From: a virus
Lineage: Duplodnaviria > Heunggongvirae > Uroviricota > Caudoviricetes
IMG/VR virus record: IMGVR_UViG_3300025387_000013
Coordinates: 1 to 46,519 of that record
Strand: one strand, 5' to 3'
DNA length: 46,519 bases
Shown: piece by piece, positions 1 through 46,519 of the stretch
Numbering within the stretch: position 1 is the stretch's first letter
Layout: every line of letters starts with the position of its first letter
Program-made: the position numbers and the translations under genes
The notes under the pieces: model-generated
What the model saw: only the letters and a program-made list of their open reading frames with translations
Databases searched by the model: none
What the model was told of the DNA's origin: nothing

Positions 1-8
1 AAGGAGGA

Positions 9-686
9 ATGGTAGATTGTAAATGTTGTTCTGGAACTGGTTATCAAACTGAAATTGGTGAGGAGAAATCATTTGATAATATTTGTGAAGAATGTGGTGG
101 ATTTGGTGAATATGAAGATATTACAGAAATCAATCATGGAGAAAAGATTGGCAATCTTACAATGCTCTATTTAGATCTTCCTAACAGAGCAGAGAATAGA
201 TTCACAGATGCTCACACAGGAACATTTGATATTCGTATTGGTAGAGCTGTAAACATGGACCCTGCAGCTTGTAGATGGAATACAGACGATTGTGGTGCAG
301 AAGGTCTTCATTTCACTAGTGATGAGATTCATTATGTAGGATGTGGTGATATGTCTGTTCTAGTTCTTATCAATCCTATGAAAGTGGTTGGTATTGGTGA
401 ATCTAAAGGTAGATGTTGGGAATATCTTCCAATCATGACTGTACCACGTGAAGAAGCCACTACTATTTTACACGATCTTGATTTTGATATTCTTGAATTA
501 GACGAGAGCTTTGCAGTTCGTGAATTAGAAAATCTTGCTGATAAAGCTAGAGAAGGATTTACAGCAGAAGCTAAGAAATACGATTTCAACCTACCTGCTC
601 TATCTAGTGCTGAAGTGGAAGCTATTGTTAAAAATCTTGATCAGATTAAAGAAGAAATCTCTAAGAGAATTGTAAAAATTGATTAA
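9..686 (+). CDS. rIIB-like protein, C-terminal part (probably 5'-truncated by window), with CxxC...CxxC zinc-finger-like segment
   Basis: Motifs FTDAHTGTFDIRIGRAVNM, CGAEGLHF, VLVLINPMKVV and SKGRCWEY resemble T4-type rIIB. CKCCSGTG...CEECGGFG lies at the N-end. The frame is open upstream of position 9. Confidence 0.6.
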   Translation: MVDCKCCSGTGYQTEIGEEKSFDNICEECGGFGEYEDITEINHGEKIGNLTMLYLDLPNRAENRFTDAHTGTFDIRIGRAVNMDPAACRWNTDDCGAEGLHFTSDEIHYVGCGDMSVLVLINPMKVVGIGESKGRCWEYLPIMTVPREEATTILHDLDFDILELDESFAVRELENLADKAREGFTAEAKKYDFNLPALSSAEVEAIVKNLDQIKEEISKRIVKID

Positions 687-726
687 TTTTATATGCCTGG
701 GGACCAAAAGTCCTCAGGCTTTTATT

Positions 727-1119
727 ATGAAAAAGAAATCAATTAAGAAAGCTGCTAAGCCAAGAGTTCCTAAAACTAGGAATGCTGGTACAATGACAGA
801 ATCTGCATTTTGGAGCTTTATAAGAAGTGGGCTAAGACAGAAATCAAGATGGTGGAAACCCATTACAATGTGTAAACTTAATGCTAAAAGGATTTATAAA
901 GGTCCTAATAAGAGACAGAAGTTTGAATACCAATGTAATGAGTGTAAACAATGGTTTCCTGATAAGATTATTAATGTAGACCACATAGTTCCTGCGGGTT
1001 CTCTCAATTGTGCAGCAGATCTTCCAGGATTTGTAGAGAGACTGTTCTGTGAATTAGACAACTTACAAGTGTTATGTACAGATTGTCATGATAAAAAAAC
1101 TAAAAATGATAAAAAATGA
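727..1119 (+). CDS. HNH endonuclease (Zn-binding)
   Basis: YQCNEC...INVDHIVP...NLQVLCTDCHDKKT. Start placed at ATG 727 (MKKKS); ORF track starts at 679. Confidence 0.8.
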   Translation: MKKKSIKKAAKPRVPKTRNAGTMTESAFWSFIRSGLRQKSRWWKPITMCKLNAKRIYKGPNKRQKFEYQCNECKQWFPDKIINVDHIVPAGSLNCAADLPGFVERLFCELDNLQVLCTDCHDKKTKNDKK

Positions 1120-1388
1120 GTGAAGAAGAAAAAATAGAACTTTCAATTAACACAAGACCATCGTTTACAGAAACTTGGTATGAGGGCCATGTTACATACA
1201 ATGGTGTAGAGCACAAGTTTTGGTTAATTCATCCAGATGGTGTAGATGAGAATGGTAATGAATATGAATTAGATGTAAGATGGTTCTTTGCTAGAGTTCC
1301 TAGAGAAATTAGAGCTCTCTATCCACAAATCATTTCAGCCTTTAAACAGAAACAATATGGTAATGCTCCAATTAAATCCAACAATTGA
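1116..1388 (+). CDS. hypothetical phage protein
   Basis: 90-aa ORF with ATGA overlap to the upstream stop. Confidence 0.7.
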   Translation: MSEEEKIELSINTRPSFTETWYEGHVTYNGVEHKFWLIHPDGVDENGNEYELDVRWFFARVPREIRALYPQIISAFKQKQYGNAPIKSNN

Positions 1389-1638
1389 GGTGCATACACC
1401 ACTAGGAGATGGTGAAGCTTTGTTCATCATAGACTATGGAATTAGTGTTAACACTATATGGGTGGTTAGATTTCCAAAGGGAATAATTAAACATCTGTAT
1501 AGTGATGATATTAGAGTGTATAGCAATCCAATGAATGGAGAAGGATGGGATGTAGAAAGACTAGATGATATAGTAGATAAGCTCCCTAAGAATTTAAGAA
1601 GAAACACAGATTTTTTAACTAAAAATGAAACAAAATGA
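1357..1638 (+). CDS. hypothetical phage protein
   Basis: In-frame ATGs at 1357/1363 (MVMLQLNPTIEVHTPLGDGEALFIIDYG); fills the gap and overlaps the next start as ATGA. Confidence 0.65.
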   Translation: MVMLQLNPTIEVHTPLGDGEALFIIDYGISVNTIWVVRFPKGIIKHLYSDDIRVYSNPMNGEGWDVERLDDIVDKLPKNLRRNTDFLTKNETK

Positions 1639-2666
1639 TACAAGGAGTGTTAAAAACTGAAGCTCAGTATAGAGCTACATTAATGGATAGTTCTTCAAGT
1701 TTGAAGGAATTCTCTACAAACAGAAAGAAATATCATAAGAAATATGTTCTTGGTGAAAAGGTGGATGATGAAGATAGTAAAGCTTCTGTCACTGGTAGAC
1801 TAGTGGAAACATTGTTAATGGAGGAACATCTATTTGATGAGAAATTTCATATGTCTATTGTTACATCTGCTCCTACAGGACTTATGCTTGAGTTTGTTGA
1901 AGCTCTATATAAGCACACTGTATCTGCCACAGATAGTGATGGTAATGTTATTAGAGATTTTGAATCTATATGCTTGGATGCATATAAAGATTCAGGATTT
2001 AAAATCAAAATAGATGCTGTTCTAGGTAAGTTTATAGGAAGCGATGCTGAGGTTTATTATAAAGAGATTAGAGAAGTGAGAAGCAAAGGCTTAACAGTTG
2101 TAACAGCTGAAGACATCACTAATGCTAATAGAATTGTAGAAGAGCTTAAGAGCAATCCCATCACTGCAGACATTGTGAATAAGGTGAATAGTGGTAGATG
2201 GACTGTATACAATCAGTTACAAGTGGAAGGATATTCAGTGCACGATCATCTGTTTAAGAGTATGATGGATAAGGTGATTGTTGATCACAAAGAAAAGACT
2301 ATTCAAGTGTATGACCTTAAATGTACATGGAGTGTAGAAAACTTTTATGAAGAATACTATCTCTATAGAAGAGCTTATATTCAGGCTTATTTATATTTCT
2401 ATGCTGCTAAGTGGTGGTTTACAAACCTTGGTTACACTATTCTAGATCCTATATTCATTGTATGTGACAGCACTAATTATATGTCTCCATTACTCTATCA
2501 AACAACTATTGATTCTATGCTTGATGCTAAGAAAGGATTTGAACATAAGGGTAAGAAGTATCCAGGTGTTGAAAGTTTAATACTAGACCTACATTGGGCT
2601 ATTGAGAATGATATTTGGAATATCACTAGAGAGAACTATATTAATAATGGAGTTGTAAAATTATAA
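1635..2666 (+). CDS. PD-(D/E)XK exonuclease (RecE/ExoVIII/Cas4-like)
   Basis: TGRLVETLL; MMDKVIVDH...VYDLKCT; YIQAYLY (QxxxY). Confidence 0.75.
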   Translation: MIQGVLKTEAQYRATLMDSSSSLKEFSTNRKKYHKKYVLGEKVDDEDSKASVTGRLVETLLMEEHLFDEKFHMSIVTSAPTGLMLEFVEALYKHTVSATDSDGNVIRDFESICLDAYKDSGFKIKIDAVLGKFIGSDAEVYYKEIREVRSKGLTVVTAEDITNANRIVEELKSNPITADIVNKVNSGRWTVYNQLQVEGYSVHDHLFKSMMDKVIVDHKEKTIQVYDLKCTWSVENFYEEYYLYRRAYIQAYLYFYAAKWWFTNLGYTILDPIFIVCDSTNYMSPLLYQTTIDSMLDAKKGFEHKGKKYPGVESLILDLHWAIENDIWNITRENYINNGVVKL

Positions 2667-2667
2667 G

Positions 2668-3219
2668 ATGGAAGTAAAGAAGACTGTCACTAGTATATTC
2701 ATTGTACCCACTCTCGGTATAGGTAGAGAAAGGCTGCTTGACAATGGGTATATTAATGGATATATTAAAGATGAAAGAAGAGATGTACAATATGAGAATT
2801 CTGTATATGTGCTCTTCAAGCCCAAAGACTTGTACAAGTTTAGAAACTTTCTAGACACTGAGTATGAACGTACTAAACAGATTATTGATGATTATGATTA
2901 TGAAGCAGGTTATGTTGTTGTGGTGTATCAAATCAACAAAGAACTTGCTTCTGATATAACATTGATATATGAAGGCAAGTATTCTAAAACATCAAAGAAG
3001 TTCCAGTCTATATTCCCTAAGATTGTTAAGTTAAAGCTAAACGGATTACACAAAGATGAAATAAGTCTTCAATATCGTGTCTTTAACAAAACAGAGGATT
3101 TACGCCAATATTGGGAAGATAAGCTAGGAGTGGAATTTGATGAAGAATGGGAAGTTTGGGATGGTTTTAGTGAAGAACAAGAAACTCTTAACCTAGATAA
3201 ACTTAAAGAAAATGTATAA
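2668..3219 (+). CDS. hypothetical phage protein
   Basis: 183-aa ORF, operon-packed. Confidence 0.75.
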   Translation: MEVKKTVTSIFIVPTLGIGRERLLDNGYINGYIKDERRDVQYENSVYVLFKPKDLYKFRNFLDTEYERTKQIIDDYDYEAGYVVVVYQINKELASDITLIYEGKYSKTSKKFQSIFPKIVKLKLNGLHKDEISLQYRVFNKTEDLRQYWEDKLGVEFDEEWEVWDGFSEEQETLNLDKLKENV

Positions 3220-3421
3220 TGAAAAATTATTAAACAAACTAGTAGAAAAGTTTGGTCAAGAAGCCACAATCCTCTTCTGTAAAATGGAGAGTGAAAAGAA
3301 TGATATTCTATATAAGGATTGTATCATACATGGAGATGATGAACCTGTGGAATATGATTTTGAAAGAGATTGGTGGGCTGAATCTAGTAAAACCTTAAAA
3401 CAAAGAGTATGCAAGGATTAG
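3212..3421 (+). CDS. hypothetical protein
   Basis: 69-aa ORF overlapping both neighbours. Confidence 0.6.
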   Translation: MYNEKLLNKLVEKFGQEATILFCKMESEKNDILYKDCIIHGDDEPVEYDFERDWWAESSKTLKQRVCKD

Positions 3422-3771
3422 AATTATTAAAAACGTATGATAAAGCAGGAGAAGTTGTTAAGAAGTTCTATCTAGATAAGCTTGCAGATTCTTTAAATGA
3501 CAAGAATGTTCCTGATAATTACAAAGAATTCATTAATTCAAATGATTATGAAGATGAGCAGTTTGCTACATTGATAGATGCTCAACCTAGGGCCCTATTT
3601 GATCTGTTTGATGAATATGGAATAATCATTGTAATTGATTATGATAGTGCTTATAAAAAGTTTATATTCCATTCTAACAATGGATCATTAGACAGAGAGT
3701 TTAAAACCAGAAGAGAAGCTGAAAAAGCTGCTATTGAAGAATCTTTTAAATTATTAAATTACAAACTATGA
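3409..3771 (+). CDS. hypothetical protein
   Basis: 120-aa ORF, operon-packed. Confidence 0.65.
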   Translation: MQGLELLKTYDKAGEVVKKFYLDKLADSLNDKNVPDNYKEFINSNDYEDEQFATLIDAQPRALFDLFDEYGIIIVIDYDSAYKKFIFHSNNGSLDREFKTRREAEKAAIEESFKLLNYKL

Positions 3772-3992
3772 GAGATCTAATAGTAGAAGATGTTGTTGAC
3801 AAATACTTAGAAAGAAGTCAAAAAGGAATTACTAAGTATGGTACCACCCTAGAAAAGAATAACACAGATGATTTTATTACTCATGCATTGGAAGAAGCTA
3901 TGGATTTTACATTATATTTAATGAAAATAAAGCAAATTCTAAAAGCAAAAGGATATGAAAGAATTGAAGATGTTCCTGATTTTAAACAATAA
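3768..3992 (+). CDS. small all-alpha phage protein, possibly MazG/NTP-pyrophosphohydrolase-like
   Basis: ERSQKGITKYGTTL...HALEEAMDFTLYL (KY + EExxD pattern). Confidence 0.5.
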   Translation: MRDLIVEDVVDKYLERSQKGITKYGTTLEKNNTDDFITHALEEAMDFTLYLMKIKQILKAKGYERIEDVPDFKQ

Positions 3993-3995
3993 TTT

Positions 3996-4574
3996 ATGGG
4001 AAGTAAACAAATAAACTTAATTGGTCAAACATTTAACAGATTAACTGTTTTAAAACAAGAATCATCTGTATTATATGGAAAAACCAAAAAAAGAACTTGG
4101 TTATGTAAATGTTCTTGTGGAAAAGAAATAATAATTAACACAGGAGCATTAACTAGTGGAAATACTAAATCTTGTGGATGCTTTCATGATGAATTATCTG
4201 CAGATATTAGTAGAAAGTCTAGATATAAACTTGCAAAGCCAGATTCTGGATATAAGTCTATTATGAACTCTTATAAAGGAAATGCTATAAAAAGAGGATA
4301 TGAGTTTACTTTAACTTTTGATGAGTTCAAAAAGTTAGTATTATCTAACTGTTATTATTGTGGAATAGAGCCTTCTAATGTATATTTTAGAAATTATTAT
4401 GATGTTCCATACAATGGCATAGACAGAATAAATAACAATGTTGGTTATTTACCATCAAATGTAGTTGCATGTTGTAAAATTTGCAATATTGCAAAAAATA
4501 ATAATACATATGATGAATTTATGCAATGGATAGATAGGTTAATTCATCACAAAATAACTAATTCAGTTAGCTAG
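3996..4574 (+). CDS. free-standing His-Me/HNH-type homing endonuclease-like protein
   Basis: IGQTFNRLTV...WLCKCSCG...SGNTKSCGC N-terminal module; CYYCG...NGIDRINNNVGYLPSNVVACCKICN nuclease module. Confidence 0.75.
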   Translation: MGSKQINLIGQTFNRLTVLKQESSVLYGKTKKRTWLCKCSCGKEIIINTGALTSGNTKSCGCFHDELSADISRKSRYKLAKPDSGYKSIMNSYKGNAIKRGYEFTLTFDEFKKLVLSNCYYCGIEPSNVYFRNYYDVPYNGIDRINNNVGYLPSNVVACCKICNIAKNNNTYDEFMQWIDRLIHHKITNSVS

Positions 4575-4588
4575 AATTTTTAAATTCT

Positions 4589-4620
4589 CTTGGTTTATAA
4601 AAGGGGTAGTAGTACATTTG
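4589..4620 (+). promoter_or_regulatory. Bacteroidota housekeeping-sigma promoter upstream of nrdJ
   Basis: CTTG(4589-92)-N20-TACATTTG(4613-20), matching the -33 TTTG / -7 TAnnTTTG consensus with one mismatch. Confidence 0.6.
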
Positions 4621-4636
4621 CTACCCCTTATTTTTT
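4601..4636 (+). terminator. hairpin plus T-tract (intrinsic terminator-like)
   Basis: AAGGGGTAG(4601-09)/CTACCCCTT(4621-29) perfect 9-bp stem followed by ATTTTTT. Confidence 0.65.
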
Positions 4637-4654
4637 AACCAAAAACAATTAAAT

Positions 4655-6571
4655 ATGGATTTAGGATTAGATACATTGAGTAAAATTACGGTGTTTAGTA
4701 AATATGCTAAATACCTCCCAGATCAGAAAAGAAGAGAAACTTGGGATGAGATAGTGGATAGGTATCAGAATATGATGATTAAAAAATATCCTAAATTAGA
4801 GACAGCTATCAAGAATAGTGCAGTGTTTATTAGAGAAAAGAAGGTGTTACCATCTATGAGAGCTCTACAGTTTGCAGGTCCTGCAGCTGAGGTGAATAAC
4901 TCACGTATTTATAACTGTTGTTTCTTACCAGTGGATAGTCTTTATAGCTTCTCAGAAACTATGTTTCTATTGCTAGGAGGTACAGGCGTAGGCTATTCAG
5001 TGCAGAAACACCACGTAGATCAATTACCAGTTATTAAGAGACAAGATGTCTATAAACAAAAGACATGGCTTATTGAAGATTCTATTATGGGATGGGCTGA
5101 TGCTGTTAAAGTGTTGATGAAGTTCTATTTTGAAGGAGGTTTTAAGCCTAAGTTTGACTTTAGGGCCATTAGACATAAGGGTGCTAGACTTGTAACAGCA
5201 GGTGGTAAAGCTCCTGGACCAGAACCTCTTAAGATAGCATTGACACATATTGATGCTATTATGGAGAGAAAAGAGAACGGTAGCAAACTTACACCATTAG
5301 AATGTCATGATATCATGTGTCACATTGCTAATAGTGTTCTTGCAGGTGGTATTAGACGTTCAGCCATGATTGCTCTATTTAGTTACGATGATGAAGAAAT
5401 GGTTACATGTAAATACGGAAACTGGTGGGAACTAAATGAACAACGTGGTAGAGCTAATAACTCAGCTGTTCTTGTAAGAGATGAAGTGTTTGCTGCAGAA
5501 TTTACTGACCTATGGAAGAGAATTGAAGCTAGTGGAAGTGGTGAACCAGGAATCTATTGGACAAACAATAAAGATTGGGGAACTAATCCATGTTGTGAGA
5601 TTGCTCTTAGGCCCTATCAATTCTGTAATTTATGTGAGGTGAATGTAAGTGATGTAGTTGATCAAGAAGATTTAAATAATCGTGTAGCTGTTGCTGCGTT
5701 CTTTGGTACATTACAAGCAGGATTCTTTGATTTTCACTATCTTAGAGACGTGTGGCAAAAGACCACTGAAAAAGATGCATTGTTAGGAATTGGTATGACT
5801 GGTATTGCTTCTGGAGAGATTCTTAAATACAACTTGGAATATGCTGCCAATACAGCTATTACAGTGAACAGAGATATTTCTATGTTAATAGGAACTAATG
5901 AAGCTGCTAGAATTACATGTATTAAGCCTTCTGGGACCACATCTTTAGTTTTAGGTACAGCTAGTGGTATTCATGCTTGGCATGCTCCTTACTACCTTAG
6001 AACAATGAGATTTAATAAGAATGAAGACATTGCTATGTATTTAATGATTAATCATCCAGAACTTTGTGAAGATGATGTGCTCAGACCAAAAGATACATTG
6101 TGTGTAAGAATTCCTGTTAAAGCCCCTGAAGGATCTATATTCAGAACAGAAACAGCTATTGATACACTAGAACGTGTTAAGAAATTCTCTACAGAATGGA
6201 TTAAGCCAGGACACATTAAAGGAGACAATACACATAATGTAAGTGCTACAATATCTATTGATTCTCAAAGAAAGATAGGTAATGATAAGTTTGATATGAT
6301 GGGTAATGAAGGAGTTAAAGTAATAAATGAATGGGAAGTTGTAGGAGAATGGATGTGGCAGAATAGACAGTTTTATAATGGCCTTAGTGTACTACCTACT
6401 TTCAATCACACATATCAACAAGCTCCATTTGAAGACATTACAGAAGAACAATACAATAAGAGAGTGTCTCACTTAAAAGCTTTAGATCTTTCTAATGTAA
6501 TGGAAATTGACGATAATGTTCAATTTTCTCAAATAGCAAGTTGTGCTGGTGGTGCTTGTGAAATCGTATAA
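4655..6571 (+). CDS. nrdJ: class II (B12-dependent) ribonucleotide reductase, monomeric type
   Basis: PSMRALQFAG, YNCCF, GGIRRSA, GTNPCCEI (NPCxE), KPSGTTS, C-terminal CAGGAC; no NrdB partner in the window. Confidence 0.92.
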   Translation: MDLGLDTLSKITVFSKYAKYLPDQKRRETWDEIVDRYQNMMIKKYPKLETAIKNSAVFIREKKVLPSMRALQFAGPAAEVNNSRIYNCCFLPVDSLYSFSETMFLLLGGTGVGYSVQKHHVDQLPVIKRQDVYKQKTWLIEDSIMGWADAVKVLMKFYFEGGFKPKFDFRAIRHKGARLVTAGGKAPGPEPLKIALTHIDAIMERKENGSKLTPLECHDIMCHIANSVLAGGIRRSAMIALFSYDDEEMVTCKYGNWWELNEQRGRANNSAVLVRDEVFAAEFTDLWKRIEASGSGEPGIYWTNNKDWGTNPCCEIALRPYQFCNLCEVNVSDVVDQEDLNNRVAVAAFFGTLQAGFFDFHYLRDVWQKTTEKDALLGIGMTGIASGEILKYNLEYAANTAITVNRDISMLIGTNEAARITCIKPSGTTSLVLGTASGIHAWHAPYYLRTMRFNKNEDIAMYLMINHPELCEDDVLRPKDTLCVRIPVKAPEGSIFRTETAIDTLERVKKFSTEWIKPGHIKGDNTHNVSATISIDSQRKIGNDKFDMMGNEGVKVINEWEVVGEWMWQNRQFYNGLSVLPTFNHTYQQAPFEDITEEQYNKRVSHLKALDLSNVMEIDDNVQFSQIASCAGGACEIV

Positions 6572-6582
6572 ACACACATAAT

Positions 6583-6777
6583 ATGGAAAACGAAAAGAAA
6601 GATTTTGTAAAAGATGTAGACTACTATCTAGAATATGGATATGTAATCTTTACAGAAAAATATTTAAAAGAAAAAGGAGAATGTTGTGGTAGTAAATGTA
6701 GACATTGCCCTTATGAGCCAACAAACATAAGAGGTATATCTACGCTAAAAGAGACCACACCTCCTTCAACAACCTAG
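6583..6777 (+). CDS. small Cys-rich protein (DUF5522-like)
   Basis: FTEKYLKEKGECCGSKCRHCPY. Confidence 0.7.
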   Translation: MENEKKDFVKDVDYYLEYGYVIFTEKYLKEKGECCGSKCRHCPYEPTNIRGISTLKETTPPSTT

Positions 6778-6785
6778 TTACTAAT

Positions 6786-6817
6786 TTTGATTTTACCCCC
6801 TAATGTGTCTACATTTG
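6786..6817 (+). promoter_or_regulatory. Bacteroidota housekeeping-sigma promoter upstream of recA
   Basis: TTTG(6786-89)-N20-TACATTTG(6810-17), exact consensus. Confidence 0.7.
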
Positions 6818-6832
6818 GGGGGTTTTTATTTT
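6795..6832 (+). terminator. hairpin plus T-tract
   Basis: ACCCCCT-AATGT-gtct-ACATT-T-GGGGGGT followed by TTTTATTTT. Confidence 0.6.
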
Positions 6833-6836
6833 AAAC

Positions 6837-6865
6837 TGTCGCAAAAAAAGATTAAATTTGCGACA
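6837..6865. promoter_or_regulatory. 9-bp inverted repeat (operator-like) containing a second -7 box
   Basis: TGTCGCAAA-N11-TTTGCGACA; TAAATTTG at 6853-6860; 17 nt before the recA ATG. Confidence 0.55.
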
Positions 6866-6882
6866 ATAAAAACAACTAAAAT

Positions 6883-7911
6883 ATGGCTAAAGCAGTTAAA
6901 CAAGAGGGTGGAGTTTCTAAGTTTCAAGATGCATTAGATAAGCTCAATAAGACTTATGGTGCTGGAACTGTACTAACATTAGATAGTAAGACAAATGGTA
7001 ATTATGATGTAATCAGTACAGGAAGTATTGGATTTGATAACATTACATTAGGTACAGGAGGATTTGTTAAAGGTAAGATGTATGAATTGATGGGTTGGGA
7101 AGGATCTGGTAAATCAACTATCTGTGGACATGTTGTAGCTGAATGCCAAAAGAAAGGTGGAGTAGCATTGTATATTGATGGTGAACATGCCGTAGATAAA
7201 AAGTATTTTGAAGCTATTGGTGTAGACACTACTAAAATGTTAATTGCTCAACCTAGTTGTGGTGAAGAAGGTTTTCAAATTGCTATGGATATGATAAACA
7301 CTGGTGATATTGATCTAGTGATAATTGATAGTGATAGCTCTTTGATTCCTAAAAAAGTGTTAGATGGTGATGTAGGAGATAGTTCTATTGGTAAAAAAGC
7401 TCTATTGAATAGCAATGCCTACCCAAAATTAAAAAGTGCTCTATCTGAACACAATGTTTGTGTTATTGTAATTAGTCAATACAGAGAGAAAATTGGCATG
7501 ATGTTCGGTAATCCTACAACAACACAAGGTGGACATGCTCTTAAGTTCTACACAGATTGTAGAATTGAGGTGAGTAAGAGTCTTGGTAAAGATGGGGATG
7601 TAAACTATGGTAATATTACTAAGGTGAAAGCTATTAAGAACAAAATGTCTGCTCCTTATAGAATTCATTCATTTGATATTATTTATGGCCAGGGTATTGA
7701 TAAGATTGGAGAGATTATGGAACTTATCAATGAGTTTGAACTTGGTAGAAAGTATGGTAAGACAATGACTTTTAATGAAATTAAATATGATCTTGATCAA
7801 TTCAAGAGCATGATTATTGATAACGAAGAATTTTACAATGAAATCAAAACAACCATTATTGACAAAATCAATAACACCCAGATCAAAATCGAAGAAACTC
7901 ATGAAGATTAA
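6883..7911 (+). CDS. recA: RecA recombinase
   Basis: STGSIGFD, Walker A GWEGSGKST, IDGEHA, Walker B LVIIDS, TQGGHALKFY, KNK. Confidence 0.95.
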   Translation: MAKAVKQEGGVSKFQDALDKLNKTYGAGTVLTLDSKTNGNYDVISTGSIGFDNITLGTGGFVKGKMYELMGWEGSGKSTICGHVVAECQKKGGVALYIDGEHAVDKKYFEAIGVDTTKMLIAQPSCGEEGFQIAMDMINTGDIDLVIIDSDSSLIPKKVLDGDVGDSSIGKKALLNSNAYPKLKSALSEHNVCVIVISQYREKIGMMFGNPTTTQGGHALKFYTDCRIEVSKSLGKDGDVNYGNITKVKAIKNKMSAPYRIHSFDIIYGQGIDKIGEIMELINEFELGRKYGKTMTFNEIKYDLDQFKSMIIDNEEFYNEIKTTIIDKINNTQIKIEETHED

Positions 7912-8329
7912 ATTACAGAAAATAACAGAAGATGTTAAAATGCCTATTAAGGTAACTGTAGATGCTGCTTGTTATGATGTATATGCTCACACTATTATAC
8001 ATAAAGAAAACAAGGTGTATGTTGGTCTTGGGTTTAAAACAGAAATACCTAAAGGATATAAAGGTATAATTGTACCACGTAGCAATATTGCTAAATATAA
8101 TTGGGTGATGAACAACTCATTTGGAGTTATTGATTCTGATTATAGAGGTGAGTGGTTAGCTATATTTACACCTATAATTGCTTCTGAAGAAGAGTTTCCT
8201 TATTCTATAGGAGAACGAGTGGCACAGATTTATTTTGAAGAAGTGTTAGAAACTACTTTTGAAATTGTACAAGATTTAGAATCTTCAGAAAGAGGAGAAG
8301 GTGGATTTGGTAGTACAGGTGTCAAGTAA
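7901..8329 (+). CDS. dut: trimeric dUTPase
   Basis: AACYDV, PRS, GVIDSDYRGE, RVAQ, ERGEGGFGSTG. Start placed at ATG 7901. Confidence 0.93.
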   Translation: MKIKLQKITEDVKMPIKVTVDAACYDVYAHTIIHKENKVYVGLGFKTEIPKGYKGIIVPRSNIAKYNWVMNNSFGVIDSDYRGEWLAIFTPIIASEEEFPYSIGERVAQIYFEEVLETTFEIVQDLESSERGEGGFGSTGVK

Positions 8330-8441
8330 ATTGTGCAAAATACTTGACATTATATGTTTTTACATATAAGTTAACTCATTAATAATCAATTATATGCAAA
8401 CACATATAATAATTATTCCTATTTAAAATTCATGCAAAATA

Positions 8442-8843
8442 ATGAAAGCTAAATGTAAAACATGTGGAAAGAATTGTGAAGGAGAATATTGTTTTAGGCA
8501 CAAGACTAGAAAGCCATTAGTTGGAAAAAAGTTGGATATTACCTACATTAAGCCCAAGAATGAGGATAATGTCCAACAAATCCAACAAATGCGAGATTTC
8601 TTTCTCTCTATATGGAAAAGAAGATTACATAATTGTGAAAATTGTGGAAAGTGGCTTGGAAATGAACCTCTTTCTTACATGTTTGATCATCTTCTTGAAA
8701 AAAGTAAATATCCAGAACTTAAATATGAAAAAGAAAATATAATGTTAGTTTGTCTAGAATGTCATGACAATAAAACTAGAGGAAATTTAACTAATTTATT
8801 TAAAGAAAAAATAAAAATAATTAAAGATAAGTTTGGAAAATAA
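8442..8843 (+). CDS. HNH/NinG-like Zn-binding nuclease
   Basis: CKTCGKNCEGEYCFRH N-terminus; CENCG...FDHLLEKSKYPELKYEKENIMLVCLECH. Confidence 0.7.
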   Translation: MKAKCKTCGKNCEGEYCFRHKTRKPLVGKKLDITYIKPKNEDNVQQIQQMRDFFLSIWKRRLHNCENCGKWLGNEPLSYMFDHLLEKSKYPELKYEKENIMLVCLECHDNKTRGNLTNLFKEKIKIIKDKFGK

Positions 8844-8867
8844 TATTATACTTCCTACCTTTATTTA

Positions 8868-9749
8868 ATGAATAAATATTATCTGTACAGATACATTAGA
8901 CTTGATAAAAATATACCATTTTATATTGGCATTGGTACTAAAACTAATGCTGATATAAAATATGGTACATACACTAGAGCAAATAGTATTAAAAAAGGTA
9001 ATGATATTTGGAAAAAAATTAAAGAAAAGAGTCAGCACAAAGTAGAAATTATTTTAGAATCTGATGATTATGAATTCATTAAACAAAAAGAAATTGAATT
9101 TATAAAATTATATGGTAGAATTGATTTAAAAACAGGGTGTTTAGCAAATATGACAGATGGTGGAGAAGGTACTACAAATATTATTGTATCAGAATATTCT
9201 AGACAACTTAGAAGTAATTTTCAAAAAGGAAGAAAAAAATCAAAAGAAAGTATAATTAAACAAACAGTTACTAGAAAAACAAATGGATTTAAACTTTCAA
9301 ATGATGCAAAAAGAAAAATAACTATTTCTAAATCTAAATCTGTTTTACAATTTTCATTAGAAGGAATACTAATTAAAGAATGGAACACTGTTGTTGAAGC
9401 TTCTGAAAATTTAAATATACCTAAATCATCAATATGTCAATGTGCAAACTATAATGAGAAAAAAATATTTACAGCATTTAATTATCTTTGGATATATAAA
9501 GATGATTATATAGTTAACAATGTTGAAAAATTAAATTTAGCTATTCAAAGATGCAAGGAAGGTAAGATTAAAAAAGTAATCACAATTGAAGAAAAGCAAA
9601 AAATTAAAAATGATTATATAAATATATCTAATATCTTTGATAAAAAAGGAGATAGAATAACTTATTTATCAAATAAATATAGTATAAATTATAGTACGAT
9701 TAGAGCTATAATAAATATGAAGAAGTTAACAAAAGACGTGAGTATTTAA
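8868..9749 (+). CDS. GIY-YIG homing endonuclease with NUMOD3-like and NUMOD1-like DNA-binding modules
   Basis: YYLYRY...FYIGIG...E...LANMTDGGEG; KSKESIIKQ; SVLQFSLEGILIKEWNTVVEAS...ICQCA...TAFNYLW. Confidence 0.85.
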   Translation: MNKYYLYRYIRLDKNIPFYIGIGTKTNADIKYGTYTRANSIKKGNDIWKKIKEKSQHKVEIILESDDYEFIKQKEIEFIKLYGRIDLKTGCLANMTDGGEGTTNIIVSEYSRQLRSNFQKGRKKSKESIIKQTVTRKTNGFKLSNDAKRKITISKSKSVLQFSLEGILIKEWNTVVEASENLNIPKSSICQCANYNEKKIFTAFNYLWIYKDDYIVNNVEKLNLAIQRCKEGKIKKVITIEEKQKIKNDYINISNIFDKKGDRITYLSNKYSINYSTIRAIINMKKLTKDVSI

Positions 9750-9765
9750 AAACTAAAACTTAAAT

Positions 9766-10425
9766 ATGAAAGAATCAAACAGGGAGAGAAAGTATGATAT
9801 TAAATATAATGTGCATTTAAATGAAGAACAGAAAGAGGGTAAACAGATTATTAGAGAAAATCAAATAGTTGTTATCACTGGTAGAGCTGGATCTGGTAAA
9901 TCATTGGTTTGTGCCCAAACTGCTCTTGATTTTCTATTGAAGAAAGAATGTGATAGAATTTATGTTACTAGAGCAACTATTGAAGTGGGTAATTCATTAG
10001 GTTTTCTTCCTGGAGGATTAGATGAGAAGTTCAATCCCTATCTAGAAGCTTTTATGGAGAATCTAGCCAAGTGTAAGGACAAAGAAACTCTTGATAAGCT
10101 TGTATCAGAATCAAGAATCTTAGCCTATCCTATTCAGTTTATCAGGGGAAAGACTATTGATGATGTTCTTGTTGTAGAGGAAGCTCAGAATCTAAGTAAA
10201 GATCAGATGCTGGCTATTCTCACCAGACTTGGTAAAACAGGAAAGATTATTATCAATGGAGACCTTGAGCAAACAGACATTAGAAATAAGACAGGAGAAG
10301 CTAACGGACTTAGTTATGTTATAGAACTATCTAAGAAGATTGATGAGATACAATGGATTAAATTAAAAGAAAACCACCGTAGTGATATAGTGGGTAAAAT
10401 TTTAGATTATGAGTATGGTAAGTAA
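9766..10425 (+). CDS. phoH: PhoH-like ATPase
   Basis: TGRAGSGKS, IYVTR, LGFLPG, FIRGKT, VEEAQN, LTRLG, NGDLEQTD. Confidence 0.93.
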   Translation: MKESNRERKYDIKYNVHLNEEQKEGKQIIRENQIVVITGRAGSGKSLVCAQTALDFLLKKECDRIYVTRATIEVGNSLGFLPGGLDEKFNPYLEAFMENLAKCKDKETLDKLVSESRILAYPIQFIRGKTIDDVLVVEEAQNLSKDQMLAILTRLGKTGKIIINGDLEQTDIRNKTGEANGLSYVIELSKKIDEIQWIKLKENHRSDIVGKILDYEYGK

Positions 10426-10852
10426 GTTTATATTATTAGTTGTATTTATAGTAATTGGTGCAATTATATTAGCTAGTAAAAATAAGAAAATGAGTAGTAC
10501 AACAAAGTTCACAATTAATGGCGGAACTTTTCCTATGGAAGCACACATTATTATTACAGATGATACAGCTGAAGCTAAGCAATATGCAGAAGATATATTA
10601 GATAGAAAGATTAACTCTGATGATTTTGTAGCAGAAGCTGTTACATTAACAGACGATCTAGGTACTGATTTTGTATTGTGGTTTTCTAAACATAGTGTAA
10701 AAGATACAGGGATTATACATCATGAACTATTTCATCTTACATATAGTATATTAAGTGTATCAGGAGTAAAACTATCAGATGACACTGAAGAAGTGTATGC
10801 TTATCAATTAGAATGCCTATCTGATCAATTTTATAAACAATTAAACCAATAA
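10409..10852 (+). CDS. zincin-like (HExxH) protein with possible N-terminal membrane anchor
   Basis: FILLVVFIVIGAIILA hydrophobic segment; IIHHELFHLTY...EEVYAY. Alternative start at MSSTTKF. Confidence 0.6.
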   Translation: MSMVSKFILLVVFIVIGAIILASKNKKMSSTTKFTINGGTFPMEAHIIITDDTAEAKQYAEDILDRKINSDDFVAEAVTLTDDLGTDFVLWFSKHSVKDTGIIHHELFHLTYSILSVSGVKLSDDTEEVYAYQLECLSDQFYKQLNQ

Positions 10853-10854
10853 AT

Positions 10855-11124
10855 ATGAGTCAATTTTTCTACTCCAGGAAAGATGGAGATGTGATTAGAA
10901 CAGACAGCTTTAACAAAAACATGGTTATTAGATCTGTAGAAATGGATGATGGTAATCTATTAGTGTTATTAAGTGATATTCACGAACGCTCTAGAGATAT
11001 TCCAGATATTGATCCTAAGACTAATAAGGTGAAGGGTGTTAAAAGACAACGTGATGTGTTCCAAACAGAAATCACTCTTGAAGGAGATGATGTAGAACTA
11101 TTTAGAAAGCTAGTAAATAGTTAA
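10855..11124 (+). CDS. hypothetical phage protein
   Basis: 89-aa ORF, operon-packed. Confidence 0.7.
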   Translation: MSQFFYSRKDGDVIRTDSFNKNMVIRSVEMDDGNLLVLLSDIHERSRDIPDIDPKTNKVKGVKRQRDVFQTEITLEGDDVELFRKLVNS

Positions 11125-11125
11125 T

Positions 11126-11920
11126 ATGCTTAATAAGGATTACATAATGCCTTTGTTAGGAGGTAGACTTGGTAACAACTTGTTTATGATAGCTCATGCT
11201 TATGTAAAAGGGCTTGACTATAATAAACAGGTTGTTATCTATAAACCTCATGTGCAATATCATGGAAATGATTATTCTCAGAACATCTTTAAGAAACTAG
11301 AATTTACAGATGTATTAGAAGATAGTAAGAATTTAAATCTTGCAGTTCCTTCTGATGATCAGCCTACATTTTATTATGGATATTATCAAAGTGAAAGATA
11401 CTTTGAGAGATATAGTGAAAATATAAAAAGTTTATTTGGGCCACCTGCTGAATTTATAAATAGAATAAAGCAAGAACTTCCTTTTATATTTGAAGGTGAT
11501 GTAACAGTAATAAATGTTCGTAGAGGAGATTATTTACACTATCCTAACTATCATCCTGTAATTACAACAGAATACATATATGAGGCTCTAAAGCACATAA
11601 AAAATACAAGAGTGTATTTAATAGCTAGTGATGATCTTGATTGGTGTAAAGAGAATATTCATCTACCTAATATGCATTTCTTATTAGGATATACAGCAGA
11701 AGAACAATTGTGGATCTTGTCTATGTGTAATAACTTTGTTATATCTAATAGTTCTTTTAGTTGGTGGGCAGCCTATCTATCTAGATATAGAAACAAAATA
11801 GTTGTAGCTCCTCAAACATGGTTTGGTCCTGATCATTTTAACTCCTGGCAAGATATGTATTGTTATAATTGGAAAATTCTTCCAACTTATTTTGAAAACG
11901 GATTAATAAAACCAAAATGA
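11126..11920 (+). CDS. GT11 family alpha-1,2-fucosyltransferase-like protein
   Basis: GGRLGNNLF, GYYQSERYF, INVRRGDYL, ASDDLDWCKEN, ISNSSFSWWAAYL, VAPQTWF. Confidence 0.9.
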   Translation: MLNKDYIMPLLGGRLGNNLFMIAHAYVKGLDYNKQVVIYKPHVQYHGNDYSQNIFKKLEFTDVLEDSKNLNLAVPSDDQPTFYYGYYQSERYFERYSENIKSLFGPPAEFINRIKQELPFIFEGDVTVINVRRGDYLHYPNYHPVITTEYIYEALKHIKNTRVYLIASDDLDWCKENIHLPNMHFLLGYTAEEQLWILSMCNNFVISNSSFSWWAAYLSRYRNKIVVAPQTWFGPDHFNSWQDMYCYNWKILPTYFENGLIKPK

Positions 11921-12606
11921 TTTCTGTATTAACACTTACGTACAAAAGACACCATCTATTAGAAGAAGCTATTGAATCGTTTTTACAGAACGAAAGCTTC
12001 CATCCTAAAGAAATGGTTATAATCAACGATAACCCTGAAGTAGACTATGTTTATGATCATGAAGATGTAAGAATCATCAATCATAAACAAAGATTTCCTT
12101 CTATAGCAGCTAAAATTGAATGGGGCTATAAACAATGTAAATATGATTATATCTACAGGCTAGATGATGATGATCTTTTAAACAAAACAGCAATATCTAA
12201 TGCTACGTTAGATATATTAGAGAACCCTGGATATGAAATCTATAGAAGCTCAGGTATGTATTTCTTTGTACATAATATCTTTGAAGGTCTTAATAGCAAC
12301 ATTAACAATGGAAATATATATACTAAAGAGTATTTAGATAGGATTAAGTTTCCAGATTTGTCTGGTACAGAAGATGATAATATTACTTATGGACATGGTG
12401 CCAAAATATTTGAATCTAAAAGAAAACCAACAATGCTTTATAGATGGGGAATGAATACGTTACATATTTCTGGAATGGGAATACAACCCAATCATGCAAT
12501 TCTTGCCCAAGCTGATAGAGTGTTAGATAATACTAAAGGGGTAATAACACTTAACCCACATTTTGATAATGATTATTATGAACAAATAAAAAGAGCCTCC
12601 AAATAG
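11917..12606 (+). CDS. GT2 family glycosyltransferase
   Basis: ISVLTLTYKR...AIESFL...VIIND; YIYRLDDDD (DxD). Confidence 0.85.
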   Translation: MISVLTLTYKRHHLLEEAIESFLQNESFHPKEMVIINDNPEVDYVYDHEDVRIINHKQRFPSIAAKIEWGYKQCKYDYIYRLDDDDLLNKTAISNATLDILENPGYEIYRSSGMYFFVHNIFEGLNSNINNGNIYTKEYLDRIKFPDLSGTEDDNITYGHGAKIFESKRKPTMLYRWGMNTLHISGMGIQPNHAILAQADRVLDNTKGVITLNPHFDNDYYEQIKRASK

Positions 12607-12617
12607 GGGGCTCTTTT
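12589..12617. terminator. bidirectional intrinsic terminator at a convergent junction
   Basis: AAAAGAGCCTCC-AAATA-GGGGGCTCTTTT between the + and - blocks. Confidence 0.8.
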
Positions 12618-12618
12618 A

Positions 12619-12759
12619 TTATTTTGACAAACGCTTTTGTTTCATGGGCCACATAGGACTCTTTAACCTTTCCTTTGTATCAGCTTCCTTCATAAAATTA
12701 GGCTTGGCTTTACTAGGAGGTTTTACTTTAGGAGCTGGTCTAGGTTTACCTGATTTCAT
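12619..12759 (-). CDS. small basic Lys/Pro-rich protein (46 aa, not in ORF track)
   Basis: Manual translation: MKSGKPRPAPKVKPPSKAKPNFMKEADTKERLKSPMWPMKQKRLSK*; stop sits just before the terminator. Confidence 0.7.
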   Translation of the reverse strand: MKSGKPRPAPKVKPPSKAKPNFMKEADTKERLKSPMWPMKQKRLSK

Positions 12760-12902
12760 TTTACTTGTTTGTTGTTATCTACAGGAGGTTGAGATCCACC
12801 ACCTGGATTAGAATTAGAGGAAGGTGTATCCACCTTAGTAATAGCTTTATACACTAAGAACGCTATCACTAATATAACACCTAAGAATATAGCTACTCCC
12901 AT
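12756..12902 (-). CDS. small single-TM membrane protein (48 aa, not in ORF track)
   Basis: Manual translation: MGVAIFLGVILVIAFLVYKAITKVDTPSSNSNPGGGSQPPVDNNKQVK*; ATGA overlap with the next gene. Confidence 0.65.
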   Translation of the reverse strand: MGVAIFLGVILVIAFLVYKAITKVDTPSSNSNPGGGSQPPVDNNKQVK

Positions 12903-12919
12903 AGTTTTAAATTTTTTTA

Positions 12920-13222
12920 TTAGCAACCATTTTTACATTTACCCATCTTAGCTCCACCACCCTTACCAGAGTAGTTTTTACCAATTTGTTTACCGTAGCT
13001 ACCTAATTGCATAGATACTGTACCACCAGATTTGTATTTCTTAGCTTTTACTTTACCACCTTTTTTCATCATAGGTTGACCACCGCCCATTGGGGCACCA
13101 CCACCGCCCATTGGAGCTTGTGGAGCAGGAGGAGGAATACCAGGACCAGGAGCTGCTTTTCTTGCAGGAGCAACAGGCTTAGCTGCTGCCATAGGTTTAC
13201 GAACTGTTTTTTTCATTGCCAT
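12920..13222 (-). CDS. small basic Lys/Gly/Pro/Met-rich protein
   Basis: Start placed at MAMKKTVRK (13222); motifs MKKGG and YKSGG. Confidence 0.7.
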   Translation of the reverse strand: MAMKKTVRKPMAAAKPVAPARKAAPGPGIPPPAPQAPMGGGGAPMGGGQPMMKKGGKVKAKKYKSGGTVSMQLGSYGKQIGKNYSGKGGGAKMGKCKNGC

Positions 13223-13241
13223 TGTTATAATTTTTAGATTG

Positions 13242-13397
13242 TTATTTACCTTTACGAGCTTTACGCATTGCTTTGAATGTTTGAGCAAGAGCTTTTCTTT
13301 TAGGAGTGCATGTAGCTTTGGTCATTGGTGTACAAAATCCTTTATGTTTTGGATTTACAGCATCCTGTATCCAATTCTTTTTACTAGCTTTTGCCAT
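13242..13397 (-). CDS. small basic protein (51 aa, not in ORF track)
   Basis: Manual translation: MAKASKKNWIQDAVNPKHKGFCTPMTKATCTPKRKALAQTFKAMRKARKGK*. Confidence 0.75.
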   Translation of the reverse strand: MAKASKKNWIQDAVNPKHKGFCTPMTKATCTPKRKALAQTFKAMRKARKGK

Positions 13398-13399
13398 GA

Positions 13400-13771
13400 T
13401 TATTTCTTTTTAGCTTTGCCACCCATTTTCATGGTTTGACTTTTGCTCATCATAATATCATTCTTTTTCTTAGCCATTTTAACACTTGTTTTGGCCATCT
13501 TCTTACCAGAAGCTATCTTCTTTAAAGATCCACCCATTTCCATTTTACCACCATTCTTTTGCTTCTTAGGAACTACATCCATATTAGCATTATCAACAGC
13601 TTTTAACCATGTAGGTCTATTTGCTTTTTGTAAAGAATCATATCTAGCCCTATCAGTAGAATCTTGAGCAGGGGTAGTTTTTGGCATAGAGTTTATAGCT
13701 TTCATTGCAGCATCTCTATCATACTTTGGTGTATTTAAACCTGATTGTGCTTTCTTAACTATCTTTTTCAT
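13400..13771 (-). CDS. small basic protein with xGG motifs
   Basis: KKAQSG, QKNGG, MEMGG, MKMGG. Confidence 0.7.
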   Translation of the reverse strand: MKKIVKKAQSGLNTPKYDRDAAMKAINSMPKTTPAQDSTDRARYDSLQKANRPTWLKAVDNANMDVVPKKQKNGGKMEMGGSLKKIASGKKMAKTSVKMAKKKNDIMMSKSQTMKMGGKAKKK

Positions 13772-13772
13772 A

Positions 13773-13958
13773 TTATTTACTTTTCATTTTTGTAGCACCC
13801 AATTCTTTGTTTTTAACAAGCTTAGCAGAACCTTTAGCTTTAGCTAATGTTTTGTTTTGCACCTTGGTCCAAGCACCTTTAGGATCTACAGGACCTACAC
13901 GTTTATTAGGAGCTTTAAGTCCTGTGAGACTTCCTCCTGCTTTTTTAACAGTTGCCAT
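13773..13958 (-). CDS. small basic protein
   Basis: MATVKKAGG...GPVDPKGAWTKVQ. Confidence 0.7.
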   Translation of the reverse strand: MATVKKAGGSLTGLKAPNKRVGPVDPKGAWTKVQNKTLAKAKGSAKLVKNKELGATKMKSK

Positions 13959-14257
13959 TATTTTTTAGTTTTAGCTTTTATTTTCTTTTCTTGTTTAATC
14001 ATCTGAGTTGTTGGTTTCTTTCCAGAACCTTTATTCTCACGAATTGAATCCCAAAGACCATGTTGAGATGTGGAACCACCATTCTTCAATCCACTTCCTT
14101 TAAAAGGTCCTTTCTTTTGAATTAATGGTCCATTAGGAACAGGACTGATAGATCCTTTAATAGCAGGAATAGTGTCTCCATTCTGAAGCACTTTCTTTCC
14201 TACATAAGCTGTAGCTTTCTGTGGATTATAAGGACCAGGTTTTTTAATACTAGCCAT
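13958..14257 (-). CDS. small basic protein
   Basis: LKNGG; GLWDSIRENKGSGKKPT; TAATG coupling to neighbours. Confidence 0.7.
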   Translation of the reverse strand: MASIKKPGPYNPQKATAYVGKKVLQNGDTIPAIKGSISPVPNGPLIQKKGPFKGSGLKNGGSTSQHGLWDSIRENKGSGKKPTTQMIKQEKKIKAKTKK

Positions 14258-14559
14258 TACTTACGCTTTTTTGCACCTGCTATTTTATCAGCAAATGTAA
14301 TTTTATCTTTAGGAGGAGCTAATGCTGCAAACTTCTTAAGTTTACCACCCATTTTCATACCTGGTTTCTTTTCAGAAGCAGGTTTATTAGTGATAGCAGG
14401 ATTAGCCTTAGGAGCATATTTTCCTTTACCAGCTTGTCTATCCATAGCATCAGCCCATTTAGTATTCCAATCATCTTGACTCTTTTGAGAAATAGGTCTT
14501 CCTGTTTCAGTTTTAGTCATTCCTTTAGGAACATCTCCACCAGCTTGATATTTTTTCAT
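14257..14559 (-). CDS. small basic protein
   Basis: MKKYQAGG, MKMGG, KFAALAPPKDKITFADKIAGA. Confidence 0.7.
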   Translation of the reverse strand: MKKYQAGGDVPKGMTKTETGRPISQKSQDDWNTKWADAMDRQAGKGKYAPKANPAITNKPASEKKPGMKMGGKLKKFAALAPPKDKITFADKIAGAKKRK

Positions 14560-14563
14560 GATA

Positions 14564-14794
14564 TTATTCTTTAACTTCTGTTATAATTCCTGATTCTACA
14601 CTTCTAGCTAAGGCACCTTCAACAACTTGTGAAGCTGTTTGTGCTATTCCTGTAGCTTCTGCAATAGCACGTAGTGCGTTTAACATTACACCAAATTCAC
14701 CTCCTGTAATAACAATCTGAGCATCTTGCTTCCATGTATATTTCTTGTTAGGATCAAATTTTGGTACTTCTTCAAAGTCAATTACTTCTGACAT
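14564..14794 (-). CDS. hypothetical protein
   Basis: 76-aa ORF with an A-rich leader. Confidence 0.7.
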   Translation of the reverse strand: MSEVIDFEEVPKFDPNKKYTWKQDAQIVITGGEFGVMLNALRAIAEATGIAQTASQVVEGALARSVESGIITEVKE

Positions 14795-14836
14795 ATATAT
14801 TTAAGTTTTGGTTTAATGTGTAAAGATGAAATAAAT

Positions 14837-15133
14837 TTATGAATTCTCCAAATTTAATTCAATTTCAAACACTATTGTTGCAGAGGTTTTGATACTCTTA
14901 CTTAAATCTAGTTTGATTTGAAATATGTTATGTAGCTTTAATATTTCTTCTAATAATAATTCATTGTATTTAGGAAGGCTAGCTGCTAGTCTGAAATGAT
15001 ATGAATTAGGATTCTTTGTAATCTCAAGAATAGAAAGTTCATCTATAGAATCAATAATTCCTTCTAAATGTGCAAAATAAGCTATTTCATTATCCTGCAT
15101 CACTTCTGGAAAGAATTTCTTACTTATATACAT
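14837..15133 (-). CDS. hypothetical protein
   Basis: 98-aa ORF coupled to the upstream gene. Confidence 0.7.
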   Translation of the reverse strand: MYISKKFFPEVMQDNEIAYFAHLEGIIDSIDELSILEITKNPNSYHFRLAASLPKYNELLLEEILKLHNIFQIKLDLSKSIKTSATIVFEIELNLENS

Positions 15134-15546
15134 TATGACATAGTTAAGAAATACAAAGTTTGTGCTGCTTTACCACTAAGATCTTGAGCTATGTTTTCAA
15201 TATCTGCATAGTCCTTACTTCTAGCAAAGAGTTCTAAATCTTCAGCAAATGCTCTAAGGTCTTTTAGCACCTTTGTAGATAATCCTGGAGAATAGTCTAC
15301 AGAAGGTGCCACCTTACTAGCTTTTACTCTTTTTCCTTCATAACCCATTAGTTTCTCAAGGATATCATCTTTAGCTTCTACCACCTCTTTCCACACATTC
15401 AATGCTATATGTTCAGCATGGGACGTTGTTTGCAGATGTGTAAGATGTATCTGTTCATAGAAATAAGACATTCTAGCTCCAATAATATCCATTGTAAGCT
15501 GTTCTCCAGCTCCTAACATTCCTTCAGGAAAGATTGATTTTGACAT
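15133..15546 (-). CDS. ferritin/Dps-like four-helix protein (DUF5856-like)
   Basis: QIHLTHLQTTSHAEHIAL...KDDILEKLMGYEG...DIENIAQDLSG...YFLTMS. Confidence 0.6.
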   Translation of the reverse strand: MSKSIFPEGMLGAGEQLTMDIIGARMSYFYEQIHLTHLQTTSHAEHIALNVWKEVVEAKDDILEKLMGYEGKRVKASKVAPSVDYSPGLSTKVLKDLRAFAEDLELFARSKDYADIENIAQDLSGKAAQTLYFLTMS

Positions 15547-15788
15547 TATATTGGTTTATTTTGAGAAGGTCTTGTAGGTTGAGGAGCAAGCTTTAATGCA
15601 TCAATTTCAGCCTGTCCTTCAGCTTGTGTATCTGCTACATAAACTTTCTGTTTGGTAAATAATGTACCTATTTTTGATTCTTGAAAGTTAATTACTTTTT
15701 TACCATCATGAACAAGAATCCAAACTGGATTACTAGTTACATAATTAACAATACCATCTGCGTTTGGTGTGATGTAAGATGCTGCCAC
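15546..15788 (-). CDS. hypothetical protein (possible virion appendage accessory)
   Basis: 80-aa ORF coupled to neighbours. Confidence 0.65.
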   Translation of the reverse strand: MAASYITPNADGIVNYVTSNPVWILVHDGKKVINFQESKIGTLFTKQKVYVADTQAEGQAEIDALKLAPQPTRPSQNKPI

Positions 15789-15800
15789 GTTTGTATATTT

Positions 15801-16727
15801 TTAATTTGTTATAATTGTTGCCCCTCTTGCCACTAATGTAGCTACATCTAATATTCCTTGACCTGTAGGAGCAGCGTTTGTTCCATAAGACATATCTACA
15901 ACACATGAAGGTCCCCAAAGTGTTGTACCATTAGTACCATCAAGAGAAACCAACATAGCAAGTATATAATTTACAGTGGTTACACTAAGAGCATTTTGAT
16001 AAAAACCTATATATGTAGATATTTCTTTAATTCCACTAGAGAATGTTAGTGTAGTTAAATTAGGATTGTTTTCAATATATATACCATAATCTGAAGCTAT
16101 TCTAATAATACTAGGAAATGATAAAGAAGTAGCAGCTATGTGTTCTATAAAAAAAGATATTTGTACTTCTTGAAGAAGTGGAAAGTTTATATTAGTTAAA
16201 CTATTTCCATTTATGGAAGATTGACTTCCTCCATCCACATGTTGATTAGAAAGAATTCTAACAACATTAGGAAAATTAATACTAACTAAATTATTACCAT
16301 TTATGTAACCTCCATTTAGTGCTGTTAATTCAGGAAATGTAAGTGTTGTAACAGTAGAAGCTAAATCTCCAGTAAATAAAATATTTGCAGAATTATAAAT
16401 GAGAGCAGAATATGCTACATTAGGAATATTAGATGATATATCAGATACTTGAAACAAAGCAATATTCATTGCAGCTGGATTTGATATTACACCATTTGCT
16501 ACATATTTTACAATAGTAGGTTGTGTTATTGATGTAACTGCTGCATCCACCTTTTTTAATGCTAATGTCAAACAATCCCCAGTTTTTATTCCTGTATTGG
16601 GGAGATTTGTTCCAATGTATATTACATCATCAGACTTTGTATAAATACAATAACCTGGACCTCCTGGTGATAATAAATATTTACCATAACAAGGATTTCC
16701 AGGTTGACAAGGAAGAGGTATATTCAT
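15801..16727 (-). CDS. putative virion/appendage protein with fibre-type N-terminal module and LRR/receptor-L-like repeats
   Basis: N-terminal CIYTKSDDVIYIGTNLPNTGIKTGDCLTLALKKVD; repeats LTFPELT, INFPNVV, INFPLLQ, LSFPSII. Confidence 0.6.
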   Translation of the reverse strand: MNIPLPCQPGNPCYGKYLLSPGGPGYCIYTKSDDVIYIGTNLPNTGIKTGDCLTLALKKVDAAVTSITQPTIVKYVANGVISNPAAMNIALFQVSDISSNIPNVAYSALIYNSANILFTGDLASTVTTLTFPELTALNGGYINGNNLVSINFPNVVRILSNQHVDGGSQSSINGNSLTNINFPLLQEVQISFFIEHIAATSLSFPSIIRIASDYGIYIENNPNLTTLTFSSGIKEISTYIGFYQNALSVTTVNYILAMLVSLDGTNGTTLWGPSCVVDMSYGTNAAPTGQGILDVATLVARGATIITN

Positions 16728-16981
16728 TACACTATTGTTGTTGTATCAGTAGTAGTCTCTGTTGTTGTGTCTGTTGTAGAAGTGCTAGTAGTTGGAGCCT
16801 CTGTTGTAGTCTCTGTAGTACTAGTTGTAGTGGTCAATTCCTCTGTTGTTGTTTCAGTGGTTGTACTAGTGGTAGTAGGTTCTGCAGTGGTTGTGTCAGT
16901 GGTTGTGCTAGTAGTAGTTTCACCACTAACAATAGCTCTAATCCTAGCTTGTGTTTCTCTAGCTTTATTTATATCAAACAT
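16727..16981 (-). CDS. small mucin-like Thr-rich protein
   Basis: A 20-aa head followed by about 60 aa of T/S/E/D repeats (TTTSTTTDTTTAEPTTTSTT...). Confidence 0.75.
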   Translation of the reverse strand: MFDINKARETQARIRAIVSGETTTSTTTDTTTAEPTTTSTTTETTTEELTTTTSTTETTTEAPTTSTSTTDTTTETTTDTTTIV

Positions 16982-16995
16982 ATTGTATATTTTAA

Positions 16996-17436
16996 TTAGT
17001 CAGAAAATGCAGTAGCTCCTAGCACTGAAGTACCATTAGCTGCAAATATAGTGGCAGCTTCATAACTTACTTCTAATAGTAAATTACCATATCCATCCAC
17101 TTTAAAATGTCCATATCCTGGAATGGTGTTATTTAAAACTGTAGCTAATTCATATTGATCTGCTGCATTTTGACCAGTATAAAACTCTAGATATCCATTA
17201 GGAGTAATCATTTGTGCAGTGAATAATACAAAGTCTACACTTACTAAAGGAAAGTTAGAAGTTATATCCACTACAATAGTTTGTTGATCTGTATTGCAAC
17301 ATTCGTAGCCTTGTACTTCTTGCCATTTTCCTACCTTAGGTATAGATCTGCGTAAGACTAAGCTACCTGCTACTACTCTGCCACTACCATCATAGCGGAC
17401 ATAAGCTTTTAAATCACGTTTGTTAATGCTTCCCAT
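16996..17436 (-). CDS. hypothetical virion-associated protein
   Basis: N-terminal KAYVRYDGSGRVVAGSLVLRRSIPKVGKWQEV...YECCN followed by a beta-rich domain. Confidence 0.65.
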   Translation of the reverse strand: MGSINKRDLKAYVRYDGSGRVVAGSLVLRRSIPKVGKWQEVQGYECCNTDQQTIVVDITSNFPLVSVDFVLFTAQMITPNGYLEFYTGQNAADQYELATVLNNTIPGYGHFKVDGYGNLLLEVSYEAATIFAANGTSVLGATAFSD

Positions 17437-17454
17437 AATTTTTAATTAATTAGG

Positions 17455-18474
17455 TTAATAGTTGAGGTTGTATTTATTTTTTAATTCTATAAGTTTTGTA
17501 ACATAATAATGAGTTCCCTTTTTCTTAGAATCTTCATTATTTAATACATTATTTATTTGACTGTCTTTGAAAGGATCTTTACCTGAATGATATAGTCCTT
17601 TATAGAAAGCCTGATAACCAGGCATGTCATTCGATGTAATTCCAGCATTATGAAAGAGTCCAAGTCTATTTACCTTCTCCATATCATCTGAGGCCCATGA
17701 GAAATCCATTTCAGGAATGTTCTTAGTCTCAAGATCTCTTAACCAAAGGTTCCATAACACAGCCCACATATCTGCACACCAGCTTTGAAATCCTTTATTT
17801 TCATTTGCAAAGAATTGACTATTAATATGTTGTAAATATTTACGTATTAATATACAATCGTTCATCACCTTGTTCCAGAAATTAGCATCTACATTCTTTA
17901 AAAAGTATTGTGCTCCTCCTGAGTTATTGTTGTTAGCTTCTGCAATCTCTCTAGTTATACCTATCAAGCTTGTTATCTCAGCTAATACATCTCTAGTTTT
18001 GTATTCTTCCAGTTTCTCTGGGAGAACATCATGTATTTTACTATCAAAATATGAAGCGTTTATATAGCTATTTGTATCTGAAAGATAACAAACATCATCA
18101 TCTATATAATCATCTACGTTAAACCTATCTGTAAATAGAATATCACAATCACAATAGAATACAGCTTTACTAATCATTTCAGGATGGTCTTTGAACCATC
18201 TCATTAAGACATATGGACGTAGAACAGGAATATATGTTCCAAGTTGTTGACTAACATCTCCATCATCTTTGTAATAAGCAAACTGTGCTTCTGGATATAG
18301 ATCTTCTACTTGTTTCCATTTCTCATTTTTCTCTCTGAAGCTTGGTGTATACACTAAGACAATAGCCTTGTCTGAATGTCCAATCTCCTTTAAGCTTTCT
18401 AACCAGGCATGTACTTGCCATGAGAAATACGCATCATCTGGCTGAGCGACTACAAATCTTAATTCCTTACCCAT
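17455..18474 (-). CDS. GT-A glycosyltransferase resembling peptidyl-Ser/Hyp O-glycosyltransferases (SGT1/HPAT-like)
   Basis: YFSWQV...LESL; YIPVLRPYVLMRWF; FYCDCDILF (DxD); SWCADMWAVLW. Start placed at MGKELRF (18474). Confidence 0.6.
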   Translation of the reverse strand: MGKELRFVVAQPDDAYFSWQVHAWLESLKEIGHSDKAIVLVYTPSFREKNEKWKQVEDLYPEAQFAYYKDDGDVSQQLGTYIPVLRPYVLMRWFKDHPEMISKAVFYCDCDILFTDRFNVDDYIDDDVCYLSDTNSYINASYFDSKIHDVLPEKLEEYKTRDVLAEITSLIGITREIAEANNNNSGGAQYFLKNVDANFWNKVMNDCILIRKYLQHINSQFFANENKGFQSWCADMWAVLWNLWLRDLETKNIPEMDFSWASDDMEKVNRLGLFHNAGITSNDMPGYQAFYKGLYHSGKDPFKDSQINNVLNNEDSKKKGTHYYVTKLIELKNKYNLNY

Positions 18475-18475
18475 A

Positions 18476-19069
18476 TTATTTAGTTGTTGGTTTACATCTT
18501 TCATCTCTTCTTAGTATATCAGTTGCATTAAACTTCCAAGTTTTTCCAGCTATGATTGCTCTAACTGTATACAAACTAACTCCTAATATTTCAGAGACTT
18601 CTTTTGCACCTTTTCCTGAGTTATATAATTCTTTAATAATAGTAACTTTTTTATCTGTGAGTGTTGCTCTACCATTTCCTTCACCAGCTCTACTAGGTTG
18701 TAGTCCTAATTTATAAGCATGTAATTGATTTTCTGAATTAGTAACCCACTCAAGATTTACAATACTATTATCAGTTTTTATACCATTAATGTGATTTATT
18801 TGAGTACATCCTTCAGGTTTTACTAAGAAAGCACTAGCTACAAGTTTATGAACTAATCTAGTGTGAGTTCCATTTTTACGAAGCCTAACTTCAGGATATC
18901 CCTTTTTATTAAGCATTTGTTTCATTTCTTGTCCTCTAGTTAATCGAAGTCCATTTCTACCTTGTTTAAGTCTATCTATTCCTCTAATTTTACCAAGACT
19001 ACTTACCTGATATCCTTCAAAGTTAGGAACATCTCTCCATTCTTCACAGATAAACTTAAGATCCTTCAT
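18476..19069 (-). CDS. NUMOD4-HNH homing endonuclease
   Basis: EEWRDVPNFEGYQVSSLGKIR (NUMOD4); VHKLVASAF...INHINGIKTDNSIVNLEWVTNSENQLHA; C-terminal HTH-like tail. Confidence 0.9.
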   Translation of the reverse strand: MKDLKFICEEWRDVPNFEGYQVSSLGKIRGIDRLKQGRNGLRLTRGQEMKQMLNKKGYPEVRLRKNGTHTRLVHKLVASAFLVKPEGCTQINHINGIKTDNSIVNLEWVTNSENQLHAYKLGLQPSRAGEGNGRATLTDKKVTIIKELYNSGKGAKEVSEILGVSLYTVRAIIAGKTWKFNATDILRRDERCKPTTK

Positions 19070-19103
19070 ATATGTAGTTTGTTGGTTATATTTTTATTAA
19101 ACA

Positions 19104-19217
19104 CTAAGGCTTAATGTTCTTTCCCATCACTTTGGTTAATTGTTCTAGCTGTTTAGCTATGTTCCAAAGCAACTTGGCCTTTTGGCTCCATCCTATTTGT
19201 TGAGAAGGTATTGACAT
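19104..19217 (-). CDS. 37-aa protein paralogous to the N-terminus of the upstream gene (not in ORF track)
   Basis: Manual translation: MSIPSQQIGWSQKAKLLWNIAKQLEQLTKVMGKNIKP*. Confidence 0.75.
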   Translation of the reverse strand: MSIPSQQIGWSQKAKLLWNIAKQLEQLTKVMGKNIKP

Positions 19218-19219
19218 GA

Positions 19220-19792
19220 TTATCCAATATTAAATATAGAAAAATTAACAGATGGTGATAATGGTCTAGTTGGATTAGTTCCTGCAGCAGTTGATAAAAT
19301 TTTCATACCAGTAGCTGGTGACCACCAATAAAACTTAATATATTGTCCAGCAGTTAACGTTATAGTATCTGATATGTGTGCAAGTGTTTGATCATTTTGT
19401 GCTCCAGTTGTAGTGAACGTAAATGCAGAATTATTTACAGCTACATCATTTATAGTGTACCAAACAGTTACATTGTAACTTGACGCTCCTCCAGTAAATG
19501 CAAGTTGAAGAGCTAGATCTATATAATATACACCTGCATTAGTAACATCTATTCTATTATTTGGACCTAATGTAAAACCGTTAGCAGATTGTGTTGAATT
19601 AATTAACACTTGATTTGCTACAGTGGCTCCACCATTATTTTGAGTGGTAGTATCAAAAAAAGTTCCAGAATAAAGAGATAATGGAGCTGGTATATTACCT
19701 GTAACATTAGTTAAATATTCTAATTGCTTAGAAATCTCCCATAACAGATTCTCTTCTGTTCCCCAACCTATCTGTCTAGATGGTACACTCAT
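19220..19792 (-). CDS. virion appendage-like protein with C1q/TNF/BclA-like beta domain
   Basis: Start placed at MSVPSRQIGW (19792); FFDTTTQ...NSANGF-like segment...IDVTNAGVYYIDLALQL...YIKFYW. Confidence 0.6.
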   Translation of the reverse strand: MSVPSRQIGWGTEENLLWEISKQLEYLTNVTGNIPAPLSLYSGTFFDTTTQNNGGATVANQVLINSTQSANGFTLGPNNRIDVTNAGVYYIDLALQLAFTGGASSYNVTVWYTINDVAVNNSAFTFTTTGAQNDQTLAHISDTITLTAGQYIKFYWWSPATGMKILSTAAGTNPTRPLSPSVNFSIFNIG

Positions 19793-19877
19793 GTTTATAA
19801 AGTTTAATAACGAAGGTATGCTAACTTTAGTTATTAACAATGACCTTCATTAATTTGTAATAATTAAATTAGTTATA

Positions 19878-19906
19878 TAATTTCTAATTAAGTTAATTAG
19901 AAATTA
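19878..19906. repeat. 29-bp AT-rich palindrome
   Basis: TAATTTCTAATTAA-G-TTAATTAGAAATTA, with 14-bp perfect arms. Confidence 0.8.
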
Positions 19907-20026
19907 CCTACCCTGAGATCTGTATTTAGAAACTTTCTTGTCTTTTGGACCAGAGGATTTTTTAGCTTTTCCACCTTTACGCTTACCAAATGTAAGTTTT
20001 CTAGTGTTACCTACTGCTTTTGCCAT
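19904..20026 (-). CDS. 40-aa basic protein (not in ORF track)
   Basis: Manual translation: MAKAVGNTRKLTFGKRKGGKAKKSSGPKDKKVSKYRSQGR*. Confidence 0.7.
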   Translation of the reverse strand: MAKAVGNTRKLTFGKRKGGKAKKSSGPKDKKVSKYRSQGR

Positions 20027-20032
20027 GTTAGT

Positions 20033-20506
20033 TTATTTTGTAAAATATAAATCAGCTTCTGCTCTTCTTCTTCTTAATAATCCTCCTTGTTTTTGACCAT
20101 CTGCATATACCCATTTCATAAACTCATCTCTTATAGAAGGATCATTTGGATCTGTATTCACTTTAATTCTTAATGTAGAACCTTTAAATCTTCCCACTCC
20201 TTCATTATAAGCAAAAGATATAACTGCATCATATTGATTAGATGTAAGATCATCTCTTAGTAGAGGATCTACATATTGTATTTGTTGACTCATCTCCCAT
20301 TTAAGAAACTCCAAAGCTTGTTCCATTGTAATTAATGGATCACCCACTTCTACTTTTTTACCATTTAAATAGTTTGGTGGGTATTGAATGGTTCCATAAC
20401 CAATTGTATCTACACCTACAGGATCTATAGAATCATGATAGGCTTTAGGATAAAATCCTTCAAATAGCTTTACTAAATTAGCACAATTATCATTAATAGT
20501 AATCAT
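20033..20506 (-). CDS. endolysin, GH24 phage lysozyme
   Basis: KLFEGF..AYHD...DTIGYG; NQYDAVISFAYNEG...STL; GLLRRRRAEADLY. Start is 20506 or 20524. Confidence 0.92.
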   Translation of the reverse strand: MITINDNCANLVKLFEGFYPKAYHDSIDPVGVDTIGYGTIQYPPNYLNGKKVEVGDPLITMEQALEFLKWEMSQQIQYVDPLLRDDLTSNQYDAVISFAYNEGVGRFKGSTLRIKVNTDPNDPSIRDEFMKWVYADGQKQGGLLRRRRAEADLYFTK

Positions 20507-21108
20507 TATAATACAATTTTCCAATATGAACTAATCCCATACACTATACCATTAGAGCTATAGCCAACATTTACACCAAAGATTCTATCTTTCCTATCTT
20601 TATACAGTCCTCCTACAAATCCTCCACTAAGGCCAATTTGTTTATTTCCAAATAGCCCTCCTCCTATGTACAATTGTCTTGTAGGTTTTGTATATTCATG
20701 CACTGTAACAGTTTCTTTAGGAACTCTTATACTGTATTTAATAGAAGATCCTACTAATAGGTTTGATGACACTGTATCTGTAACTATAGCATCTCCATAT
20801 TCACCTAATTTAAACGGTGTAGCATAAATTCTCTTAGAAAAATATCTATCTCCTAGAGAATCATATTGAACTACCACCTTTTCAAAGGTCTTACCAGGAG
20901 TGTACAATGTATCATGCATCCAATTAGTATCTGCTTTTACATATACTAACTTAGGATGACTAATTACAGAATCATGTATTACAATAGTATCATGTATAAC
21001 TATAGATGTAGTTGGCTCTTTTATATATTTAGGTCCTCCTCCACATCTTTGTAAAAATATAATTGCAAGTAGGATTAAAATAATAAAAGTTAAAATGTTG
21101 GTTTTCAT
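20506..21108 (-). CDS. putative spanin / membrane lipoprotein of the lysis cassette
   Basis: MKTNILTFIILILLAIIFLQRC N-terminal TM with Cys; beta-rich C-terminus; adjacent to the lysozyme. Confidence 0.55.
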   Translation of the reverse strand: MKTNILTFIILILLAIIFLQRCGGGPKYIKEPTTSIVIHDTIVIHDSVISHPKLVYVKADTNWMHDTLYTPGKTFEKVVVQYDSLGDRYFSKRIYATPFKLGEYGDAIVTDTVSSNLLVGSSIKYSIRVPKETVTVHEYTKPTRQLYIGGGLFGNKQIGLSGGFVGGLYKDRKDRIFGVNVGYSSNGIVYGISSYWKIVL

Positions 21109-21112
21109 ATAT

Positions 21113-21319
21113 TTAAGTTGTTGGTTGAGAATCATCACTAAATAGGTTAGATACAAACTTTGCTATCACACCTAATACAAATATAATAGTTCCTGCTGTA
21201 GGATAACCATTTAATATAGTAATACTTCCACCAAATGTAGTTGCTGCTACCACTGAATCTGCAACTTTTCTAATTTTTTTTGGGGTTGGTGCCCAGTATT
21301 GATTTATTCCAAAAGACAT
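21113..21319 (-). CDS. putative holin
   Basis: 68 aa with two hydrophobic segments and a TPKKIRK N-terminus, upstream of spanin and lysozyme. Confidence 0.55.
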   Translation of the reverse strand: MSFGINQYWAPTPKKIRKVADSVVAATTFGGSITILNGYPTAGTIIFVLGVIAKFVSNLFSDDSQPTT

Positions 21320-21320
21320 A

Positions 21321-21680
21321 TTATGGGGTTTTTTGTTGAGTTTGTTCTATTTGTCTTTGATTATTCTTAGTCATTATTAAACTAGAATATATAGTGACAC
21401 TGTATTGTATAATTGCACCTAATGCTAACACTATACCAATAGTCCATAAAGTTTTCTTTTTGAACTCTTCATATTGTAACTGTTTACTCTCTAGCTCTAT
21501 CACCTTACTCTTTAATGCTTCAATATCTTGGATGAATCCTCCAGTTTTAGTAAGAGGATTACCTAATATTGCATCTACCACCTGTGTCAACTTAGTGTCA
21601 ATACTGTTAATCTTATCTTCCATATCTGTTAGTCTTGCATCCATGCTTAGTAAATCATCTTGTAATGTACGAATTTCCAT
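21321..21680 (-). CDS. coiled-coil protein with C-terminal TM (holin/antiholin-like)
   Basis: Heptad-rich N-terminus, then KKKTLWTIGIVLALGAIIQY. Confidence 0.55.
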   Translation of the reverse strand: MEIRTLQDDLLSMDARLTDMEDKINSIDTKLTQVVDAILGNPLTKTGGFIQDIEALKSKVIELESKQLQYEEFKKKTLWTIGIVLALGAIIQYSVTIYSSLIMTKNNQRQIEQTQQKTP

Positions 21681-21761
21681 ATTAGTTGGTGTAGCTATAA
21701 CACAAAATCCCCAATGAAGGGGAATTTAAATGTTATCTAGTTGAAAAATAATAGGTGATAG

Positions 21762-21793
21762 CAAAACTATGTAAAACAAATGATATAACCAAA
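21762..21793 (-). promoter_or_regulatory. Bacteroidota housekeeping-sigma promoter driving the leftward lysis/appendage block
   Basis: Minus strand TTTG(21793-90)-N20-TAGTTTTG(21769-62), exact consensus. Confidence 0.7.
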
Positions 21794-21825
21794 TATTTTT
21801 TTCTTATGGATTGGTATAATTTTCT

Positions 21826-21833
21826 TATTTTTG
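21826..21833 (+). promoter_or_regulatory. possible -7 box for the glycosyltransferase island
   Basis: TATTTTTG 17 nt before ATG 21851; no well-spaced -33 element. Confidence 0.35.
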
Positions 21834-21850
21834 TTAAAAATAACAATTAC

Positions 21851-24055
21851 ATGAAACCAATATGTCTTGATCTAAAAGAGCTTATAGATTTAGAAAATAT
21901 AAACTCTTATATAGAAGACTTATATAATATCTACAGACAAAAGATATATGTATTGTCAAGTCAGCCAGAACATTTCAAAAACAACCCCCACGTTCTAAAA
22001 AGCTATAAAAAGGCATCAATGAATATTGCCTGGTTTGAAAACCATACAGAAATATATACATATGATGTAAAACCAAAACTACTAGTTATAGTTCCTCACA
22101 TGTCCACTGGTGGTTGTCCTCAAGTGACATTAAATAAAGTGGAGCTTCTCCAATCTTCCTTTAATATACAAGTGGTAGAATATGCATTCTATGGGCCAGC
22201 CTATGTGGTTCAGAGAAATAAGATGATTGCTCTAGTGGGAGAAGATAAGTTTCATTCTCTAGGAGAAAATAAGTTTGCAGATCTCATTAAAATATGTGAT
22301 AGGTTCAAGCCACAGGTTATATCTATAGAAGAGTTTCCAGAGATGTTTATGAATACTGAATGTGCTAACTATCTATATAATACAGAGAGAAATTGGAAAA
22401 TTATAGAAACTACACATGATAGTTCATTCAATCCAAGAAACAAATTCTACCTACCTGATCAGTTTGTGTTTGTTAGTGCTTATAGCCTGTTCAAATATAT
22501 TGATCTAAATGTTCCTATGGAGATTATAGAATACCCTGTAGATAAGAAAGAACGTAATAAACTAGCAAGACAACAACAGTTTGGTTTAGATCCTGAGTAT
22601 AAGCATATTGTGATAGTTGGGTTATTTACAGCTAGGAAGAACCAAGGATATGCTTTTGAAATGGCCAGACAATTAGAGAATTATAAAGTAAAGTTTCATT
22701 TCTTAGGTAACCAGGCAGGTAATTTTGAAGACTATTGGAAACCATTGATGGCCAACAAACCTGACAACTGTATCATCTGGGGAGAAAGAAGTGATGTATC
22801 TGAGTTCTTACAAGCTTGTGATATGTTCCTATTCCCATCCAAAGGTGATCGTGGAAACAAGGAACTCAATCCAATTGCTATTAAGGAAGCTCTAGAATAT
22901 GATATGGTTAAGATGATATATCCTCTAGATGTATATTGTAATAAGTATGATGATTATGAGGATGTAGTTTATTTAACAGGAGATGTTAATACTGATAGTA
23001 CCAACTTAATTAGTTATCTAAACCTTACAGCATCTTTAAAGATGAATGTAGATGAGGAAGTGATTGTTATAGGAACCTATCCTAATTTAAAAAGACGTGT
23101 AGAACTTACAAAAGAATGTATAAGATCATTAAAACCATTAGGTAGAAAAATAATTTTAGTTAGTCACTATCCTGTAGATCAAGAGATTCAAAGAATGGTG
23201 GATTATTATATCTATGATAAACATAATCCAATGACCTTTCATTCTTATTATACATTGTTTTTTAATTATGCATCAGACTATGATGTAAATATTAATATTA
23301 ACCAATTACATGATGGTAATCAATCGTTGGCTGTTTTAACTAATCTATTTAATGGGTTTAAACATGCCAAAGCACATGGATTTAAAAGTTTATTCTATGT
23401 TACATTTGATATTATAATTGATCCTAGGGATATACCAGCTATTAATGAATCATTTAATACATTACGTAATGGTAAGAAGGCACATTTAGCTATATTCAAA
23501 ACAGAATTTGAATATGGTATACAAACCAATGGTATGACTTTCAATGTAGACTATTTCTTAGATAGGTTCGATGATGTAAGAGATGTAGAAACTTATAATA
23601 GTATTTGCAAAAATATTGGTTCGCAAAACTTCTTAGAAGATTATCTTGCTAAAAAGTTAGAAAAGCTTAATAAGAATGAGTTATATATTAGACCAATGAA
23701 AAAAAATGGAGAAGCTGAAACATTTCTTGAATATACAGGTGTAGGACTTTCTTCTCATAGTGAGTATTATTCTATTTTACCAGTGATGGAAAAAGATAAT
23801 GTATTCATGTTCTATTTCTATACATATAATATAGATGATAGAATTGTTAAAGTGAGAATAGAAAATACATTATTTGAATTTAATATATCTGAAACTAAAG
23901 AATATAAATATGAGTTTGCTTACACTGGTAAACCTATAACTATAACTATTGAGTTTTATGATGATGATAATCTATACAAAAAAGAATCACATATAATAAA
24001 TGAAGATACACTTGATAAATATATAAACACTGGAAAATTCTCATGGAAAAAATAA
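21851..24055 (+). CDS. bifunctional glycosyltransferase: GT4-like (GT-B) domain fused to a GT-A-like domain
   Basis: VPHMSTGGCP; IVGLFTARKNQ; ACDMFLFPS...ELNPIAIKEAL; C-terminal VIGTYP...IILVSHYP...YYIYDKHNP...FYVTFDII. Start placed at ATG 21851; track uses GTG 21755. Confidence 0.8.
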   Translation: MKPICLDLKELIDLENINSYIEDLYNIYRQKIYVLSSQPEHFKNNPHVLKSYKKASMNIAWFENHTEIYTYDVKPKLLVIVPHMSTGGCPQVTLNKVELLQSSFNIQVVEYAFYGPAYVVQRNKMIALVGEDKFHSLGENKFADLIKICDRFKPQVISIEEFPEMFMNTECANYLYNTERNWKIIETTHDSSFNPRNKFYLPDQFVFVSAYSLFKYIDLNVPMEIIEYPVDKKERNKLARQQQFGLDPEYKHIVIVGLFTARKNQGYAFEMARQLENYKVKFHFLGNQAGNFEDYWKPLMANKPDNCIIWGERSDVSEFLQACDMFLFPSKGDRGNKELNPIAIKEALEYDMVKMIYPLDVYCNKYDDYEDVVYLTGDVNTDSTNLISYLNLTASLKMNVDEEVIVIGTYPNLKRRVELTKECIRSLKPLGRKIILVSHYPVDQEIQRMVDYYIYDKHNPMTFHSYYTLFFNYASDYDVNININQLHDGNQSLAVLTNLFNGFKHAKAHGFKSLFYVTFDIIIDPRDIPAINESFNTLRNGKKAHLAIFKTEFEYGIQTNGMTFNVDYFLDRFDDVRDVETYNSICKNIGSQNFLEDYLAKKLEKLNKNELYIRPMKKNGEAETFLEYTGVGLSSHSEYYSILPVMEKDNVFMFYFYTYNIDDRIVKVRIENTLFEFNISETKEYKYEFAYTGKPITITIEFYDDDNLYKKESHIINEDTLDKYINTGKFSWKK

Positions 24056-25074
24056 ATATGAATATAACACACGTAGCAACAGGACTTATTAACATACCAC
24101 CAAATGGTTGGGGAGCTATTGAAAGACTTATATGGGAATACAAAAAGCAACTTGATCTGCTAGGACATAATGTAGAAATTAAATACATGAATGAACTAGA
24201 AAAACATTCTAACACAATTATCCACACACATATATTTAATCAAGCATTACATTGTAAAGAGCTTGGAATTCCTTATATATTCTCTTTACACGATCATCAT
24301 GCTGAATATTTAGGAAAGGATAGTAGACTGTTTAAAGAAAATCTAGAAGCAATAAAAGGTAGTGTAATTTCTTTTACACATGCTGAGTATCTAATAGACT
24401 TTTTCAGTGAGACAGATAAATTATTCTATCTATCTCATGGAACAGATACATCTTTCTTTACTCCTAACACAGATGTAATACCACATAGACTACTTATGAT
24501 AGCTAACAATGGCCTAGCTGGAGATCCTACAATAGATAGAAAAGGTTTTAGGCAAGGAATAGAAGCTGCTAAAGCTCTAGACTTGCCAATCACAATTGCT
24601 GGTCATCAAGACAATCATAAATTCTTTGACTATCATAGAGATCTTTTAGAATATGATGGTCTTACAATAGAACTATACAATCCAACAGATGAACAAATAA
24701 GAAATCTCTATCAGTCTCATACAATATTTGTACATCCTTCATTCATAGAAGCTGGCCATCCTAACTTAACACTTATGGAAGCAGCAAGTTCTTGTCTTCC
24801 TATTGTAGGAACATACAGAGGATCTAAGCATGTATATGGTATGTGGGTTACACCTACAACATCTACACAAGATATTATATATGGAATAGAACAGACATTA
24901 ATTACATATGATCATAGAAGAGAAGAGATGTTCTCTGTAAGAGAAAGTCTTGATTGGAAACATGTATGTGTAAAGCTTGATAAATATTATCAGAATGTTG
25001 TAAAGGTGAATGATCTGTATACAACAGATGTAACAAAAGAAAAATATACATCACTTTATTTAAACCTTGTATAG
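24043..25074 (+). CDS. GT4-like glycosyltransferase
   Basis: IPPNGWGAIE; DRKG; FVHPSFIEAGHPNLTLMEAASSCLPIVG (Ex7E-type). Confidence 0.85.
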   Translation: MEKINMNITHVATGLINIPPNGWGAIERLIWEYKKQLDLLGHNVEIKYMNELEKHSNTIIHTHIFNQALHCKELGIPYIFSLHDHHAEYLGKDSRLFKENLEAIKGSVISFTHAEYLIDFFSETDKLFYLSHGTDTSFFTPNTDVIPHRLLMIANNGLAGDPTIDRKGFRQGIEAAKALDLPITIAGHQDNHKFFDYHRDLLEYDGLTIELYNPTDEQIRNLYQSHTIFVHPSFIEAGHPNLTLMEAASSCLPIVGTYRGSKHVYGMWVTPTTSTQDIIYGIEQTLITYDHRREEMFSVRESLDWKHVCVKLDKYYQNVVKVNDLYTTDVTKEKYTSLYLNLV

Positions 25075-26160
25075 ATGCTTAAGTATAACTTATACATGAT
25101 TGGTAACATATATTTTGAAATCCTAGAAGCCTGGGAGAACAAAGAATATTATGTTAAAATTGTAGAACAAAAAGGTGATGAAAGATATTTTATTTATGGT
25201 GAAACCTTAAGGCCAGGGATGTGGCTTAGAAGTGATAGATCCTATCTAAGTGACTATTTTGTAGAGATTTGGGATGGTGATCAGTTAAGAGAAGAGATAG
25301 ATGTAATTAAACACATCACTAGTCTGAAGGTTTTTATAACCCTTGAATCTAAGTCTATAGGAGATAACTTAGCTTGGATACCTTATTGTTTAGAGTTTAA
25401 AAAACAATACAAATGTGATGTTGTAGTTTCTACATTTCATAACACTCTATTTAAGAGTGTATATCCAGAGCTATCATTTGTTGAACCAGGATGTGTTGTA
25501 CATGGTATTATGGCTATGTTTCATGTTGGTTGGGATTGGAATCCAAACAATGAACCTCAGGAACCAAATCTTATTCCTTTACAAAAAGCTGCTACTAACA
25601 TTCTTAATTTAGAATTCAGAGAGATAAAACCTAGAATAGCATTTCTTCCTAAGAAAAGACCTATGAAGGATAAGTATATTGCTATATCAACAAGATCTAC
25701 ATCTCAAGCAAAACATTGGTATTATTGGCAAGATCTAATAAATATTCTTAAAGAGAAAGAATATAAGGTGGTGGAAGTATCTTTAGAAGGATCTGACTTT
25801 CAAGGACTTGAACCAGTGGAGGATAGAAGCCCTGAGAATGTAATGAATCTAATTCATTATTCAGAATTCTTAATAGGACTTGGTAGTGGTTCTTCTTGGT
25901 TAGCTTGGGCTCTTGGTAAACGTGTTGTAATGATTTCTAATTTCTCAAAGGATGGTCATGAGTTTACAACCAATTGCATAAGAATCAAAGACACATCTAT
26001 ATGTCATGGATGTTGGAACAATCCAATGTTCAGATTTAATAAGGGAGATTGGAACTGGTGCCCTGAACATGAGCATACAGATAGACAATTTGAATGTCAT
26101 AAGCTTATATCAGCAGAAAATGTAATGAAACAGATAATGAAAAAGGGGCTATTAAACTAG
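25075..26160 (+). CDS. TibC/AAH-like autotransporter O-heptosyltransferase-family protein glycosyltransferase
   Basis: SKSIGDNLAW; STSQAKHW; FLIGLGSGSSWLAWALGKRVVMISNFS; CHGCWN...WCP...FEC (Cx2Cx15Cx11C iron finger, 26002-26097). Confidence 0.85.
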   Translation: MLKYNLYMIGNIYFEILEAWENKEYYVKIVEQKGDERYFIYGETLRPGMWLRSDRSYLSDYFVEIWDGDQLREEIDVIKHITSLKVFITLESKSIGDNLAWIPYCLEFKKQYKCDVVVSTFHNTLFKSVYPELSFVEPGCVVHGIMAMFHVGWDWNPNNEPQEPNLIPLQKAATNILNLEFREIKPRIAFLPKKRPMKDKYIAISTRSTSQAKHWYYWQDLINILKEKEYKVVEVSLEGSDFQGLEPVEDRSPENVMNLIHYSEFLIGLGSGSSWLAWALGKRVVMISNFSKDGHEFTTNCIRIKDTSICHGCWNNPMFRFNKGDWNWCPEHEHTDRQFECHKLISAENVMKQIMKKGLLN

Positions 26161-26168
26161 CCCCTTTT
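26141..26168. terminator. bidirectional intrinsic terminator
   Basis: AAAAGGGGCTA-TTAAAC-TAGCCCCTTTT, an 11-bp perfect stem between convergent genes. Confidence 0.85.
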
Positions 26169-26171
26169 CAT

Positions 26172-26516
26172 TTATAATGATTCTATTTCATTATGTAAAT
26201 CAACAATGGTGGAAGAAACTAATCCCCACTTCACTTGTCTAAATAACTCTTTTAATTTATCAAAATCAGCATCTTCTAAATCTAGAGTGGCTGTTTTAGA
26301 TAAATCAGAATCACTGAACTTACTTTCATCAATTTGAAATTCTGATTTATGTTCATCTAACTTACTTAATAGACGAAGTCTTTTAATCATTTCATCTACA
26401 TTAAATCCTCCTTCTTGAGGATTATTGATTGCCATTTTTAACAAATCATAAGTAGTGAAGAAAGTGTCTCTACCTTGAATGTTTTCTTTTACTACACGCA
26501 GTTTTATTGATTTCAT
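26172..26516 (-). CDS. hypothetical protein, possibly tail-fibre assembly chaperone
   Basis: 114 aa, alpha-helical, last gene of the fibre operon. Confidence 0.6.
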   Translation of the reverse strand: MKSIKLRVVKENIQGRDTFFTTYDLLKMAINNPQEGGFNVDEMIKRLRLLSKLDEHKSEFQIDESKFSDSDLSKTATLDLEDADFDKLKELFRQVKWGLVSSTIVDLHNEIESL

Positions 26517-26531
26517 ATTTGAAGATTTTTA

Positions 26532-26562
26532 CAAAAATAACAAATTAAATTAAACTAACAAT
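26532..26562 (-). promoter_or_regulatory. possible Bacteroidota-type promoter for 26172..26516
   Basis: Minus strand ATTG-N19-TATTTTTG ending 15 nt before the ATG. Confidence 0.45.
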
Positions 26563-26846
26563 TAAATTGTTGTAGTTGTACTAGTGGTTGTTGTAGGAGC
26601 AAATGTTAAATTAAGTGTTTTTGCTGCCCAATTCCAAGCTTGATCATTTGTATTCCAATCAGTTTCATAATCAGGACTTACCATTGATAAGTTTCCTTGA
26701 CTTAACATTACAGTATTTACATCAAAAAGAGCATAATAAAATGATGCTGAATTAATAAGATTGTCATTAATACAATAAAGTTGTAATTGTGTAGCTTGAA
26801 CATTTTGTCCATTTGTCCAAATGTTGATAGGTGTGATTTCTCTCAT
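26562..26846 (-). CDS. tail-fibre-associated small protein with Thr-rich C-terminal tail
   Basis: ITPINIWTNG...SASFYYAL...WNTNDQAWNWAAKTLNLT followed by APTTTTSTTTTI. Confidence 0.65.
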   Translation of the reverse strand: MREITPINIWTNGQNVQATQLQLYCINDNLINSASFYYALFDVNTVMLSQGNLSMVSPDYETDWNTNDQAWNWAAKTLNLTFAPTTTTSTTTTI

Positions 26847-26864
26847 TTGTTTATGTTTTAAATT

Positions 26865-29800
26865 TTAATATCCTTCTATAATTAAAAATCCTGTAGATGT
26901 AGCTCCTGTAACAGTCATTGCAGTAGTAGTTAAAGAAGTAACTAAAGCCGCAGCTAAACCATTGGTTGTTAATATAACAGGGGTTTGAGTAAATGCAATA
27001 GGGAAAGTATAAGCCGCAGTACCTACAAGAGCAGCACAATACACTATTACTTTTTTATAAGACGTTCCTTGTTCAGGTTGAGAATAGTTTGCAGTTCCAC
27101 TTGTTGAACCGTTTACTAATGTTTGGGTTGCGGAGTTTTTTAATACAGTTACTTTTGCACTACCTACTACCTGTAGCTTATCTGTACCATTGTCTGTTGT
27201 AGAGCCTAAGATAATATTTCCACCAACTGATATTCTCATTCTTTCAGCATAAGCAGCCCCAGTAGCAAAAACTAAATTTCCAGTACTATTACCTTGTGTG
27301 CCTATTCCAAAATCATTTGCAAGACCAGCAGTAACAGCAGTTGCAGAACCGATAAGACCAATAGAAGATGATGTGATGAAGTCTATCCAAGGCTTACCTG
27401 CACTACTTGAAATTTGTATAACTCTGCCCGCTGATTCACCACCGATAAATCTTGAAAAACCACCCGTAACTCTTAACCCATAATTTCCAACGCCCGTAAA
27501 CGCACCATTTGTAAAAGTTGGACTTATATCCAATCCTACAAGTACATCAGAGTTAGCAGCAGCTACTAATGTAGGAGTAGCTATTATCCCCTGTGCTAAA
27601 GCAGAAGCAGCAGTTACACTTCCTGTTAGAGTTGTTTGTCCGTTATGTCTGCTTGTTCCTGTTACGTCAAGTTTATAGCCTGCGTCTGTTGTAGAATTTA
27701 TTGCTAAGTTTCCTGTTGCTCCAAAAAACTTTGATAAAACGGTAGCACTTGTATTAGCAAAACCAATATTATTATTATTCCCTTCAAGAACTATTGCTGA
27801 TGTTCCACCATTGTATGCACTTTTAATTTTTGTATTATTAGAGGTTGCGTCCCATGTAAAACTTCCAACATTTGAAGATACCCCAATTTGATAACCTCTT
27901 TCTTGATTTCCACCAGAAGCGTAATTTATATACGCCATTTCTGCTCTATTTCCCCCATTCCCAATATAAAGTTGACCGCCTATTAATGCATCTCCTGATG
28001 TTCTTAAAGCATAAGTACTTACTCCTGTAAAAGCACCATTTGTAAACGTAGGGTTTATATCTAAACCTACTAATACATCATTATTAGCTGCTGCTACTAA
28101 TGTAGTGTTATTATATTCACCTCTTGCTATAGCTCCTGATGCTGTCATAGTTCCTGTAACTGTTAAAGCAGGGTTACCTGTTGAAGTGGCATTGAACTTT
28201 CCACTCCCAGTTACCTGTAGCTTATCTATACCATTGTCTGTTGGTAAACTGGTACCAGCTCCTATATAAACATTTCCTGTGCTAAATGATACAAATCTCT
28301 GATTGCCTAATCCATCGGCTAATATAACTAAACTTGAACTACTAGCAGATAATCCGCTTGAACTACTTGTAAAACCAATAATAGTGTTGTAATTACCAGT
28401 TGATATTGGATTTATACTAGCCCCAGTGTAACTTGAACCTACAAAAGTATTAAATTGTCCAGTTGTAATATTACCGCCAACATAAGCACCTATAAGTGTA
28501 TTTTGACTTCCAGTTGTAACATTATTACCAGCTGTACTACCTACTGCAACATTAAAATTACCTGTTGTTGCCGTCTTTAATGTATTAACCCCTATTGCAA
28601 CACATTCTTGTGCTGTTGAACCACTTGTACCATATAATGATGCATAGCCTAATGCTGTGTTTGTTTTACCAGTTACATAATACATTGATTGTGAGCCAAC
28701 AGCAGTATTTTGTGTGGCAGTAGTAGCAGATTTTAAAGCATCTCCACCAATTGCAACATTATATGCTGCATTTACTAAAAGTCCAGCTCTTATTCCTACT
28801 GCAACATTATCTGAATATTGAGTATTTAAAGCATTTAATGCTTGATAACCTATTGCCGTTGCCCAAATATTACTTTGTGCAGTTGCAGCTAATGCACCAT
28901 TACCTAATGCTATGCTATAAATATCTCCCCCTGCCCCTAGCCCAACCCTAACTGTATTAATATTTGCATCAGAACCAACAATTCTTAATCCATAATTTGT
29001 TACGCCCGTAAAAGCTCCATTAGTAAACGTAGGATTAATATCCAATCCTACTAATACATCATTATTTGCAGCAGCAGTTAATGTAGGAGTAAGATATGTT
29101 CCTCTAGCAATGGCAGAAGCAGCTGTAACACTTGGGCTAACTACAACACCTGTTGTTAAGTCTTGTATAGAACTATTACCAATTGTACTAGCTGATGTAA
29201 ATTTAACTACAGTGTTAGTAGTTCCTGAAACAGATACAGATGTTCCACTTGTTGCAGAGGTTCCACTAGAACCAGATGTAGCTGAAGATCCAGAACTACC
29301 AGAAGATGCTGAAGTTCCACTAGATGCACTAGAACCACTTGTTCCAGAAGTTCCACTAGTTGAAGATGACCCACTAGTTCCAGAACTTGCACTTGTTCCA
29401 CTTGATCCTGAGGAACCAGATGAACCAGAACTAGCTGAGGTTCCTGAGCTACCACTTGTAGATGATGATCCACTTGTTCCTGAAGAGGCACTACTACCAC
29501 TAGACCCTGATGTGCTAGAAGAACCAGATGTACCACTAGTTGAGGAAGATCCAGAACTTCCACTTGTTCCACTGGAACCTGTAGCTCCACTAGAACCTGT
29601 AGCTCCACTAGAACCAGATGTTCCACTGGAACCAGATGACCCACTACTAGCAGATGTTCCACTGGAACCTGTAGCTCCACTAGAACCTGTAGCTCCACTA
29701 GAACCAGATGTTCCACTGGAACCAGATGACCCACTACTAGCAGATGTTCCACTGGAACCAGATGACCCACTACTAGCAGATGTTCCACTAGATCCTGTAG

Positions 29801-30560
29801 CTCCACTAGAACCTGTAGCTCCTGATGTACCAGAAGTTCCTGAAGCTCCTGCAATGTTAAGATTCCATGAATTATATGTATGTGTTCCTTTAACAGTTGT
29901 AACATACACTGTCATAAATCCAGTGATTTTTGAATAGCTCCCTACAACTCCTATAAAATAATCATTGACACTATTACTAACTGATACGTATTGACCAAAT
30001 GTATATGCTAAATCTAAATCAGTGGTTAAACTAATTGGACTACCATATACTAATGTTGCTAGATTTATACTAGTAGTAGAAGTTCCTACATATCTATCTC
30101 CACTTAATCCTGATGTTCCACTAGAACCAGAAGTGGCACTAGATCCTGAAGATCCGCTAGTTCCACTTGTACCATTGACACCAGATGTACCATCCACACC
30201 TGAAGAACCGCTTGTACCATCTACACCAGAAGATCCACTAGATCCTGATGTTCCAGAGCTTGCACTGGTTCCACTACTAGCACTAGTTCCACTAGATCCA
30301 CTAGTAGCACTAGACCCACTAGTTCCACTAGAACCAGCATCTCCTGATGTACCAGAGGTACCATAACTAAGACCACTAGAGCCAGATGTACCTGCTGTAC
30401 CAGCCACAGCATTGTGTACAGCAATGTTTATTTTTTGTAATGCTACTTCTAATGTATCATTATTGTTGACATCTATATATACCAGATTTTGCCCTTCGTA
30501 AAACACGCAGGCAGAATCTAATAATACTGGACAAGTTTTTGCAGAACAAGTAACATTCAT
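26865..30560 (-). CDS. long tail fibre / adhesin-like virion protein
   Basis: N-terminal [17 protein letters not shown] module; two Gly/Ser/Thr repeat blocks; NxAxG beta-roll repeats; three copies of a 45-aa module. Start placed at MNVTCS (30560); track uses 30602. Confidence 0.8.
27471..29117 (-). repeat. three dispersed copies of a ~45-aa fibre module
   Basis: (S/G)A(I/L)A(R/Q)G...TL(T/V)AAAN(N/S)DVLVGLDI(N/S)[12 protein letters not shown](G/A)LR at 28980-29117, 28002-28136 and 27471-27605. Confidence 0.9.
29236..30404 (-). repeat. Gly/Ser/Thr low-complexity repeat blocks with exact DNA tandem duplications
   Basis: [13 protein letters not shown] repeats at about 29236-29850 and 30100-30404. 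Exact 90-nt unit at 29566-29655 and 29656-29745; 36-nt subunit at 29620, 29710 and 29746. Confidence 0.9.
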
Positions 30561-30633
30561 AGTAGTGAGGTTTGATATATAACAAAATGCATGGAAGACC
30601 ATGCACTAGTTAATGTAAAAGTAGTTAATAAAC

Positions 30634-30660
30634 ACTTATTACCAAAGAGTTGTAATAAGT
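30634..30660. promoter_or_regulatory. 9-bp inverted repeat between the large protein gene and the fibre gene
   Basis: ACTTATTAC-N9-GTAATAAGT; on the minus strand it is followed by GTTTATT (weak terminator-like). Confidence 0.35.
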
Positions 30661-30677
30661 TAGATGATATAATATAG

Positions 30678-33600
30678 CTATCTACTAAACCCTGCTTGAG
30701 ATTGCTGTTGAACACCTATATATTTAGCCAAGTTTGGAAGAGTCATTGGTAAATATGTTTGTATTTGATTAGTTCCTGGAAGCTCTTCCATTAGATATTT
30801 AATGAAATGTATATTTTTCATATCCTCATTACTTTCTCCTTTGATAAGTCCCCAATTATATTTCATAAAATTAGCTAACAGTTTTTCAAAATCTGTAGCT
30901 AATTTGAATGTAGGAAATATTCCTGTACTTAATAATCCACTAATACTAGATGGATCATAGAAATATGTAAGCTCATCTCTAAACTTATCAGCAGCTTTTA
31001 ACATGAACTTATAACTATTTCTAATTTGCACATCCTCATCTTTGTCTGGCATATTGGCTTTAAGACCTAAGAATATAGACAAGAAGGTAAGACTAGCTAA
31101 CATATCAAATATAGAACCTCTTAAGTTTTTATTATAAAGGTCCATATATTCAGCTTCTGTCATTTTAAATTCCTTACCTGTCTGTTTCTCATAGTCTGCT
31201 TTTTTCTTTTCATAATCTTCTCTCATTCTATTAAATCCTGATTCACTTGTAGTGCCTGAGAATAAAGCTTTTAAATTATCAAGGCTATAAAAAGTTCTTT
31301 TAGTCACCTCATTTGCTAAAGTTCTCATTCTACCAAACTCATGTGCATCAGATGCTGAATTATATTTAAGATCACCAAATCTTACATCCACTAATCTAGG
31401 TATCCATCCTTTAAACATGGATATGGAATCTGAGAATAGCTGAGCGTTTAACATTCTTTTTTGAGATTCTGGAAGAGTTCCCAAAGCATCTGAATTTATT
31501 TGTTGAATCTTAGCTCTTATTTTAACAACAGTGTCTGATTTTCTATTTACGCCAGGTATAACTAGTTTATTATCAACCACTTCTGCAACATTTAATACAC
31601 CATGTTCTTTATTAAGTCTTTCCACTTCTTTTTCAAATGCTTTCTTTTTAGCTATTTGATCTGCTTGAGAACCAGCAAACATATTCTCATATTCAGGAAG
31701 TGTTTTTACATATTCTCTAGTGTTATGAAGAACTCCATCTATCACTATTGTATTTTTAATAAAGGCTAAGAAGTTGGTAGTTTGAACAAATTTCTCTGAA
31801 CCAGTCATTAAACCCATCATAAAATGATTAATCTTATCACCATCTAACTTATTTATAGACAGTTTTCTAGCATAATCTCTACTATAATTTTCTGATAGGG
31901 GAAGAAAATAATCAAGAGCTTTAATAAACTTTTCCTTATTCTTAAAGTTCATTCCAAATAACTTACCTGCAACAGTGGCATGTGCATAGCTATAATCTAT
32001 TCTATTAAAATATCGTTCAGAGTTAATTAATGATTGAAAGCTACCACCTAAAAGGTTAGACAGAGGAGATAGAAAACTAAGACCTAATGTTTTACCTCTA
32101 AAATAGTTATTCAAAGAATTGACAGTTCTATTAAGACTTACTTGTCCTTCTGGAAATATGTTTATCCCAAGAGCTTTATTAACATTCTTGCCCCACTCAC
32201 CAAAGCTTCCTAATAATATATCAAAGTTTTTATCAGCTAGATATTTCTGACTGTATAGAGTTACAGTGATCATATTATCAAATAGCTCAGAATTTTTGCT
32301 ATTATCATTATAGTTAATATCAAGTTTACCATTTTTAAATCTTGATCTTCCAAACCATGATGTATTAATAGATCCTTTATTCTTTTCTATATCTGATAAT
32401 AATAAAGCTTGCCCTTCAAGATCTTGCATATATTTAAATCTAATACCTGCAGCATTATACAACATCATGTTCTTAAATAGGTCTTCGCTTACAGCTTCTC
32501 CTTTAATCTCTTTGGTATAATAAATAGGAATTTTATTTATAACTCCTCCATGACGTGGATCATAATTAGCAAATCCAATTTCATCACTATCAACTGCTAT
32601 ACCATTTAAAAGACTTTCAGCTAACTTAAGATCTCCACCAGAAGCTAATACTTCCATAATACCAGCTTTCATCCAAGGAAGAAATGTTCTAGCTGCTTCT
32701 TCTTTACTTAAATATCCTATAGATGAAAAGAAGTTATTTCTCTCAATTATATAGTCATACAGTTTCTTAGCCACTTCATTTTCTGGTTTGCTAAGTTCTT
32801 TAAACTGTACAGACTCCCACTCACTTCTTAAAGGATTTCTTTTAACTTGTGTATATTGTAACCATCCTTGTCCTTTTTCTCCACTATCATATTTTCTATA
32901 CTCAATTTCTAGTTTCTTTTCAAGCTCTTCATCAGACATGTCGGTAGCAGCTGCTCTATTCTTAATTCTATCAACTTCTTTATCTAACTTCTCCTTCAGT
33001 TCAAGCTTTGTTGCTTCTACATCAACATTATTTCTAATCCATTCTATATCACCATCTTCTATTTTGTCTTTTAGTTCTTTATAGAATAGAGAATTATACT
33101 CATCAATTAATTCATTCTTTCCTTTTTTCTTGAGTATATCGAAATAGTTTTGTCTGGTTAATCCTTTATTCTTAGCCCATTCGCCATATTCATGTTGAAG
33201 ATCTAATAGATAATGAGCATGATCTACAGCATCTTGAGCAGTGTGAGTAAGTAATCTATCATATTTTTTATAATATGTTTGCATTCCTGTAGTTTGAATT
33301 AATGCTGTAGAAAGAAATATTCTAGAAAATCCTTTAACTACTTTATCAGGTTTGCTTAAATCATCTATACCTTCTCTTTTAGCTAATATTTTTTCTCCAA
33401 ATTCACGATTAGCTTTTCTAAGATCATCCATTGCAATTCCTGCAGCATCAACTATATCTCTAAGTTTACTCTTAAGATTCTTTTGTTCTTCTGTTAGTTC
33501 TTCTTCTCCTTTAAATAATTCTCTTAATGCTATGTTTAATGTTAAATATGGTGTTAGAGATATCTCATGATTTCTAAGATCGTGAGAAAAGTCAGTCATA

Positions 33601-35663
33601 TCTTTATCTGTATATTCAAAAGGATCTGCATCTTTCCACTCTTCATTATACTTAGCAATAGTTTGTTTAGTATAATATACAAGAGTTTCTGCTTGTTTTA
33701 ATAATGGTTTTATATCTTGTTGCATTTGTAGCTTTCTAATAGCTCTAAACAAATCATTCATCTGTTCAGCTTTATCAGCTTTAGCTTCATATCCTAATGC
33801 AGGTTTATCGGCCAATGCTTTATAATCTGCATTGAATGCTCTTAATAAGTTATCAATTCTTTCACTTCCAGTAGTTTGAGATTCTACACCTACAGGTATT
33901 AAATAGTCTTTAGTAATCTTTTTAATATCAACATCACCTATTTCAATACTTAATAGTTTAGGAAGAATATTTTTAGCTTTACTAAACGCACTATATTCCA
34001 CTCTTACAGGAACCATCATAGTTTGTTCAAATCTTGACGCATTTATACCATATGCTTTTTCTAATATATGTCTGTATATATCCATCTGTTCATTCCAAGC
34101 ACCAATTTTATACCAAGGAATATCTGTATACTTAGCAGTATTTAATCCCATAAACTTCCAGTCAAGAATAGTAATCATACCATTACTTTTAATTGCCATA
34201 AAGTCTATAGTTCCTGCAAGACCTGATTTACCATACTTAGGATTAATAACCATCACCTCACTTAAGAATCTAGTCTTACCACCTTCATTTAAAGATTTAA
34301 TTCTTTCTCTTAAATTATCTTTAAATAAATTATAAGCAGTTCTTCCAGCATCGTCCATTCTAGAAACGTAATTAGAATCATCTCCTTCAATAGCTCTAAC
34401 ATACCCACTTTCATCGGTGAATACATTTTTCATCATATGATGAATGTCAGCATGAAATAATGTTCCTGTCTCTGAGTATACAGAATTTTTAGCATCATCA
34501 AACTCATCTTGTGTACCAGATTTACTATTTCTAAATACATTGTCATAATAATCTGATACAAGATCACTCACCCTAAGTCCTACATTTTCATTGTTATATC
34601 CATAAGGTGTTTTCTTTTCATTATCTGGAGGAGTTATTTTACTCTCTTCTTCTCTAAGTAAATCAAATGTATCTGTTTGAGGATCTCCTGTTTTCTTCTG
34701 ATCATATGTAGTGCCTTCTTCTTCTCTAATATCTTCAGCTGTACCAATATCTTTACCCTTAAGAATGTCCATTTTAAGTTTATCAAACCCACTCTTAGCA
34801 AATAATCCTTTAATGAAGTTGATTATTTTATCCCACCAAGTCTCAACCTTAGCTAAGTTTTCAGGTTTTTCTGTAGAACCTTCCTTCTCATTAATAATCT
34901 TTTCAATTAAAACCTTAGCAATAGCTTCTTCTTTAAGTTTTAATACATTAGGCTTACCATCTATTTGATAATTAGAATCTGTTCCATAGTCTGCAAACAC
35001 CTTATTAAGCATATCATAACCATTGATTTCTTTCAATAGTTGTTTATATAGCTCTGGATTAGTTTGTTTAATTATAGATACAACAAAGTGCATACCCTCT
35101 TCACCAAGAGCTTTAGCTTCTGCACCCTCAACCACTTCTATAAGCTTTTGTGTAACTCTTGCTATACCGCTGCTATTTTGCTTTACACCATTAGTATATA
35201 TATCCTTCACTTGTTTTATATCAACACCAAGTGTGGTCAGTAAATTCTTAACAAGGGCTATAGTTTCTGGAGAAGCTTTAGATGTTTCTGAAGGTACTCC
35301 TGGTTTTTGGAATAAAGTTGGAGGATTTAGATTATTATATTCTTGCTGAGCTAACGGATGTACAACCACTTGAACACTAGCATTGTTTCCTGCTTTTGTA
35401 AGTTTTGATTGTATAATAGATTTTCCAGCAGGAGTTTTATACTTTTCGTTAATTGATTTAATTAAATCTAATTGTTTTGTATGTTGATCAGTTCCTGTTT
35501 TAGAAAATAAATAAGTGGCATTTGGACCCGTTCCATACTCTCTAAATAACTTAGATTCTTTTACAGCTTTCCAAACAGAATTATGGATAGTAGTTAGTCT
35601 ATCAGCTAAATATGGATGTTCTTTTCTATACTCATCCTCAATATATTTTACTTTACAATTCAT
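30678..35663 (-). CDS. large putative virion core/ejection protein with a degenerate zincin-like module and a PD-(D/E)XK (RecB/Cas4-like) nuclease domain
   Basis: EEGMH...KEEAIAK...WWDKIINFIKGLF; GTLFH...LSEVMV...AGTIDF...ILDWK...EQMDIY. Long alpha-helical remainder. Start placed at MNCKVK (35663). Confidence 0.7.
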   Translation of the reverse strand: MNCKVKYIEDEYRKEHPYLADRLTTIHNSVWKAVKESKLFREYGTGPNATYLFSKTGTDQHTKQLDLIKSINEKYKTPAGKSIIQSKLTKAGNNASVQVVVHPLAQQEYNNLNPPTLFQKPGVPSETSKASPETIALVKNLLTTLGVDIKQVKDIYTNGVKQNSSGIARVTQKLIEVVEGAEAKALGEEGMHFVVSIIKQTNPELYKQLLKEINGYDMLNKVFADYGTDSNYQIDGKPNVLKLKEEAIAKVLIEKIINEKEGSTEKPENLAKVETWWDKIINFIKGLFAKSGFDKLKMDILKGKDIGTAEDIREEEGTTYDQKKTGDPQTDTFDLLREEESKITPPDNEKKTPYGYNNENVGLRVSDLVSDYYDNVFRNSKSGTQDEFDDAKNSVYSETGTLFHADIHHMMKNVFTDESGYVRAIEGDDSNYVSRMDDAGRTAYNLFKDNLRERIKSLNEGGKTRFLSEVMVINPKYGKSGLAGTIDFMAIKSNGMITILDWKFMGLNTAKYTDIPWYKIGAWNEQMDIYRHILEKAYGINASRFEQTMMVPVRVEYSAFSKAKNILPKLLSIEIGDVDIKKITKDYLIPVGVESQTTGSERIDNLLRAFNADYKALADKPALGYEAKADKAEQMNDLFRAIRKLQMQQDIKPLLKQAETLVYYTKQTIAKYNEEWKDADPFEYTDKDMTDFSHDLRNHEISLTPYLTLNIALRELFKGEEELTEEQKNLKSKLRDIVDAAGIAMDDLRKANREFGEKILAKREGIDDLSKPDKVVKGFSRIFLSTALIQTTGMQTYYKKYDRLLTHTAQDAVDHAHYLLDLQHEYGEWAKNKGLTRQNYFDILKKKGKNELIDEYNSLFYKELKDKIEDGDIEWIRNNVDVEATKLELKEKLDKEVDRIKNRAAATDMSDEELEKKLEIEYRKYDSGEKGQGWLQYTQVKRNPLRSEWESVQFKELSKPENEVAKKLYDYIIERNNFFSSIGYLSKEEAARTFLPWMKAGIMEVLASGGDLKLAESLLNGIAVDSDEIGFANYDPRHGGVINKIPIYYTKEIKGEAVSEDLFKNMMLYNAAGIRFKYMQDLEGQALLLSDIEKNKGSINTSWFGRSRFKNGKLDINYNDNSKNSELFDNMITVTLYSQKYLADKNFDILLGSFGEWGKNVNKALGINIFPEGQVSLNRTVNSLNNYFRGKTLGLSFLSPLSNLLGGSFQSLINSERYFNRIDYSYAHATVAGKLFGMNFKNKEKFIKALDYFLPLSENYSRDYARKLSINKLDGDKINHFMMGLMTGSEKFVQTTNFLAFIKNTIVIDGVLHNTREYVKTLPEYENMFAGSQADQIAKKKAFEKEVERLNKEHGVLNVAEVVDNKLVIPGVNRKSDTVVKIRAKIQQINSDALGTLPESQKRMLNAQLFSDSISMFKGWIPRLVDVRFGDLKYNSASDAHEFGRMRTLANEVTKRTFYSLDNLKALFSGTTSESGFNRMREDYEKKKADYEKQTGKEFKMTEAEYMDLYNKNLRGSIFDMLASLTFLSIFLGLKANMPDKDEDVQIRNSYKFMLKAADKFRDELTYFYDPSSISGLLSTGIFPTFKLATDFEKLLANFMKYNWGLIKGESNEDMKNIHFIKYLMEELPGTNQIQTYLPMTLPNLAKYIGVQQQSQAGFSR

Positions 35664-35677
35664 AATTATTTTATTTA

Positions 35678-38600
35678 TTATACACAAGGATTAGGATTAT
35701 CAGAACCTTCAGTGTTTGCTTCATTTATATTTAATGGATTTGCTTGTGAAGATACATCTTTTTCTTCAGGTGCAATGGCATTAATTTTACTTTCTACATC
35801 AGCATTTTTAATTCTAATATTACTTGCTGAAGGTAGAACAACTAAGTCTTTAGCACTTCTTGTAATAGCTGTATAATACCATCTAGCAGGATTCCAACTA
35901 GGAGAATTATAGTTTTGGTTTACAAATACTTTATCCCATTGACTTCCTTGAGATTTGTGTGCTGTTACAGAATATCCATATGTAGATATTACAATTGCTG
36001 GAGAAAGCTTAGGTCCTTTCTTAGTATTAATTATATCATGTCCATTATCTAAAGACTCAAACAATGCTCTATCGTGAATACGTATAGATACTAATATTTG
36101 AGAGTGATATAAACTAGGTCTATCTAATCCAGGAAAATGCATCACCTTTCTTTCAATACCATCTTCTCCTACAACATATGCAAAATACATATTGTAGTTT
36201 GATATTTTACCATTAAAATCAAATGTCAATTCATGTTTACTAGGCTCACCCCTAACTTCTACAGCTTTAAATATATCTGAATTAGGAATATCAGATGAAT
36301 TAGCTACAGCAATTAGTGTCTCACCGTCATTCAATATTTTTCTATCTGGTCCAAACTTTGTCATTCTAGCAACATCGTTCATTGTAATTCTCTCATTATT
36401 TGTTGCAACAATCATTATAGAATTTTCATCGTTCTTTATAGATTCTTTAAAATCATTAATAAATTCATTTCTAGATTTACTCACCTTGAAATCAGGCATA
36501 GATTCCATAGGAACATATCCTTTGTTATCCATTCTAGCTAATGTAGCTATTTTTAAAATGTTACTATCTAATCCTTGTCTTTTCACTTCAGTGAGTTGAG
36601 ATTGGGAGTTTAATATCTCAGGAACACCACCTGCAAATAATTTAGAATCATCTCCTACAGGTTCTAGTTGGAAACTATCGCCCATAAATACCACTATATT
36701 ATTTTGTTTAGTGTTAGCAATAAGATCTTTCATTACATCTTTAGCAATCATAGAAGACTCATCTACTAATACAACAGCATTTTTTAAATTGGTTTTAGGT
36801 ATCCATTCTCCTGTAGAAGGATCAGGCTCTCCATATATAGTTTTATGTATTGTAGCAGCATTAACTCCCACTCCTGATTTTCTAAGTTTGTCATTTAACA
36901 CCTTAGCAGCCTTATTTGTAGGAGCAATTACAAATACACTTCTACCATTTTCTTTAGCATAGTTAGCTATGTTCTCAGCAATTGTAGTTTTACCTGTACC
37001 AGCATATCCAGCTAATAGATAATATGCTTGTTCATTCTTATCAATCAAAGCTCCTACTTGATTCAAAGCTTTAATTTGTCCAGCTGTATAGTTGATGGGA
37101 GTTTGTCTAGATTCAAGAATAGTCTTCTTAGGTTGATTAGACACAGCTTCATCATATCCCTCAGGAGATTCAAAGTTTTCTTTAGTAAGTCCATATTCAG
37201 GTTCTATATCAATTTGTTGACCTTGATCTATAACTGATTCAACTATTTGTTGTTTTACCACTGGTAATTCAATAGGAGCAGCAGGAGCAGACTTATATGC
37301 TAATGCACTTCTAATTTGTTCATCTGTAAGCTCTATAGGCACCTTTATAGAACCATTGTTTAATTTAGAAGGATTGAAATTGTTGTAATATTCAGATACA
37401 ACATTTCGATCACCATATACATTGATTAGTTTGTATACATGAAATTTTTCTCCATTTCTATATATAAAAAAGGGTTTACCATCAACATCTTTAACTCTTT
37501 CATAGTTGTACAAATCCTTATGAAAATCACTTCCTTTTGCTTTGTACTGACTCATTTCATACTTACTAATTGCCTGTCCTGTTTGTACATCAACAAATTG
37601 TCCTGTTGGTTTTTTACCTCTTGTGATTTCAACCACTCTAGGGAATTGAACATAATCAGACTTTGTAGCCAAATAGTTAAATTTATCTGATAACGTAAGA
37701 ATGTGTCTACTTGTAGAAACAACATTTAATGATTCTTCTGAAGGAAAGTATTGAAATTTCTTTGGATTGTTTGATTCGTATAAGATAGGTTTTCTATTTA
37801 TTTCATCCCTACTCCATTGAGCAACATTAAACTTAGGTTCTATTTTAGTAAAGACAGTTGGATCTTTAAAGTTGTTTCTTTGGAACCAGCCTTTTGTAAA
37901 GTTCTCAAGATCACCGTCTGCATTTAAAGTAGATATAATAGGAGTGATGTGTTTACTAAAGTCTTCTATAGGAATAATATTACCAAGTGATATTGGAGAT
38001 TTATACATTCCTTGTAAAATAGCCACCTTAACTAAGTTGTTATATAGATCAGTTGTACTAGGATTGTCTCTAAGTTCTCTCATCATTCCTATATAAATGT
38101 TCTCAGCGGCAGCATCTCCTGATATATTTGCTTTTAATTTTACAGACTTTGGACCATCCACCTTAGCATTGTTTGTAGATTCAAGATCTTGTAATATCTG
38201 TATAGTTGGATGTTCTTCTTTAGCTCTTGCAAGTTGAGAAGCAATAGAAGTTTCTGTATCAGCAATTAATGGAAGAATATCTTCATTAATATTAGCTCTA
38301 GTTTGTATAATGAAGTCTAAGAAAGAAAGTTTAATTCTATTTCCAATAGCATTAAAATCATCTCCTTTCATATATTTATTCTGCATGTATGGAGCTAACA
38401 CTTGATTTGTAATAGCTGTAAAAGGCCTGCTCTCAAGTTTTAATATTTCACCAATAGCATTAACACCATTGTCTATAACCTCAGCTTGATTACCTAAGAA
38501 TGTATTATCTAATAATTGTTCAACTCCTCTGAATATATTATTCTCTAATGCTCTTTTAGTTCTGTATTGTTTTTTACTTAGAGCTTCTCCGTTACCAAAT

Positions 38601-41600
38601 TTAGCTGTATCATACGTAAGAGCTTGGTTAGTATCAGATAGATAATCACTCATCTTAGCATATTTCAAAACTTCATCTAATATTAAATGCTGCTCAGCAT
38701 TCTCTATATTAGAAAGTTTTTCTCCTTTTGCATAAAATTTTCTAATATTTTCATCAAACTTATCAACATTAATTGTATCAGCAGCTTCCAGTGCTTCTTC
38801 AGTGGTAGGGAATAAACTTTTAATTAGATTAATATTACCTAAAGAATATAGAGAAGAAGCACCTATATTATCTATATATGTTAAATACTTCTCAACAATT
38901 GGTTGTGCTAATAACATTAGTCCAGTCTCCCCTGTACCAATTCTTTCTAAGAACATTACAGAACTTGGAGCAAGGTTAGACATTATAATTTTAAGGATGT
39001 ATGGATCTTTAGCTACATCCACAATAGCTGTACCATGTCCAGCAAGTCTCTTAGATATAAACTGTTTACCGTCTACAGTTTTTACACCAGAGATAGTAGG
39101 AAGTCCATCTACAGTGTTATGAGGAATCTTAATTGAACCATCTCCTAATATCTTTTTATCAGCACTATCTATGTTTTCAAACATAGCTGGATCAATTACC
39201 ACCTTACCTTTTTGTGCTATAGAATGTGCAGCAATATTAGAAGCTACAATGCCCATCCAATCTTTAGCCATAGCAAACGCATGTCTTGTTTGGGTTAGAT
39301 AGGTGCCATTAATTACCCTATTTTTAATAGTAGATTCATCACGTCCTCTAAGATCATCTAAATCATCAGCTAGTTTAGAAAGACCAGCATCATCAACAGC
39401 AGTTATAAGAGCTTTGAAGTTCTCAGGAAGAGTAATCATCTTTTCTAAATGATCGTAATATTCATTTTCCAAAGAAGCTTGATAATGATCTTTTATAAAC
39501 TCTTCTTTTAATTTAGATTGTATATCATCATCTCCTAGTTTTCCTAGTTGCTGCATTATAGATTCTTCAAACTGAGCAGGGTCGTTAACATCTTTTAGTA
39601 ATACATCTAACAATTGACTATATCTATCTACTAATCCTTTTGGATCATCAAGATCGTATGATAAGATTTGAGAAGCTTCTAATAGCTCAGCTTTCTTAAC
39701 TTTCTTATTTTGAAGAATATCATCAAACACTTTACCAAAGAAATCTTTAGTAGCTTTTTCAGATCCTTGATATCTAACAAGTTTTAAATCATTGTTCTTA
39801 TCTATGTATACATTCTTTAGATACATATTCAACTTATCCACGTCAAAGTCAGATCCTTGTTTTGTAGTGATTTCAGAAGGAACGATGATTGTTTTACCAA
39901 ATTGTTTAGGTAAGAATGATTCAACTCTAATAGCTTCTAATGATGCCATCTCTGTTGCAGGAATACGAAATCCTACAGCTCTAAGAATCTCTTGTCCTTC
40001 AATTGTATTATTTAGATAGTTAAGAACTTTTTCATCAGTGTCAAATCTTTTATTGTTTTTAATCTTTTCACCAAACCAATGAGGAAGTCTTACACCAGTG
40101 TAAGGATCTGATTCAGTGGGGAAGTGGAGAGTATCATCTGTTAATATAACATCACCTTTTCTGTTTTCAGGAAGTTTGTCATATTCAGCTCTACTTAATT
40201 CTTTATATCCCTGATCAGTTTTGATGGCAATCCTTCTTCCTTTAGAAGAATCTTCCCACATGGTTACAGGAGCTTGTATGTAAGAACCACCACTAGTCTT
40301 AGGATGGCCAATGGATTTATCTAACATTGAGTAGATAATATCTTTAATCTTCTTATATGCAAAGGTTGCTTCAAATGGAATAATGAATTCACCATTCTCA
40401 TCTAATGTAAGAGCATCTTTAATATTATCTGATACCTCAGTTCTAAGTGTTTCATAATATAAAGACTCTGCTAATTTTTTTCTATTTACAACATCAAAGT
40501 TTCCTCCATTATCAACAAGACCTAATTTATCTAATAGATTATTATATCCATTATCAACAAGAGCTTTTTTAATATTTACACCACGTTGATATTCTTTTTG
40601 AATAACATCTGCTCTAAGAGCATCTTTTGTAAATGGTACACCGTGTTCAAACAAATCCATACTTACAATCTTAGGAACCTGTACAGCAGCGGTAAGCTTT
40701 CCTCCCTTATCATCATAATCTGTTTCCACTTGAATACCGTAAGCACTCCAAGGCACCTTAATGTTATTATTGAAAGGAGCATCATTAAACTTACCACCAA
40801 CATAAAGTTGATGAACTTCTTCACTACCAAGCTTTCTACCACTCTGAGCGATAACATAATCTACATCCTCTTTCCACATCTTAATGTATAGATCTGCTAG
40901 AGTTGATTTTTCTACCATTTTATAATAAAGAGGCATTTGAGAAGTCTTGTCTAATATAAGATCTATTGTATTACTACCATATTTATTACCCCTTACAATA
41001 GGTTTTGATATCTCTGTAACAAATGGAGGCTCAGGAGTTTTGATTAGTTCTGCATCATATGCTTTTAAATCATCACTAGTATAAGTGTAATCTCCTTTAG
41101 CAGCAAGTTTATTTCTTGTATATGACATGTTCCACTGATGAAATAACTCAGCATCGTCATCCCATTTTCTATTTCTAAGTTTAACTTGTCTGTAAGCATT
41201 ATCTCTAAGAATTGAGGAAGCATCATTCTCAGTAGTTTTACCCATAACTCTACCTACTATATCCATGTCATTTATTGTGACAGTATTCATATAGTCTTTG
41301 AATACATCACTTCCTGGATCACCTGGAGTTTCATCAGTTCTTGGAGCTAACTCAATTCTATTAGACTCACCATATAGCCCAGTTTTATTATATTCTAGAT
41401 TATGGAAGTTATTAAACTCAGGACTATTGAATGTAGTTTCTGCAGGAGAATCAAATGATTTAATACGTTTAGTTTCTTCTAGTACAATCTTACCCTTTTT
41501 CTCTTTAATAGCAAACTGATAAGGATCACCAAATAATGTTTTATGGTATTCAATGTTTGCAATAGTTTTATTTACATCATTGAATAATGTTAGATCGTTA

Positions 41601-44600
41601 AGGTCTTGTTCAGATAGATTAAATTTATCTAATCTGTGTTCTTTTACATTAGCAAACTTATCTTCAAGTGATTTGAAATTGTATGTTGTTTCTGCAATTT
41701 CTTCTTCTGATTTGTTTACACTAATTTGACTATTATCTAATAAGACCTTCTTTAAATTGTTTGCAGAATCTTGTAAATACTTTGTAACATCCTCATTGAT
41801 TTTAGAAATGTTACTATCAATATGTTTTACAATTTCATCTTTAGTAGTGTTTTTAGCAATCAAATCATCAATTGCTTCTAAGTTTTTCTCAGAAAGAATA
41901 TCTTTAAAGAATCTGAGTTCCTTAGCTTTTTTACCAACGTTAGCAAGCTTTTGTCTTTTTTTATAATCTAAAGCAAGAGCTACATCATCTATTAAATATC
42001 CTCTAAATATAGAATGTATATCATCCCAAATTCCTCCTCTAATATCTGTAAATGGAATTTCATTACCAAAATTCATTTGCCATTCAGAAGCACTATCTGC
42101 TGGGTTAATTGCATAAAAATTACCATTCAGGTTTTGATTTATCTCTGTAGAGAATCTTTTACCTAAAGATAATCTTGTTATACTTCTACCATTATCTTTC
42201 AACTCATCAAGATCTCCACTGATAAGTCCCACTCTTAATTCTTGACCTTCAATCTTAACACTCTCTTTATCAAAGAATCTTCCTCCTGGTCTTAATATAA
42301 CACTATTTTCACAGAATGGATCATTTAATTCTGGTCTGTTTTGTTTAAGTTCTTGTAGAGATGCAGATTCATTAAATCTATTAGCAAATAAAGATAGAGC
42401 ATTGTTCTGGCAATTAGTTTGTCTCATCTTACCATCTACACCATTGTATGTACTATCTTGTAATGGATTAGTTGCTTTTACAATAATATCTGCTATTGCT
42501 TTAAATCTACCCTTAACATCTAACGTACCATCTTTAAGACTAACAAGTGCTTTCTTATTCTTTAAATGTTCATATATAAAATTAGTTTCATCACCTATTC
42601 TTTTCTGATCTGTATCAGAAAGTTTAGCAAACGTGTCTGCTGTAATGTCTACACCAAGTTTATTTAAGAAGTTTAACTGATTAACTGTACCATCTATTGA
42701 TGTGTTTGCAAATGCTTTAGGATCAGCATCATAAGTTTTGTTTTCAGATTTTGAATTAAACTTAATAAGAGCTCCCTCTGTTTTAGCAAGGTCTCTCATA
42801 TTTTGTAACCAACCTCTTTGTAATTTAGCAGAAGCATCATATAAATTAGCAGCCCCTACATAAACCTCATTACCGTTTGTGTATTGAGCAAACACTTCTG
42901 GTCTTTGTTTTGTAAAAGTTTGATAGAAATCAATAAACAATCTCCAATTAGCTGGTTTGAAAGTATTTTGATCTATGGTCATATCATTAGGATTACCATT
43001 AAGTTTATCAACCACTCTTACATAGTTAGGATCATTCTTTGCAAGATCTCCTAGCTTTTTTATTGCTAAATTAACATCACTAGTATTAGCTAATGCATTT
43101 AACATTGTTGGATAAGTTCTACTTGTTGGTAGAAGTACAAATCCATCAAAGTTATTTGACTTCTTTCTTTCAGGAAGTCTACCTAGAGTTGATTTATTAG
43201 AAGTGGTAGGAAGAGTTCCTATTAAAAGTTTCATTCCAAAAGAAGATTCTTTTATACCAATGCTAAATGGATCTCTGTCATATTCTCTATTATTAACATT
43301 CTCATTGTTTATATCAGCAAAATCTTCATCATTAAACTTCAATCCAACAATAGTTCGTAAAGAATCTCTTGTTTTTTTAATAAGATCATTCCACGCACTG
43401 TCAGTTATTAGTTGTCTTTTGCCAGATTTGATATAGTCAGCTTCTATTTTATCAAACACCTCATTACCTGCAAGCTTTTTAAAATTGTAGATATCTTCTA
43501 TGTTCTCTCCAAATAATAAACCACTAGCTCTAATAACCATATCTTGTACAGCTTCTTGCACTTGTACAGCTGACATTCCTTCCACCTTACTATATAAAGG
43601 AATTTGTCTAAACTCAGCATCTAGTCTTCTAAGGGCCTCATTGTTAATTCTTGTTTCATATGAACCTCTAGTTTCATCACTCTCTTTAAAAATATACTCA
43701 TGTGCTTTCTCATGAAGAAGTACAAATAGAATAAAGTCATTGAATGATTTAAATACGTCTGCAGGAAGAGGGTCTGAGTTTACAGGATTTGTCCAAGTTT
43801 TATTGTCATACTTCTCTCTAAGAGCATCTTTAACTAGTTCTATTCTTTCACCTTTTTTAATATTTCTAGCAGCTATCTCTCTACCATCTGTATGAAACCC
43901 TATATGATCTAGATATTGTATAACCGTTCCTTCAAACTCAGTTACATCTTTATTTACTAATTCATAAGCTTCTTTAGTTAAACCAGATTTCATCCAATCA
44001 GGAAGAACTGCTTCTTTAAACTTACCTGTATCAATATCTTTAAATAACTTATCTTTCAAACGAGTGTTGGTTCCAAATGATTTAAACCAATCAATTATGC
44101 TTTTAAAGAAATCAAGCATTTTTTGACTAAAGCTCTTAGTAGATATTTTACCTTTTTTAAATTCACCAAAATCATCAGCTATTCTTTCTTCAGCTTGCTT
44201 ATCTGTAGCATCTGCATATTTAATTTGCTTACCAGTGTTTCTTTCTGTAAATGTTCCTCTGTTAGATTTGAACTCTTCTTTAAGAGCTTCTCTCTCACTT
44301 TCAGATAGAAATCCATTGAATATACCATGAAACAATTCATGATACTCTGTACCTCTTGTAGCCATTCTATAAAACTTAGCTACACCATCTTGAAATACAC
44401 CAAATGCTTTTTCATTATCGTGTGTATTAATAACATTTTCTAAAACTTCATATGGTATATTAGGAACATTATCAGCATGCCATTGTTTTAATACAGCAAG
44501 ATCAAACGCACTGATTTGAGACTTATCTGGATCAACACCAACTAATTTATAATCATCATCTCCTCCAGTACCTTTAAACTTATTAGGATTGATTTCTGTT

Positions 44601-46519
44601 TTAACATCAGAAGTTTTAGGAGCTTCAGTTGATTTAGTTAAATCTGTTAATGAAGTTGTTATATTGGTTTTAAATTCACTAAATTTAGAGGATTTAGAAA
44701 GCCAATCACTGTAAGTTATAGAACTTGTCAATAATTCTTTTAATGTGTCTTCGGGTTTACTTACAGCATCTTCTGTTTTTTGATCTTTATACTCACCTGC
44801 AAAAAAAGTTTTATATACACCACTTTCTACTTTTCCATCTTTTATTATAAATTCATAATGATAACTAATTGAATCTGTCTTATCAGTTTGAATAAAAAGA
44901 CGACCAGATTTATCTTTTAAATTATTCATAACTGAAAGTTCTTTTTCAGTTTCAATAACTTTAATAGGTTGCTGTGGGGCTTTCTTAGCCTCTGCTAATT
45001 CTTTTAATTTAGCTACAACCTTTTCTCTTGTTGCTAAGAAATCAGCATCCTTTAATAAAGCTTCTGAATTTATATCACCTTCTGCATCAAGCATAAATCC
45101 CACTTTTCCTATGTTAGGAAACTCTAAAGTGTATAAAGTGTTCTGCTTGTCATACTTAGGTTTATCAAGTTCTCTATCTTTATTTAATTCTTTGATTATG
45201 AGATTGTTGATAAATGTGTTTGCATTATCAATAACCTGTTTGTCTTCTGCAGAAACTTCTTTCTCAACAGGTTTCTCTTCTTTCTTAACAGGAGCTTCTG
45301 TTTTGAATGGAAGATTTGTAGGAACAAGTGTGCTATATCTCTGTTGGAAATTGTTTGGGGCTTCTTCTGTTCTTTTAGCAACACTAGTTTTTAAAGGAAT
45401 ATCAACTTCTGCTCTGTTAGAACCATCTGGATATTTACTAGATAGAAGATAGGTTTGATAGTTATCCCATGTTCTATTTTTTAATTCTCCATTCTCTGTA
45501 TAAAACTCTCTAAACTTGTTGTTGAAATTCTTACCAAGACTATCACTATTTACACTTGTGTAGATGTTGGATAGTTTATCTTTAATATCTTTTTCAAGAT
45601 TAGCTACATCAGAAATATCAAATTGATTATCTCCTATATATAGGTTCATTGTTTTCTCATCAATGGAAATCTGATTAGCTTTTCTATCTTTAGTTCCTGT
45701 TTTATAGAATAATATATTCTGTAAGAAAGATAGTTCTGGAGTCACCTTAGTGATATTGCCCATATTCTCAGACACCTTTGTCAATATCTTGAATATAGTA
45801 TCAATCTGCTTATCATTAAGCTTAGCATTATTTAAAGGCACTAATGTATCACCATATTGAAAAGCTGGTCTTCCTATAGGAATTTTAACAGTTTCTCCAG
45901 CATGCTGTATCTTACCATTCTTAGATATAACAATAAGCCCTTTCTGTGTACTAATTAATTTATTAGCCACCTTCTCATCTGGAGGAAGTAATGTCTCTAT
46001 TACATTGTTTCTTTGTTTACCATCTTCTAGTTCTACAGGATGGCCTTTAGAAACAGTGAAGTTGGAATAAGGAACACTTGCTGTTTTATTTTTGAATAGA
46101 TTTTTCCTAAGGTTTATATATTGTTTCTGAGCAACTGATGCTTCTTCTTTTTGATTATTTCTATATAAAGGTTCATCTACATTAAACTTATTAGGTCTTG
46201 AGAGTTTTGTAGTGGGCATTGTTTGGAAAACTATTTGATTCATGTCAACAGGTTCTCCCACCTTACCAATCTTTTCTCCAGATTTATTTATAAAGTGACC
46301 ATCATTAGTAACCCAAACTTGTGCTAAGAATCCATTATTTAAATCAAACAACTGTTTTTCATCATCTGGAAATAATGGCCCATAAGAAAGTTTAGCAAGT
46401 CCAGATAAGCCTAAAGCTTCTTCATTACCATAGTGTACTAATATAGCTTGAAGGTCTTTTCTATTAGGAAGAAAAGAAGCATTATTTAAAAAGTCTCTAG
46501 CACGTACAATGTGTGGAGC
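35678..46519 (-). CDS. giant virion-type polyprotein (partial, at least 3613 aa): zincin-like domains + crAss/phi14:2-type two-barrel RNA polymerase + C-terminal RecD/Dda-like SF1 helicase
   Basis: No in-frame stop from 46519 to 35681 (the 46352-46519 extension was checked by hand). HELFH 44327-41, HEKAH 43700-14; GFRIP 39959-73 and GSDFDVDK (DFDVD at 39836-50); GYAGTGKTT 36983-37009, DESSM 36749-63, GDSFQL, TAHKSQGS, YTAITR. Confidence 0.85.
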   Translation of the reverse strand, partial: APHIVRARDFLNNASFLPNRKDLQAILVHYGNEEALGLSGLAKLSYGPLFPDDEKQLFDLNNGFLAQVWVTNDGHFINKSGEKIGKVGEPVDMNQIVFQTMPTTKLSRPNKFNVDEPLYRNNQKEEASVAQKQYINLRKNLFKNKTASVPYSNFTVSKGHPVELEDGKQRNNVIETLLPPDEKVANKLISTQKGLIVISKNGKIQHAGETVKIPIGRPAFQYGDTLVPLNNAKLNDKQIDTIFKILTKVSENMGNITKVTPELSFLQNILFYKTGTKDRKANQISIDEKTMNLYIGDNQFDISDVANLEKDIKDKLSNIYTSVNSDSLGKNFNNKFREFYTENGELKNRTWDNYQTYLLSSKYPDGSNRAEVDIPLKTSVAKRTEEAPNNFQQRYSTLVPTNLPFKTEAPVKKEEKPVEKEVSAEDKQVIDNANTFINNLIIKELNKDRELDKPKYDKQNTLYTLEFPNIGKVGFMLDAEGDINSEALLKDADFLATREKVVAKLKELAEAKKAPQQPIKVIETEKELSVMNNLKDKSGRLFIQTDKTDSISYHYEFIIKDGKVESGVYKTFFAGEYKDQKTEDAVSKPEDTLKELLTSSITYSDWLSKSSKFSEFKTNITTSLTDLTKSTEAPKTSDVKTEINPNKFKGTGGDDDYKLVGVDPDKSQISAFDLAVLKQWHADNVPNIPYEVLENVINTHDNEKAFGVFQDGVAKFYRMATRGTEYHELFHGIFNGFLSESEREALKEEFKSNRGTFTERNTGKQIKYADATDKQAEERIADDFGEFKKGKISTKSFSQKMLDFFKSIIDWFKSFGTNTRLKDKLFKDIDTGKFKEAVLPDWMKSGLTKEAYELVNKDVTEFEGTVIQYLDHIGFHTDGREIAARNIKKGERIELVKDALREKYDNKTWTNPVNSDPLPADVFKSFNDFILFVLLHEKAHEYIFKESDETRGSYETRINNEALRRLDAEFRQIPLYSKVEGMSAVQVQEAVQDMVIRASGLLFGENIEDIYNFKKLAGNEVFDKIEADYIKSGKRQLITDSAWNDLIKKTRDSLRTIVGLKFNDEDFADINNENVNNREYDRDPFSIGIKESSFGMKLLIGTLPTTSNKSTLGRLPERKKSNNFDGFVLLPTSRTYPTMLNALANTSDVNLAIKKLGDLAKNDPNYVRVVDKLNGNPNDMTIDQNTFKPANWRLFIDFYQTFTKQRPEVFAQYTNGNEVYVGAANLYDASAKLQRGWLQNMRDLAKTEGALIKFNSKSENKTYDADPKAFANTSIDGTVNQLNFLNKLGVDITADTFAKLSDTDQKRIGDETNFIYEHLKNKKALVSLKDGTLDVKGRFKAIADIIVKATNPLQDSTYNGVDGKMRQTNCQNNALSLFANRFNESASLQELKQNRPELNDPFCENSVILRPGGRFFDKESVKIEGQELRVGLISGDLDELKDNGRSITRLSLGKRFSTEINQNLNGNFYAINPADSASEWQMNFGNEIPFTDIRGGIWDDIHSIFRGYLIDDVALALDYKKRQKLANVGKKAKELRFFKDILSEKNLEAIDDLIAKNTTKDEIVKHIDSNISKINEDVTKYLQDSANNLKKVLLDNSQISVNKSEEEIAETTYNFKSLEDKFANVKEHRLDKFNLSEQDLNDLTLFNDVNKTIANIEYHKTLFGDPYQFAIKEKKGKIVLEETKRIKSFDSPAETTFNSPEFNNFHNLEYNKTGLYGESNRIELAPRTDETPGDPGSDVFKDYMNTVTINDMDIVGRVMGKTTENDASSILRDNAYRQVKLRNRKWDDDAELFHQWNMSYTRNKLAAKGDYTYTSDDLKAYDAELIKTPEPPFVTEISKPIVRGNKYGSNTIDLILDKTSQMPLYYKMVEKSTLADLYIKMWKEDVDYVIAQSGRKLGSEEVHQLYVGGKFNDAPFNNNIKVPWSAYGIQVETDYDDKGGKLTAAVQVPKIVSMDLFEHGVPFTKDALRADVIQKEYQRGVNIKKALVDNGYNNLLDKLGLVDNGGNFDVVNRKKLAESLYYETLRTEVSDNIKDALTLDENGEFIIPFEATFAYKKIKDIIYSMLDKSIGHPKTSGGSYIQAPVTMWEDSSKGRRIAIKTDQGYKELSRAEYDKLPENRKGDVILTDDTLHFPTESDPYTGVRLPHWFGEKIKNNKRFDTDEKVLNYLNNTIEGQEILRAVGFRIPATEMASLEAIRVESFLPKQFGKTIIVPSEITTKQGSDFDVDKLNMYLKNVYIDKNNDLKLVRYQGSEKATKDFFGKVFDDILQNKKVKKAELLEASQILSYDLDDPKGLVDRYSQLLDVLLKDVNDPAQFEESIMQQLGKLGDDDIQSKLKEEFIKDHYQASLENEYYDHLEKMITLPENFKALITAVDDAGLSKLADDLDDLRGRDESTIKNRVINGTYLTQTRHAFAMAKDWMGIVASNIAAHSIAQKGKVVIDPAMFENIDSADKKILGDGSIKIPHNTVDGLPTISGVKTVDGKQFISKRLAGHGTAIVDVAKDPYILKIIMSNLAPSSVMFLERIGTGETGLMLLAQPIVEKYLTYIDNIGASSLYSLGNINLIKSLFPTTEEALEAADTINVDKFDENIRKFYAKGEKLSNIENAEQHLILDEVLKYAKMSDYLSDTNQALTYDTAKFGNGEALSKKQYRTKRALENNIFRGVEQLLDNTFLGNQAEVIDNGVNAIGEILKLESRPFTAITNQVLAPYMQNKYMKGDDFNAIGNRIKLSFLDFIIQTRANINEDILPLIADTETSIASQLARAKEEHPTIQILQDLESTNNAKVDGPKSVKLKANISGDAAAENIYIGMMRELRDNPSTTDLYNNLVKVAILQGMYKSPISLGNIIPIEDFSKHITPIISTLNADGDLENFTKGWFQRNNFKDPTVFTKIEPKFNVAQWSRDEINRKPILYESNNPKKFQYFPSEESLNVVSTSRHILTLSDKFNYLATKSDYVQFPRVVEITRGKKPTGQFVDVQTGQAISKYEMSQYKAKGSDFHKDLYNYERVKDVDGKPFFIYRNGEKFHVYKLINVYGDRNVVSEYYNNFNPSKLNNGSIKVPIELTDEQIRSALAYKSAPAAPIELPVVKQQIVESVIDQGQQIDIEPEYGLTKENFESPEGYDEAVSNQPKKTILESRQTPINYTAGQIKALNQVGALIDKNEQAYYLLAGYAGTGKTTIAENIANYAKENGRSVFVIAPTNKAAKVLNDKLRKSGVGVNAATIHKTIYGEPDPSTGEWIPKTNLKNAVVLVDESSMIAKDVMKDLIANTKQNNIVVFMGDSFQLEPVGDDSKLFAGGVPEILNSQSQLTEVKRQGLDSNILKIATLARMDNKGYVPMESMPDFKVSKSRNEFINDFKESIKNDENSIMIVATNNERITMNDVARMTKFGPDRKILNDGETLIAVANSSDIPNSDIFKAVEVRGEPSKHELTFDFNGKISNYNMYFAYVVGEDGIERKVMHFPGLDRPSLYHSQILVSIRIHDRALFESLDNGHDIINTKKGPKLSPAIVISTYGYSVTAHKSQGSQWDKVFVNQNYNSPSWNPARWYYTAITRSAKDLVVLPSASNIRIKNADVESKINAIAPEEKDVSSQANPLNINEANTEGSDNPNPCV

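Follow-up and report, generated by a model that had tools for sequence, protein, structure and literature searches.

Glycosyltransferases and Ser/Thr-rich proteins at the locus

The window, a stretch of 46,519 nucleotides, is the initial 46.5 kb of a crAss-like phage genome that is complete at 116 kb. Six soluble glycosyltransferases (GTs), none of which has a membrane segment, are encoded here, together with a tail fibre with Ser/Thr repeats and two small Thr-rich proteins. Translations and Pfam searches placed all genes named in the initial annotation where it had put them, and both small proteins, one of 84 aa and rich in Thr, the other a Thr-tailed neighbour of the fibre, are as it described them. 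Comparison with many other phages separates two sets of GTs, below called modules A and B, whose most likely targets are components of the phage's own particle.

11126–11920, plus strand: GT11-family (fucosyltransferase-type) GT, 264 aa (Pfam PF01531, E = 1.4e-30; phrog_2644)
11917–12606, plus strand: GT2-family GT, 229 aa (Pfam PF00535, E = 1.3e-11)
15801–16727, minus strand: fibre-like protein, 308 aa (translation)
16727–16981, minus strand: 84-aa protein with a 20-aa head, the remaining ~64 residues forming Thr-rich tracts (TTTSTTTDTTTAEP...) (translation)
17455–18474, minus strand: GT-A glycosyltransferase, 339 aa, of the uncharacterised phage family phrog_4417 (PHROG E = 1.6e-51)
21755–26160, plus strand: module B, a TibC/Aah-family enzyme and two GT4-type enzymes
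21806–24055, plus strand: multidomain GT, 749 aa from the gene-caller ATG; the ORF opens with GTG at 21755 (AlphaFold2, fold search)
24043–25074, plus strand: GT4-type (GT-B) glycosyltransferase, 343 aa (Pfam PF13692/PF00534, weak but above cut-off)
25075–26160, plus strand: TibC/Aah-family (BAHT) protein O-glycosyltransferase, 361 aa (phmmer, TIGR04414)
26562–26846, minus strand: 94-aa protein ending APTTTTSTTTTI, just downstream of the fibre (translation)
26865–30602, minus strand: tail fibre, 1245 aa, likely start Met15 (30560) (translation, Pfam Collagen, PHROG tail-fibre families)
29163–29849, minus strand: fibre collagen-like block 2, aa 252–480 (G-X-Y triplets)
30093–30407, minus strand: fibre collagen-like block 1, aa 66–170 (G-X-Y triplets)

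The tail fibre contains Pro-free collagen-like blocks

The fibre starts with an N-terminal anchor of ~50 aa, followed by two collagen-like blocks, NxxAxG beta-roll-like repeats and distal domains. Its Gly-Ser/Thr-Ser/Thr repeats span ~330 residues, match Pfam Collagen (E = 4.5e-26) and carry Ser or Thr at 91% of X/Y positions; the G-X-Y blocks contain no Pro and almost no charged residues. A fibre with GTSGSSG-type repeats had been reported initially and is present, but the collagen-like character of the repeats had gone unrecognised. The NxxAxG repeats, C-terminal to the collagen blocks, resemble the YadA head.

Without modification, G-S-S repeats that lack Pro and charges have no known route to a stable helix; Thr glycosylation can let a Hyp-free collagen peptide fold, and the collagen of BclA carries glycosylation (PMC11923368). 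Galactosyl-Thr stabilises the triple helix in (Gly-Pro-Thr)n peptides and in Riftia collagen, and we propose a parallel for the phage fibre blocks. That the repeats are collagen triplets thus suggests sugar-dependent stabilisation of the triple helix, a purpose other than the glycan shield or host mimicry first put forward.

A TibC/Aah-family enzyme is encoded with two GT4-type enzymes

Characterised members of the TibC/Aah family glycosylate proteins on Ser. The acceptors known for TibC are beta-helical autotransporters, not collagen, and its known donor is ADP-heptose, which many Bacteroidota may not supply. The enzyme at 25075–26160 aligned over aa 49–351 with TibC (PDB 4RAP; phmmer E = 1.2e-40) and scored 219.6 bits against the NCBIfam equivalog TIGR04414, above its 200-bit cut-off, so that what had been called TibC-like is a true member of the family. 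It keeps two features described for TibC (PMC4358343): a catalytic Asp (IGD) and an iron finger of four Cys (Cx2Cx15Cx11C).

The adjacent GT4 gene (24043–25074) is the counterpart of the N-terminal half of GT4-TibC fusions, which occur in many other phage lineages as single ORFs of about 700–1460 aa. The AlphaFold2 model of the multidomain GT (pLDDT 85) comprises a GT4 (GT-B) domain at aa 88–408, an alpha/beta domain at ~418–630 and then a beta-sandwich tail. The first of these matched HepE/PimA/WaaG-type GT4 enzymes (VIA Z 24.6), which secures one half of the GT4+GT-A fusion proposed for this gene; for the other half, the model indicates only that the alpha/beta domain is probably GT-A-like. 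The best AFDB cluster for this GT was again a GT4-TibC fusion (E = 1e-28). We consider these family and fold assignments, as well as the fusion patterns, established. The gene order GT766-GT4-TibC, with the multidomain GT first, is kept in at least 30 viral loci; those in crAss-like relatives have a Ser/Thr G-X-Y ORF no more than 10 kb away whenever the flank is of sufficient length. A canonical GT9 heptosyltransferase sits in the module B cassette of relatives.

The TibC-like enzyme is paired with Ser/Thr collagen

Among the 16 near-complete crAss-like relatives that made up the clade comparison set, module B was found only where Ser/Thr collagen occurs (10/10 genomes with it, 0/6 without), a table that is not significant once kinship is counted, since the clade tree needs only 2–3 state changes and offers one independent pair on well-supported branches. 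The GT4 domain of the multidomain GT is likewise present in all ten TibC-positive relatives and in none of the six TibC-negative ones. Each TibC-positive genome contains 80–867 G-X-Y triplets with 72–93% Ser/Thr at X/Y genome-wide (only 45–50% in two mixed-triplet ORFs), whereas in the TibC-negative genomes collagen is absent or consists of 8–28 triplets of Q/I/V/P or A/G/K. Three apparent exceptions to the pairing were contigs ending exactly at the cassette locus. The orthologous fibres of TibC-positive G006 and TibC-negative G015 have heads that are 83.5% identical, and only that of G006 has Ser/Thr triplets. Within the clade, the fibre adjoins the module B cassette and is conserved only in its 50-aa anchor, so fibre and cassette might move as a single unit of recombination.

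The pair also occurs at long genomic distance, which indicates that the association is not just linkage. Several clade genomes carry extra Ser/Thr-collagen ORFs 40–70 kb from the cassette, in a different lineage such an ORF lies ~17 kb from the TibC cassette, and in a 735-kb phage TibC and Ser/Thr collagen are hundreds of kb apart. In the reverse direction, we took 43 unrelated viral records picked solely by an exact 8x G-[ST]-[ST] DNA pattern, with 26 records picked by a Thr10 pattern as the control. TibC was present in 19/43 of the former, about half being records in which it was not found, versus 1/26 controls (Fisher p = 2.6e-4). These 19 TibC sequences show 33–49% identity and come from genomes of 26–548 kb. 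Across GenBank phages TibC occurs in 4 of 50,697; these represent three distinct genomes, two of which carry the collagen pattern, and LR756504 has TibC without it. The co-occurrence expected of the TibC-like cassette and GTSG fibres was thus observed, the two being gained and lost together in the clade and paired in unrelated lineages. Stabilisation of the triple helix by glycosylation would account for their joint inheritance.

The GT-A enzyme follows poly-Thr tracts

SGT1 is a plant peptidyl-Ser galactosyltransferase, and HPATs are plant Hyp arabinosyltransferases. The GT-A enzyme at 17455–18474 had no match in Pfam, the HPAT family included, or in NCBIfam. Its AlphaFold2 model (pLDDT 97) has a GT-A fold, and the best Swiss-Prot fold matches were Arabidopsis SGT1 (E = 8e-11, TM 0.64) and HPAT1–3, so that the SGT1/HPAT-like designation is borne out at the fold level. 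The family forms 764 clusters at 50% identity; its DxD motif is invariant among 66 homologues, and homologues elsewhere are fused to GT2, GT6 and methyltransferase domains.

The gene belongs to the clade core (15/16 genomes), and virion proteins with poly-Thr tracts were found in all 15 genomes that have it. G011, which lacks it and is the one genome on which the loss case rests, has no poly-Thr tracts, and its 390-aa orthologue has lost the Thr tail. In the Firmicutes phages Enterococcus phiFL1A, Clostridium phiCTP1 and Staphylococcus RQ1, the gene comes directly after that of a major tail protein whose C-terminus is poly-Thr. Just upstream of it, in Lactobacillus SAC12B, a gene ends in PTTV(K/A)P repeats, and long poly-Thr tracts occur in two genes that lie a short way upstream of it in Chryseobacterium MA9V-3. 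It occurs in 3/26 (12%) of the Thr10-picked records compared to 77 of 50,697 GenBank phages. The initial annotation had tied this enzyme to GTSG fibres, but it is present in five of the six relatives without them. Tracking of poly-Thr rather than GTSG fibres points to two independent enzyme–substrate modules. It does not support two priming GTs acting on one fibre, and the supposed single co-inherited island of six GTs splits into module A, module B and a sporadic GT11/GT2 pair. Substrate-like sequences and their co-inheritance with the enzymes can be regarded as established for both modules.

We propose that the GT-A enzyme primes poly-Thr tracts. The 84-aa Thr protein, a candidate module A acceptor, is encoded two genes downstream of the GT-A gene, its stop overlapping the start of the next gene. 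Among the 16 relatives it occurs in this genome only, and small poly-Thr ORFs resembling it are found in relatives. The 94-aa protein, with homologues in G013 and G010, is a second candidate poly-Thr acceptor. The 308-aa fibre-like protein has the N-terminal anchor domain common to the collagen fibres and no collagen block, and its N-terminus is similar to 'second fibres' of relatives.

GT11, GT2 and sugar supply

Judged by their distribution, GT11 and GT2 are sporadic accessories. GT11 is present in 2/16 clade genomes (G000 and G020), and GT2 homologues (about 60%) in G018, G020 and TibC-less G012, a pattern that leaves the suggested capping or elongation of the same glycan by these enzymes unsupported. 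The window had been described as free of nucleotide-sugar synthesis genes; this holds for the whole 116-kb genome, in which we found no nucleotide-sugar epimerase/dehydratase or NTP-transferase domains and no heptose genes.

Proposed virion glycosylation and alternative targets

We consider glycosylation of the virion by two independent enzyme–substrate modules the best reading of these sequence comparisons, and a probable one. The soluble cytoplasmic GTs would O-glycosylate virion proteins of the phage itself, either ahead of assembly or while it proceeds, with nucleotide sugars taken from the host. In module B, the TibC/Aah-family enzyme would set the first sugar on Ser/Thr of the Pro-free fibre collagen blocks, and the adjacent GT4 enzymes (21806–25074) would lengthen it. 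The blocks have neither Pro/Hyp nor salt bridges, and their triple helix is probably stabilised, or made possible at all, by dense glycosylation. The GT-A enzyme of module A would modify poly-Thr tracts and tails, which the window supplies in two proteins, the 84-aa Thr protein and the Thr-tailed 94-aa one, and the rest of the genome in, among others, several capsid- and tail-module proteins. GT11 and GT2 (11126–12606), as strain-specific extras, may diversify one of the glycans. The acceptor roles of the fibre and Thr tracts, the order of the enzymes, the stabilising role and the sugars are thus our proposal; we found no paper on either the TibC/Ser-Thr-collagen or the GT-A/poly-Thr pairing.

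We regard it as unlikely that the GTs instead act on the infected host, remodelling its envelope glycans or its surface proteins (LPS core, capsule, S-layer, adhesins), whether to block superinfection or to keep progeny off debris. The collagen link would then be indirect, reflecting shared adaptation to the same type of host surface or neighbours swapped together. GT4, GT9, GT2 and GT11 are families typical of LPS and capsule synthesis, the relatives' cassette includes the GT9 heptosyltransferase, and the clade cassette adjoins a fibre, fibres being modular, with few independent transitions within the clade. However, the score of the TibC-like enzyme passes the equivalog cut-off for a family in which the characterised members modify proteins, enzyme and repeat pair at a distance and in unrelated lineages that range from cyanophage to phages of 735 kb, and the Thr10 control set showed no TibC enrichment. 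Moreover, seroconversion would be of little use to a strictly lytic crAss-like phage, and the module A gene lies within siphovirus tail modules, beside Thr-tailed tail proteins.

Still less likely, in our view, is that the TibC-like enzyme targets the NxxAxG beta-roll/beta-helix-like or other folded domains of the fibre, with the collagen blocks as unmodified flexible spacers. YadA-head-like repeats do follow the blocks, and known BAHT acceptor sites are Ser on beta-helix repeats (PMC4358343), but Pro-free, uncharged G-S-S repeats left unmodified would lack a known route to a stable helix (PMC11923368). It is also the Ser/Thr G-X-Y sequence, detected as a DNA pattern, that co-varies with TibC, which no beta-helix domain does, and the non-collagen parts of the fibre are not conserved among TibC-positive genomes.

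T-even phages glucosylate DNA with GT-B enzymes, and glycosylation of phage DNA bases for evasion of restriction, as when T4 glucosylates hydroxymethylcytosine, is highly improbable here: enzymes of the TibC family and those like SGT1/HPAT transfer sugars to proteins, the strong collagen and poly-Thr link would not be predicted, and the cassette is absent from close relatives sharing the replication genes. Such a role is often assigned to phage GTs (PMC12619734), and a T4 alpha-glucosyltransferase structure was one of those matched by the fold of the GT4 domain (Z 21.3), but this match reflects generic GT-B similarity, with many GT4 enzymes that act on sugars or lipids ranking above it.

Glycosyltransferase and Ser/Thr-rich genes of the window

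The window covers bases 1-46519 of a 116,114-bp IMG/VR record with a CheckV completeness of 100%. Its GC content is ~31%; the crAss-type TerL, portal and major head genes are located beyond it, and a giant ORF (35678-46519) runs on past its end to about 49.7 kb. The left part carries replication-type genes (RNR, RecA, PhoH) on the plus strand, with the GT11 and GT2 genes at its end. From 12.9 kb on, late and structural genes occupy the minus strand and are broken by a plus-strand island at 21755-26160. A search for near-identical DNA found no match to the region among GenBank phages. The genes considered here are the following.

11126-12606, plus strand: GT11 and GT2 genes
16727-16981: 84-aa Thr protein
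17455-18474, minus strand: 339-aa GT-A enzyme (module A)
21806-24055, plus strand: 749-aa large GT4 protein, followed by a 343-aa GT4 protein (module B)
25075-26160, plus strand: 361-aa TibC-like enzyme (module B)
26562-26846: Thr-tailed 94-aa protein
26865-30602: Ser/Thr collagen-like fibre

Domain searches and translations bore out the glycosyltransferase and Ser/Thr-rich genes named in the initial annotation. Five of the six glycosyltransferase calls are upheld by sequence, and the sixth (17455-18474) has no Pfam or NCBIfam match. GT11 matches PF01531, the alpha-1,2-fucosyltransferase family, at E 1.4e-30 (107 bits against a cut-off of 23.9; a family match only), and the GT2 gene has a Pfam match at E 1.3e-11. 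Both GT4 genes have Pfam matches, with the GT-B fold signature Glycos_transf_1. No membrane segments were found in any of the six enzymes. A search of the 116-kb genome for nucleotide-sugar epimerase/dehydratase and NTP-transferase domains found no sugar-nucleotide genes. For presence and absence we used 16 clade genomes, namely this one and 15 near-complete genomes fetched from long records among 487 TerL relatives. GT11 is present in two of the 16 and close GT2 homologues in three, one of them without TibC; both are accessory genes without a clear assignment to either module.

Residues 88-408 of the 749-aa protein have a two-Rossmann GT-B/GT4 fold (against HepE, Z is 24.6 and the rmsd 3.3 across 295 residues). 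The protein had been called a GT4+GT-A fusion; the GT4 domain is clear, and the second domain, with the alpha/beta pattern of a GT-A, is a putative GT-A domain. Whole-model fold searches are dominated by the GT4 domain, and searches with the C-terminal domain (PDB sequences, Pfam, NCBIfam) gave no match. A look-alike Atlas cluster with 17% GT25 is a lead only for this domain. In an alignment of homologues, most are ~900 aa long with an extra conserved C-terminal domain (CEGDC and TPAHYGCYEAF motifs) that is missing from the window's protein (21806-24055).

The TibC-like enzyme and its cassette

The 361-aa protein passed the TIGR04414 equivalog model (219.6 bits, cut-off 200, aligned over residues 25-355) and matched TibC (PDB 4RAP) with a phmmer E of 1.2e-40 over 300 residues; Pfam gave a weak GT9 match only. 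The catalytic Asp is kept, 'sIGDnlaW' in the phage enzyme aligning to 'tLGDllgW' in TibC, where the D110A crystal variant reads 'LGA'. The iron finger is kept as well, with four aligned Cys and a Cx2Cx15Cx11C spacing identical to that of TibC, while the region of the TibC beta-hairpin thumb gave a gapped alignment. In TibC the iron-finger residues are C339, C342, C358 and C370, and the D110A variant is inactive (PMC4358343). With the equivalog cut-off passed and both sets of residues kept, the earlier TibC-like call denotes a true relative. BAHT enzymes form a ring-shaped dodecamer by way of the beta-hairpin thumb, use ADP-heptose as the donor and modify beta-helical autotransporter passengers; no autotransporter gene was found among the window ORFs.

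Outside the clade, the usual form is a GT4-TibC fusion of about 700-1460 aa, and in AFDB the large GT4 protein of the window is structurally closest to such a fusion. With GT4 (343 aa) and TibC (361 aa) as two proteins, the window looks to hold the split form. The cassettes of relatives also hold canonical GT9, GT2 and FkbM-type methyltransferases, and the difference in content between close relatives suggests glycan diversification. Some cassettes start with an extra canonical GT9 heptosyltransferase (locus L004, 3204-4130, and relatives; Pfam E 1.3e-17), and those of this type also contain a small methyltransferase and a GT2. FkbM methyltransferases are also found in TibC cassettes of other lineages (locus L033 and Microcystis phage Mel-JY01), and sugar methylation may thus be part of the system.

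Compared with the TibC-TibA and Aah-AIDA-I pairs of E. coli (BAHT; PDB 4RAP/4RB4; PMC4358343), module B is alike in sequence membership, in having a cytoplasmic enzyme and in its proposed action on a long, repetitive surface protein with a neighbouring gene, in which many Ser (or Thr) residues would be hyper-O-glycosylated. It differs in being phage-encoded, in a genome without heptose genes, and in its proposed acceptor, a collagen-like G-X-Y fibre rather than a beta-helical autotransporter. Phage TibC also differs in usually being fused or coupled to GT4 and often to FkbM methyltransferases; the product would therefore be an extended, possibly methylated glycan instead of single heptoses.

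TibC co-occurs with Ser/Thr collagen repeats

On translation, the fibre at 26865-30602 has two repeat blocks (aa 66-170 and 252-480) of collagen G-X-Y triplets (Pfam Collagen PF01391, E 4.5e-26). There are 80 triplets, with Ala or Ser now and then at the Gly position, and 91% of the X/Y positions are Ser or Thr. Relatives of the TibC-like protein were found at 36 IMG/VR loci; the order large GT4 protein, GT4, TibC is kept in nearly all of them, and a Ser/Thr G-X-Y ORF lies at most 10 kb away in all crAss-like relatives whose downstream sequence is long enough.

Of the 16 clade genomes, 10 (this one counted) have TibC together with the large GT4 protein, and 6 have neither. The TibC-positive genomes hold 80-867 G-X-Y triplets that are 72-93% Ser/Thr genome-wide, with two single ORFs of mixed triplet types at 45-50%. 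The TibC-negative genomes have either no collagen or 8-28 triplets of Q/I/V/P or A/G/K. The suggested co-occurrence of TibC-like enzymes with Ser/Thr repeat fibres was thus observed in 10/10 TibC-positive and 0/6 TibC-negative genomes. Three incomplete records with collagen yet no TibC appeared discordant; their contigs end exactly at this locus. The orthologous fibres of G006 (TibC-positive) and G015 (TibC-negative) have head domains that are 83.5% identical, but Ser/Thr triplets occur in the G006 fibre only, among Gln/Ile/Val ones, and the G015 fibre has none.

On a clade tree of TerL, portal and MCP, the TibC/collagen trait changes state only 2-3 times, and conservation of the fibre across the clade is limited to a 50-aa anchor; cassette and fibre could therefore travel together by recombination. 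The within-clade independence test had too few pairs for significance, with one independent pair on well-supported branches, and we do not rest the case on the within-clade 2x2 table alone. In several clade genomes, further Ser/Thr collagen ORFs stand 40-70 kb away from the cassette. At distant loci, where TibC is 33-39% identical and the gene neighbourhood is another, no collagen ORF was found within 10 kb; three of the five distant records hold 56-176 pattern matches elsewhere in the record, against zero for the reversed-pattern control.

The reverse test used 43 viral records selected solely by an exact eight-triplet G-[ST]-[ST] DNA pattern. TibC was found in 19 of these, at 33-49% identity and in genomes of 26-548 kb, compared with 1/26 for a matched Thr10-pattern control, the one being from this clade (Fisher p 2.6e-4). 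The complete pattern records without TibC (n = 5) have one pattern match each, and three are proviruses. Among 50,697 GenBank phages TibC is found in four, two of which are duplicates of one genome. The collagen pattern is present in Mel-JY01 and in a 735-kb metagenomic phage (1419 matches) and absent from a 636-kb phage. In Mel-JY01 (PP395634.1), a 1226-aa GT4-TibC fusion (4750-8430) has a Ser/Thr collagen ORF (plus strand, 2..3052) two genes upstream of it.

The Mel-JY01 collagen ORF is open at the record start and unannotated, GenBank having two CDS on the opposite strand there, and the fusion is labelled 'methyltransferase FkbM'. A 'cytidylyltransferase-like' gene near TibC in this phage was considered as HldE and set aside as too marginal (Pfam 21.1 bits against a cut-off of 21).

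A GT-A family accompanies poly-Thr tracts

The protein encoded at 17455-18474 belongs to phrog_4417, of 'unknown function'. An exhaustive search gave 764 clusters of relatives; the DxD motif (D109, D111) is invariant in an alignment of 66 homologues, and longer relatives have the same domain fused to GT2, GT6, Gly_transf_sug or methyltransferase domains. The AlphaFold2 model (pLDDT 97) has a GT-A fold, and its best Swiss-Prot fold match is Arabidopsis SGT1, a peptidyl-serine alpha-galactosyltransferase (E 8e-11, TM 0.64), followed by eight HPAT/RDN proteins. The Pfam HPAT family PF23452 gave no match for the 339-aa enzyme at E<=0.01, and just 10% of the members of a look-alike Atlas cluster have it. 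The original description as SGT1/HPAT-like thus holds for the fold but not for family membership. No hydrophobic segment of the kind of a type II membrane anchor was found (maximum Kyte-Doolittle 19-residue mean 0.74).

Plant SGT1 and HPAT begin O-glycans on hydroxy-amino acids of extended, repetitive polyproline-II-type peptides. The phage enzyme is like SGT1 (GT96) and HPAT (GT95) in fold (TM 0.55-0.64), in being a GT-A enzyme with DxD and, as we propose, in starting O-glycans on extended repetitive peptides. It differs in having neither the sequence-family match nor the membrane anchor, and its acceptor is likely Thr, not Hyp or Ser. The resemblance of the modelled fold to the plant enzymes may reflect convergence or a very ancient origin.

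The start of the GT-A gene adjoins an HNH/NUMOD4 homing-type endonuclease gene (18476-19069, minus strand), and the likely start is Met11 of a 349-aa ORF that overlaps this gene. The endonuclease gene is sporadic in the relatives examined, with a close copy in locus L012 (81%) and weak HNH matches in G006, G017 and G022. Sequence searches of the 349-aa ORF against solved structures gave spurious designed-TIM matches only, and a Cas_TM1802 Pfam match was below threshold and taken as noise.

The GT-A gene is present in 15/16 clade genomes, including five of the six without TibC, and therefore stands outside module B. In each of the 15 genomes with the GT-A gene, proteins of the structural module carry poly-Thr tracts that are not collagen. 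The sole clade genome without it, G011 (114,968 bp), is also the sole one without a poly-Thr tract, a natural double loss. Beyond the window, a 390-aa structural-module protein (72216-73385) ends in a 21-residue Thr/Ser tail, of which the G011 orthologue stops short, and a 1890-aa virion protein (60000-65672) contains extended stretches of (TS)n and TTTPAP; these two proteins add to the candidate acceptors. Within the window, the nearest candidates lie two genes downstream of the GT-A gene (the 84-aa Thr protein) and downstream of the fibre gene (the Thr-tailed 94-aa protein).

In GenBank the GT-A family is found in 77 phages, mainly Firmicutes phages. In Enterococcus phage phiFL1A, Clostridium phage phiCTP1 and Staphylococcus phage RQ1 the GT-A gene comes next after the major tail gene, ahead of the chaperone and tape-measure genes, and their capsid-like, portal-like and major tail proteins have poly-Thr ends. 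The gene immediately upstream of GT-A in Lactobacillus phage SAC12B ends in PTTV(K/A)P repeats, and two nearby upstream genes in Chryseobacterium phage MA9V-3 have long poly-Thr tracts. The reverse test was weakly positive, with the GT-A family in 3/26 Thr10-picked records against 0.15% of GenBank phages, a result to be expected should poly-Thr linkers serve several purposes or be modified by several enzymes.

At 8229-8931 of RQ1 the major tail gene ends in TTTTTTTP, and an overlapping ORF encodes seven T7 blocks; the arrangement, just upstream of GT-A, resembles a frameshift extension giving a Thr-rich version of the tail tube protein.

Interpretation of the two modules

We believe that the phage probably glycosylates its own virion proteins through two separate modules plus accessories, and this is our best reading of the gene associations. 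The initial annotation had proposed a single six-enzyme system for virion O-glycosylation; the co-occurrence data favour virion glycosylation, but the single system gives way to two modules and accessories. Remodelling of host glycans would fit the enzyme families, but we consider it unlikely, as it leaves unexplained both the sequence-specific pairing across unrelated lineages and the tail-module position of the GT-A gene. In a variant of virion glycosylation the sugars would sit on the beta-roll part of the fibre, not on the collagen; only the collagen sequence co-varies, and we think this variant improbable. Glycosylation of DNA by these enzymes accounts for none of the associations and can practically be discounted.

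Neither Pro/Hyp nor charged pairs at X/Y, the collagen stabilisers looked for, were found in the fibre blocks, which contain no Pro or Glu and no more than 1 Lys and 4 Asp in 334 residues. Viral and bacterial collagens are unusually rich in Thr-containing triplets, BclA and Riftia collagens carry glycans, and Ac-(Gly-Pro-Thr)10 is a random coil unless all Thr are galactosylated (PMC11923368). The simplest mechanistic reading of the TibC-collagen tie would be that sugars are required for the triple helix of Pro-free, uncharged blocks, and by analogy we infer that TibC and Ser/Thr collagen may be tied because the helix needs sugars. Tentatively, we extend this to glycosylation as a structural need: Gly-Ser/Thr-Ser/Thr chains would stay unable to form the triple helix until a ring-shaped TibC-type enzyme with GT4 extenders had densely O-glycosylated them. 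Poly-Thr tails with a plant-like GT-A would be a second, orthogonal code of the same virion, one that Firmicutes siphoviruses share. If this possibility is true, phages from crAss-like to 700-kb ones own a sugar-stabilised collagen with a dedicated 'hydroxylase substitute'.

Module B resembles known glycosylated collagens (B. anthracis BclA; C. difficile BclA3 with SgtA, PMC7157674; Riftia cuticle; galactosylated (Gly-Pro-Thr)10, PMC11923368) in G-X-Thr repeats and, as proposed for the phage, O-glycans on Thr. It shares with BclA3-SgtA a dedicated transferase gene beside the collagen gene (PMC7157674) and would share with Riftia collagen and galactosylated (Gly-Pro-Thr)10 a sugar in place of hydroxyproline as helix stabiliser (PMC11923368). 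It differs in that the phage repeats are Ser-dominated and without any proline, the enzyme is of the TibC and not the SgtA type, and the glycans would be borne by a virus particle rather than by a spore or animal cuticle.

Relation to known virion glycosylation

To our knowledge, glycosylation of phage virion proteins is established for some mycobacteriophages only. Their glycosyltransferases modify the phages' own structural proteins, and the glycans are on C-terminal extensions of capsid and tail-tube subunits (Freeman et al. 2023, as cited in PMC12619734 and PMC12582341). Relative to the system as outlined in those two articles, Firmicutes phages are alike in the predicted poly-Thr tails encoded beside their module A gene; the hosts differ, being those of Bacteroidota-type and Firmicutes phages, and so does the enzyme, which is of an unannotated family with a plant GT95/GT96-like fold. 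A glycosyltransferase beside Ser/Thr-rich C-terminal extensions, the mycobacteriophage-type feature, was found in phiFL1A, phiCTP1 and RQ1, on capsid-like and major tail proteins, and the clade's 390-aa protein has a Thr tail.

Chlorovirus capsid glycans and mimivirus fibril and collagen glycosylation are made by virus-encoded, host-independent machinery (PMC9614988, PMC9546862). The proposed phage system would be alike in virus-encoded glycosylation of virion surface proteins, including collagen-like ones. The giant viruses, however, are eukaryotic viruses with other enzyme families, and mimivirus modifies hydroxylysine (PMC9614988, PMC9546862), whereas here bacterial viruses would use a BAHT-type enzyme on Ser/Thr. 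Virion glycosylation in chloroviruses, mimivirus and mycobacteriophages is already known, as are glycosylated bacterial collagens (BclA; BclA3-SgtA, PMC7157674). The tie of TibC-family and GT-A (phrog_4417) enzymes to phage particles is apparently new, as we found no paper linking either family to phage particles and no relevant paper on TibC with phage or collagen.

These observations suggest that virion glycosylation is widespread in environmental and gut-type phages, via two enzyme families new to phage particles in the searchable literature. They also offer a concrete candidate enzyme for the folding of Thr/Ser-rich, hydroxyproline-free viral and bacterial collagens, a question raised in PMC11923368. 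The genomic rule, which pairs TibC domains with G-[ST]-[ST] repeats and phrog_4417 with poly-Thr tails, would better the annotation of thousands of 'hypothetical' phage genes, such as the Mel-JY01 collagen ORF and its misnamed TibC fusion. Sugar coats on fibres and tails would influence how the host is recognised, how stable the particle is, how readily it sticks in mucus or biofilms, and how antibodies recognise therapeutic phages. Cultured phages exist for each module, which makes the idea directly testable.

Other observations

A ~50-aa N-terminal module (C..PG.PCY ... NLP..G...GD.L) heads several fibre proteins, in the window (15801-16727 and 26865-30602) and in the relatives G006-G018. 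It is the sole fibre part common to TibC-positive and TibC-negative genomes, which points to a shared docking site with exchangeable distal parts. Beyond the window, 89532-90665 of the genome (locus L048, 5533-6666) encodes a fusion of a glucosaminidase domain with FkbM/FtsJ-type methyltransferase domains.

Follow-up and report, generated by a model that had tools for sequence, protein, structure and literature searches.

A phage GT-A glycosyltransferase family linked to poly-threonine tracts and its possible role in virion O-glycosylation

Related systems in phages, algal viruses and cells

The virions of mycobacteriophages have reportedly been shown to be glycosylated, with the effect that immune recognition of the phage is altered (Freeman et al. 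2023, Cell Host Microbe, cited in PMC12619734), and to our knowledge these are the only phages for which experimental proof of virion glycosylation exists. The locus described here lies in a 46,519-nucleotide stretch of DNA, called the window below, from the 116-kb genome of an uncultured phage. It recalls the mycobacteriophage system in two ways. There, phage glycosyltransferases are encoded beside structural genes, and here an enzyme is encoded beside structural genes with Ser/Thr-rich tags. Moreover, in mycobacteriophages it is the capsid and tail-tube subunits that bear the glycans, at their C-termini, and exactly these two proteins have Thr tails in phage phiFL1A, which encodes a member of the enzyme family. 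However, the enzyme families appear to differ: none of the 77 phage records in which tblastn found relatives of our enzyme (E≤1e-5) comes from a Mycobacterium phage. The tags described here are also near-pure poly-Thr, and they occur on tiny anchor-plus-tail proteins and in interdomain hinges as well. Finally, the hosts in this case are Firmicutes and probably Bacteroidota, and here glycosylation of the virion is a prediction.

A second viral parallel is provided by A064R of chlorovirus PBCV-1, which has a multidomain architecture of two glycosyltransferases and a methyltransferase that resembles the fused forms of the phage enzyme family. A064R is a virus-encoded, cytoplasmic GT-A enzyme acting on a virion protein, and its glycosyltransferase domain is similar in fold (Z 11.0; 2p6w). 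In contrast to the phage system, its host is a eukaryotic alga, the glycans are atypical N-linked structures on the major capsid protein, and there are no poly-Thr tags.

Among cellular enzymes, the closest are those of family GT8 (LgtC, glycogenin and GlyE of the pneumococcal serine-rich-repeat pathway). Like the phage enzyme, they combine a DxD motif with a His-x-x-Gly...Lys element located towards the C-terminus of the domain, and the shared GT-A fold superposes at Z 12.6-14.3 along 220-240 residues. Two of them, glycogenin and GlyE, have proteins or glycans bound to proteins as acceptors. The phage enzyme differs in its low identity to them (8-11%, TM ~0.4-0.5), in helical insertions that add about 80 residues, and in giving no hmmscan match to Pfam PF01501 (Glyco_transf_8). 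Lastly, plant and algal HPAT (GT95) and SGT1 (GT96) initiate O-glycans on extended, hydroxyl-rich peptide repeats and have a motif order resembling that of the phage enzyme. They are Golgi-anchored, whereas the phage enzyme is soluble, and they modify Hyp or Ser, whereas the phage acceptors would be Thr.

A GT-A enzyme of an uncurated phage family

The full open reading frame of the enzyme spans 17455-18504 on the minus strand (349 aa). Translation is likely to begin at 18474 (MGKELRF), giving a gene at 17455-18474 and a protein of 339 aa, since nearly all relatives are 337-341 aa long and their alignment begins at residue 1-3. The sole profile-family match of the protein is phrog_4417, a phage protein family annotated as of unknown function (E 1.6e-51; its residues 16-336 align with positions 2-286 of the 293-position profile), and the family counts 764 representatives at E≤1e-3. 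Matches to Pfam, NCBIfam and PDB sequences were at chance level only. PF01501 was likewise absent from all six frames of the whole 116-kb genome, whereas five control genomes did match.

The original prediction had drawn attention to four motifs (YFSWQ, Y-x3-RP-x5-W, DxD and W-x2-DM-W) in the enzyme. All of them are present, as YFSWQ at residues 16-20, Y81-x4-R86-P87, DCD at 109-111 and WCADMW at 232-237, and they coincide with invariant or near-invariant columns of the family (W19, Y81, R86, D109, D111, Q230, D235, H275 and K292). Indeed, D109, D111, H275 and K292 are invariant across 60 diverse family members, and G278 is conserved.

The AlphaFold2 (AF2) model of the enzyme has a GT-A fold and a pLDDT of 97.2. 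The sequence opens directly with beta-strand 1 (residues 5-12), and neither model nor sequence contains a hydrophobic helix or membrane anchor at the N- or C-terminus. The best VIA matches to the model were LgtC (Z 14.3), glycogenin (14.1) and the Skp1 galactosyltransferase (13.9), followed by WbbM (13.0), UGGT (12.8) and GlyE (12.6). The best matches were retaining enzymes throughout, and Foldseek gave a concordant result. Judged by its modelled structure, the enzyme is closest to retaining GT8-type enzymes such as LgtC and glycogenin, a likeness at the level of the fold only, and it is predicted to be both metal-dependent and retaining, with an alpha linkage expected. Its acceptor is left unfixed by the fold, since the neighbours include the non-protein enzymes LgtC and WbbM: LgtC, an LOS enzyme, is at the top, tied with the protein-directed glycogenin, Skp1 galactosyltransferase, UGGT and GlyE.

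It had also been proposed that the enzyme is specifically related to the plant and algal peptide O-glycosyltransferases of GT95 (HPAT) or GT96 (SGT1). Such kinship would be compatible with a function in Thr glycosylation, and the enzyme family does conserve its motifs in the order YxxWQ / RP / DxD / WxxDMW. A DxD motif and, by prediction, a GT-A-like fold are described for HPAT and SGT1 (PMC8476585), and GT95 is reported to be related to GT96 (PMC8476585, PMC8012813). Nevertheless, we regard the assignment as rather doubtful. The motifs occupy generic GT-A positions, the enzyme has no type-II membrane anchor, and its nearest solved folds belong to GT8, GT77, GT24 and GT6, there being no solved GT95/96 structure for comparison; no GT95/96 chain was among the matches in any PDB search. 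The Pfam HPAT profile PF23452 matched neither the enzyme (E≤1) nor any of 120 family members (E≤0.01). As included in the library used, it also found nothing across the whole genome, a search with no positive control in prokaryote genomes. Finally, a profile search restricted to the length range 686-2000 aa, which is a weak test dependent on a word index, recovered 12 phage-type fusions and nothing resembling SGT1. The proposed GT95/GT96 membership is thus unsupported.

Poly-threonine proteins around the enzyme gene

The supposed partner of the enzyme is encoded, as originally described, by the second gene downstream (16727-16981, minus strand). This 84-aa 'mini-mucin', a candidate acceptor substrate, consists of a conserved 21-aa head and a 63-aa tail, and its description as mostly Thr was borne out: it contains 42 Thr and 6 Ser, and the tail is 73% Thr/Ser with Glu/Asp spacers. 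On sequence criteria the reading frame is a real gene, neither a chance nor a shadow frame, since it lies on the operon strand only 14 nt past the previous stop, overlaps the next start with its own stop, and has a head whose conserved counterparts occupy the same place in six related loci. The tails of its homologues differ among relatives, being either Thr-rich or Pro/Glu/Val-rich, and tails of the latter kind count against the proposed Thr glycosylation. The 84-aa protein is not the private partner of the enzyme, because the genome encodes at least six proteins with Thr tracts, this one included. These are encoded by 6 of 148 open reading frames, all in tail-fibre or structural regions. They include a 94-aa Thr-tailed protein (26562-26846, minus strand), a further candidate substrate whose gene adjoins that of a collagen-like fibre (26865-30602, with collagen repeats and tail-fibre PHROGs), and three proteins whose genes lie beyond the window, in the structural module.

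The gene directly downstream of the enzyme (16996-17436, minus strand) encodes a 146-aa protein. Its conserved N-terminal beta module (residues 9-42) closes with an invariant Cys-Cys, and a hinge at 44-46 connects it to a C-terminal domain that is globular. The N-terminal module directly follows the enzyme gene in 80 of 80 related loci, and most relatives have a poly-Thr tract at the hinge, just past the Cys-Cys. In this phage the protein has no Thr tract. Its AF2 model (pLDDT 86, with a low-confidence hinge) gave no meaningful match to solved or viral structures (best Z 4.8) and a single match in BFVD, to an uncharacterised protein. Upstream of the enzyme, a 37-aa protein (19104-19217, minus strand) is made up of the upstream-type anchor helix alone. 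Its orthologues are 44-65 aa long, lie at rank -1 or -2 in relatives and carry poly-Thr tails, and the copy in this phage stops just short of the tail. The same anchor helix is joined to a globular head in a 190-aa protein (19220-19792, minus strand); in homologues from some relatives (L012, L024 and L083, for example) the anchor is followed by a Thr tract and then a C-terminal domain. The Thr-less 146-aa protein and the lost tail of the 37-aa protein both count against an enzyme-substrate relation in this phage.

Across 72 dereplicated close-relative loci, which all carry the enzyme and are not independent samples, strict poly-Thr tracts occurred downstream in 73% of genes at rank +1 and 37% at rank +2, and upstream in 50% at rank -1 and 18% at rank -2. 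At four or more genes from the enzyme the frequency was 0%. Searches for related loci anchored on the 137-aa downstream neighbour yielded none, and those with single diverse family queries few or none. Beyond these loci, the pairing of enzyme and poly-Thr recurs in about 15 of 17 other lineages, among them phages of Enterococcus, Lactococcus, Lactobacillus, Staphylococcus, Clostridium and Chryseobacterium, and metagenomic lineages (L091/92, L093, L094, L095 and L096). Against a background of 3-4% of open reading frames, a rough binomial for Thr tracts in 11 or more of 17 direct neighbours gives 7e-9. In 8 of 9 sampled phage records the tract was in the gene directly upstream of the enzyme, and in bIL285 it is the tail-tube protein that is Thr-tailed. 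The proteins concerned include tail-tube and major tail proteins as well as small Ig-like ones of the head or tail. Two diverse lineages, L114 and L116, encode the enzyme with no strict Thr tract within 5 kb, which again counts against the pairing. In the library searched, no paper describes the pairing of enzyme and poly-Thr.

The linkage extends to orthologous proteins compared with and without the enzyme. SPP1-type tail-tube orthologues have a Thr tail in both phages that encode it (phiFL1A and R3.3), and in none of five that do not (Javan47, 315.6, Javan311, phiJL-1 and ATCC8014). In phiFL1A, Thr tails end just 2 of 64 open reading frames, those for the capsid and tail-tube proteins, and there is no annotated glycosyltransferase besides the enzyme family member. 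This combination of a lone enzyme with two Thr-tailed proteins argues for direct action on protein. In fused forms of the enzyme, its domain is usually N-terminal, preceding GT2, GT6, GT7C, GT25 or GT29 domains or methyltransferases, a placement that fits the first step of glycan assembly.

Acceptor and reach of the proposed system

The GT fold, together with the tight linkage of the family to poly-Thr virion proteins, makes an enzyme-substrate relation that yields a glycosylated Thr decoration the best reading on comparative genomic grounds. To this extent the original prediction is supported. We therefore propose that the enzyme probably initiates O-glycosylation at the Thr tracts of virion proteins, with the 84-aa protein as one of at least six candidate substrates. 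Such a soluble, cytoplasmic enzyme of the uncurated family phrog_4417 would act late in infection, transferring a sugar from a nucleotide sugar to Thr hydroxyls within disordered poly-Thr tracts. In this genome the acceptors could be the 84-aa protein, which we presume to be part of the virion, the 94-aa Thr-tailed protein and the three Thr-tract proteins of the structural module; in related phages they would include the tiny 'anchor + Thr tail' proteins that flank the enzyme gene on both sides. The O-glycans so begun might then be lengthened by the five other glycosyltransferases of the phage, which are possible glycan-extending enzymes. Two of these are encoded at 11126-12606 on the plus strand, a GT11 (fucosyltransferase-type) enzyme and a GT2 enzyme (Pfam Glyco_transf_11, 1.4e-30; Glycos_transf_2, 1.3e-11). 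The other three lie at 21755-26160, also on the plus strand, and comprise a 766-aa GT4-containing, a GT4 and a GT9-like protein (Pfam Glycos_transf_1, Glyco_trans_1_4 and Glyco_transf_9, the last at 1.9e-06). The particle would in this way come to bear stiff linkers and whiskers, each a glycosylated bottle-brush.

These same five glycosyltransferases could themselves initiate glycans, leaving the enzyme to extend what another had begun. Alternatively, its acceptor might be a non-protein one, such as a host envelope glycan, teichoic acid or LOS, modified so as to mask receptors. In either case the Thr tracts would serve simply as flexible linkers. The fold comparison, with the LOS galactosyltransferase LgtC as top match and WbbM also high, is in keeping with a non-protein acceptor. 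However, the enzyme gene lies inside tail/head morphogenesis operons rather than at moron positions, the enzyme comes and goes with the Thr tails of orthologous tail-tube proteins, it has no evident membrane segment, and in phiFL1A it is the only annotated glycosyltransferase candidate. We thus consider it distinctly unlikely that the enzyme works on a non-protein acceptor or as an extending enzyme. As an observation on the tracts themselves, mechanical reasons alone could explain Thr-rich linkers, and this too counts against reading them as glycan acceptors. That the enzyme glycosylates phage DNA against restriction is extremely improbable: phage glycosyltransferases commonly modify DNA (PMC12619734), but this family has no linked hypermodification pathway and is found in small temperate Firmicutes phages, in structural operons and beside Thr-tract genes. 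Gene context had led both DNA glycosylation and host-glycan modification to be rated unlikely.

Initiation on virion Thr tracts may be part of something more general. On a broader proposal, in which we place about even confidence, phrog_4417 would consist of dedicated initiating peptide Thr-O-glycosyltransferases that, with portable poly-Thr tags, make up a modular 'tag plus writer' system of virion glycosylation. The system would be common to Firmicutes siphophages and myophages and to large crAss-like environmental phages, the latter bearing anchor-plus-mucin 'glyco-whiskers', of which the 84-aa protein would be one, extended by up to five further glycosyltransferases. If this is true, glycosylated particles would be common in phages of lactic acid bacteria, enterococci, staphylococci and clostridia and in aquatic Bacteroidota-type phages. 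This would bear on phage therapy, through antibody shielding and clearance, on dairy phage biology, and on the stability and stickiness of particles in water and mucus. It would also give a function to hundreds of 'hypothetical proteins' and tiny unannotated open reading frames, and a tag-and-writer pair could serve as a simple tool for glyco-engineering phage surfaces. Since the family has cultured members (for example Enterococcus phiFL1, Lactococcus 1706, bIL285, Clostridium phiCTP1 and Chryseobacterium MA9V-3), the idea is directly testable.

The remaining genes of the locus vary among relatives. A 308-aa repeat-containing protein is encoded at 15801-16727 on the minus strand, its start overlapping the stop of the 84-aa gene. 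It has a weak Receptor-L/LRR-like Pfam hint only. Of the 80 related loci, tblastn detected it in just 3, and there at other places in the locus; the gene is variable cargo that relatives seldom carry here. An HNH/NUMOD4 homing endonuclease gene (18476-19069, minus strand; Pfam NUMOD4 2.2e-14, HNH_3 4e-09) separates the anchor-helix gene from the enzyme gene, and about 12 of 80 relatives have it in this place too. It is a mobile element, outside the enzyme/poly-Thr system. As for the phage itself, the best named relative of its major capsid protein is from a Leptolyngbya phage, at 26% identity.

Predicted fold and family of the enzyme

The reading frame at 17455..18504 on the minus strand spans 349 aa, and an internal start at 18474, two bases past the stop codon of the HNH gene before it, yields a product of 339 aa. 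We prefer this start since it gives a protein that agrees with nearly all relatives in length and in where the alignment begins, and residue numbers refer to the shorter protein, hereafter the enzyme. All of the motifs listed in the original prediction were found in its translated sequence, namely YFSWQ (16-20), Y81 followed by R86-P87, DCD (109-111) and WCADMW (232-237). When 60 diverse members of the family are aligned, D109, D111, H275, K292, Y81, Y137 and F258 are invariant, and W19, R86, Q230, D235, G278 and P301 nearly so. The enzyme belongs to phrog_4417 (E 1.6e-51), a family of unknown function, and had no match among Pfam models, NCBIfam models or PDB sequences. The family is large, with 1,928 clusters at 90% identity and 764 representatives at 50% identity; homologues occur in 77 deposited phage genomes, where they are almost always annotated as 'hypothetical protein'.

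AlphaFold2, supplied with a 60-sequence alignment, returned a very confident model (pLDDT 97.2, pTM 0.94) with a GT-A fold. An all-against-representatives structural search, ranked by Z, placed LgtC at the top (Z 14.3), followed by glycogenin (14.1), Skp1 alpha-galactosyltransferase (13.9), WbbM (13.0), UGGT (12.8), an Anaerococcus GT8 (12.7), GlyE (12.6) and a bacterial GT6 (12.3). The Foldseek ranking was consistent with this order, and in a search of viral models giant-virus GT8 proteins were best once family members were set aside. The listed neighbours are all retaining and metal-dependent, and the invariant DxD, His275 and Lys292 of the enzyme are consistent with such chemistry. By analogy with these neighbours, we infer that the enzyme would act by a retaining mechanism and form an alpha linkage. 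Membership of GT8 by sequence was rejected, as PF01501 had no match in the genome, though it matched five control genomes. We describe the enzyme as a separate GT-A family within the GT8-like retaining clan, and label it 'GT8-like retaining GT-A, family phrog_4417'.

The original prediction had instead assigned the enzyme to the plant/algal families GT95 (HPAT) or GT96 (SGT1). The Pfam HPAT model PF23452 did not match the enzyme at E<=1, and 120 diverse members of the family gave no match at E<=0.01 either. When the family profile was run against proteins of 686-2000 residues it found 12, all phage-type fusions and none SGT1-like, and neither the sequence nor the model of the enzyme contains a membrane anchor. 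The assignment is therefore not supported, and the label should be dropped pending a supporting comparison. The GT95 fold is itself only predicted to be GT-A-like, GT96 is predicted to differ in fold, and neither family has a solved structure (PMC8476585). As a functional analogy, that is, an initiating enzyme with a hydroxyl-rich extended peptide as acceptor, the comparison is still reasonable.

Thr tracts around the enzyme gene in close relatives

We compared 80 related loci (64-86% identity), using 72 dereplicated loci for counts by gene rank, and defined a strict poly-Thr tract as a 10-residue stretch with 8 or more Ser/Thr, including 6 or more Thr. In the 72 loci, strict tracts were encoded by 73%, 37% and 12% of the first, second and third genes downstream of the enzyme gene, and by 50%, 18% and 3% of those upstream; from the fourth gene outwards, none occurred in either direction. 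The gene following the enzyme gene encodes the same N-terminal module in 80/80 related loci. In most of them this module closes with an invariant Cys-Cys and runs directly into a poly-Thr tract, after which the protein either ends or continues into a variable domain. On the upstream side, proteins of 44-65 aa made up solely of an anchor helix and a Thr tail are encoded in many relatives.

In the window, the corresponding downstream gene (16996-17436, minus strand) encodes a 146-aa protein, whose AlphaFold2 model shows a small beta module joined to a globular domain through a low-confidence hinge (44-46); no known fold was matched among the solved and viral structures searched. The hinge is the exact site of the Thr tract in relatives. 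Here the tract is missing, and a separate gene for an 84-aa protein comes next. Residues 46-47 of the 146-aa protein are the two invariant adjacent Cys that close the N-terminal module, immediately ahead of the relatives' poly-Thr site; they may serve in a disulfide, in metal binding or in acylation.

The 84-aa protein (16727..16981, minus strand) contains 42 Thr and 6 Ser, arranged as a head of 21 residues and a tail of 63, in which Thr/Ser make up 73% and Glu/Asp serve as spacers. Its gene begins 14 nt past the stop of the gene before it, and its own stop overlaps the start codon of the gene after it. Several related phages have a homologue at the same position with a conserved head and a tail that is either Thr-rich or Pro/Glu/Val-rich. 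This packing in the operon and the conserved head show that the gene is real, and confirm the mostly-Thr protein first noted from the sequence. Judged by its sequence, the protein is a conserved anchor-like head joined to a fast-evolving low-complexity tail.

On the upstream side, a 37-aa reading frame (19104-19217, minus strand) comprises solely an anchor helix, which recurs in the adjoining gene (19220-19792). In orthologues of the 37-aa frame (44-65 aa), a poly-Thr tail comes after '...GKNIPA'. The window copy ends at '...GKNIKP' beside an HNH insertion, so the tail seems to have been lost in this phage. The insertion, an HNH/NUMOD4 homing endonuclease gene (18476-19069, minus strand), separates the anchor-helix gene from the enzyme gene. 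It is present at the same position in about 12 of the 80 loci and missing from the others, and is therefore a mobile element with a constant insertion site.

Other phage lineages and a possible initiating role

In 8/9 sampled lineages of deposited phages, the immediate upstream neighbour of the homologue contains or ends in a Thr tract. The neighbour is a major tail protein in phiFL1A and Lactococcus 1706, a tail tube in Clostridium phiCTP1 and a small head- or tail-module protein in Lactobacillus Semele and iLp84; Staphylococcus RQ1, Levilactobacillus ENFP1 and Chryseobacterium MA9V-3 complete the set. In bIL285, the sole exception, it is the tail-tube protein, encoded 2 kb from the homologue, that bears a Thr tail. 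The pairing recurs in diverse metagenomic lineages (L091/92, L093, L094, L095 and L096) and not in two others that carry the enzyme (L114 and L116). Strict tracts occur in 3-4% of ORFs as background; on a rough binomial estimate, the chance that 11 or more of 17 lineages would have a tract-bearing direct neighbour is 7e-9, the lineages not being fully independent. For SPP1-type tail-tube orthologues, enzyme and Thr tail come and go together: phiFL1A and R3.3 have both, and Javan47, 315.6, Javan311, phiJL-1 and ATCC8014 have neither; the positive control matched in 5/5 records.

In Staphylococcus phage RQ1 (L006:3229-3931) the major tail protein frame ends with seven Thr and a stop, and overlapping it in a different frame is a 104-aa ORF composed almost wholly of poly-Thr. 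A possible cause is a programmed frameshift like that of SPP1 gp17.1*, placing a long Thr tail on a fraction of tail-tube subunits; alternatively, it may be a sequencing error.

In Enterococcus phage phiFL1A, no glycosyltransferase-like gene was annotated or found except gp51, the enzyme homologue. Only 2/64 ORFs have Thr tails, the major head protein gp45 (L113:22875-23870) and the major tail protein gp50 (L113:25260-25916). One report on mycobacteriophages describes C-terminal glycans on the major head and major tail proteins (PMC12619734); phiFL1A has its Thr tails on the same two proteins. Where the enzyme domain is fused to others it is usually N-terminal, before GT2, GT6, GT7C, GT25 or GT29 domains or methyltransferases. 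Fusions with 'Gly_transf_sug' and SAM methyltransferases also occur, and GT29 is of sialyltransferase type (P0128, P0170, P0204, P0253, P0265 and alignment members). These architectures point to multi-step glycans in other phages, possibly methylated or sialylated. Taken together, the single such gene of phiFL1A and the N-terminal place in fusions suggest that the enzyme may be an initiating glycosyltransferase.

Candidate acceptors and genome setting

Strict Thr tracts occur in 6/148 ORFs of the phage genome. They include the 84-aa protein, a 94-aa protein (26562-26846) adjoining a collagen-like fibre and, beyond the window, proteins of 1,889, 237 and 386 aa, whose genes lie in the structural module close to capsid, portal and tail-fibre genes. 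The 1,889-aa protein (genome 60000-65669, minus strand) has a (Thr-Ser)n run of about 60 residues and many Thr7-8 blocks between Ala/Pro. Among the candidate glycosylation substrates of the genome it is the largest, and the 84-aa protein is one among several probable acceptors. The enzyme-substrate pair originally proposed is partly supported by the linkage of the family to Thr tracts across lineages, but not as an exclusive match to the 84-aa protein. On the basis of predicted fold and gene linkage, we consider Thr tracts as substrates of the enzyme to be the best explanation, and a fairly probable one. In the literature searched, no paper on the family or on its association with Thr tracts was found.

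The window encodes five more glycosyltransferases (GT11, GT2, two GT4-type and one GT9-like), which could extend a Thr-linked sugar. With the enzyme they form an unusually rich set of six, and the window also has a stand-alone mini-mucin gene.

The parent IMG/VR record (116,114 bp, rated complete) contributes its first 46.5 kb as the window; GC content is about 32%. The record contains giant ORFs, one of 4,680 aa, and among named relatives even the best match to its major capsid protein is distant, at 26% identity to a Leptolyngbya phage. The enzyme and 84-aa genes sit in a tightly spaced minus-strand run, with a block encoding small basic proteins on one side and lysis genes on the other. Small basic proteins very rich in Lys/Gly are encoded in series immediately downstream of the cluster (12920-14559, minus strand). 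In nearly all relatives, the Thr-protein cluster is succeeded by genes for a 137-aa helical protein (15133-15546, minus strand) and a 98-aa protein (14837-15133, minus strand), and the L114 counterpart of the former matches Pfam DUF5856.

Follow-up and report, generated by a model that had tools for sequence, protein, structure and literature searches.

The locus lies in the genome of an environmental, crAss-like phage, within a window of 46,519 nucleotides that constitutes the whole stretch of DNA analysed (IMG/VR record IMGVR_UViG_3300025387_000013, positions 1 to 46,519). Phages of this clade are very abundant: capsid proteins related to the one of this phage are encoded on at least 597 IMG/VR contigs, and the best 80 of them are 95–99% identical. 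The enzyme gene is the last of a three-gene glycosyltransferase operon, which is transcribed in the direction opposite to the structural genes and is convergent on the gene of a proline-poor, collagen-like tail fibre (Table 1). The open reading frame of the enzyme begins and ends where a first, sequence-only reading of this DNA had placed it (ATG 25075, stop 26160), and the distance of about 700 nt to the fibre given there is accurate too, the stop codons of the two genes being 705 nt apart. Between them lie two small minus-strand genes and the terminator hairpin. The product of the first, the 114-aa protein, is 56–67% identical in loci L008 and L012 and has no match in Pfam or PHROG; homologues of the second, the 94-aa protein, are found in phages both with and without the enzyme. 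The neighbours of the enzyme gene are phage fibre genes, and no autotransporter is encoded in the window.

Table 1. Genes, motifs and other features of the two convergent operons
Feature	Position	Strand	Basis or remark
First operon gene, likely start ATG 21851	21755..24055	+	Pfam GT1-type domains, BLAST, AF2, Foldseek
GT4 glycosyltransferase, 343 aa	24043..25074	+	Pfam Glyco_trans_1_4, Glycos_transf_1
TibC/Aah-like GT9 protein glycosyltransferase (predicted), 361 aa	25075..26160	+	TIGR04414, 4rap/4rb4 matches, AF2 model
IGD motif, aa 95-97; D97 = TibC catalytic base Asp-110	25357..25365	+	Aligned with 4rap and the D110A mutant 4rb4
RSTSQAKHW; T209/K213 = TibC Thr-226/Lys-230, beta-phosphate ligands	25693..25719	+	Alignment
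ENVMN; V256 at the site of TibC Arg-286 (adenine N1 contact)	25834..25848	+	Alignment
GLGSGSSWLAWA, aa 268-279; W275 = TibC Trp-305 (heptose O4)	25876..25911	+	Alignment
Predicted iron finger C310-x2-C313-x15-C329-x11-C341 (CHGC-x15-C-x11-C), aa 310-341	26002..26097	+	Spacing and alignment
Bidirectional GC-rich hairpin terminator (predicted)	26141..26168	both	Divides glycosyltransferase operon from convergent fibre operon
114-aa protein, last gene of the fibre operon	26172..26516	-	Conserved beside the enzyme gene in relatives
94-aa fibre-associated protein, Thr-rich C-terminal tail; alternative substrate candidate	26562..26846	-	Homologues
Tail fibre, 1231 aa from M15; proposed substrate	26865..30560	-	Pfam Collagen, PHROG tail-fibre families
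Ser/Thr-rich proteins; alternative substrate candidates	genome positions 69351-70064, 60000-65669

Family, fold and active-site residues

The enzyme belongs to the TibC/Aah family of protein glycosyltransferases, and the family call of the sequence-only reading therefore holds. The TIGR04414 model (Aah/TibC) scores 219.6 bits against the open reading frame (E 6e-65), above its curated cut-off of 200 bits, over profile positions 29–372 of 374, and the enzyme scores 218.5 bits in the genome-wide search. The TibC chains 4rap and 4rb4 match at E 1e-40; both similarities are far beyond chance. The AF2 model (pLDDT 95.8) has strands at aa 3–76 followed by a Rossmann-like core, and Foldseek overlays it on TibC 4rb4/4rap with a TM of 0.83 over about 380 columns. 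The predicted protomer combines an N-terminal beta-barrel with a GT-B core and carries a four-Cys iron finger, and it has no thumb. The alternative that the sequence-only reading had named, a GT9 LPS heptosyltransferase devoid of an iron finger, was rejected: TIGR02193 (LPS heptosyltransferase I) reaches 14.8 bits against a cut-off of 185.3, the TM to the WaaC/LPS heptosyltransferase fold is only 0.41–0.50, and the finger is present. A membrane-bound O-antigen conversion enzyme was also rejected, since membrane-like hydrophobic segments, sought in all three operon proteins, were found in none. No PHROGs family matches the enzyme.

All the motifs quoted in the sequence-only reading are present, QAKHW at aa 211–215 and the others as listed in Table 1, and their conservation was counted over 63 homologues. 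D97, K213, W275, C310, C313 and C329 are invariant; C341 is kept in 62/63, and the T209 position is occupied by Thr in 56 and by Ser in the remaining 7. The four cysteines align with Cys-339, 342, 358 and 370, the iron ligands of TibC, whose Cx2Cx15Cx11C spacing (PMC4358343) is identical to the one given at first reading. In TibC the iron finger touches the protein substrate; Ser is modified and Thr is not, and the enzyme is active on peptides in vitro (PMC4358343). In TibC, the contact of Arg-286 with adenine N1 is tied to specificity for ADP-sugars. No Arg is found at or within one residue of the V256 site in any of 11 close phage homologues, whereas the Arg-286 equivalent is retained in 7/9 homologues from genome records. 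G270, within GLGSGSSWLAWA, occupies the stereoselectivity position, which TibC fills with Pro-300 and Aah with Ser-294.

The diversity of the TibC-like family shows up mostly in uncultured phages and metagenomes, with 1271 matching cluster representatives that include many multi-domain fusions. A first pattern scan of species-representative genomes for close cellular relatives found none, and a second one, with alignment, found 64 loci, the closest of which belong to Bacteroidota bins and sit on contigs that are short or phage-like. The homologues from cultured bacteria (Acetobacter, Gluconobacter, Trinickia) are only 27–33% identical.

Thumb loss, sugar donor and partner enzymes

The region of the beta-hairpin thumb has 16 residues in the phage enzyme, about 10 fewer than the 26 of its Acetobacter, Gluconobacter and Trinickia homologues, and the hairpin sequence with the hydrophobic tip (TibC Phe-265/Val-266) is absent. 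TibC requires the thumb to form its dodecamer, and thereby to be active. As both the thumb and Arg-286 are missing, the mechanism and the donor of the phage enzyme may differ from those of TibC. The enzyme is therefore a trimmed, thumb-less relative of TibC and not a canonical BAHT member. As for the donor, the guess is a host-made nucleotide sugar, with ADP-heptose as the default. Among the genes for donor synthesis looked for in the phage, no gmhA, RfaE-type, cytidylyltransferase-like or PfkB gene was found, and RfaE-type ADP-heptose genes are present in the Bacteroidota genome bins (candidate hosts) that hold the closest relatives. The extra cassette genes of relatives encode a methyltransferase, 2OG-Fe(II) oxygenases and DUF6445, sugar-nucleotide enzymes not being among them, and a 'cytidylyltransferase like protein' near the enzyme gene of the cultured Microcystis phage Mel-JY01 matched no NCBIfam model.

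The operon is tightly coupled and encodes four glycosyltransferase-type domains, the stop and start codons of its three genes abutting or overlapping; the TibC-like gene has its ATG directly after the stop codon of the 343-aa GT4 gene. In the first operon protein (AF2 model, pLDDT 86.5), residues 33–97 are what is left of a second GT9 gene, approximately aa 108–430 make up a GT4 domain, and aa 434–766 form a GT-A/nucleotide-sugar-transferase-like domain and a beta-sandwich, as found by Foldseek. BLAST matches this protein to separate 312-aa GT9 and 885-aa GT4 genes of relatives, which carry a second, plain GT9 gene within the same cassette. Of 36 IMG/VR loci, 32 keep the cassette, and several lineages have fusions among its enzymes; in other phages the GT4 and TibC-like domains form single proteins of 701 to 1213 aa (L022-L030, L032-L034, L037). 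When the 343-aa GT4 and the TibC-like enzyme were put through complex prediction, the score was 0.00, which is neutral on binding.

This close association bears on the order in which the enzymes would act. GT4 enzymes, namely GtfA/GtfB, start glycosylation of the serine-rich-repeat adhesins of streptococci. It could be argued that a GT4 enzyme likewise initiates on Ser/Thr of the fibre and that the TibC-like domain adds a later sugar, such as heptose on a sugar acceptor, given that at nearly all loci GT4 domains accompany it or are joined to it by fusion, that the relatives have the plain GT9 gene, and that the features holding the protein substrate in the TibC dodecamer ring have been lost. 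This order is nevertheless unlikely: among the cassette families, only the TibC lineage has proven protein-serine transferase activity, and the enzyme retains the N-terminal beta-barrel and the iron finger, which in TibC contacts the protein substrate (PMC4358343). Initiation by the TibC-like enzyme is thus preferred here, and of the interpretation given at first reading the family stands and the stalk is, on comparative grounds, a probable target, whereas the thumb is deleted, Arg-286 is replaced by Val and the priming role is not separable from the GT4 enzymes.

Fibre repeats and their co-occurrence with the enzyme

The fibre consists of a conserved N-terminal anchor, Gly/Ser/Thr/Ala-rich blocks at aa 51–156 and 233–452, and a beta-rich C-terminal part. 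Pfam Collagen matches it in six stretches (E 4.5e-26), and aa 238–440 form a stretch of 203 residues in which only S, G, T and A occur. Of the 67 triplets in the main block, which has no Pro, Gly opens 53, Ala 10 and Ser 4. When the repeats are measured as matches to the G-[ST]-[ST]x4 DNA pattern, the genome has five, all within 29391–30172.

The co-occurrence of these repeats with the enzyme within a clade is new here, and the literature searched on TibC/heptosyltransferase in phage, on crAss-like glycosyltransferase and collagen-like proteins, and on Mel-JY01 yielded no paper describing the pairing. Among 22 records with a capsid at least 95% identical, the 17 that bear the enzyme all have between 10 and 174 pattern matches and the 5 that lack it have none, although this split represents only a handful of independent events, because the records are relatives of one another and the enzyme gene is a neighbour of the fibre gene. 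All five enzyme-less records retain an intact fibre gene that includes the conserved N-terminal anchor. At the locus itself, the cassette is absent from the complete genome G007 and from G002, which is 91% complete, and their fibres are of ordinary composition. Three crAss-like phages that lack the enzyme also have zero matches. Beyond the clade, at least three additional, unrelated phage lineages, whose hosts probably differ, have repeats adjoining the enzyme gene. The distance to the gene is about 2.6 kb in one enzyme-bearing genome of another lineage (G023) and about 16 kb in a second (G024). In Mel-JY01 all 17 matches of the 190-kb genome fall within the first 9.7 kb and flank the enzyme gene at 4750–8430, and megaphage LR756501.1 has 1447 matches, seven of them about 5 kb from its enzyme gene. 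The exceptions are two enzyme-bearing fragments, G025 with one match and G026 with none. The GTSGSSG stalk, which had been suggested as a target, thus gains strong comparative support as a candidate from the co-variation of enzyme and G-[ST]-[ST] repeats across phages. The suggested beta-roll gains nothing, since the C-terminal stretches of the fibre have relatives in an enzyme-less phage.

It is well known that phages use glycosyltransferases to change their own receptor, as in O-antigen conversion. The operon could accordingly alter an envelope protein, the LPS or the capsule of the host, leading to receptor masking, superinfection exclusion or avoidance of capture by debris, and its co-variation with the fibre type would then reflect the receptor recognised rather than an enzyme–substrate pairing. 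Its direction of transcription, opposite to that of the structural genes, would fit such a role. This reading is improbable, as the enzyme co-varies with the Gly-Ser/Thr stalk and not with the receptor-binding tip, the three proteins have no membrane segments, unlike Gtr-type conversion enzymes, and the pairing recurs in the unrelated phages above. It is very improbable that the targets of the enzyme are other virion or phage proteins and that the link to the repeats is the shared inheritance of one variable island, even though several other phage proteins have 22–34% Ser+Thr and the enzyme and fibre genes are adjacent, so that linkage alone yields some co-occurrence, because homologues of the 94-aa candidate occur in enzyme-less phages and the repeats stand beside the enzyme gene in the further lineages.

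Proposed function and comparison with known systems

The reading preferred here, with a probability of roughly 0.65, is that the gene encodes a soluble iron-finger protein O-glycosyltransferase from a branch of the TibC/Aah family that has no thumb and is mostly phage and metagenomic, and that its operon glycosylates the fibre repeats of the phage itself, perhaps from ADP-heptose. The phage's own tail fibre would be, as far as sequence comparison can indicate, the most likely target of the sugar coating. The proposed model is that the operon acts in the cytoplasm of the infected cell, where it would O-glycosylate fibre serines that lie in Gly-Ser/Thr-Ser/Thr repeat blocks, ahead of assembly. 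The TibC-like enzyme would most likely add the first sugar, from a nucleotide sugar made by the host, and the GT4 and GT-A-like domains would next extend the glycan, which may stiffen, solubilise or protect a stalk nearly devoid of proline. The enzyme cassette and the repeat-bearing fibre would be inherited and exchanged jointly as one variable module. A more general proposal, tentative and open to considerable doubt, is that TibC/Aah enzymes are mainly phage and environmental rather than adhesin modifiers of pathogens, that the thumb-less members, which are often fused in multi-enzyme chains, glycosylate proline-free Gly-Ser/Thr-Ser/Thr fibres whose sugars would stabilise a triple helix as hydroxyproline does in animals, and that the cassette and the fibre are exchanged jointly as a host-range module.

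If the fibres are glycosylated, this would be a widespread route by which phages decorate their host-recognition apparatus, with a bearing on how they adsorb, how stable they are in water and how grazers or immune systems recognise them, and it would provide glyco-engineering with a serine-directed glycosyltransferase that has a simple repeat acceptor. A cultured phage that bears the enzyme exists (Mel-JY01), and therefore the idea is directly testable.

Several known systems resemble parts of this arrangement. [quoted passage not shown] The collagen-like Gly-X-Thr/Ser repeats of Bacillus anthracis BclA reportedly carry O-glycans, and in the cuticle collagen of Riftia glycosylated Thr is said to take the stabilising place of hydroxyproline (Daubenspeck 2004, Mann 1996 and Bann 2000, all cited in PMC11923368); these proteins are non-viral, unlike the fibre, and such enzymes as are known for them differ. 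The operons of mycobacteriophages Che8, Corndog and Myrna O-glycosylate their own structural proteins in the host cytoplasm, although they use other enzyme families, target the C-termini of capsid or tail-tube proteins and act in Actinobacteria.

The closest system is that of TibC (ETEC) and Aah (DAEC), the BAHT enzymes (PDB 4RAP/4RB4), which have been studied as virulence-associated enzymes of a few Proteobacteria, whereas most of the diversity of the family appears to lie in uncultured phages and metagenomes. They have the same beta-barrel, GT-B core and Cx2Cx15Cx11C finger as the phage enzyme, together with the catalytic Asp, the Thr/Lys ligands of the beta-phosphate and the Trp at heptose O4, and they are also soluble and encoded beside the gene of a long, repetitive, serine-rich surface protein. 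The structure-based identity is 26–28%. Compared with TibC, the phage enzyme has the thumb (Phe-265/Val-266) deleted, Val in place of Arg-286 and Gly in place of Pro-300. The substrates known for the family are autotransporter repeats with a beta-helical fold, and the candidate substrate here is a collagen-like Gly-X-Y fibre of a phage. Finally, the TibC/Aah gene lies upstream of its substrate gene in one operon, whereas the phage gene is convergent to that of its candidate substrate and its product is paired or fused with GT4 and GT-A-like partners.

The TibC-like enzyme and its family

P0001, the TibC-like glycosyltransferase of the window, is a true relative of TibC, yet a distinct variant and not a canonical dodecameric autotransporter heptosyltransferase. 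The sequence-only reading had recognized it by a set of motifs, every one of which is found at its position, and by a cysteine spacing, Cx2Cx15Cx11C, which it indeed shares with the iron ligands of TibC, Cys-339, 342, 358 and 370 (PMC4358343). The protein scores 219.6 bits on the Aah/TibC family model TIGR04414 (cut-off 200) and 14.8 bits on the model of LPS heptosyltransferase I, which speaks against the alternative of an LPS enzyme. Residues 49-351 align with the TibC chains 4rap and 4rb4 at E 1e-40. The overlay on TibC that had been proposed bears the assignment out: for an AlphaFold2 model built from an alignment of 63 homologues (mean pLDDT 95.8), TibC is the top Foldseek match with a TM of 0.83, N-terminal beta-barrel included, followed by WaaC and WaaF (TM 0.41-0.50).

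Residue equivalences were taken from the positions described for TibC (PMC4358343). In the alignment, D97 corresponds to the catalytic base Asp-110, T209 and K213 to the beta-phosphate ligands Thr-226 and Lys-230, and W275 to the heptose O4 ligand Trp-305, and the iron-finger cysteines are C310, C313, C329 and C341. Across 63 sequences, D97, K213, W275, C310, C313 and C329 are invariant, position 209 is always T or S, and C341 is conserved in 62. The verdict of a distinct variant follows from changes at the thumb, at Arg-286 and at Pro-300, and from a separate placement in the tree. The thumb tip of TibC, Phe-265/Val-266, links dimers into the dodecamer and is needed for activity (PMC4358343). 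This beta-hairpin is deleted in P0001, where the segment has 16 residues, whereas cultured Acetobacter, Gluconobacter and Trinickia homologues have 26 and keep the hairpin sequence. Arg-286, which touches adenine N1 and without which TibC is crippled (PMC4358343), is replaced by V256; Arg occupies this position in none of 11 close homologues, as against 7 of 9 homologues from genome records. Pro-300 of TibC (Ser in Aah), which governs D,D- versus L,D-heptose selectivity (PMC4358343), is Gly in P0001. In a midpoint-rooted tree, P0001 belongs to a large radiation of proteins that lack the thumb and mostly also the Arg, from which the cultured-bacteria clade stands apart.

Among 1.84 billion cluster representatives in a protein library, 1271 match the enzyme with an E-value of 0.001 or lower, and 601 with one of 1e-30 or lower; the top matches are mostly 600-2000 aa long and have the TibC-like domain at their C-terminus or close to it. 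Of 50,697 deposited phage records, just four carry the enzyme, namely three megaphages and Microcystis phage Mel-JY01. The family is represented twice in a library of predicted viral protein structures, once by a protein from Virus NIOZ-UU157 and once by one auto-named 'Glycosyltransferase Aah/TibC'; a literature search found no publication discussing a phage member of the family.

The operon in a variable island

The source record (116,114 bp, rated complete) has the window as its first 46.5 kb. Its large terminase (genome 81368-83395, locus L038) shares 40% identity with the terminase of Leptolyngbya phage Lbo-JY46, 34% with those of Cellulophaga phages phi17:2 and phi4:1, and roughly 27% with those of gut crAss-like phages, which makes the phage an environmental crAss-like phage. 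By terminase, then, its nearest cultured relative is a phage for which the cyanobacterium Leptolyngbya boryana is the reported host, and the Cellulophaga phages come next. A related major capsid protein (genome 75296-76849, L038) occurs in at least 597 IMG/VR contigs, the best 80 being 95-99% identical, whereas the TibC-like proteins of those same phages are only about 45-55% identical to P0001, so the enzyme-plus-fibre region is a hypervariable island. Within this abundant clade, the glycosyltransferase and fibre region is only about 50% identical, or swapped outright.

Features of the window around the glycosyltransferase and fibre operons
Feature	Position	Strand	Remark
RecA	6883-7911		plus-strand arm
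PhoH	9766-10425		plus-strand arm
Two further glycosyltransferases	11126-12606		GT11 fucosyltransferase-like (107 bits) and GT2; 9 kb upstream of operon; plus-strand arm
NUMOD4 + HNH_3 homing-endonuclease-like gene	18476-19069		free-standing, HTH tail; among minus-strand genes
Glycosyltransferase operon, gene 1	21755/21851-24055	+	stop overlaps start of gene 2
Glycosyltransferase operon, gene 2	24043-25074	+	stop abuts ATG of gene 3
Glycosyltransferase operon, gene 3 (final), P0001	25075-26160	+	361 aa
Bidirectional hairpin terminator	26141-26168		ends glycosyltransferase operon and convergent fibre operon
Fibre operon genes	26172-26516, 26562-26846, fibre 26865-30560	-	convergent to glycosyltransferase operon

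The operon forms a plus-strand island within the minus-strand structural arm, and none of its three proteins has a membrane-like segment. Residues 33-97 of gene 1 (window 21755-22075) correspond to the N-terminal end of a GT9 of about 312 aa that relatives encode separately (PF01075, 46 bits); the plain GT9 gene persists in the window as a remnant of about 65 residues, its remainder deleted, joined in frame to the GT4-containing gene 1, which in turn lacks some 235 C-terminal residues found in relatives. The C-terminal third of the 766-aa product (23054-24052), for which a sequence-family search gave no match, is modelled as two parts, a GT-A/nucleotide-sugar-transferase-like domain and then a beta-sandwich; in relatives, a paralogue of about 328 aa has a gene of its own.

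Of 36 IMG/VR loci encoding a relative, 32 have homologues of both upstream genes accompanying the TibC-like gene. The order in most of the closer relatives is plain GT9 (about 312 aa), GT4-containing (about 885 aa), GT4 (about 340 aa) and TibC-like. Extra genes are common in relatives: a methyltransferase, DUF6445 and between one and three 2OG-Fe(II) oxygenases. Such oxygenases (PF13759), DUF6445 and small methyltransferases occur in the relatives' loci L013:11062-12326, L011:12393-13016, L010:3117-3764 and L003:7761-8306, and none is encoded in the window; they may serve glycan modification or protein hydroxylation. Other lineages encode fusion proteins that join the TibC-like domain to the 340-aa GT4 or to the large GT4, which argues that the cassette enzymes share one pathway. 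Gene 17455-18504, SGT1/HPAT-like according to the sequence-only reading, has homologues 64-66% identical in the enzyme-less records G007 and G002, and is therefore inherited independently of the cassette.

Co-occurrence of enzyme and repeat stalk

Behind a conserved N-terminal anchor, the fibre has two Gly/Ser/Thr/Ala-rich blocks (aa 51-156 and 233-452, counted from M15) and then a beta-rich C-terminal part. The 203 residues from 238 to 440 comprise Ser (102), Gly (54), Thr (30) and Ala (17) only, with no Pro; read as triplets, they begin with Gly in 53, Ala in 10 and Ser in 4 of 67. By sequence, this stretch resembles collagen, yet as an imperfect Gly-X-Y run. Some relatives have in their fibre region a second type of Gly-rich repeat protein alongside the Ser/Thr-rich ones, with 26-33% Gly and ordinary Ser/Thr (L047:13000-13947, L049:13021-14019, L004:11058-13767).

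Twenty-two long clade records were searched with P0001 and with a DNA pattern for four consecutive G-[ST]-[ST] triplets, the reversed pattern giving zero matches in them. The pattern appears in all 17 records with the enzyme (10-174 matches each) and in none of the five without it. As these five all retain the fibre gene and its anchor (open frames of 480-2486 aa), missing sequence is ruled out as the cause of the split. Fibre composition is ordinary in the complete genome G007, which has terminal repeats, and in the 91% complete G002, and in both the interval bounded by the fibre genes on one side and homologues of window genes 21321-21680 and 20506-21156 on the other contains no glycosyltransferase operon. 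Relatives of the C-terminal fibre stretches are found in G007, so the association concerns the repeat stalk and not other fibre parts; in the window's genome, all five matches lie inside the fibre gene.

Outside the clade, G023 has the repeats about 2.6 kb away from the enzyme gene and convergent to it, and in G024 the distance is about 16 kb. In the cultured Mel-JY01, all 17 matches fall in the first 9.7 kb of 190 kb, either side of a 1226-aa fusion protein with a TibC-like domain (317 bits). Its record (PP395634.1, 1-9900) annotates this protein as 'methyltransferase FkbM', and the Gly-Ser/Thr repeat DNA carries an opposite-strand CDS annotation that may be a mis-call. Of the 1447 matches in megaphage LR756501.1, seven are situated about 5 kb away from the enzyme gene; the enzyme-less crAss-like phages Lbo-JY46, phi17:2 and cr50_1 have no match. 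Two enzyme-bearing fragments run against the trend, G025 with one match and G026 with none. Given related records and adjacent genes, few independent events lie behind the co-occurrence: by our count, about three fibre types lacking both features, at least three in-clade cassette architectures and four outside lineages.

Proposed role, sugar donor and comparison with known systems

TibC modifies Ser and not Thr, and accepts peptides (PMC4358343). Most likely, the operon would direct O-glycosylation of serines in the fibre repeat stalk, in the cytoplasm and ahead of fibre assembly, although its target may instead be a different virion protein or a host surface structure. The TibC-like enzyme would probably add the first sugar, the other operon domains lengthening the glycan; alternatively, a GT4 enzyme may be the one that primes it.

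The donor of P0001 may be ADP-heptose or, with Arg-286 lost, a sugar carried on another nucleotide. No gene for gmhA, an RfaE-type adenylyltransferase or a PfkB-type kinase is present in the phage. In genome collections, the nearest relatives of the enzyme occur in five Bacteroidota bins, probably on phage contigs that were binned with them; RfaE domain II genes are present in these bins, four of the five exceeding the cut-off, as are RfaE domain I-like genes at 303-331 bits, below the cut-off of 345. Such hosts could thus supply ADP-heptose, though the host link is weak.

For the phage, glycosylation of the stalk could hypothetically give a stiffer or protected proline-free structure, by analogy with BclA and with the cuticle collagen of a vent worm (both cited in PMC11923368), the helix of the latter being reportedly stabilized by glycosylated Thr.

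Follow-up and report, generated by a model that had tools for sequence, protein, structure and literature searches.

A gp66-type RNA polymerase and a Dda/RecD-like helicase in one giant polypeptide of a Caudoviricetes virus

Few known viruses are as abundant as the crAss-like phages. The closest described counterpart of the polymerase presented here is gp66 of Cellulophaga phage phi14:2 (6VR4), which is encoded next to gp65 (zincin-like) and gp67 as part of a block of giant genes that belongs to the structural operon. Packing into the virion, ejection, and early transcription by a gp66-type polymerase are known for phi14:2 and crAss001 only, and RNAP-associated cargo proteins have been detected in crAss001 virions. 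In some phages, the proteins of this block are fused into one "huge polyprotein" (Drobysheva et al., 10.1101/2020.03.07.982082). According to the same work, gp66 transcribes ssDNA in vitro and shows almost no activity on dsDNA; QDE-1, to which it is related in fold, depends on the QDE-3 helicase and RPA when the template is DNA (10.1101/2020.03.07.982082). For an injected polymerase, this template preference is a puzzle, and a helicase on the same chain readily suggests itself as a helper.

A further point of comparison is the concept of polyvalent proteins (Iyer, Burroughs, Anand, de Souza, and Aravind, 2017; PMC5512222), which are giant late-gene proteins with unrelated enzyme domains and an HExxH region, as found here. 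The polyvalent set includes an N4-like virion RNAP fused to a zincin-like peptidase, an ART, and a lysozyme; however, that polymerase is a T7-like single-subunit enzyme, whereas the one described here is of the two-barrel gp66 type. The helicases of the set are SWI2/SNF2 proteins (with methylases) or, rarely, UvrD-like, and none is a Dda/RecD-like SF1B helicase (PMC5512222). Phage T4 Dda (3UPU) and Deinococcus RecD2 (3E1S), SF1B helicases with 5'-3' polarity, have the same motif set and family assignments as the helicase described below, but they are free-standing proteins of about 440 to 740 aa, whereas ours is embedded in a chain of 4,680 aa.

The window, that is, the whole 46,519-nt stretch of DNA that was analyzed, covers positions 1 to 46,519 of a 116,114-nt record of a crAss-like phage. 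The polyprotein open reading frame (ORF), P0004, has 4,680 codons from its ATG and occupies genome positions 35678-49720 on the minus strand, so that its start and first 1,067 codons lie beyond the window end. The first-pass annotation had given its extent as 35678-42500, which is too short and does not contain the start of the ORF. The polymerase and helicase motifs quoted in that annotation do all fall into a single stop-free minus-strand frame, and its spacing of "about 950" codons between the two enzymes agrees with the 947 residues from DFDVD to Walker A. An open frame of 14 kb at 32% G+C cannot be due to chance. The features are as follows.

30678-35687, minus strand: neighboring gene for a 1,669-aa cargo-type protein with RecB-like PD-(D/E)XK motifs
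35678-46519, minus strand: in-window part of the 4,680-aa ORF (residues 1068-4680 and stop)
35678-35800, minus strand: variable C-terminal tail (residues 4641-4680 and stop), ending ...NPNPCV
35684-35686, minus strand: codon of the conserved terminal Cys4679
35801-37135, minus strand: SF1B Dda/RecD-like helicase cassette (residues 4196-4640)
36983-37009, minus strand: Walker A GYAGTGKTT (residues 4238-4246)
Further helicase motifs by residue: Q-motif Q4215; APTNKAA 4266-4272; DESSM 4320-4324; GDSFQL 4347-4352; TAHKSQGSQW 4586-4595; YTAITR 4616-4621
37136-37345, minus strand: linker (residues 4126-4195), not conserved and variable in length
37346-38527, minus strand: region after the polymerase core (residues 3732-4125), conserved among relatives
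38528-41530, minus strand: gp66-type virion RNA polymerase core (residues 2731-3731)
39836-39850, minus strand: catalytic DFDVD (residues 3291-3295) within GSDFDVDKL, with Asp residues D3291, D3293, and D3295
39959-39967, minus strand: R-I-P motif (residues 3252-3254)
43961-44530, minus strand: zincin-like region (residues 1731-1920), fold unconfirmed
44327-44341, minus strand: HELFH motif (residues 1794-1798), with E1845...D1849 downstream

The polyprotein gene lies, as is typical of gp66-type polymerase genes, among the giant genes of a late/structural operon: the genes for TerL, portal, and major capsid protein are in the same minus-strand block, and five more genes of 920 to 1,890 aa share its strand. 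Leptolyngbya phage Lbo-JY46, which has the nearest TerL (40%), was considered as a cultured model; however, it matches neither the helicase nor the polymerase profile and hence is no model for this gene.

A profile of the polymerase core matched 6VR4_A with an E value of 1.2e-117 over residues 863-1826 of that chain, and the two proteins are homologous over about 1,000 residues with their DFDxD loops aligned. The AlphaFold (AF2) model of the core is confident (pLDDT 88), and in a Foldseek search with this model, the comparison with gp66 that had been suggested at the outset, 6VR4_A ranked first (E=6e-26, TMq 0.62), followed by Neurospora QDE-1 and RDR2. In an alignment of 88 sequences, D3293 and D3295 are invariant and D3291 is nearly so. 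Profile and fold thus both identify the DFDVD region as a gp66-type two-barrel RNA polymerase, as had been proposed. Outside the core, no resemblance of the polyprotein to 6VR4 could be detected; profiles built from the regions on either side of it found no match in the PDB, including 6VR4, and mapping onto the rest of gp66 therefore failed.

In the zincin-like region, none of 28 relatives deviates at H1794 or E1795; E1845 is kept in 27 and D1849 in all 28 of them. Position 1798 is H in 7 of these relatives and E in the other 21, so that the motif is mostly HExxE and not HExxH. The region aligns with the HEAFH region of cr118_1 gp14, a protein discussed below; it has no Pfam match, and its AF2 model is poor (pLDDT 63) and without a Foldseek match.

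At the C-terminal end, 445 residues that have no counterpart in phi14:2 gp66 form the helicase. They match the Pfam families AAA_30 (1.2e-26, 94 bits with a cut-off of 27), AAA_19 (74.5 bits), and UvrD_C_2 (6.7e-11, 42 bits) as well as PHROG 325, "Dda-like helicase" (1.7e-66), and their PDB sequence matches include both RecD2 3E1S and Dda 3UPU. Motifs Q, I, Ia, II, III, IV, V, and VI are all present, each at least 90% conserved among 119 giant proteins. These matches and the full motif set confirm the initial reading of a complete Dda/RecD-like SF1 helicase, which, judging from its motifs, is probably catalytically intact. No other segment of the polyprotein is as well conserved as the helicase (median identity of 58% versus 43% for the polymerase core), which is also the sole SF1 helicase of this genome; the fused helicase of cr118_1 is likewise the only one there.

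The helicase is common to 196 protein clusters of 2.6 to 6.2 kaa, and its join to the polymerase is seen in many uncultured phages. The survey for C-terminal helicases that the first-pass annotation had called for placed the helicase downstream of DFDxD in 81 of the 119 giant proteins analyzed and upstream of the polymerase in 9, while 29 have no strict DFDxD. That an assembly chimera or sequencing artefact joined two genes is exceedingly improbable. One relative had appeared to speak for it, with P0130 as a stand-alone 495-aa helicase gene (59% identity), but the break proved to be a run of Ns at a scaffold gap within the linker and not a split gene. Moreover, dozens of independent contigs, which come from different sources and reach down to 30% in identity, show this architecture, and three clusters are 97 to 100% identical to the query over the helicase. 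Polymerase and helicase therefore do belong to one polypeptide, as first read from the frame.

The same order of an HExxH region, polymerase (GSDFDIDKL), C-terminal Dda-like helicase, and a Cys near the end is found in cr118_1 gp14 (YP_010110531, 4,946 aa; Besingivirus coli, Suoliviridae), a protein labelled "exonuclease V" or "DNA helicase" whose identity to the query is only about 25%. Our literature search found no discussion of it as a polymerase-helicase fusion and no published description of such a fusion; the text and supplements of Yutin 2021 mention no helicase in the transcription block. The statement that the architecture was not known as a described one thus holds for the papers found, but the cr118_1 fusion was already in GenBank, undiscussed.

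The fused helicases do not appear to share a single origin. In our tree, stand-alone helicases, of which one is located in a replication module, form the sister group of the query helicase clade, whereas the cr118_1 helicase groups apart from this clade with stand-alone helicases of gut crAss-like phages, suggesting that its fusion arose separately. A single fused clade was rejected by AU tests (p=1.6e-7 and 0.002), and these sequence comparisons point to at least two independent fusion events. In gut crAss-like phages, the gene for a related stand-alone helicase adjoins that for a uracil-DNA glycosylase.

Most close relatives do without this domain. Of the 120 polymerases most closely related to this one (46 to 67% identity), about 105 are complete proteins that lack it, and among 29 near-complete genomes of relatives, 28 are devoid of any homologue of it, fused or free. 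A free helicase that compensates for the missing domain was considered, and these 28 genomes have none; five helicase-less genomes carry only a P-loop protein of 217 to 273 aa that resembles window ORF 9766-10425. The same polymerase thus works without a helicase, and the helicase looks like an extra that can be present or absent, not like a partner on which the polymerase depends. It follows that it cannot be the general answer to the template problem of gp66-type polymerases.

The arrangement of the C-terminal end is in line with this. NADAR, AlkB-like, and DUF7831 domains are inserted in relatives at the linker, before the helicase, and ART-PolyVal is placed after it. A tail with a terminal Cys ends 106 of 106 helicase-less close relatives (for example, ...ADNPNPCGQ versus ...SDNPNPCV here). 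In helicase-bearing proteins this tail lies beyond the helicase, and in helicase-less ones directly after the polymerase region, which suggests that region and tail belong together and that the helicase remains between them. From these alignments, the helicase looks like a cassette set between the C-terminal region of the polymerase and the near-universal Cys tail, and the C-terminal end of the cargo protein may be a slot for swapping early-acting enzymes (helicase, NADAR, AlkB-like, and ART).

We consider it probable that the polyprotein is an injected, polyvalent cargo protein and that the helicase is an optional part of it, serving as an accessory for early infection in some lineages. Unrelated enzyme domains are combined in one late-gene chain, namely, polymerase and helicase here, with NADAR, AlkB-like, DUF7831, and ART-PolyVal added in relatives, and the fact that other nucleic-acid enzymes occupy the same site argues for a polyvalent injected protein. 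As judged from homology and gene position, the giant chain, consisting of a long N-terminal part, the zincin-like motif region, the gp66-type RNA polymerase, and the Dda/RecD-type helicase, would be packed into the particle and ejected with the DNA. The polymerase part would then transcribe early genes. Being part of the cargo chain, the helicase would reach the cell ready-made at time zero and could act on the entering phage DNA, where, by analogy, it might expose single strands and clear bound proteins. This would benefit the polymerase, with its preference for ssDNA, as well as the repair-type domains that accompany it, although the polymerase would not need the helicase. One point that counts against this explanation is that SF1B helicases need a 5' single-stranded tail for loading, which would first have to arise on the entering duplex. 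In addition, the cargo must partly unfold to pass the phage tail, and the helicase would have to refold after ejection.

The tighter arrangement envisaged at first, in which the tethered helicase is the unwinding motor that opens duplex DNA for initiation and elongation by the polymerase, or pulls DNA into the cell, as part of one machine, is in our view unlikely. It would account for the near inactivity of gp66 on duplex templates and has a precedent in QDE-1, which works with a helicase; however, QDE-3 belongs to the RecQ (SF2) helicases and is a protein of its own, and the parallel is a functional analogy only. The repeated fusion of helicases to the C-terminal end of polymerase-bearing chains, the higher conservation of the helicase than of the polymerase core, and the lack of any other SF1 helicase in this genome and in that of cr118_1 also favor such coupling. 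Against it stand the many helicase-less polymerases and genomes, the giant proteins in which the helicase precedes the polymerase or strict DFDxD is missing, and the linker, whose lack of conservation, variable length, and inserted domains argue against a fixed polymerase-helicase geometry. Obligate coupling is hence not supported, and the idea of the helicase as a constant partner of the polymerase had to be given up; in relatives, the same site hosts unrelated enzymes. A more restricted version, a single-chain transcription-unwinding machine that operates in the helicase-bearing lineages and starts on duplex DNA without host factors, is a tentative and rather doubtful option. If it were true, the protein would be a natural fusion of a DNA-dependent RNA polymerase with an SF1B helicase and could lead to the way in which gp66-type polymerases locate templates in vivo. 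Natural pairs of proteins that match except for the cassette provide a ready-made experiment.

Conversely, the polymerase chain could be a delivery vehicle only, with the helicase as an injected effector unrelated to transcription that counters host defense, for example, by stripping restriction or Cas proteins from the DNA or feeding single strands to the repair domains, or that jump-starts replication or recombination. The accompanying NADAR, AlkB-like, and ART-PolyVal domains are typical of polyvalent counter-defense proteins, the nearest free relatives of the helicase lie in phage replication modules, the related stand-alone helicase gene of gut crAss-like phages lies beside that for uracil-DNA glycosylase, and the patchy distribution fits an arms-race accessory. 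This reading names no defense system or target, however, and does not account for the repeated choice of a polymerase-bearing chain, though this chain may simply be permissive. We regard this reading as improbable, and it largely overlaps that of an injected accessory helicase, from which it differs only in denying the polymerase any help. It is very improbable that the helicase is not delivered at all, with the chain being cut in the producing cell to release an ordinary late replication or recombination helicase that was fused for coexpression. The zincin-like motif region, descent from replication-module helicases, and the lack of another SF1 helicase in the genome would agree with this, but late expression would come too late for early replication, and the conserved Cys tail, whether beyond the helicase or directly after the polymerase region, also speaks against it.

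The neighboring gene encodes a 1,669-aa protein for which a PDB sequence search found no match and which has a weak DUF2800 match (E=0.009). Its RecB-like PD-(D/E)XK motifs (GTLFH408, AGTIDF491, ILDWK507, and QMDIY534) recur in the corresponding neighbor on a related contig, with 49% identity. The polyprotein itself is almost cysteine-free apart from the near-universal terminal Cys, which may offer a clue of its own to the holding or release of the cargo.

P0004, the giant polyprotein under study, is encoded by a single minus-strand ORF of 4,680 codons, whose frame is open from position 35678 to the end of the window (bases 1 to 46,519 of an IMG/VR virus record of 116,114) and which begins with an ATG at genome position 49720. 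The first-pass annotation had placed the gene at 35678-42500; all of the motifs it quoted were found in this one frame, but the boundaries had to be corrected to 35678-49720. Within the chain, the DFDVD motif (residues 3291 to 3295) and the Walker A motif (residues 4238 to 4246) are spaced by 947 residues. The gene lies in a long minus-strand block shared with the large terminase, portal, and major capsid protein genes and with several further genes of 920 to 1,890 codons each. Because the nearest GenBank terminases belong to Leptolyngbya phage Lbo-JY46 (40%) and to Cellulophaga phages phi4:1 and phi17:2 (34%), with gut crAss-like phages next, the source is an environmental, distant crAss-like phage. 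Features of this block are as follows:

35684-35686, minus strand: codon for Cys4679 of P0004
30678-35687, minus strand: next gene downstream, encoding a 1,669-aa protein with RecB/Cas4-like PD-(D/E)XK motifs (GTLFH408, AGTIDF491, ILDWK507, and QMDIY534)
Genome 55731-59162 (beyond the window), minus strand: 1,143-aa giant gene whose product has a histidine phosphatase domain (His_Phos_1, 7.6e-21) at its start

No Pfam or PHROGs match was obtained for residues 1 to ~4,100 of P0004. When the DFDVD region was used in a tblastn search, RNA polymerase genes in 90 crAss-like phage records were matched, and a profile (A1) of 88 homologous segments spanning residues 2731 to 3731 matched residues 863 to 1826 of 6VR4_A, the structure of the Cellulophaga phage phi14:2 gp66 virion RNA polymerase (E=1.2e-117), with the DFDxD loops of the two aligned. 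An AlphaFold model of the same residues was confident (pLDDT 88, pTM 0.88), and its best structural match was 6VR4_A (E=6e-26, TMq 0.62); next came QDE-1 and plant RDR2, and after these the multisubunit polymerases. The initial proposal of a gp66-type polymerase with a double-psi barrel fold is therefore borne out, as profile, model, and structural match together settle the assignment of residues 2731 to 3731.

Residues ~4196 to 4640 scored above the Pfam thresholds of AAA_30, AAA_19, and UvrD_C_2 and matched PHROG 325, "Dda-like helicase" (1.7e-66); PDB matches of this region were RecD2, Dda, and two newer SF1B structures. With each helicase motif at least 90% conserved among 119 aligned giant proteins, the full SF1B helicase that had been read from the sequence is upheld as an intact domain. 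In a comparison with 56 full-length relatives, no other part of the protein is as well conserved as this domain (median identity, 58%, versus 43% for the polymerase core and 49% for the zincin-like region), while the 70-residue linker preceding it and the 40-residue tail behind it show no conservation. This fused domain is the sole SF1 helicase in the query genome. A 219-aa P-loop protein is encoded at 9766-10425 on the plus strand, but its match to AAA_30 is confined to the N-terminal half of that family, and it is not a helicase; similar P-loop proteins (217 to 273 aa) are present in five related genomes.

A helicase search restricted to proteins of comparable total length returned 196 clusters (2.6-6.2 kaa) from JGI, ENA, NCBI, and Logan assemblies, many of them on contigs of 100 to 117 kb. 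Since these giant clusters come from independent assemblies and share the helicase, an assembly chimera is excluded, and the fusion in one chain is recurrent. Among the 119 giant proteins analyzed, a DFDxD motif was located upstream of the helicase in 81 and downstream in 9, and the remaining 29 had no strict motif. An apparently separate helicase gene in one relative (P0130) was rejected, the scaffold having a gap of Ns within the linker. In cr118_1 (Besingivirus coli, Suoliviridae), the 4,946-aa gp14 shares the domain order of P0004, with a HEAFH region followed by the polymerase and a C-terminal helicase, and is labeled "DNA helicase" and "exonuclease V" in GenBank and RefSeq; its sister, cr1_1 gp076 (4,551 aa), lacks the helicase. 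Yutin et al. (2021) referred to "several large, multidomain proteins," and the texts of that paper, the Crassvirales review, the epsilon/zeta papers, and the crAss001 structure paper do not mention a helicase in this protein, although figures may show one. Within those texts, the earlier remark that this fusion is not known as a described architecture stands, with cr118_1 gp14 already in GenBank. The polymerase-helicase fusion is a variant of the crAss-like polymerase polyprotein that is present in public genomes but has gone unremarked.

When the polymerase core was used as the query with the same length restriction, at least 643 giant proteins were found, and only ~15 of the best 120 of these (46 to 100% identity) have helicase domains. 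In the 106 newly seen ones among these 120, Walker A was absent, yet all 106 (P0246-P0351) had a cysteine within the last eight residues, as did 100 of 120 giant proteins in another set (P0002-P0124). This cysteine, often the very last residue, is present with or without the helicase, and cysteine makes up only 0.04% of these polyproteins (3 of 4,680 residues in P0004); it might serve as a redox-sensitive tether or packaging tag. Tails of helicase-less and helicase-bearing relatives are nearly identical (e.g., ...ADNPNPCGQ versus ...SDNPNPCV in P0004), and because they share these cysteine-bearing ends, the helicase-less proteins are complete. The helicase is an optional cassette, inserted in front of this conserved end. 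Its distribution is patchy: among 29 near-complete IMG/VR genomes with the polymerase (25 rated at least 90% complete), a survey that may leave out the window's nearest, helicase-carrying kin, one had the fused helicase (in a 5,060-aa ORF), and 28 had no homologous helicase anywhere in the genome, five of them having only a small P-loop protein. In other relatives (P0010, P0020, P0041, P0042, and P0070), the slot before the helicase is occupied by NADAR, AlkB-like 2OG-Fe(II) oxygenase, or DUF7831 domains, and the helicase itself can be followed by an ART-PolyVal domain. Precomputed Pfam lists for further relatives include RNase H, a CCA-adding/HD pair, and a P-loop kinase-like domain.

The nearest free-standing helicases (44 to 50% identity) form a small clade sister to the query's giant-protein helicase clade (SH-aLRT 95), and one of them, on an 83-kb phage contig, is flanked by a DEAD-box helicase, DNA polymerase A, and DnaB. 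The cr118_1 helicase clusters (99) with SF1 helicases that stand alone in gut crAss-like phages (for example, Carjivirus communis gp14) and adjoin uracil-DNA glycosylase. AU tests, for which the groups were defined after seeing the first tree and in which long branches are in play, rejected monophyly of the fused helicases as a whole (p=1.6e-7) and a clade uniting the query clade with cr118_1 (p=0.002). On this evidence, the polymerase chain has acquired replication-module helicases on at least two occasions.

P0004 has the architecture of the polyvalent proteins of Iyer et al. (2017; PMC5512222), giant late-gene products in which enzymes unrelated to one another are combined and a zincin-like peptidase is often included; their example is the virion polymerase of the N4 type, joined in one chain with a peptidase, ART, or lysozyme, whereas the pairing of a gp66-type polymerase with an SF1B helicase is absent from their list. 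By homology with phi14:2 and crAss001 cargo, P0004 would be packaged and ejected. Its chain may also undergo cleavage. The helicase is probably an accessory that acts on the entering genome, where it would make single strands and remove bound proteins, from which an ssDNA-preferring polymerase and repair-type neighbors would benefit. In a stricter version, helicase and polymerase would work as one unit; we regard this as unlikely, since in most relatives the polymerase evidently functions in the absence of any such helicase. The same distribution speaks against the helicase as a constant partner of the polymerase. The original observation is confirmed with corrected boundaries, and its interpretation is supported in part. 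We favor, with moderate confidence, an injected polyprotein with an accessory helicase.

The zincin-like region, a putative fold not confirmed by structure prediction or structural search, keeps H1794, E1795, and D1849 in all of 28 relatives and E1845 in 27 of them. At its HELFH motif (44327-44341), the second metal-ligand position is His in 7 of the 28 and Glu in 21 (HExxE); most family members may carry a peptidase that is altered or inactive. P0004 also has an insertion of ~130 residues relative to the relatives' consensus (residues ~1905 to 2045; about 43590-44005), which had no family match and contains a second HExxH (LLHEKAHEY, around residue 2008).

The 1,669-aa protein encoded downstream has a weak DUF2800 match, and the same PD-(D/E)XK motif set is kept by the neighboring gene (49% identity) on a related contig. 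From this conserved RecB-like motif set next to the P0004 gene, a putative nuclease therefore travels beside the helicase in the cargo block.
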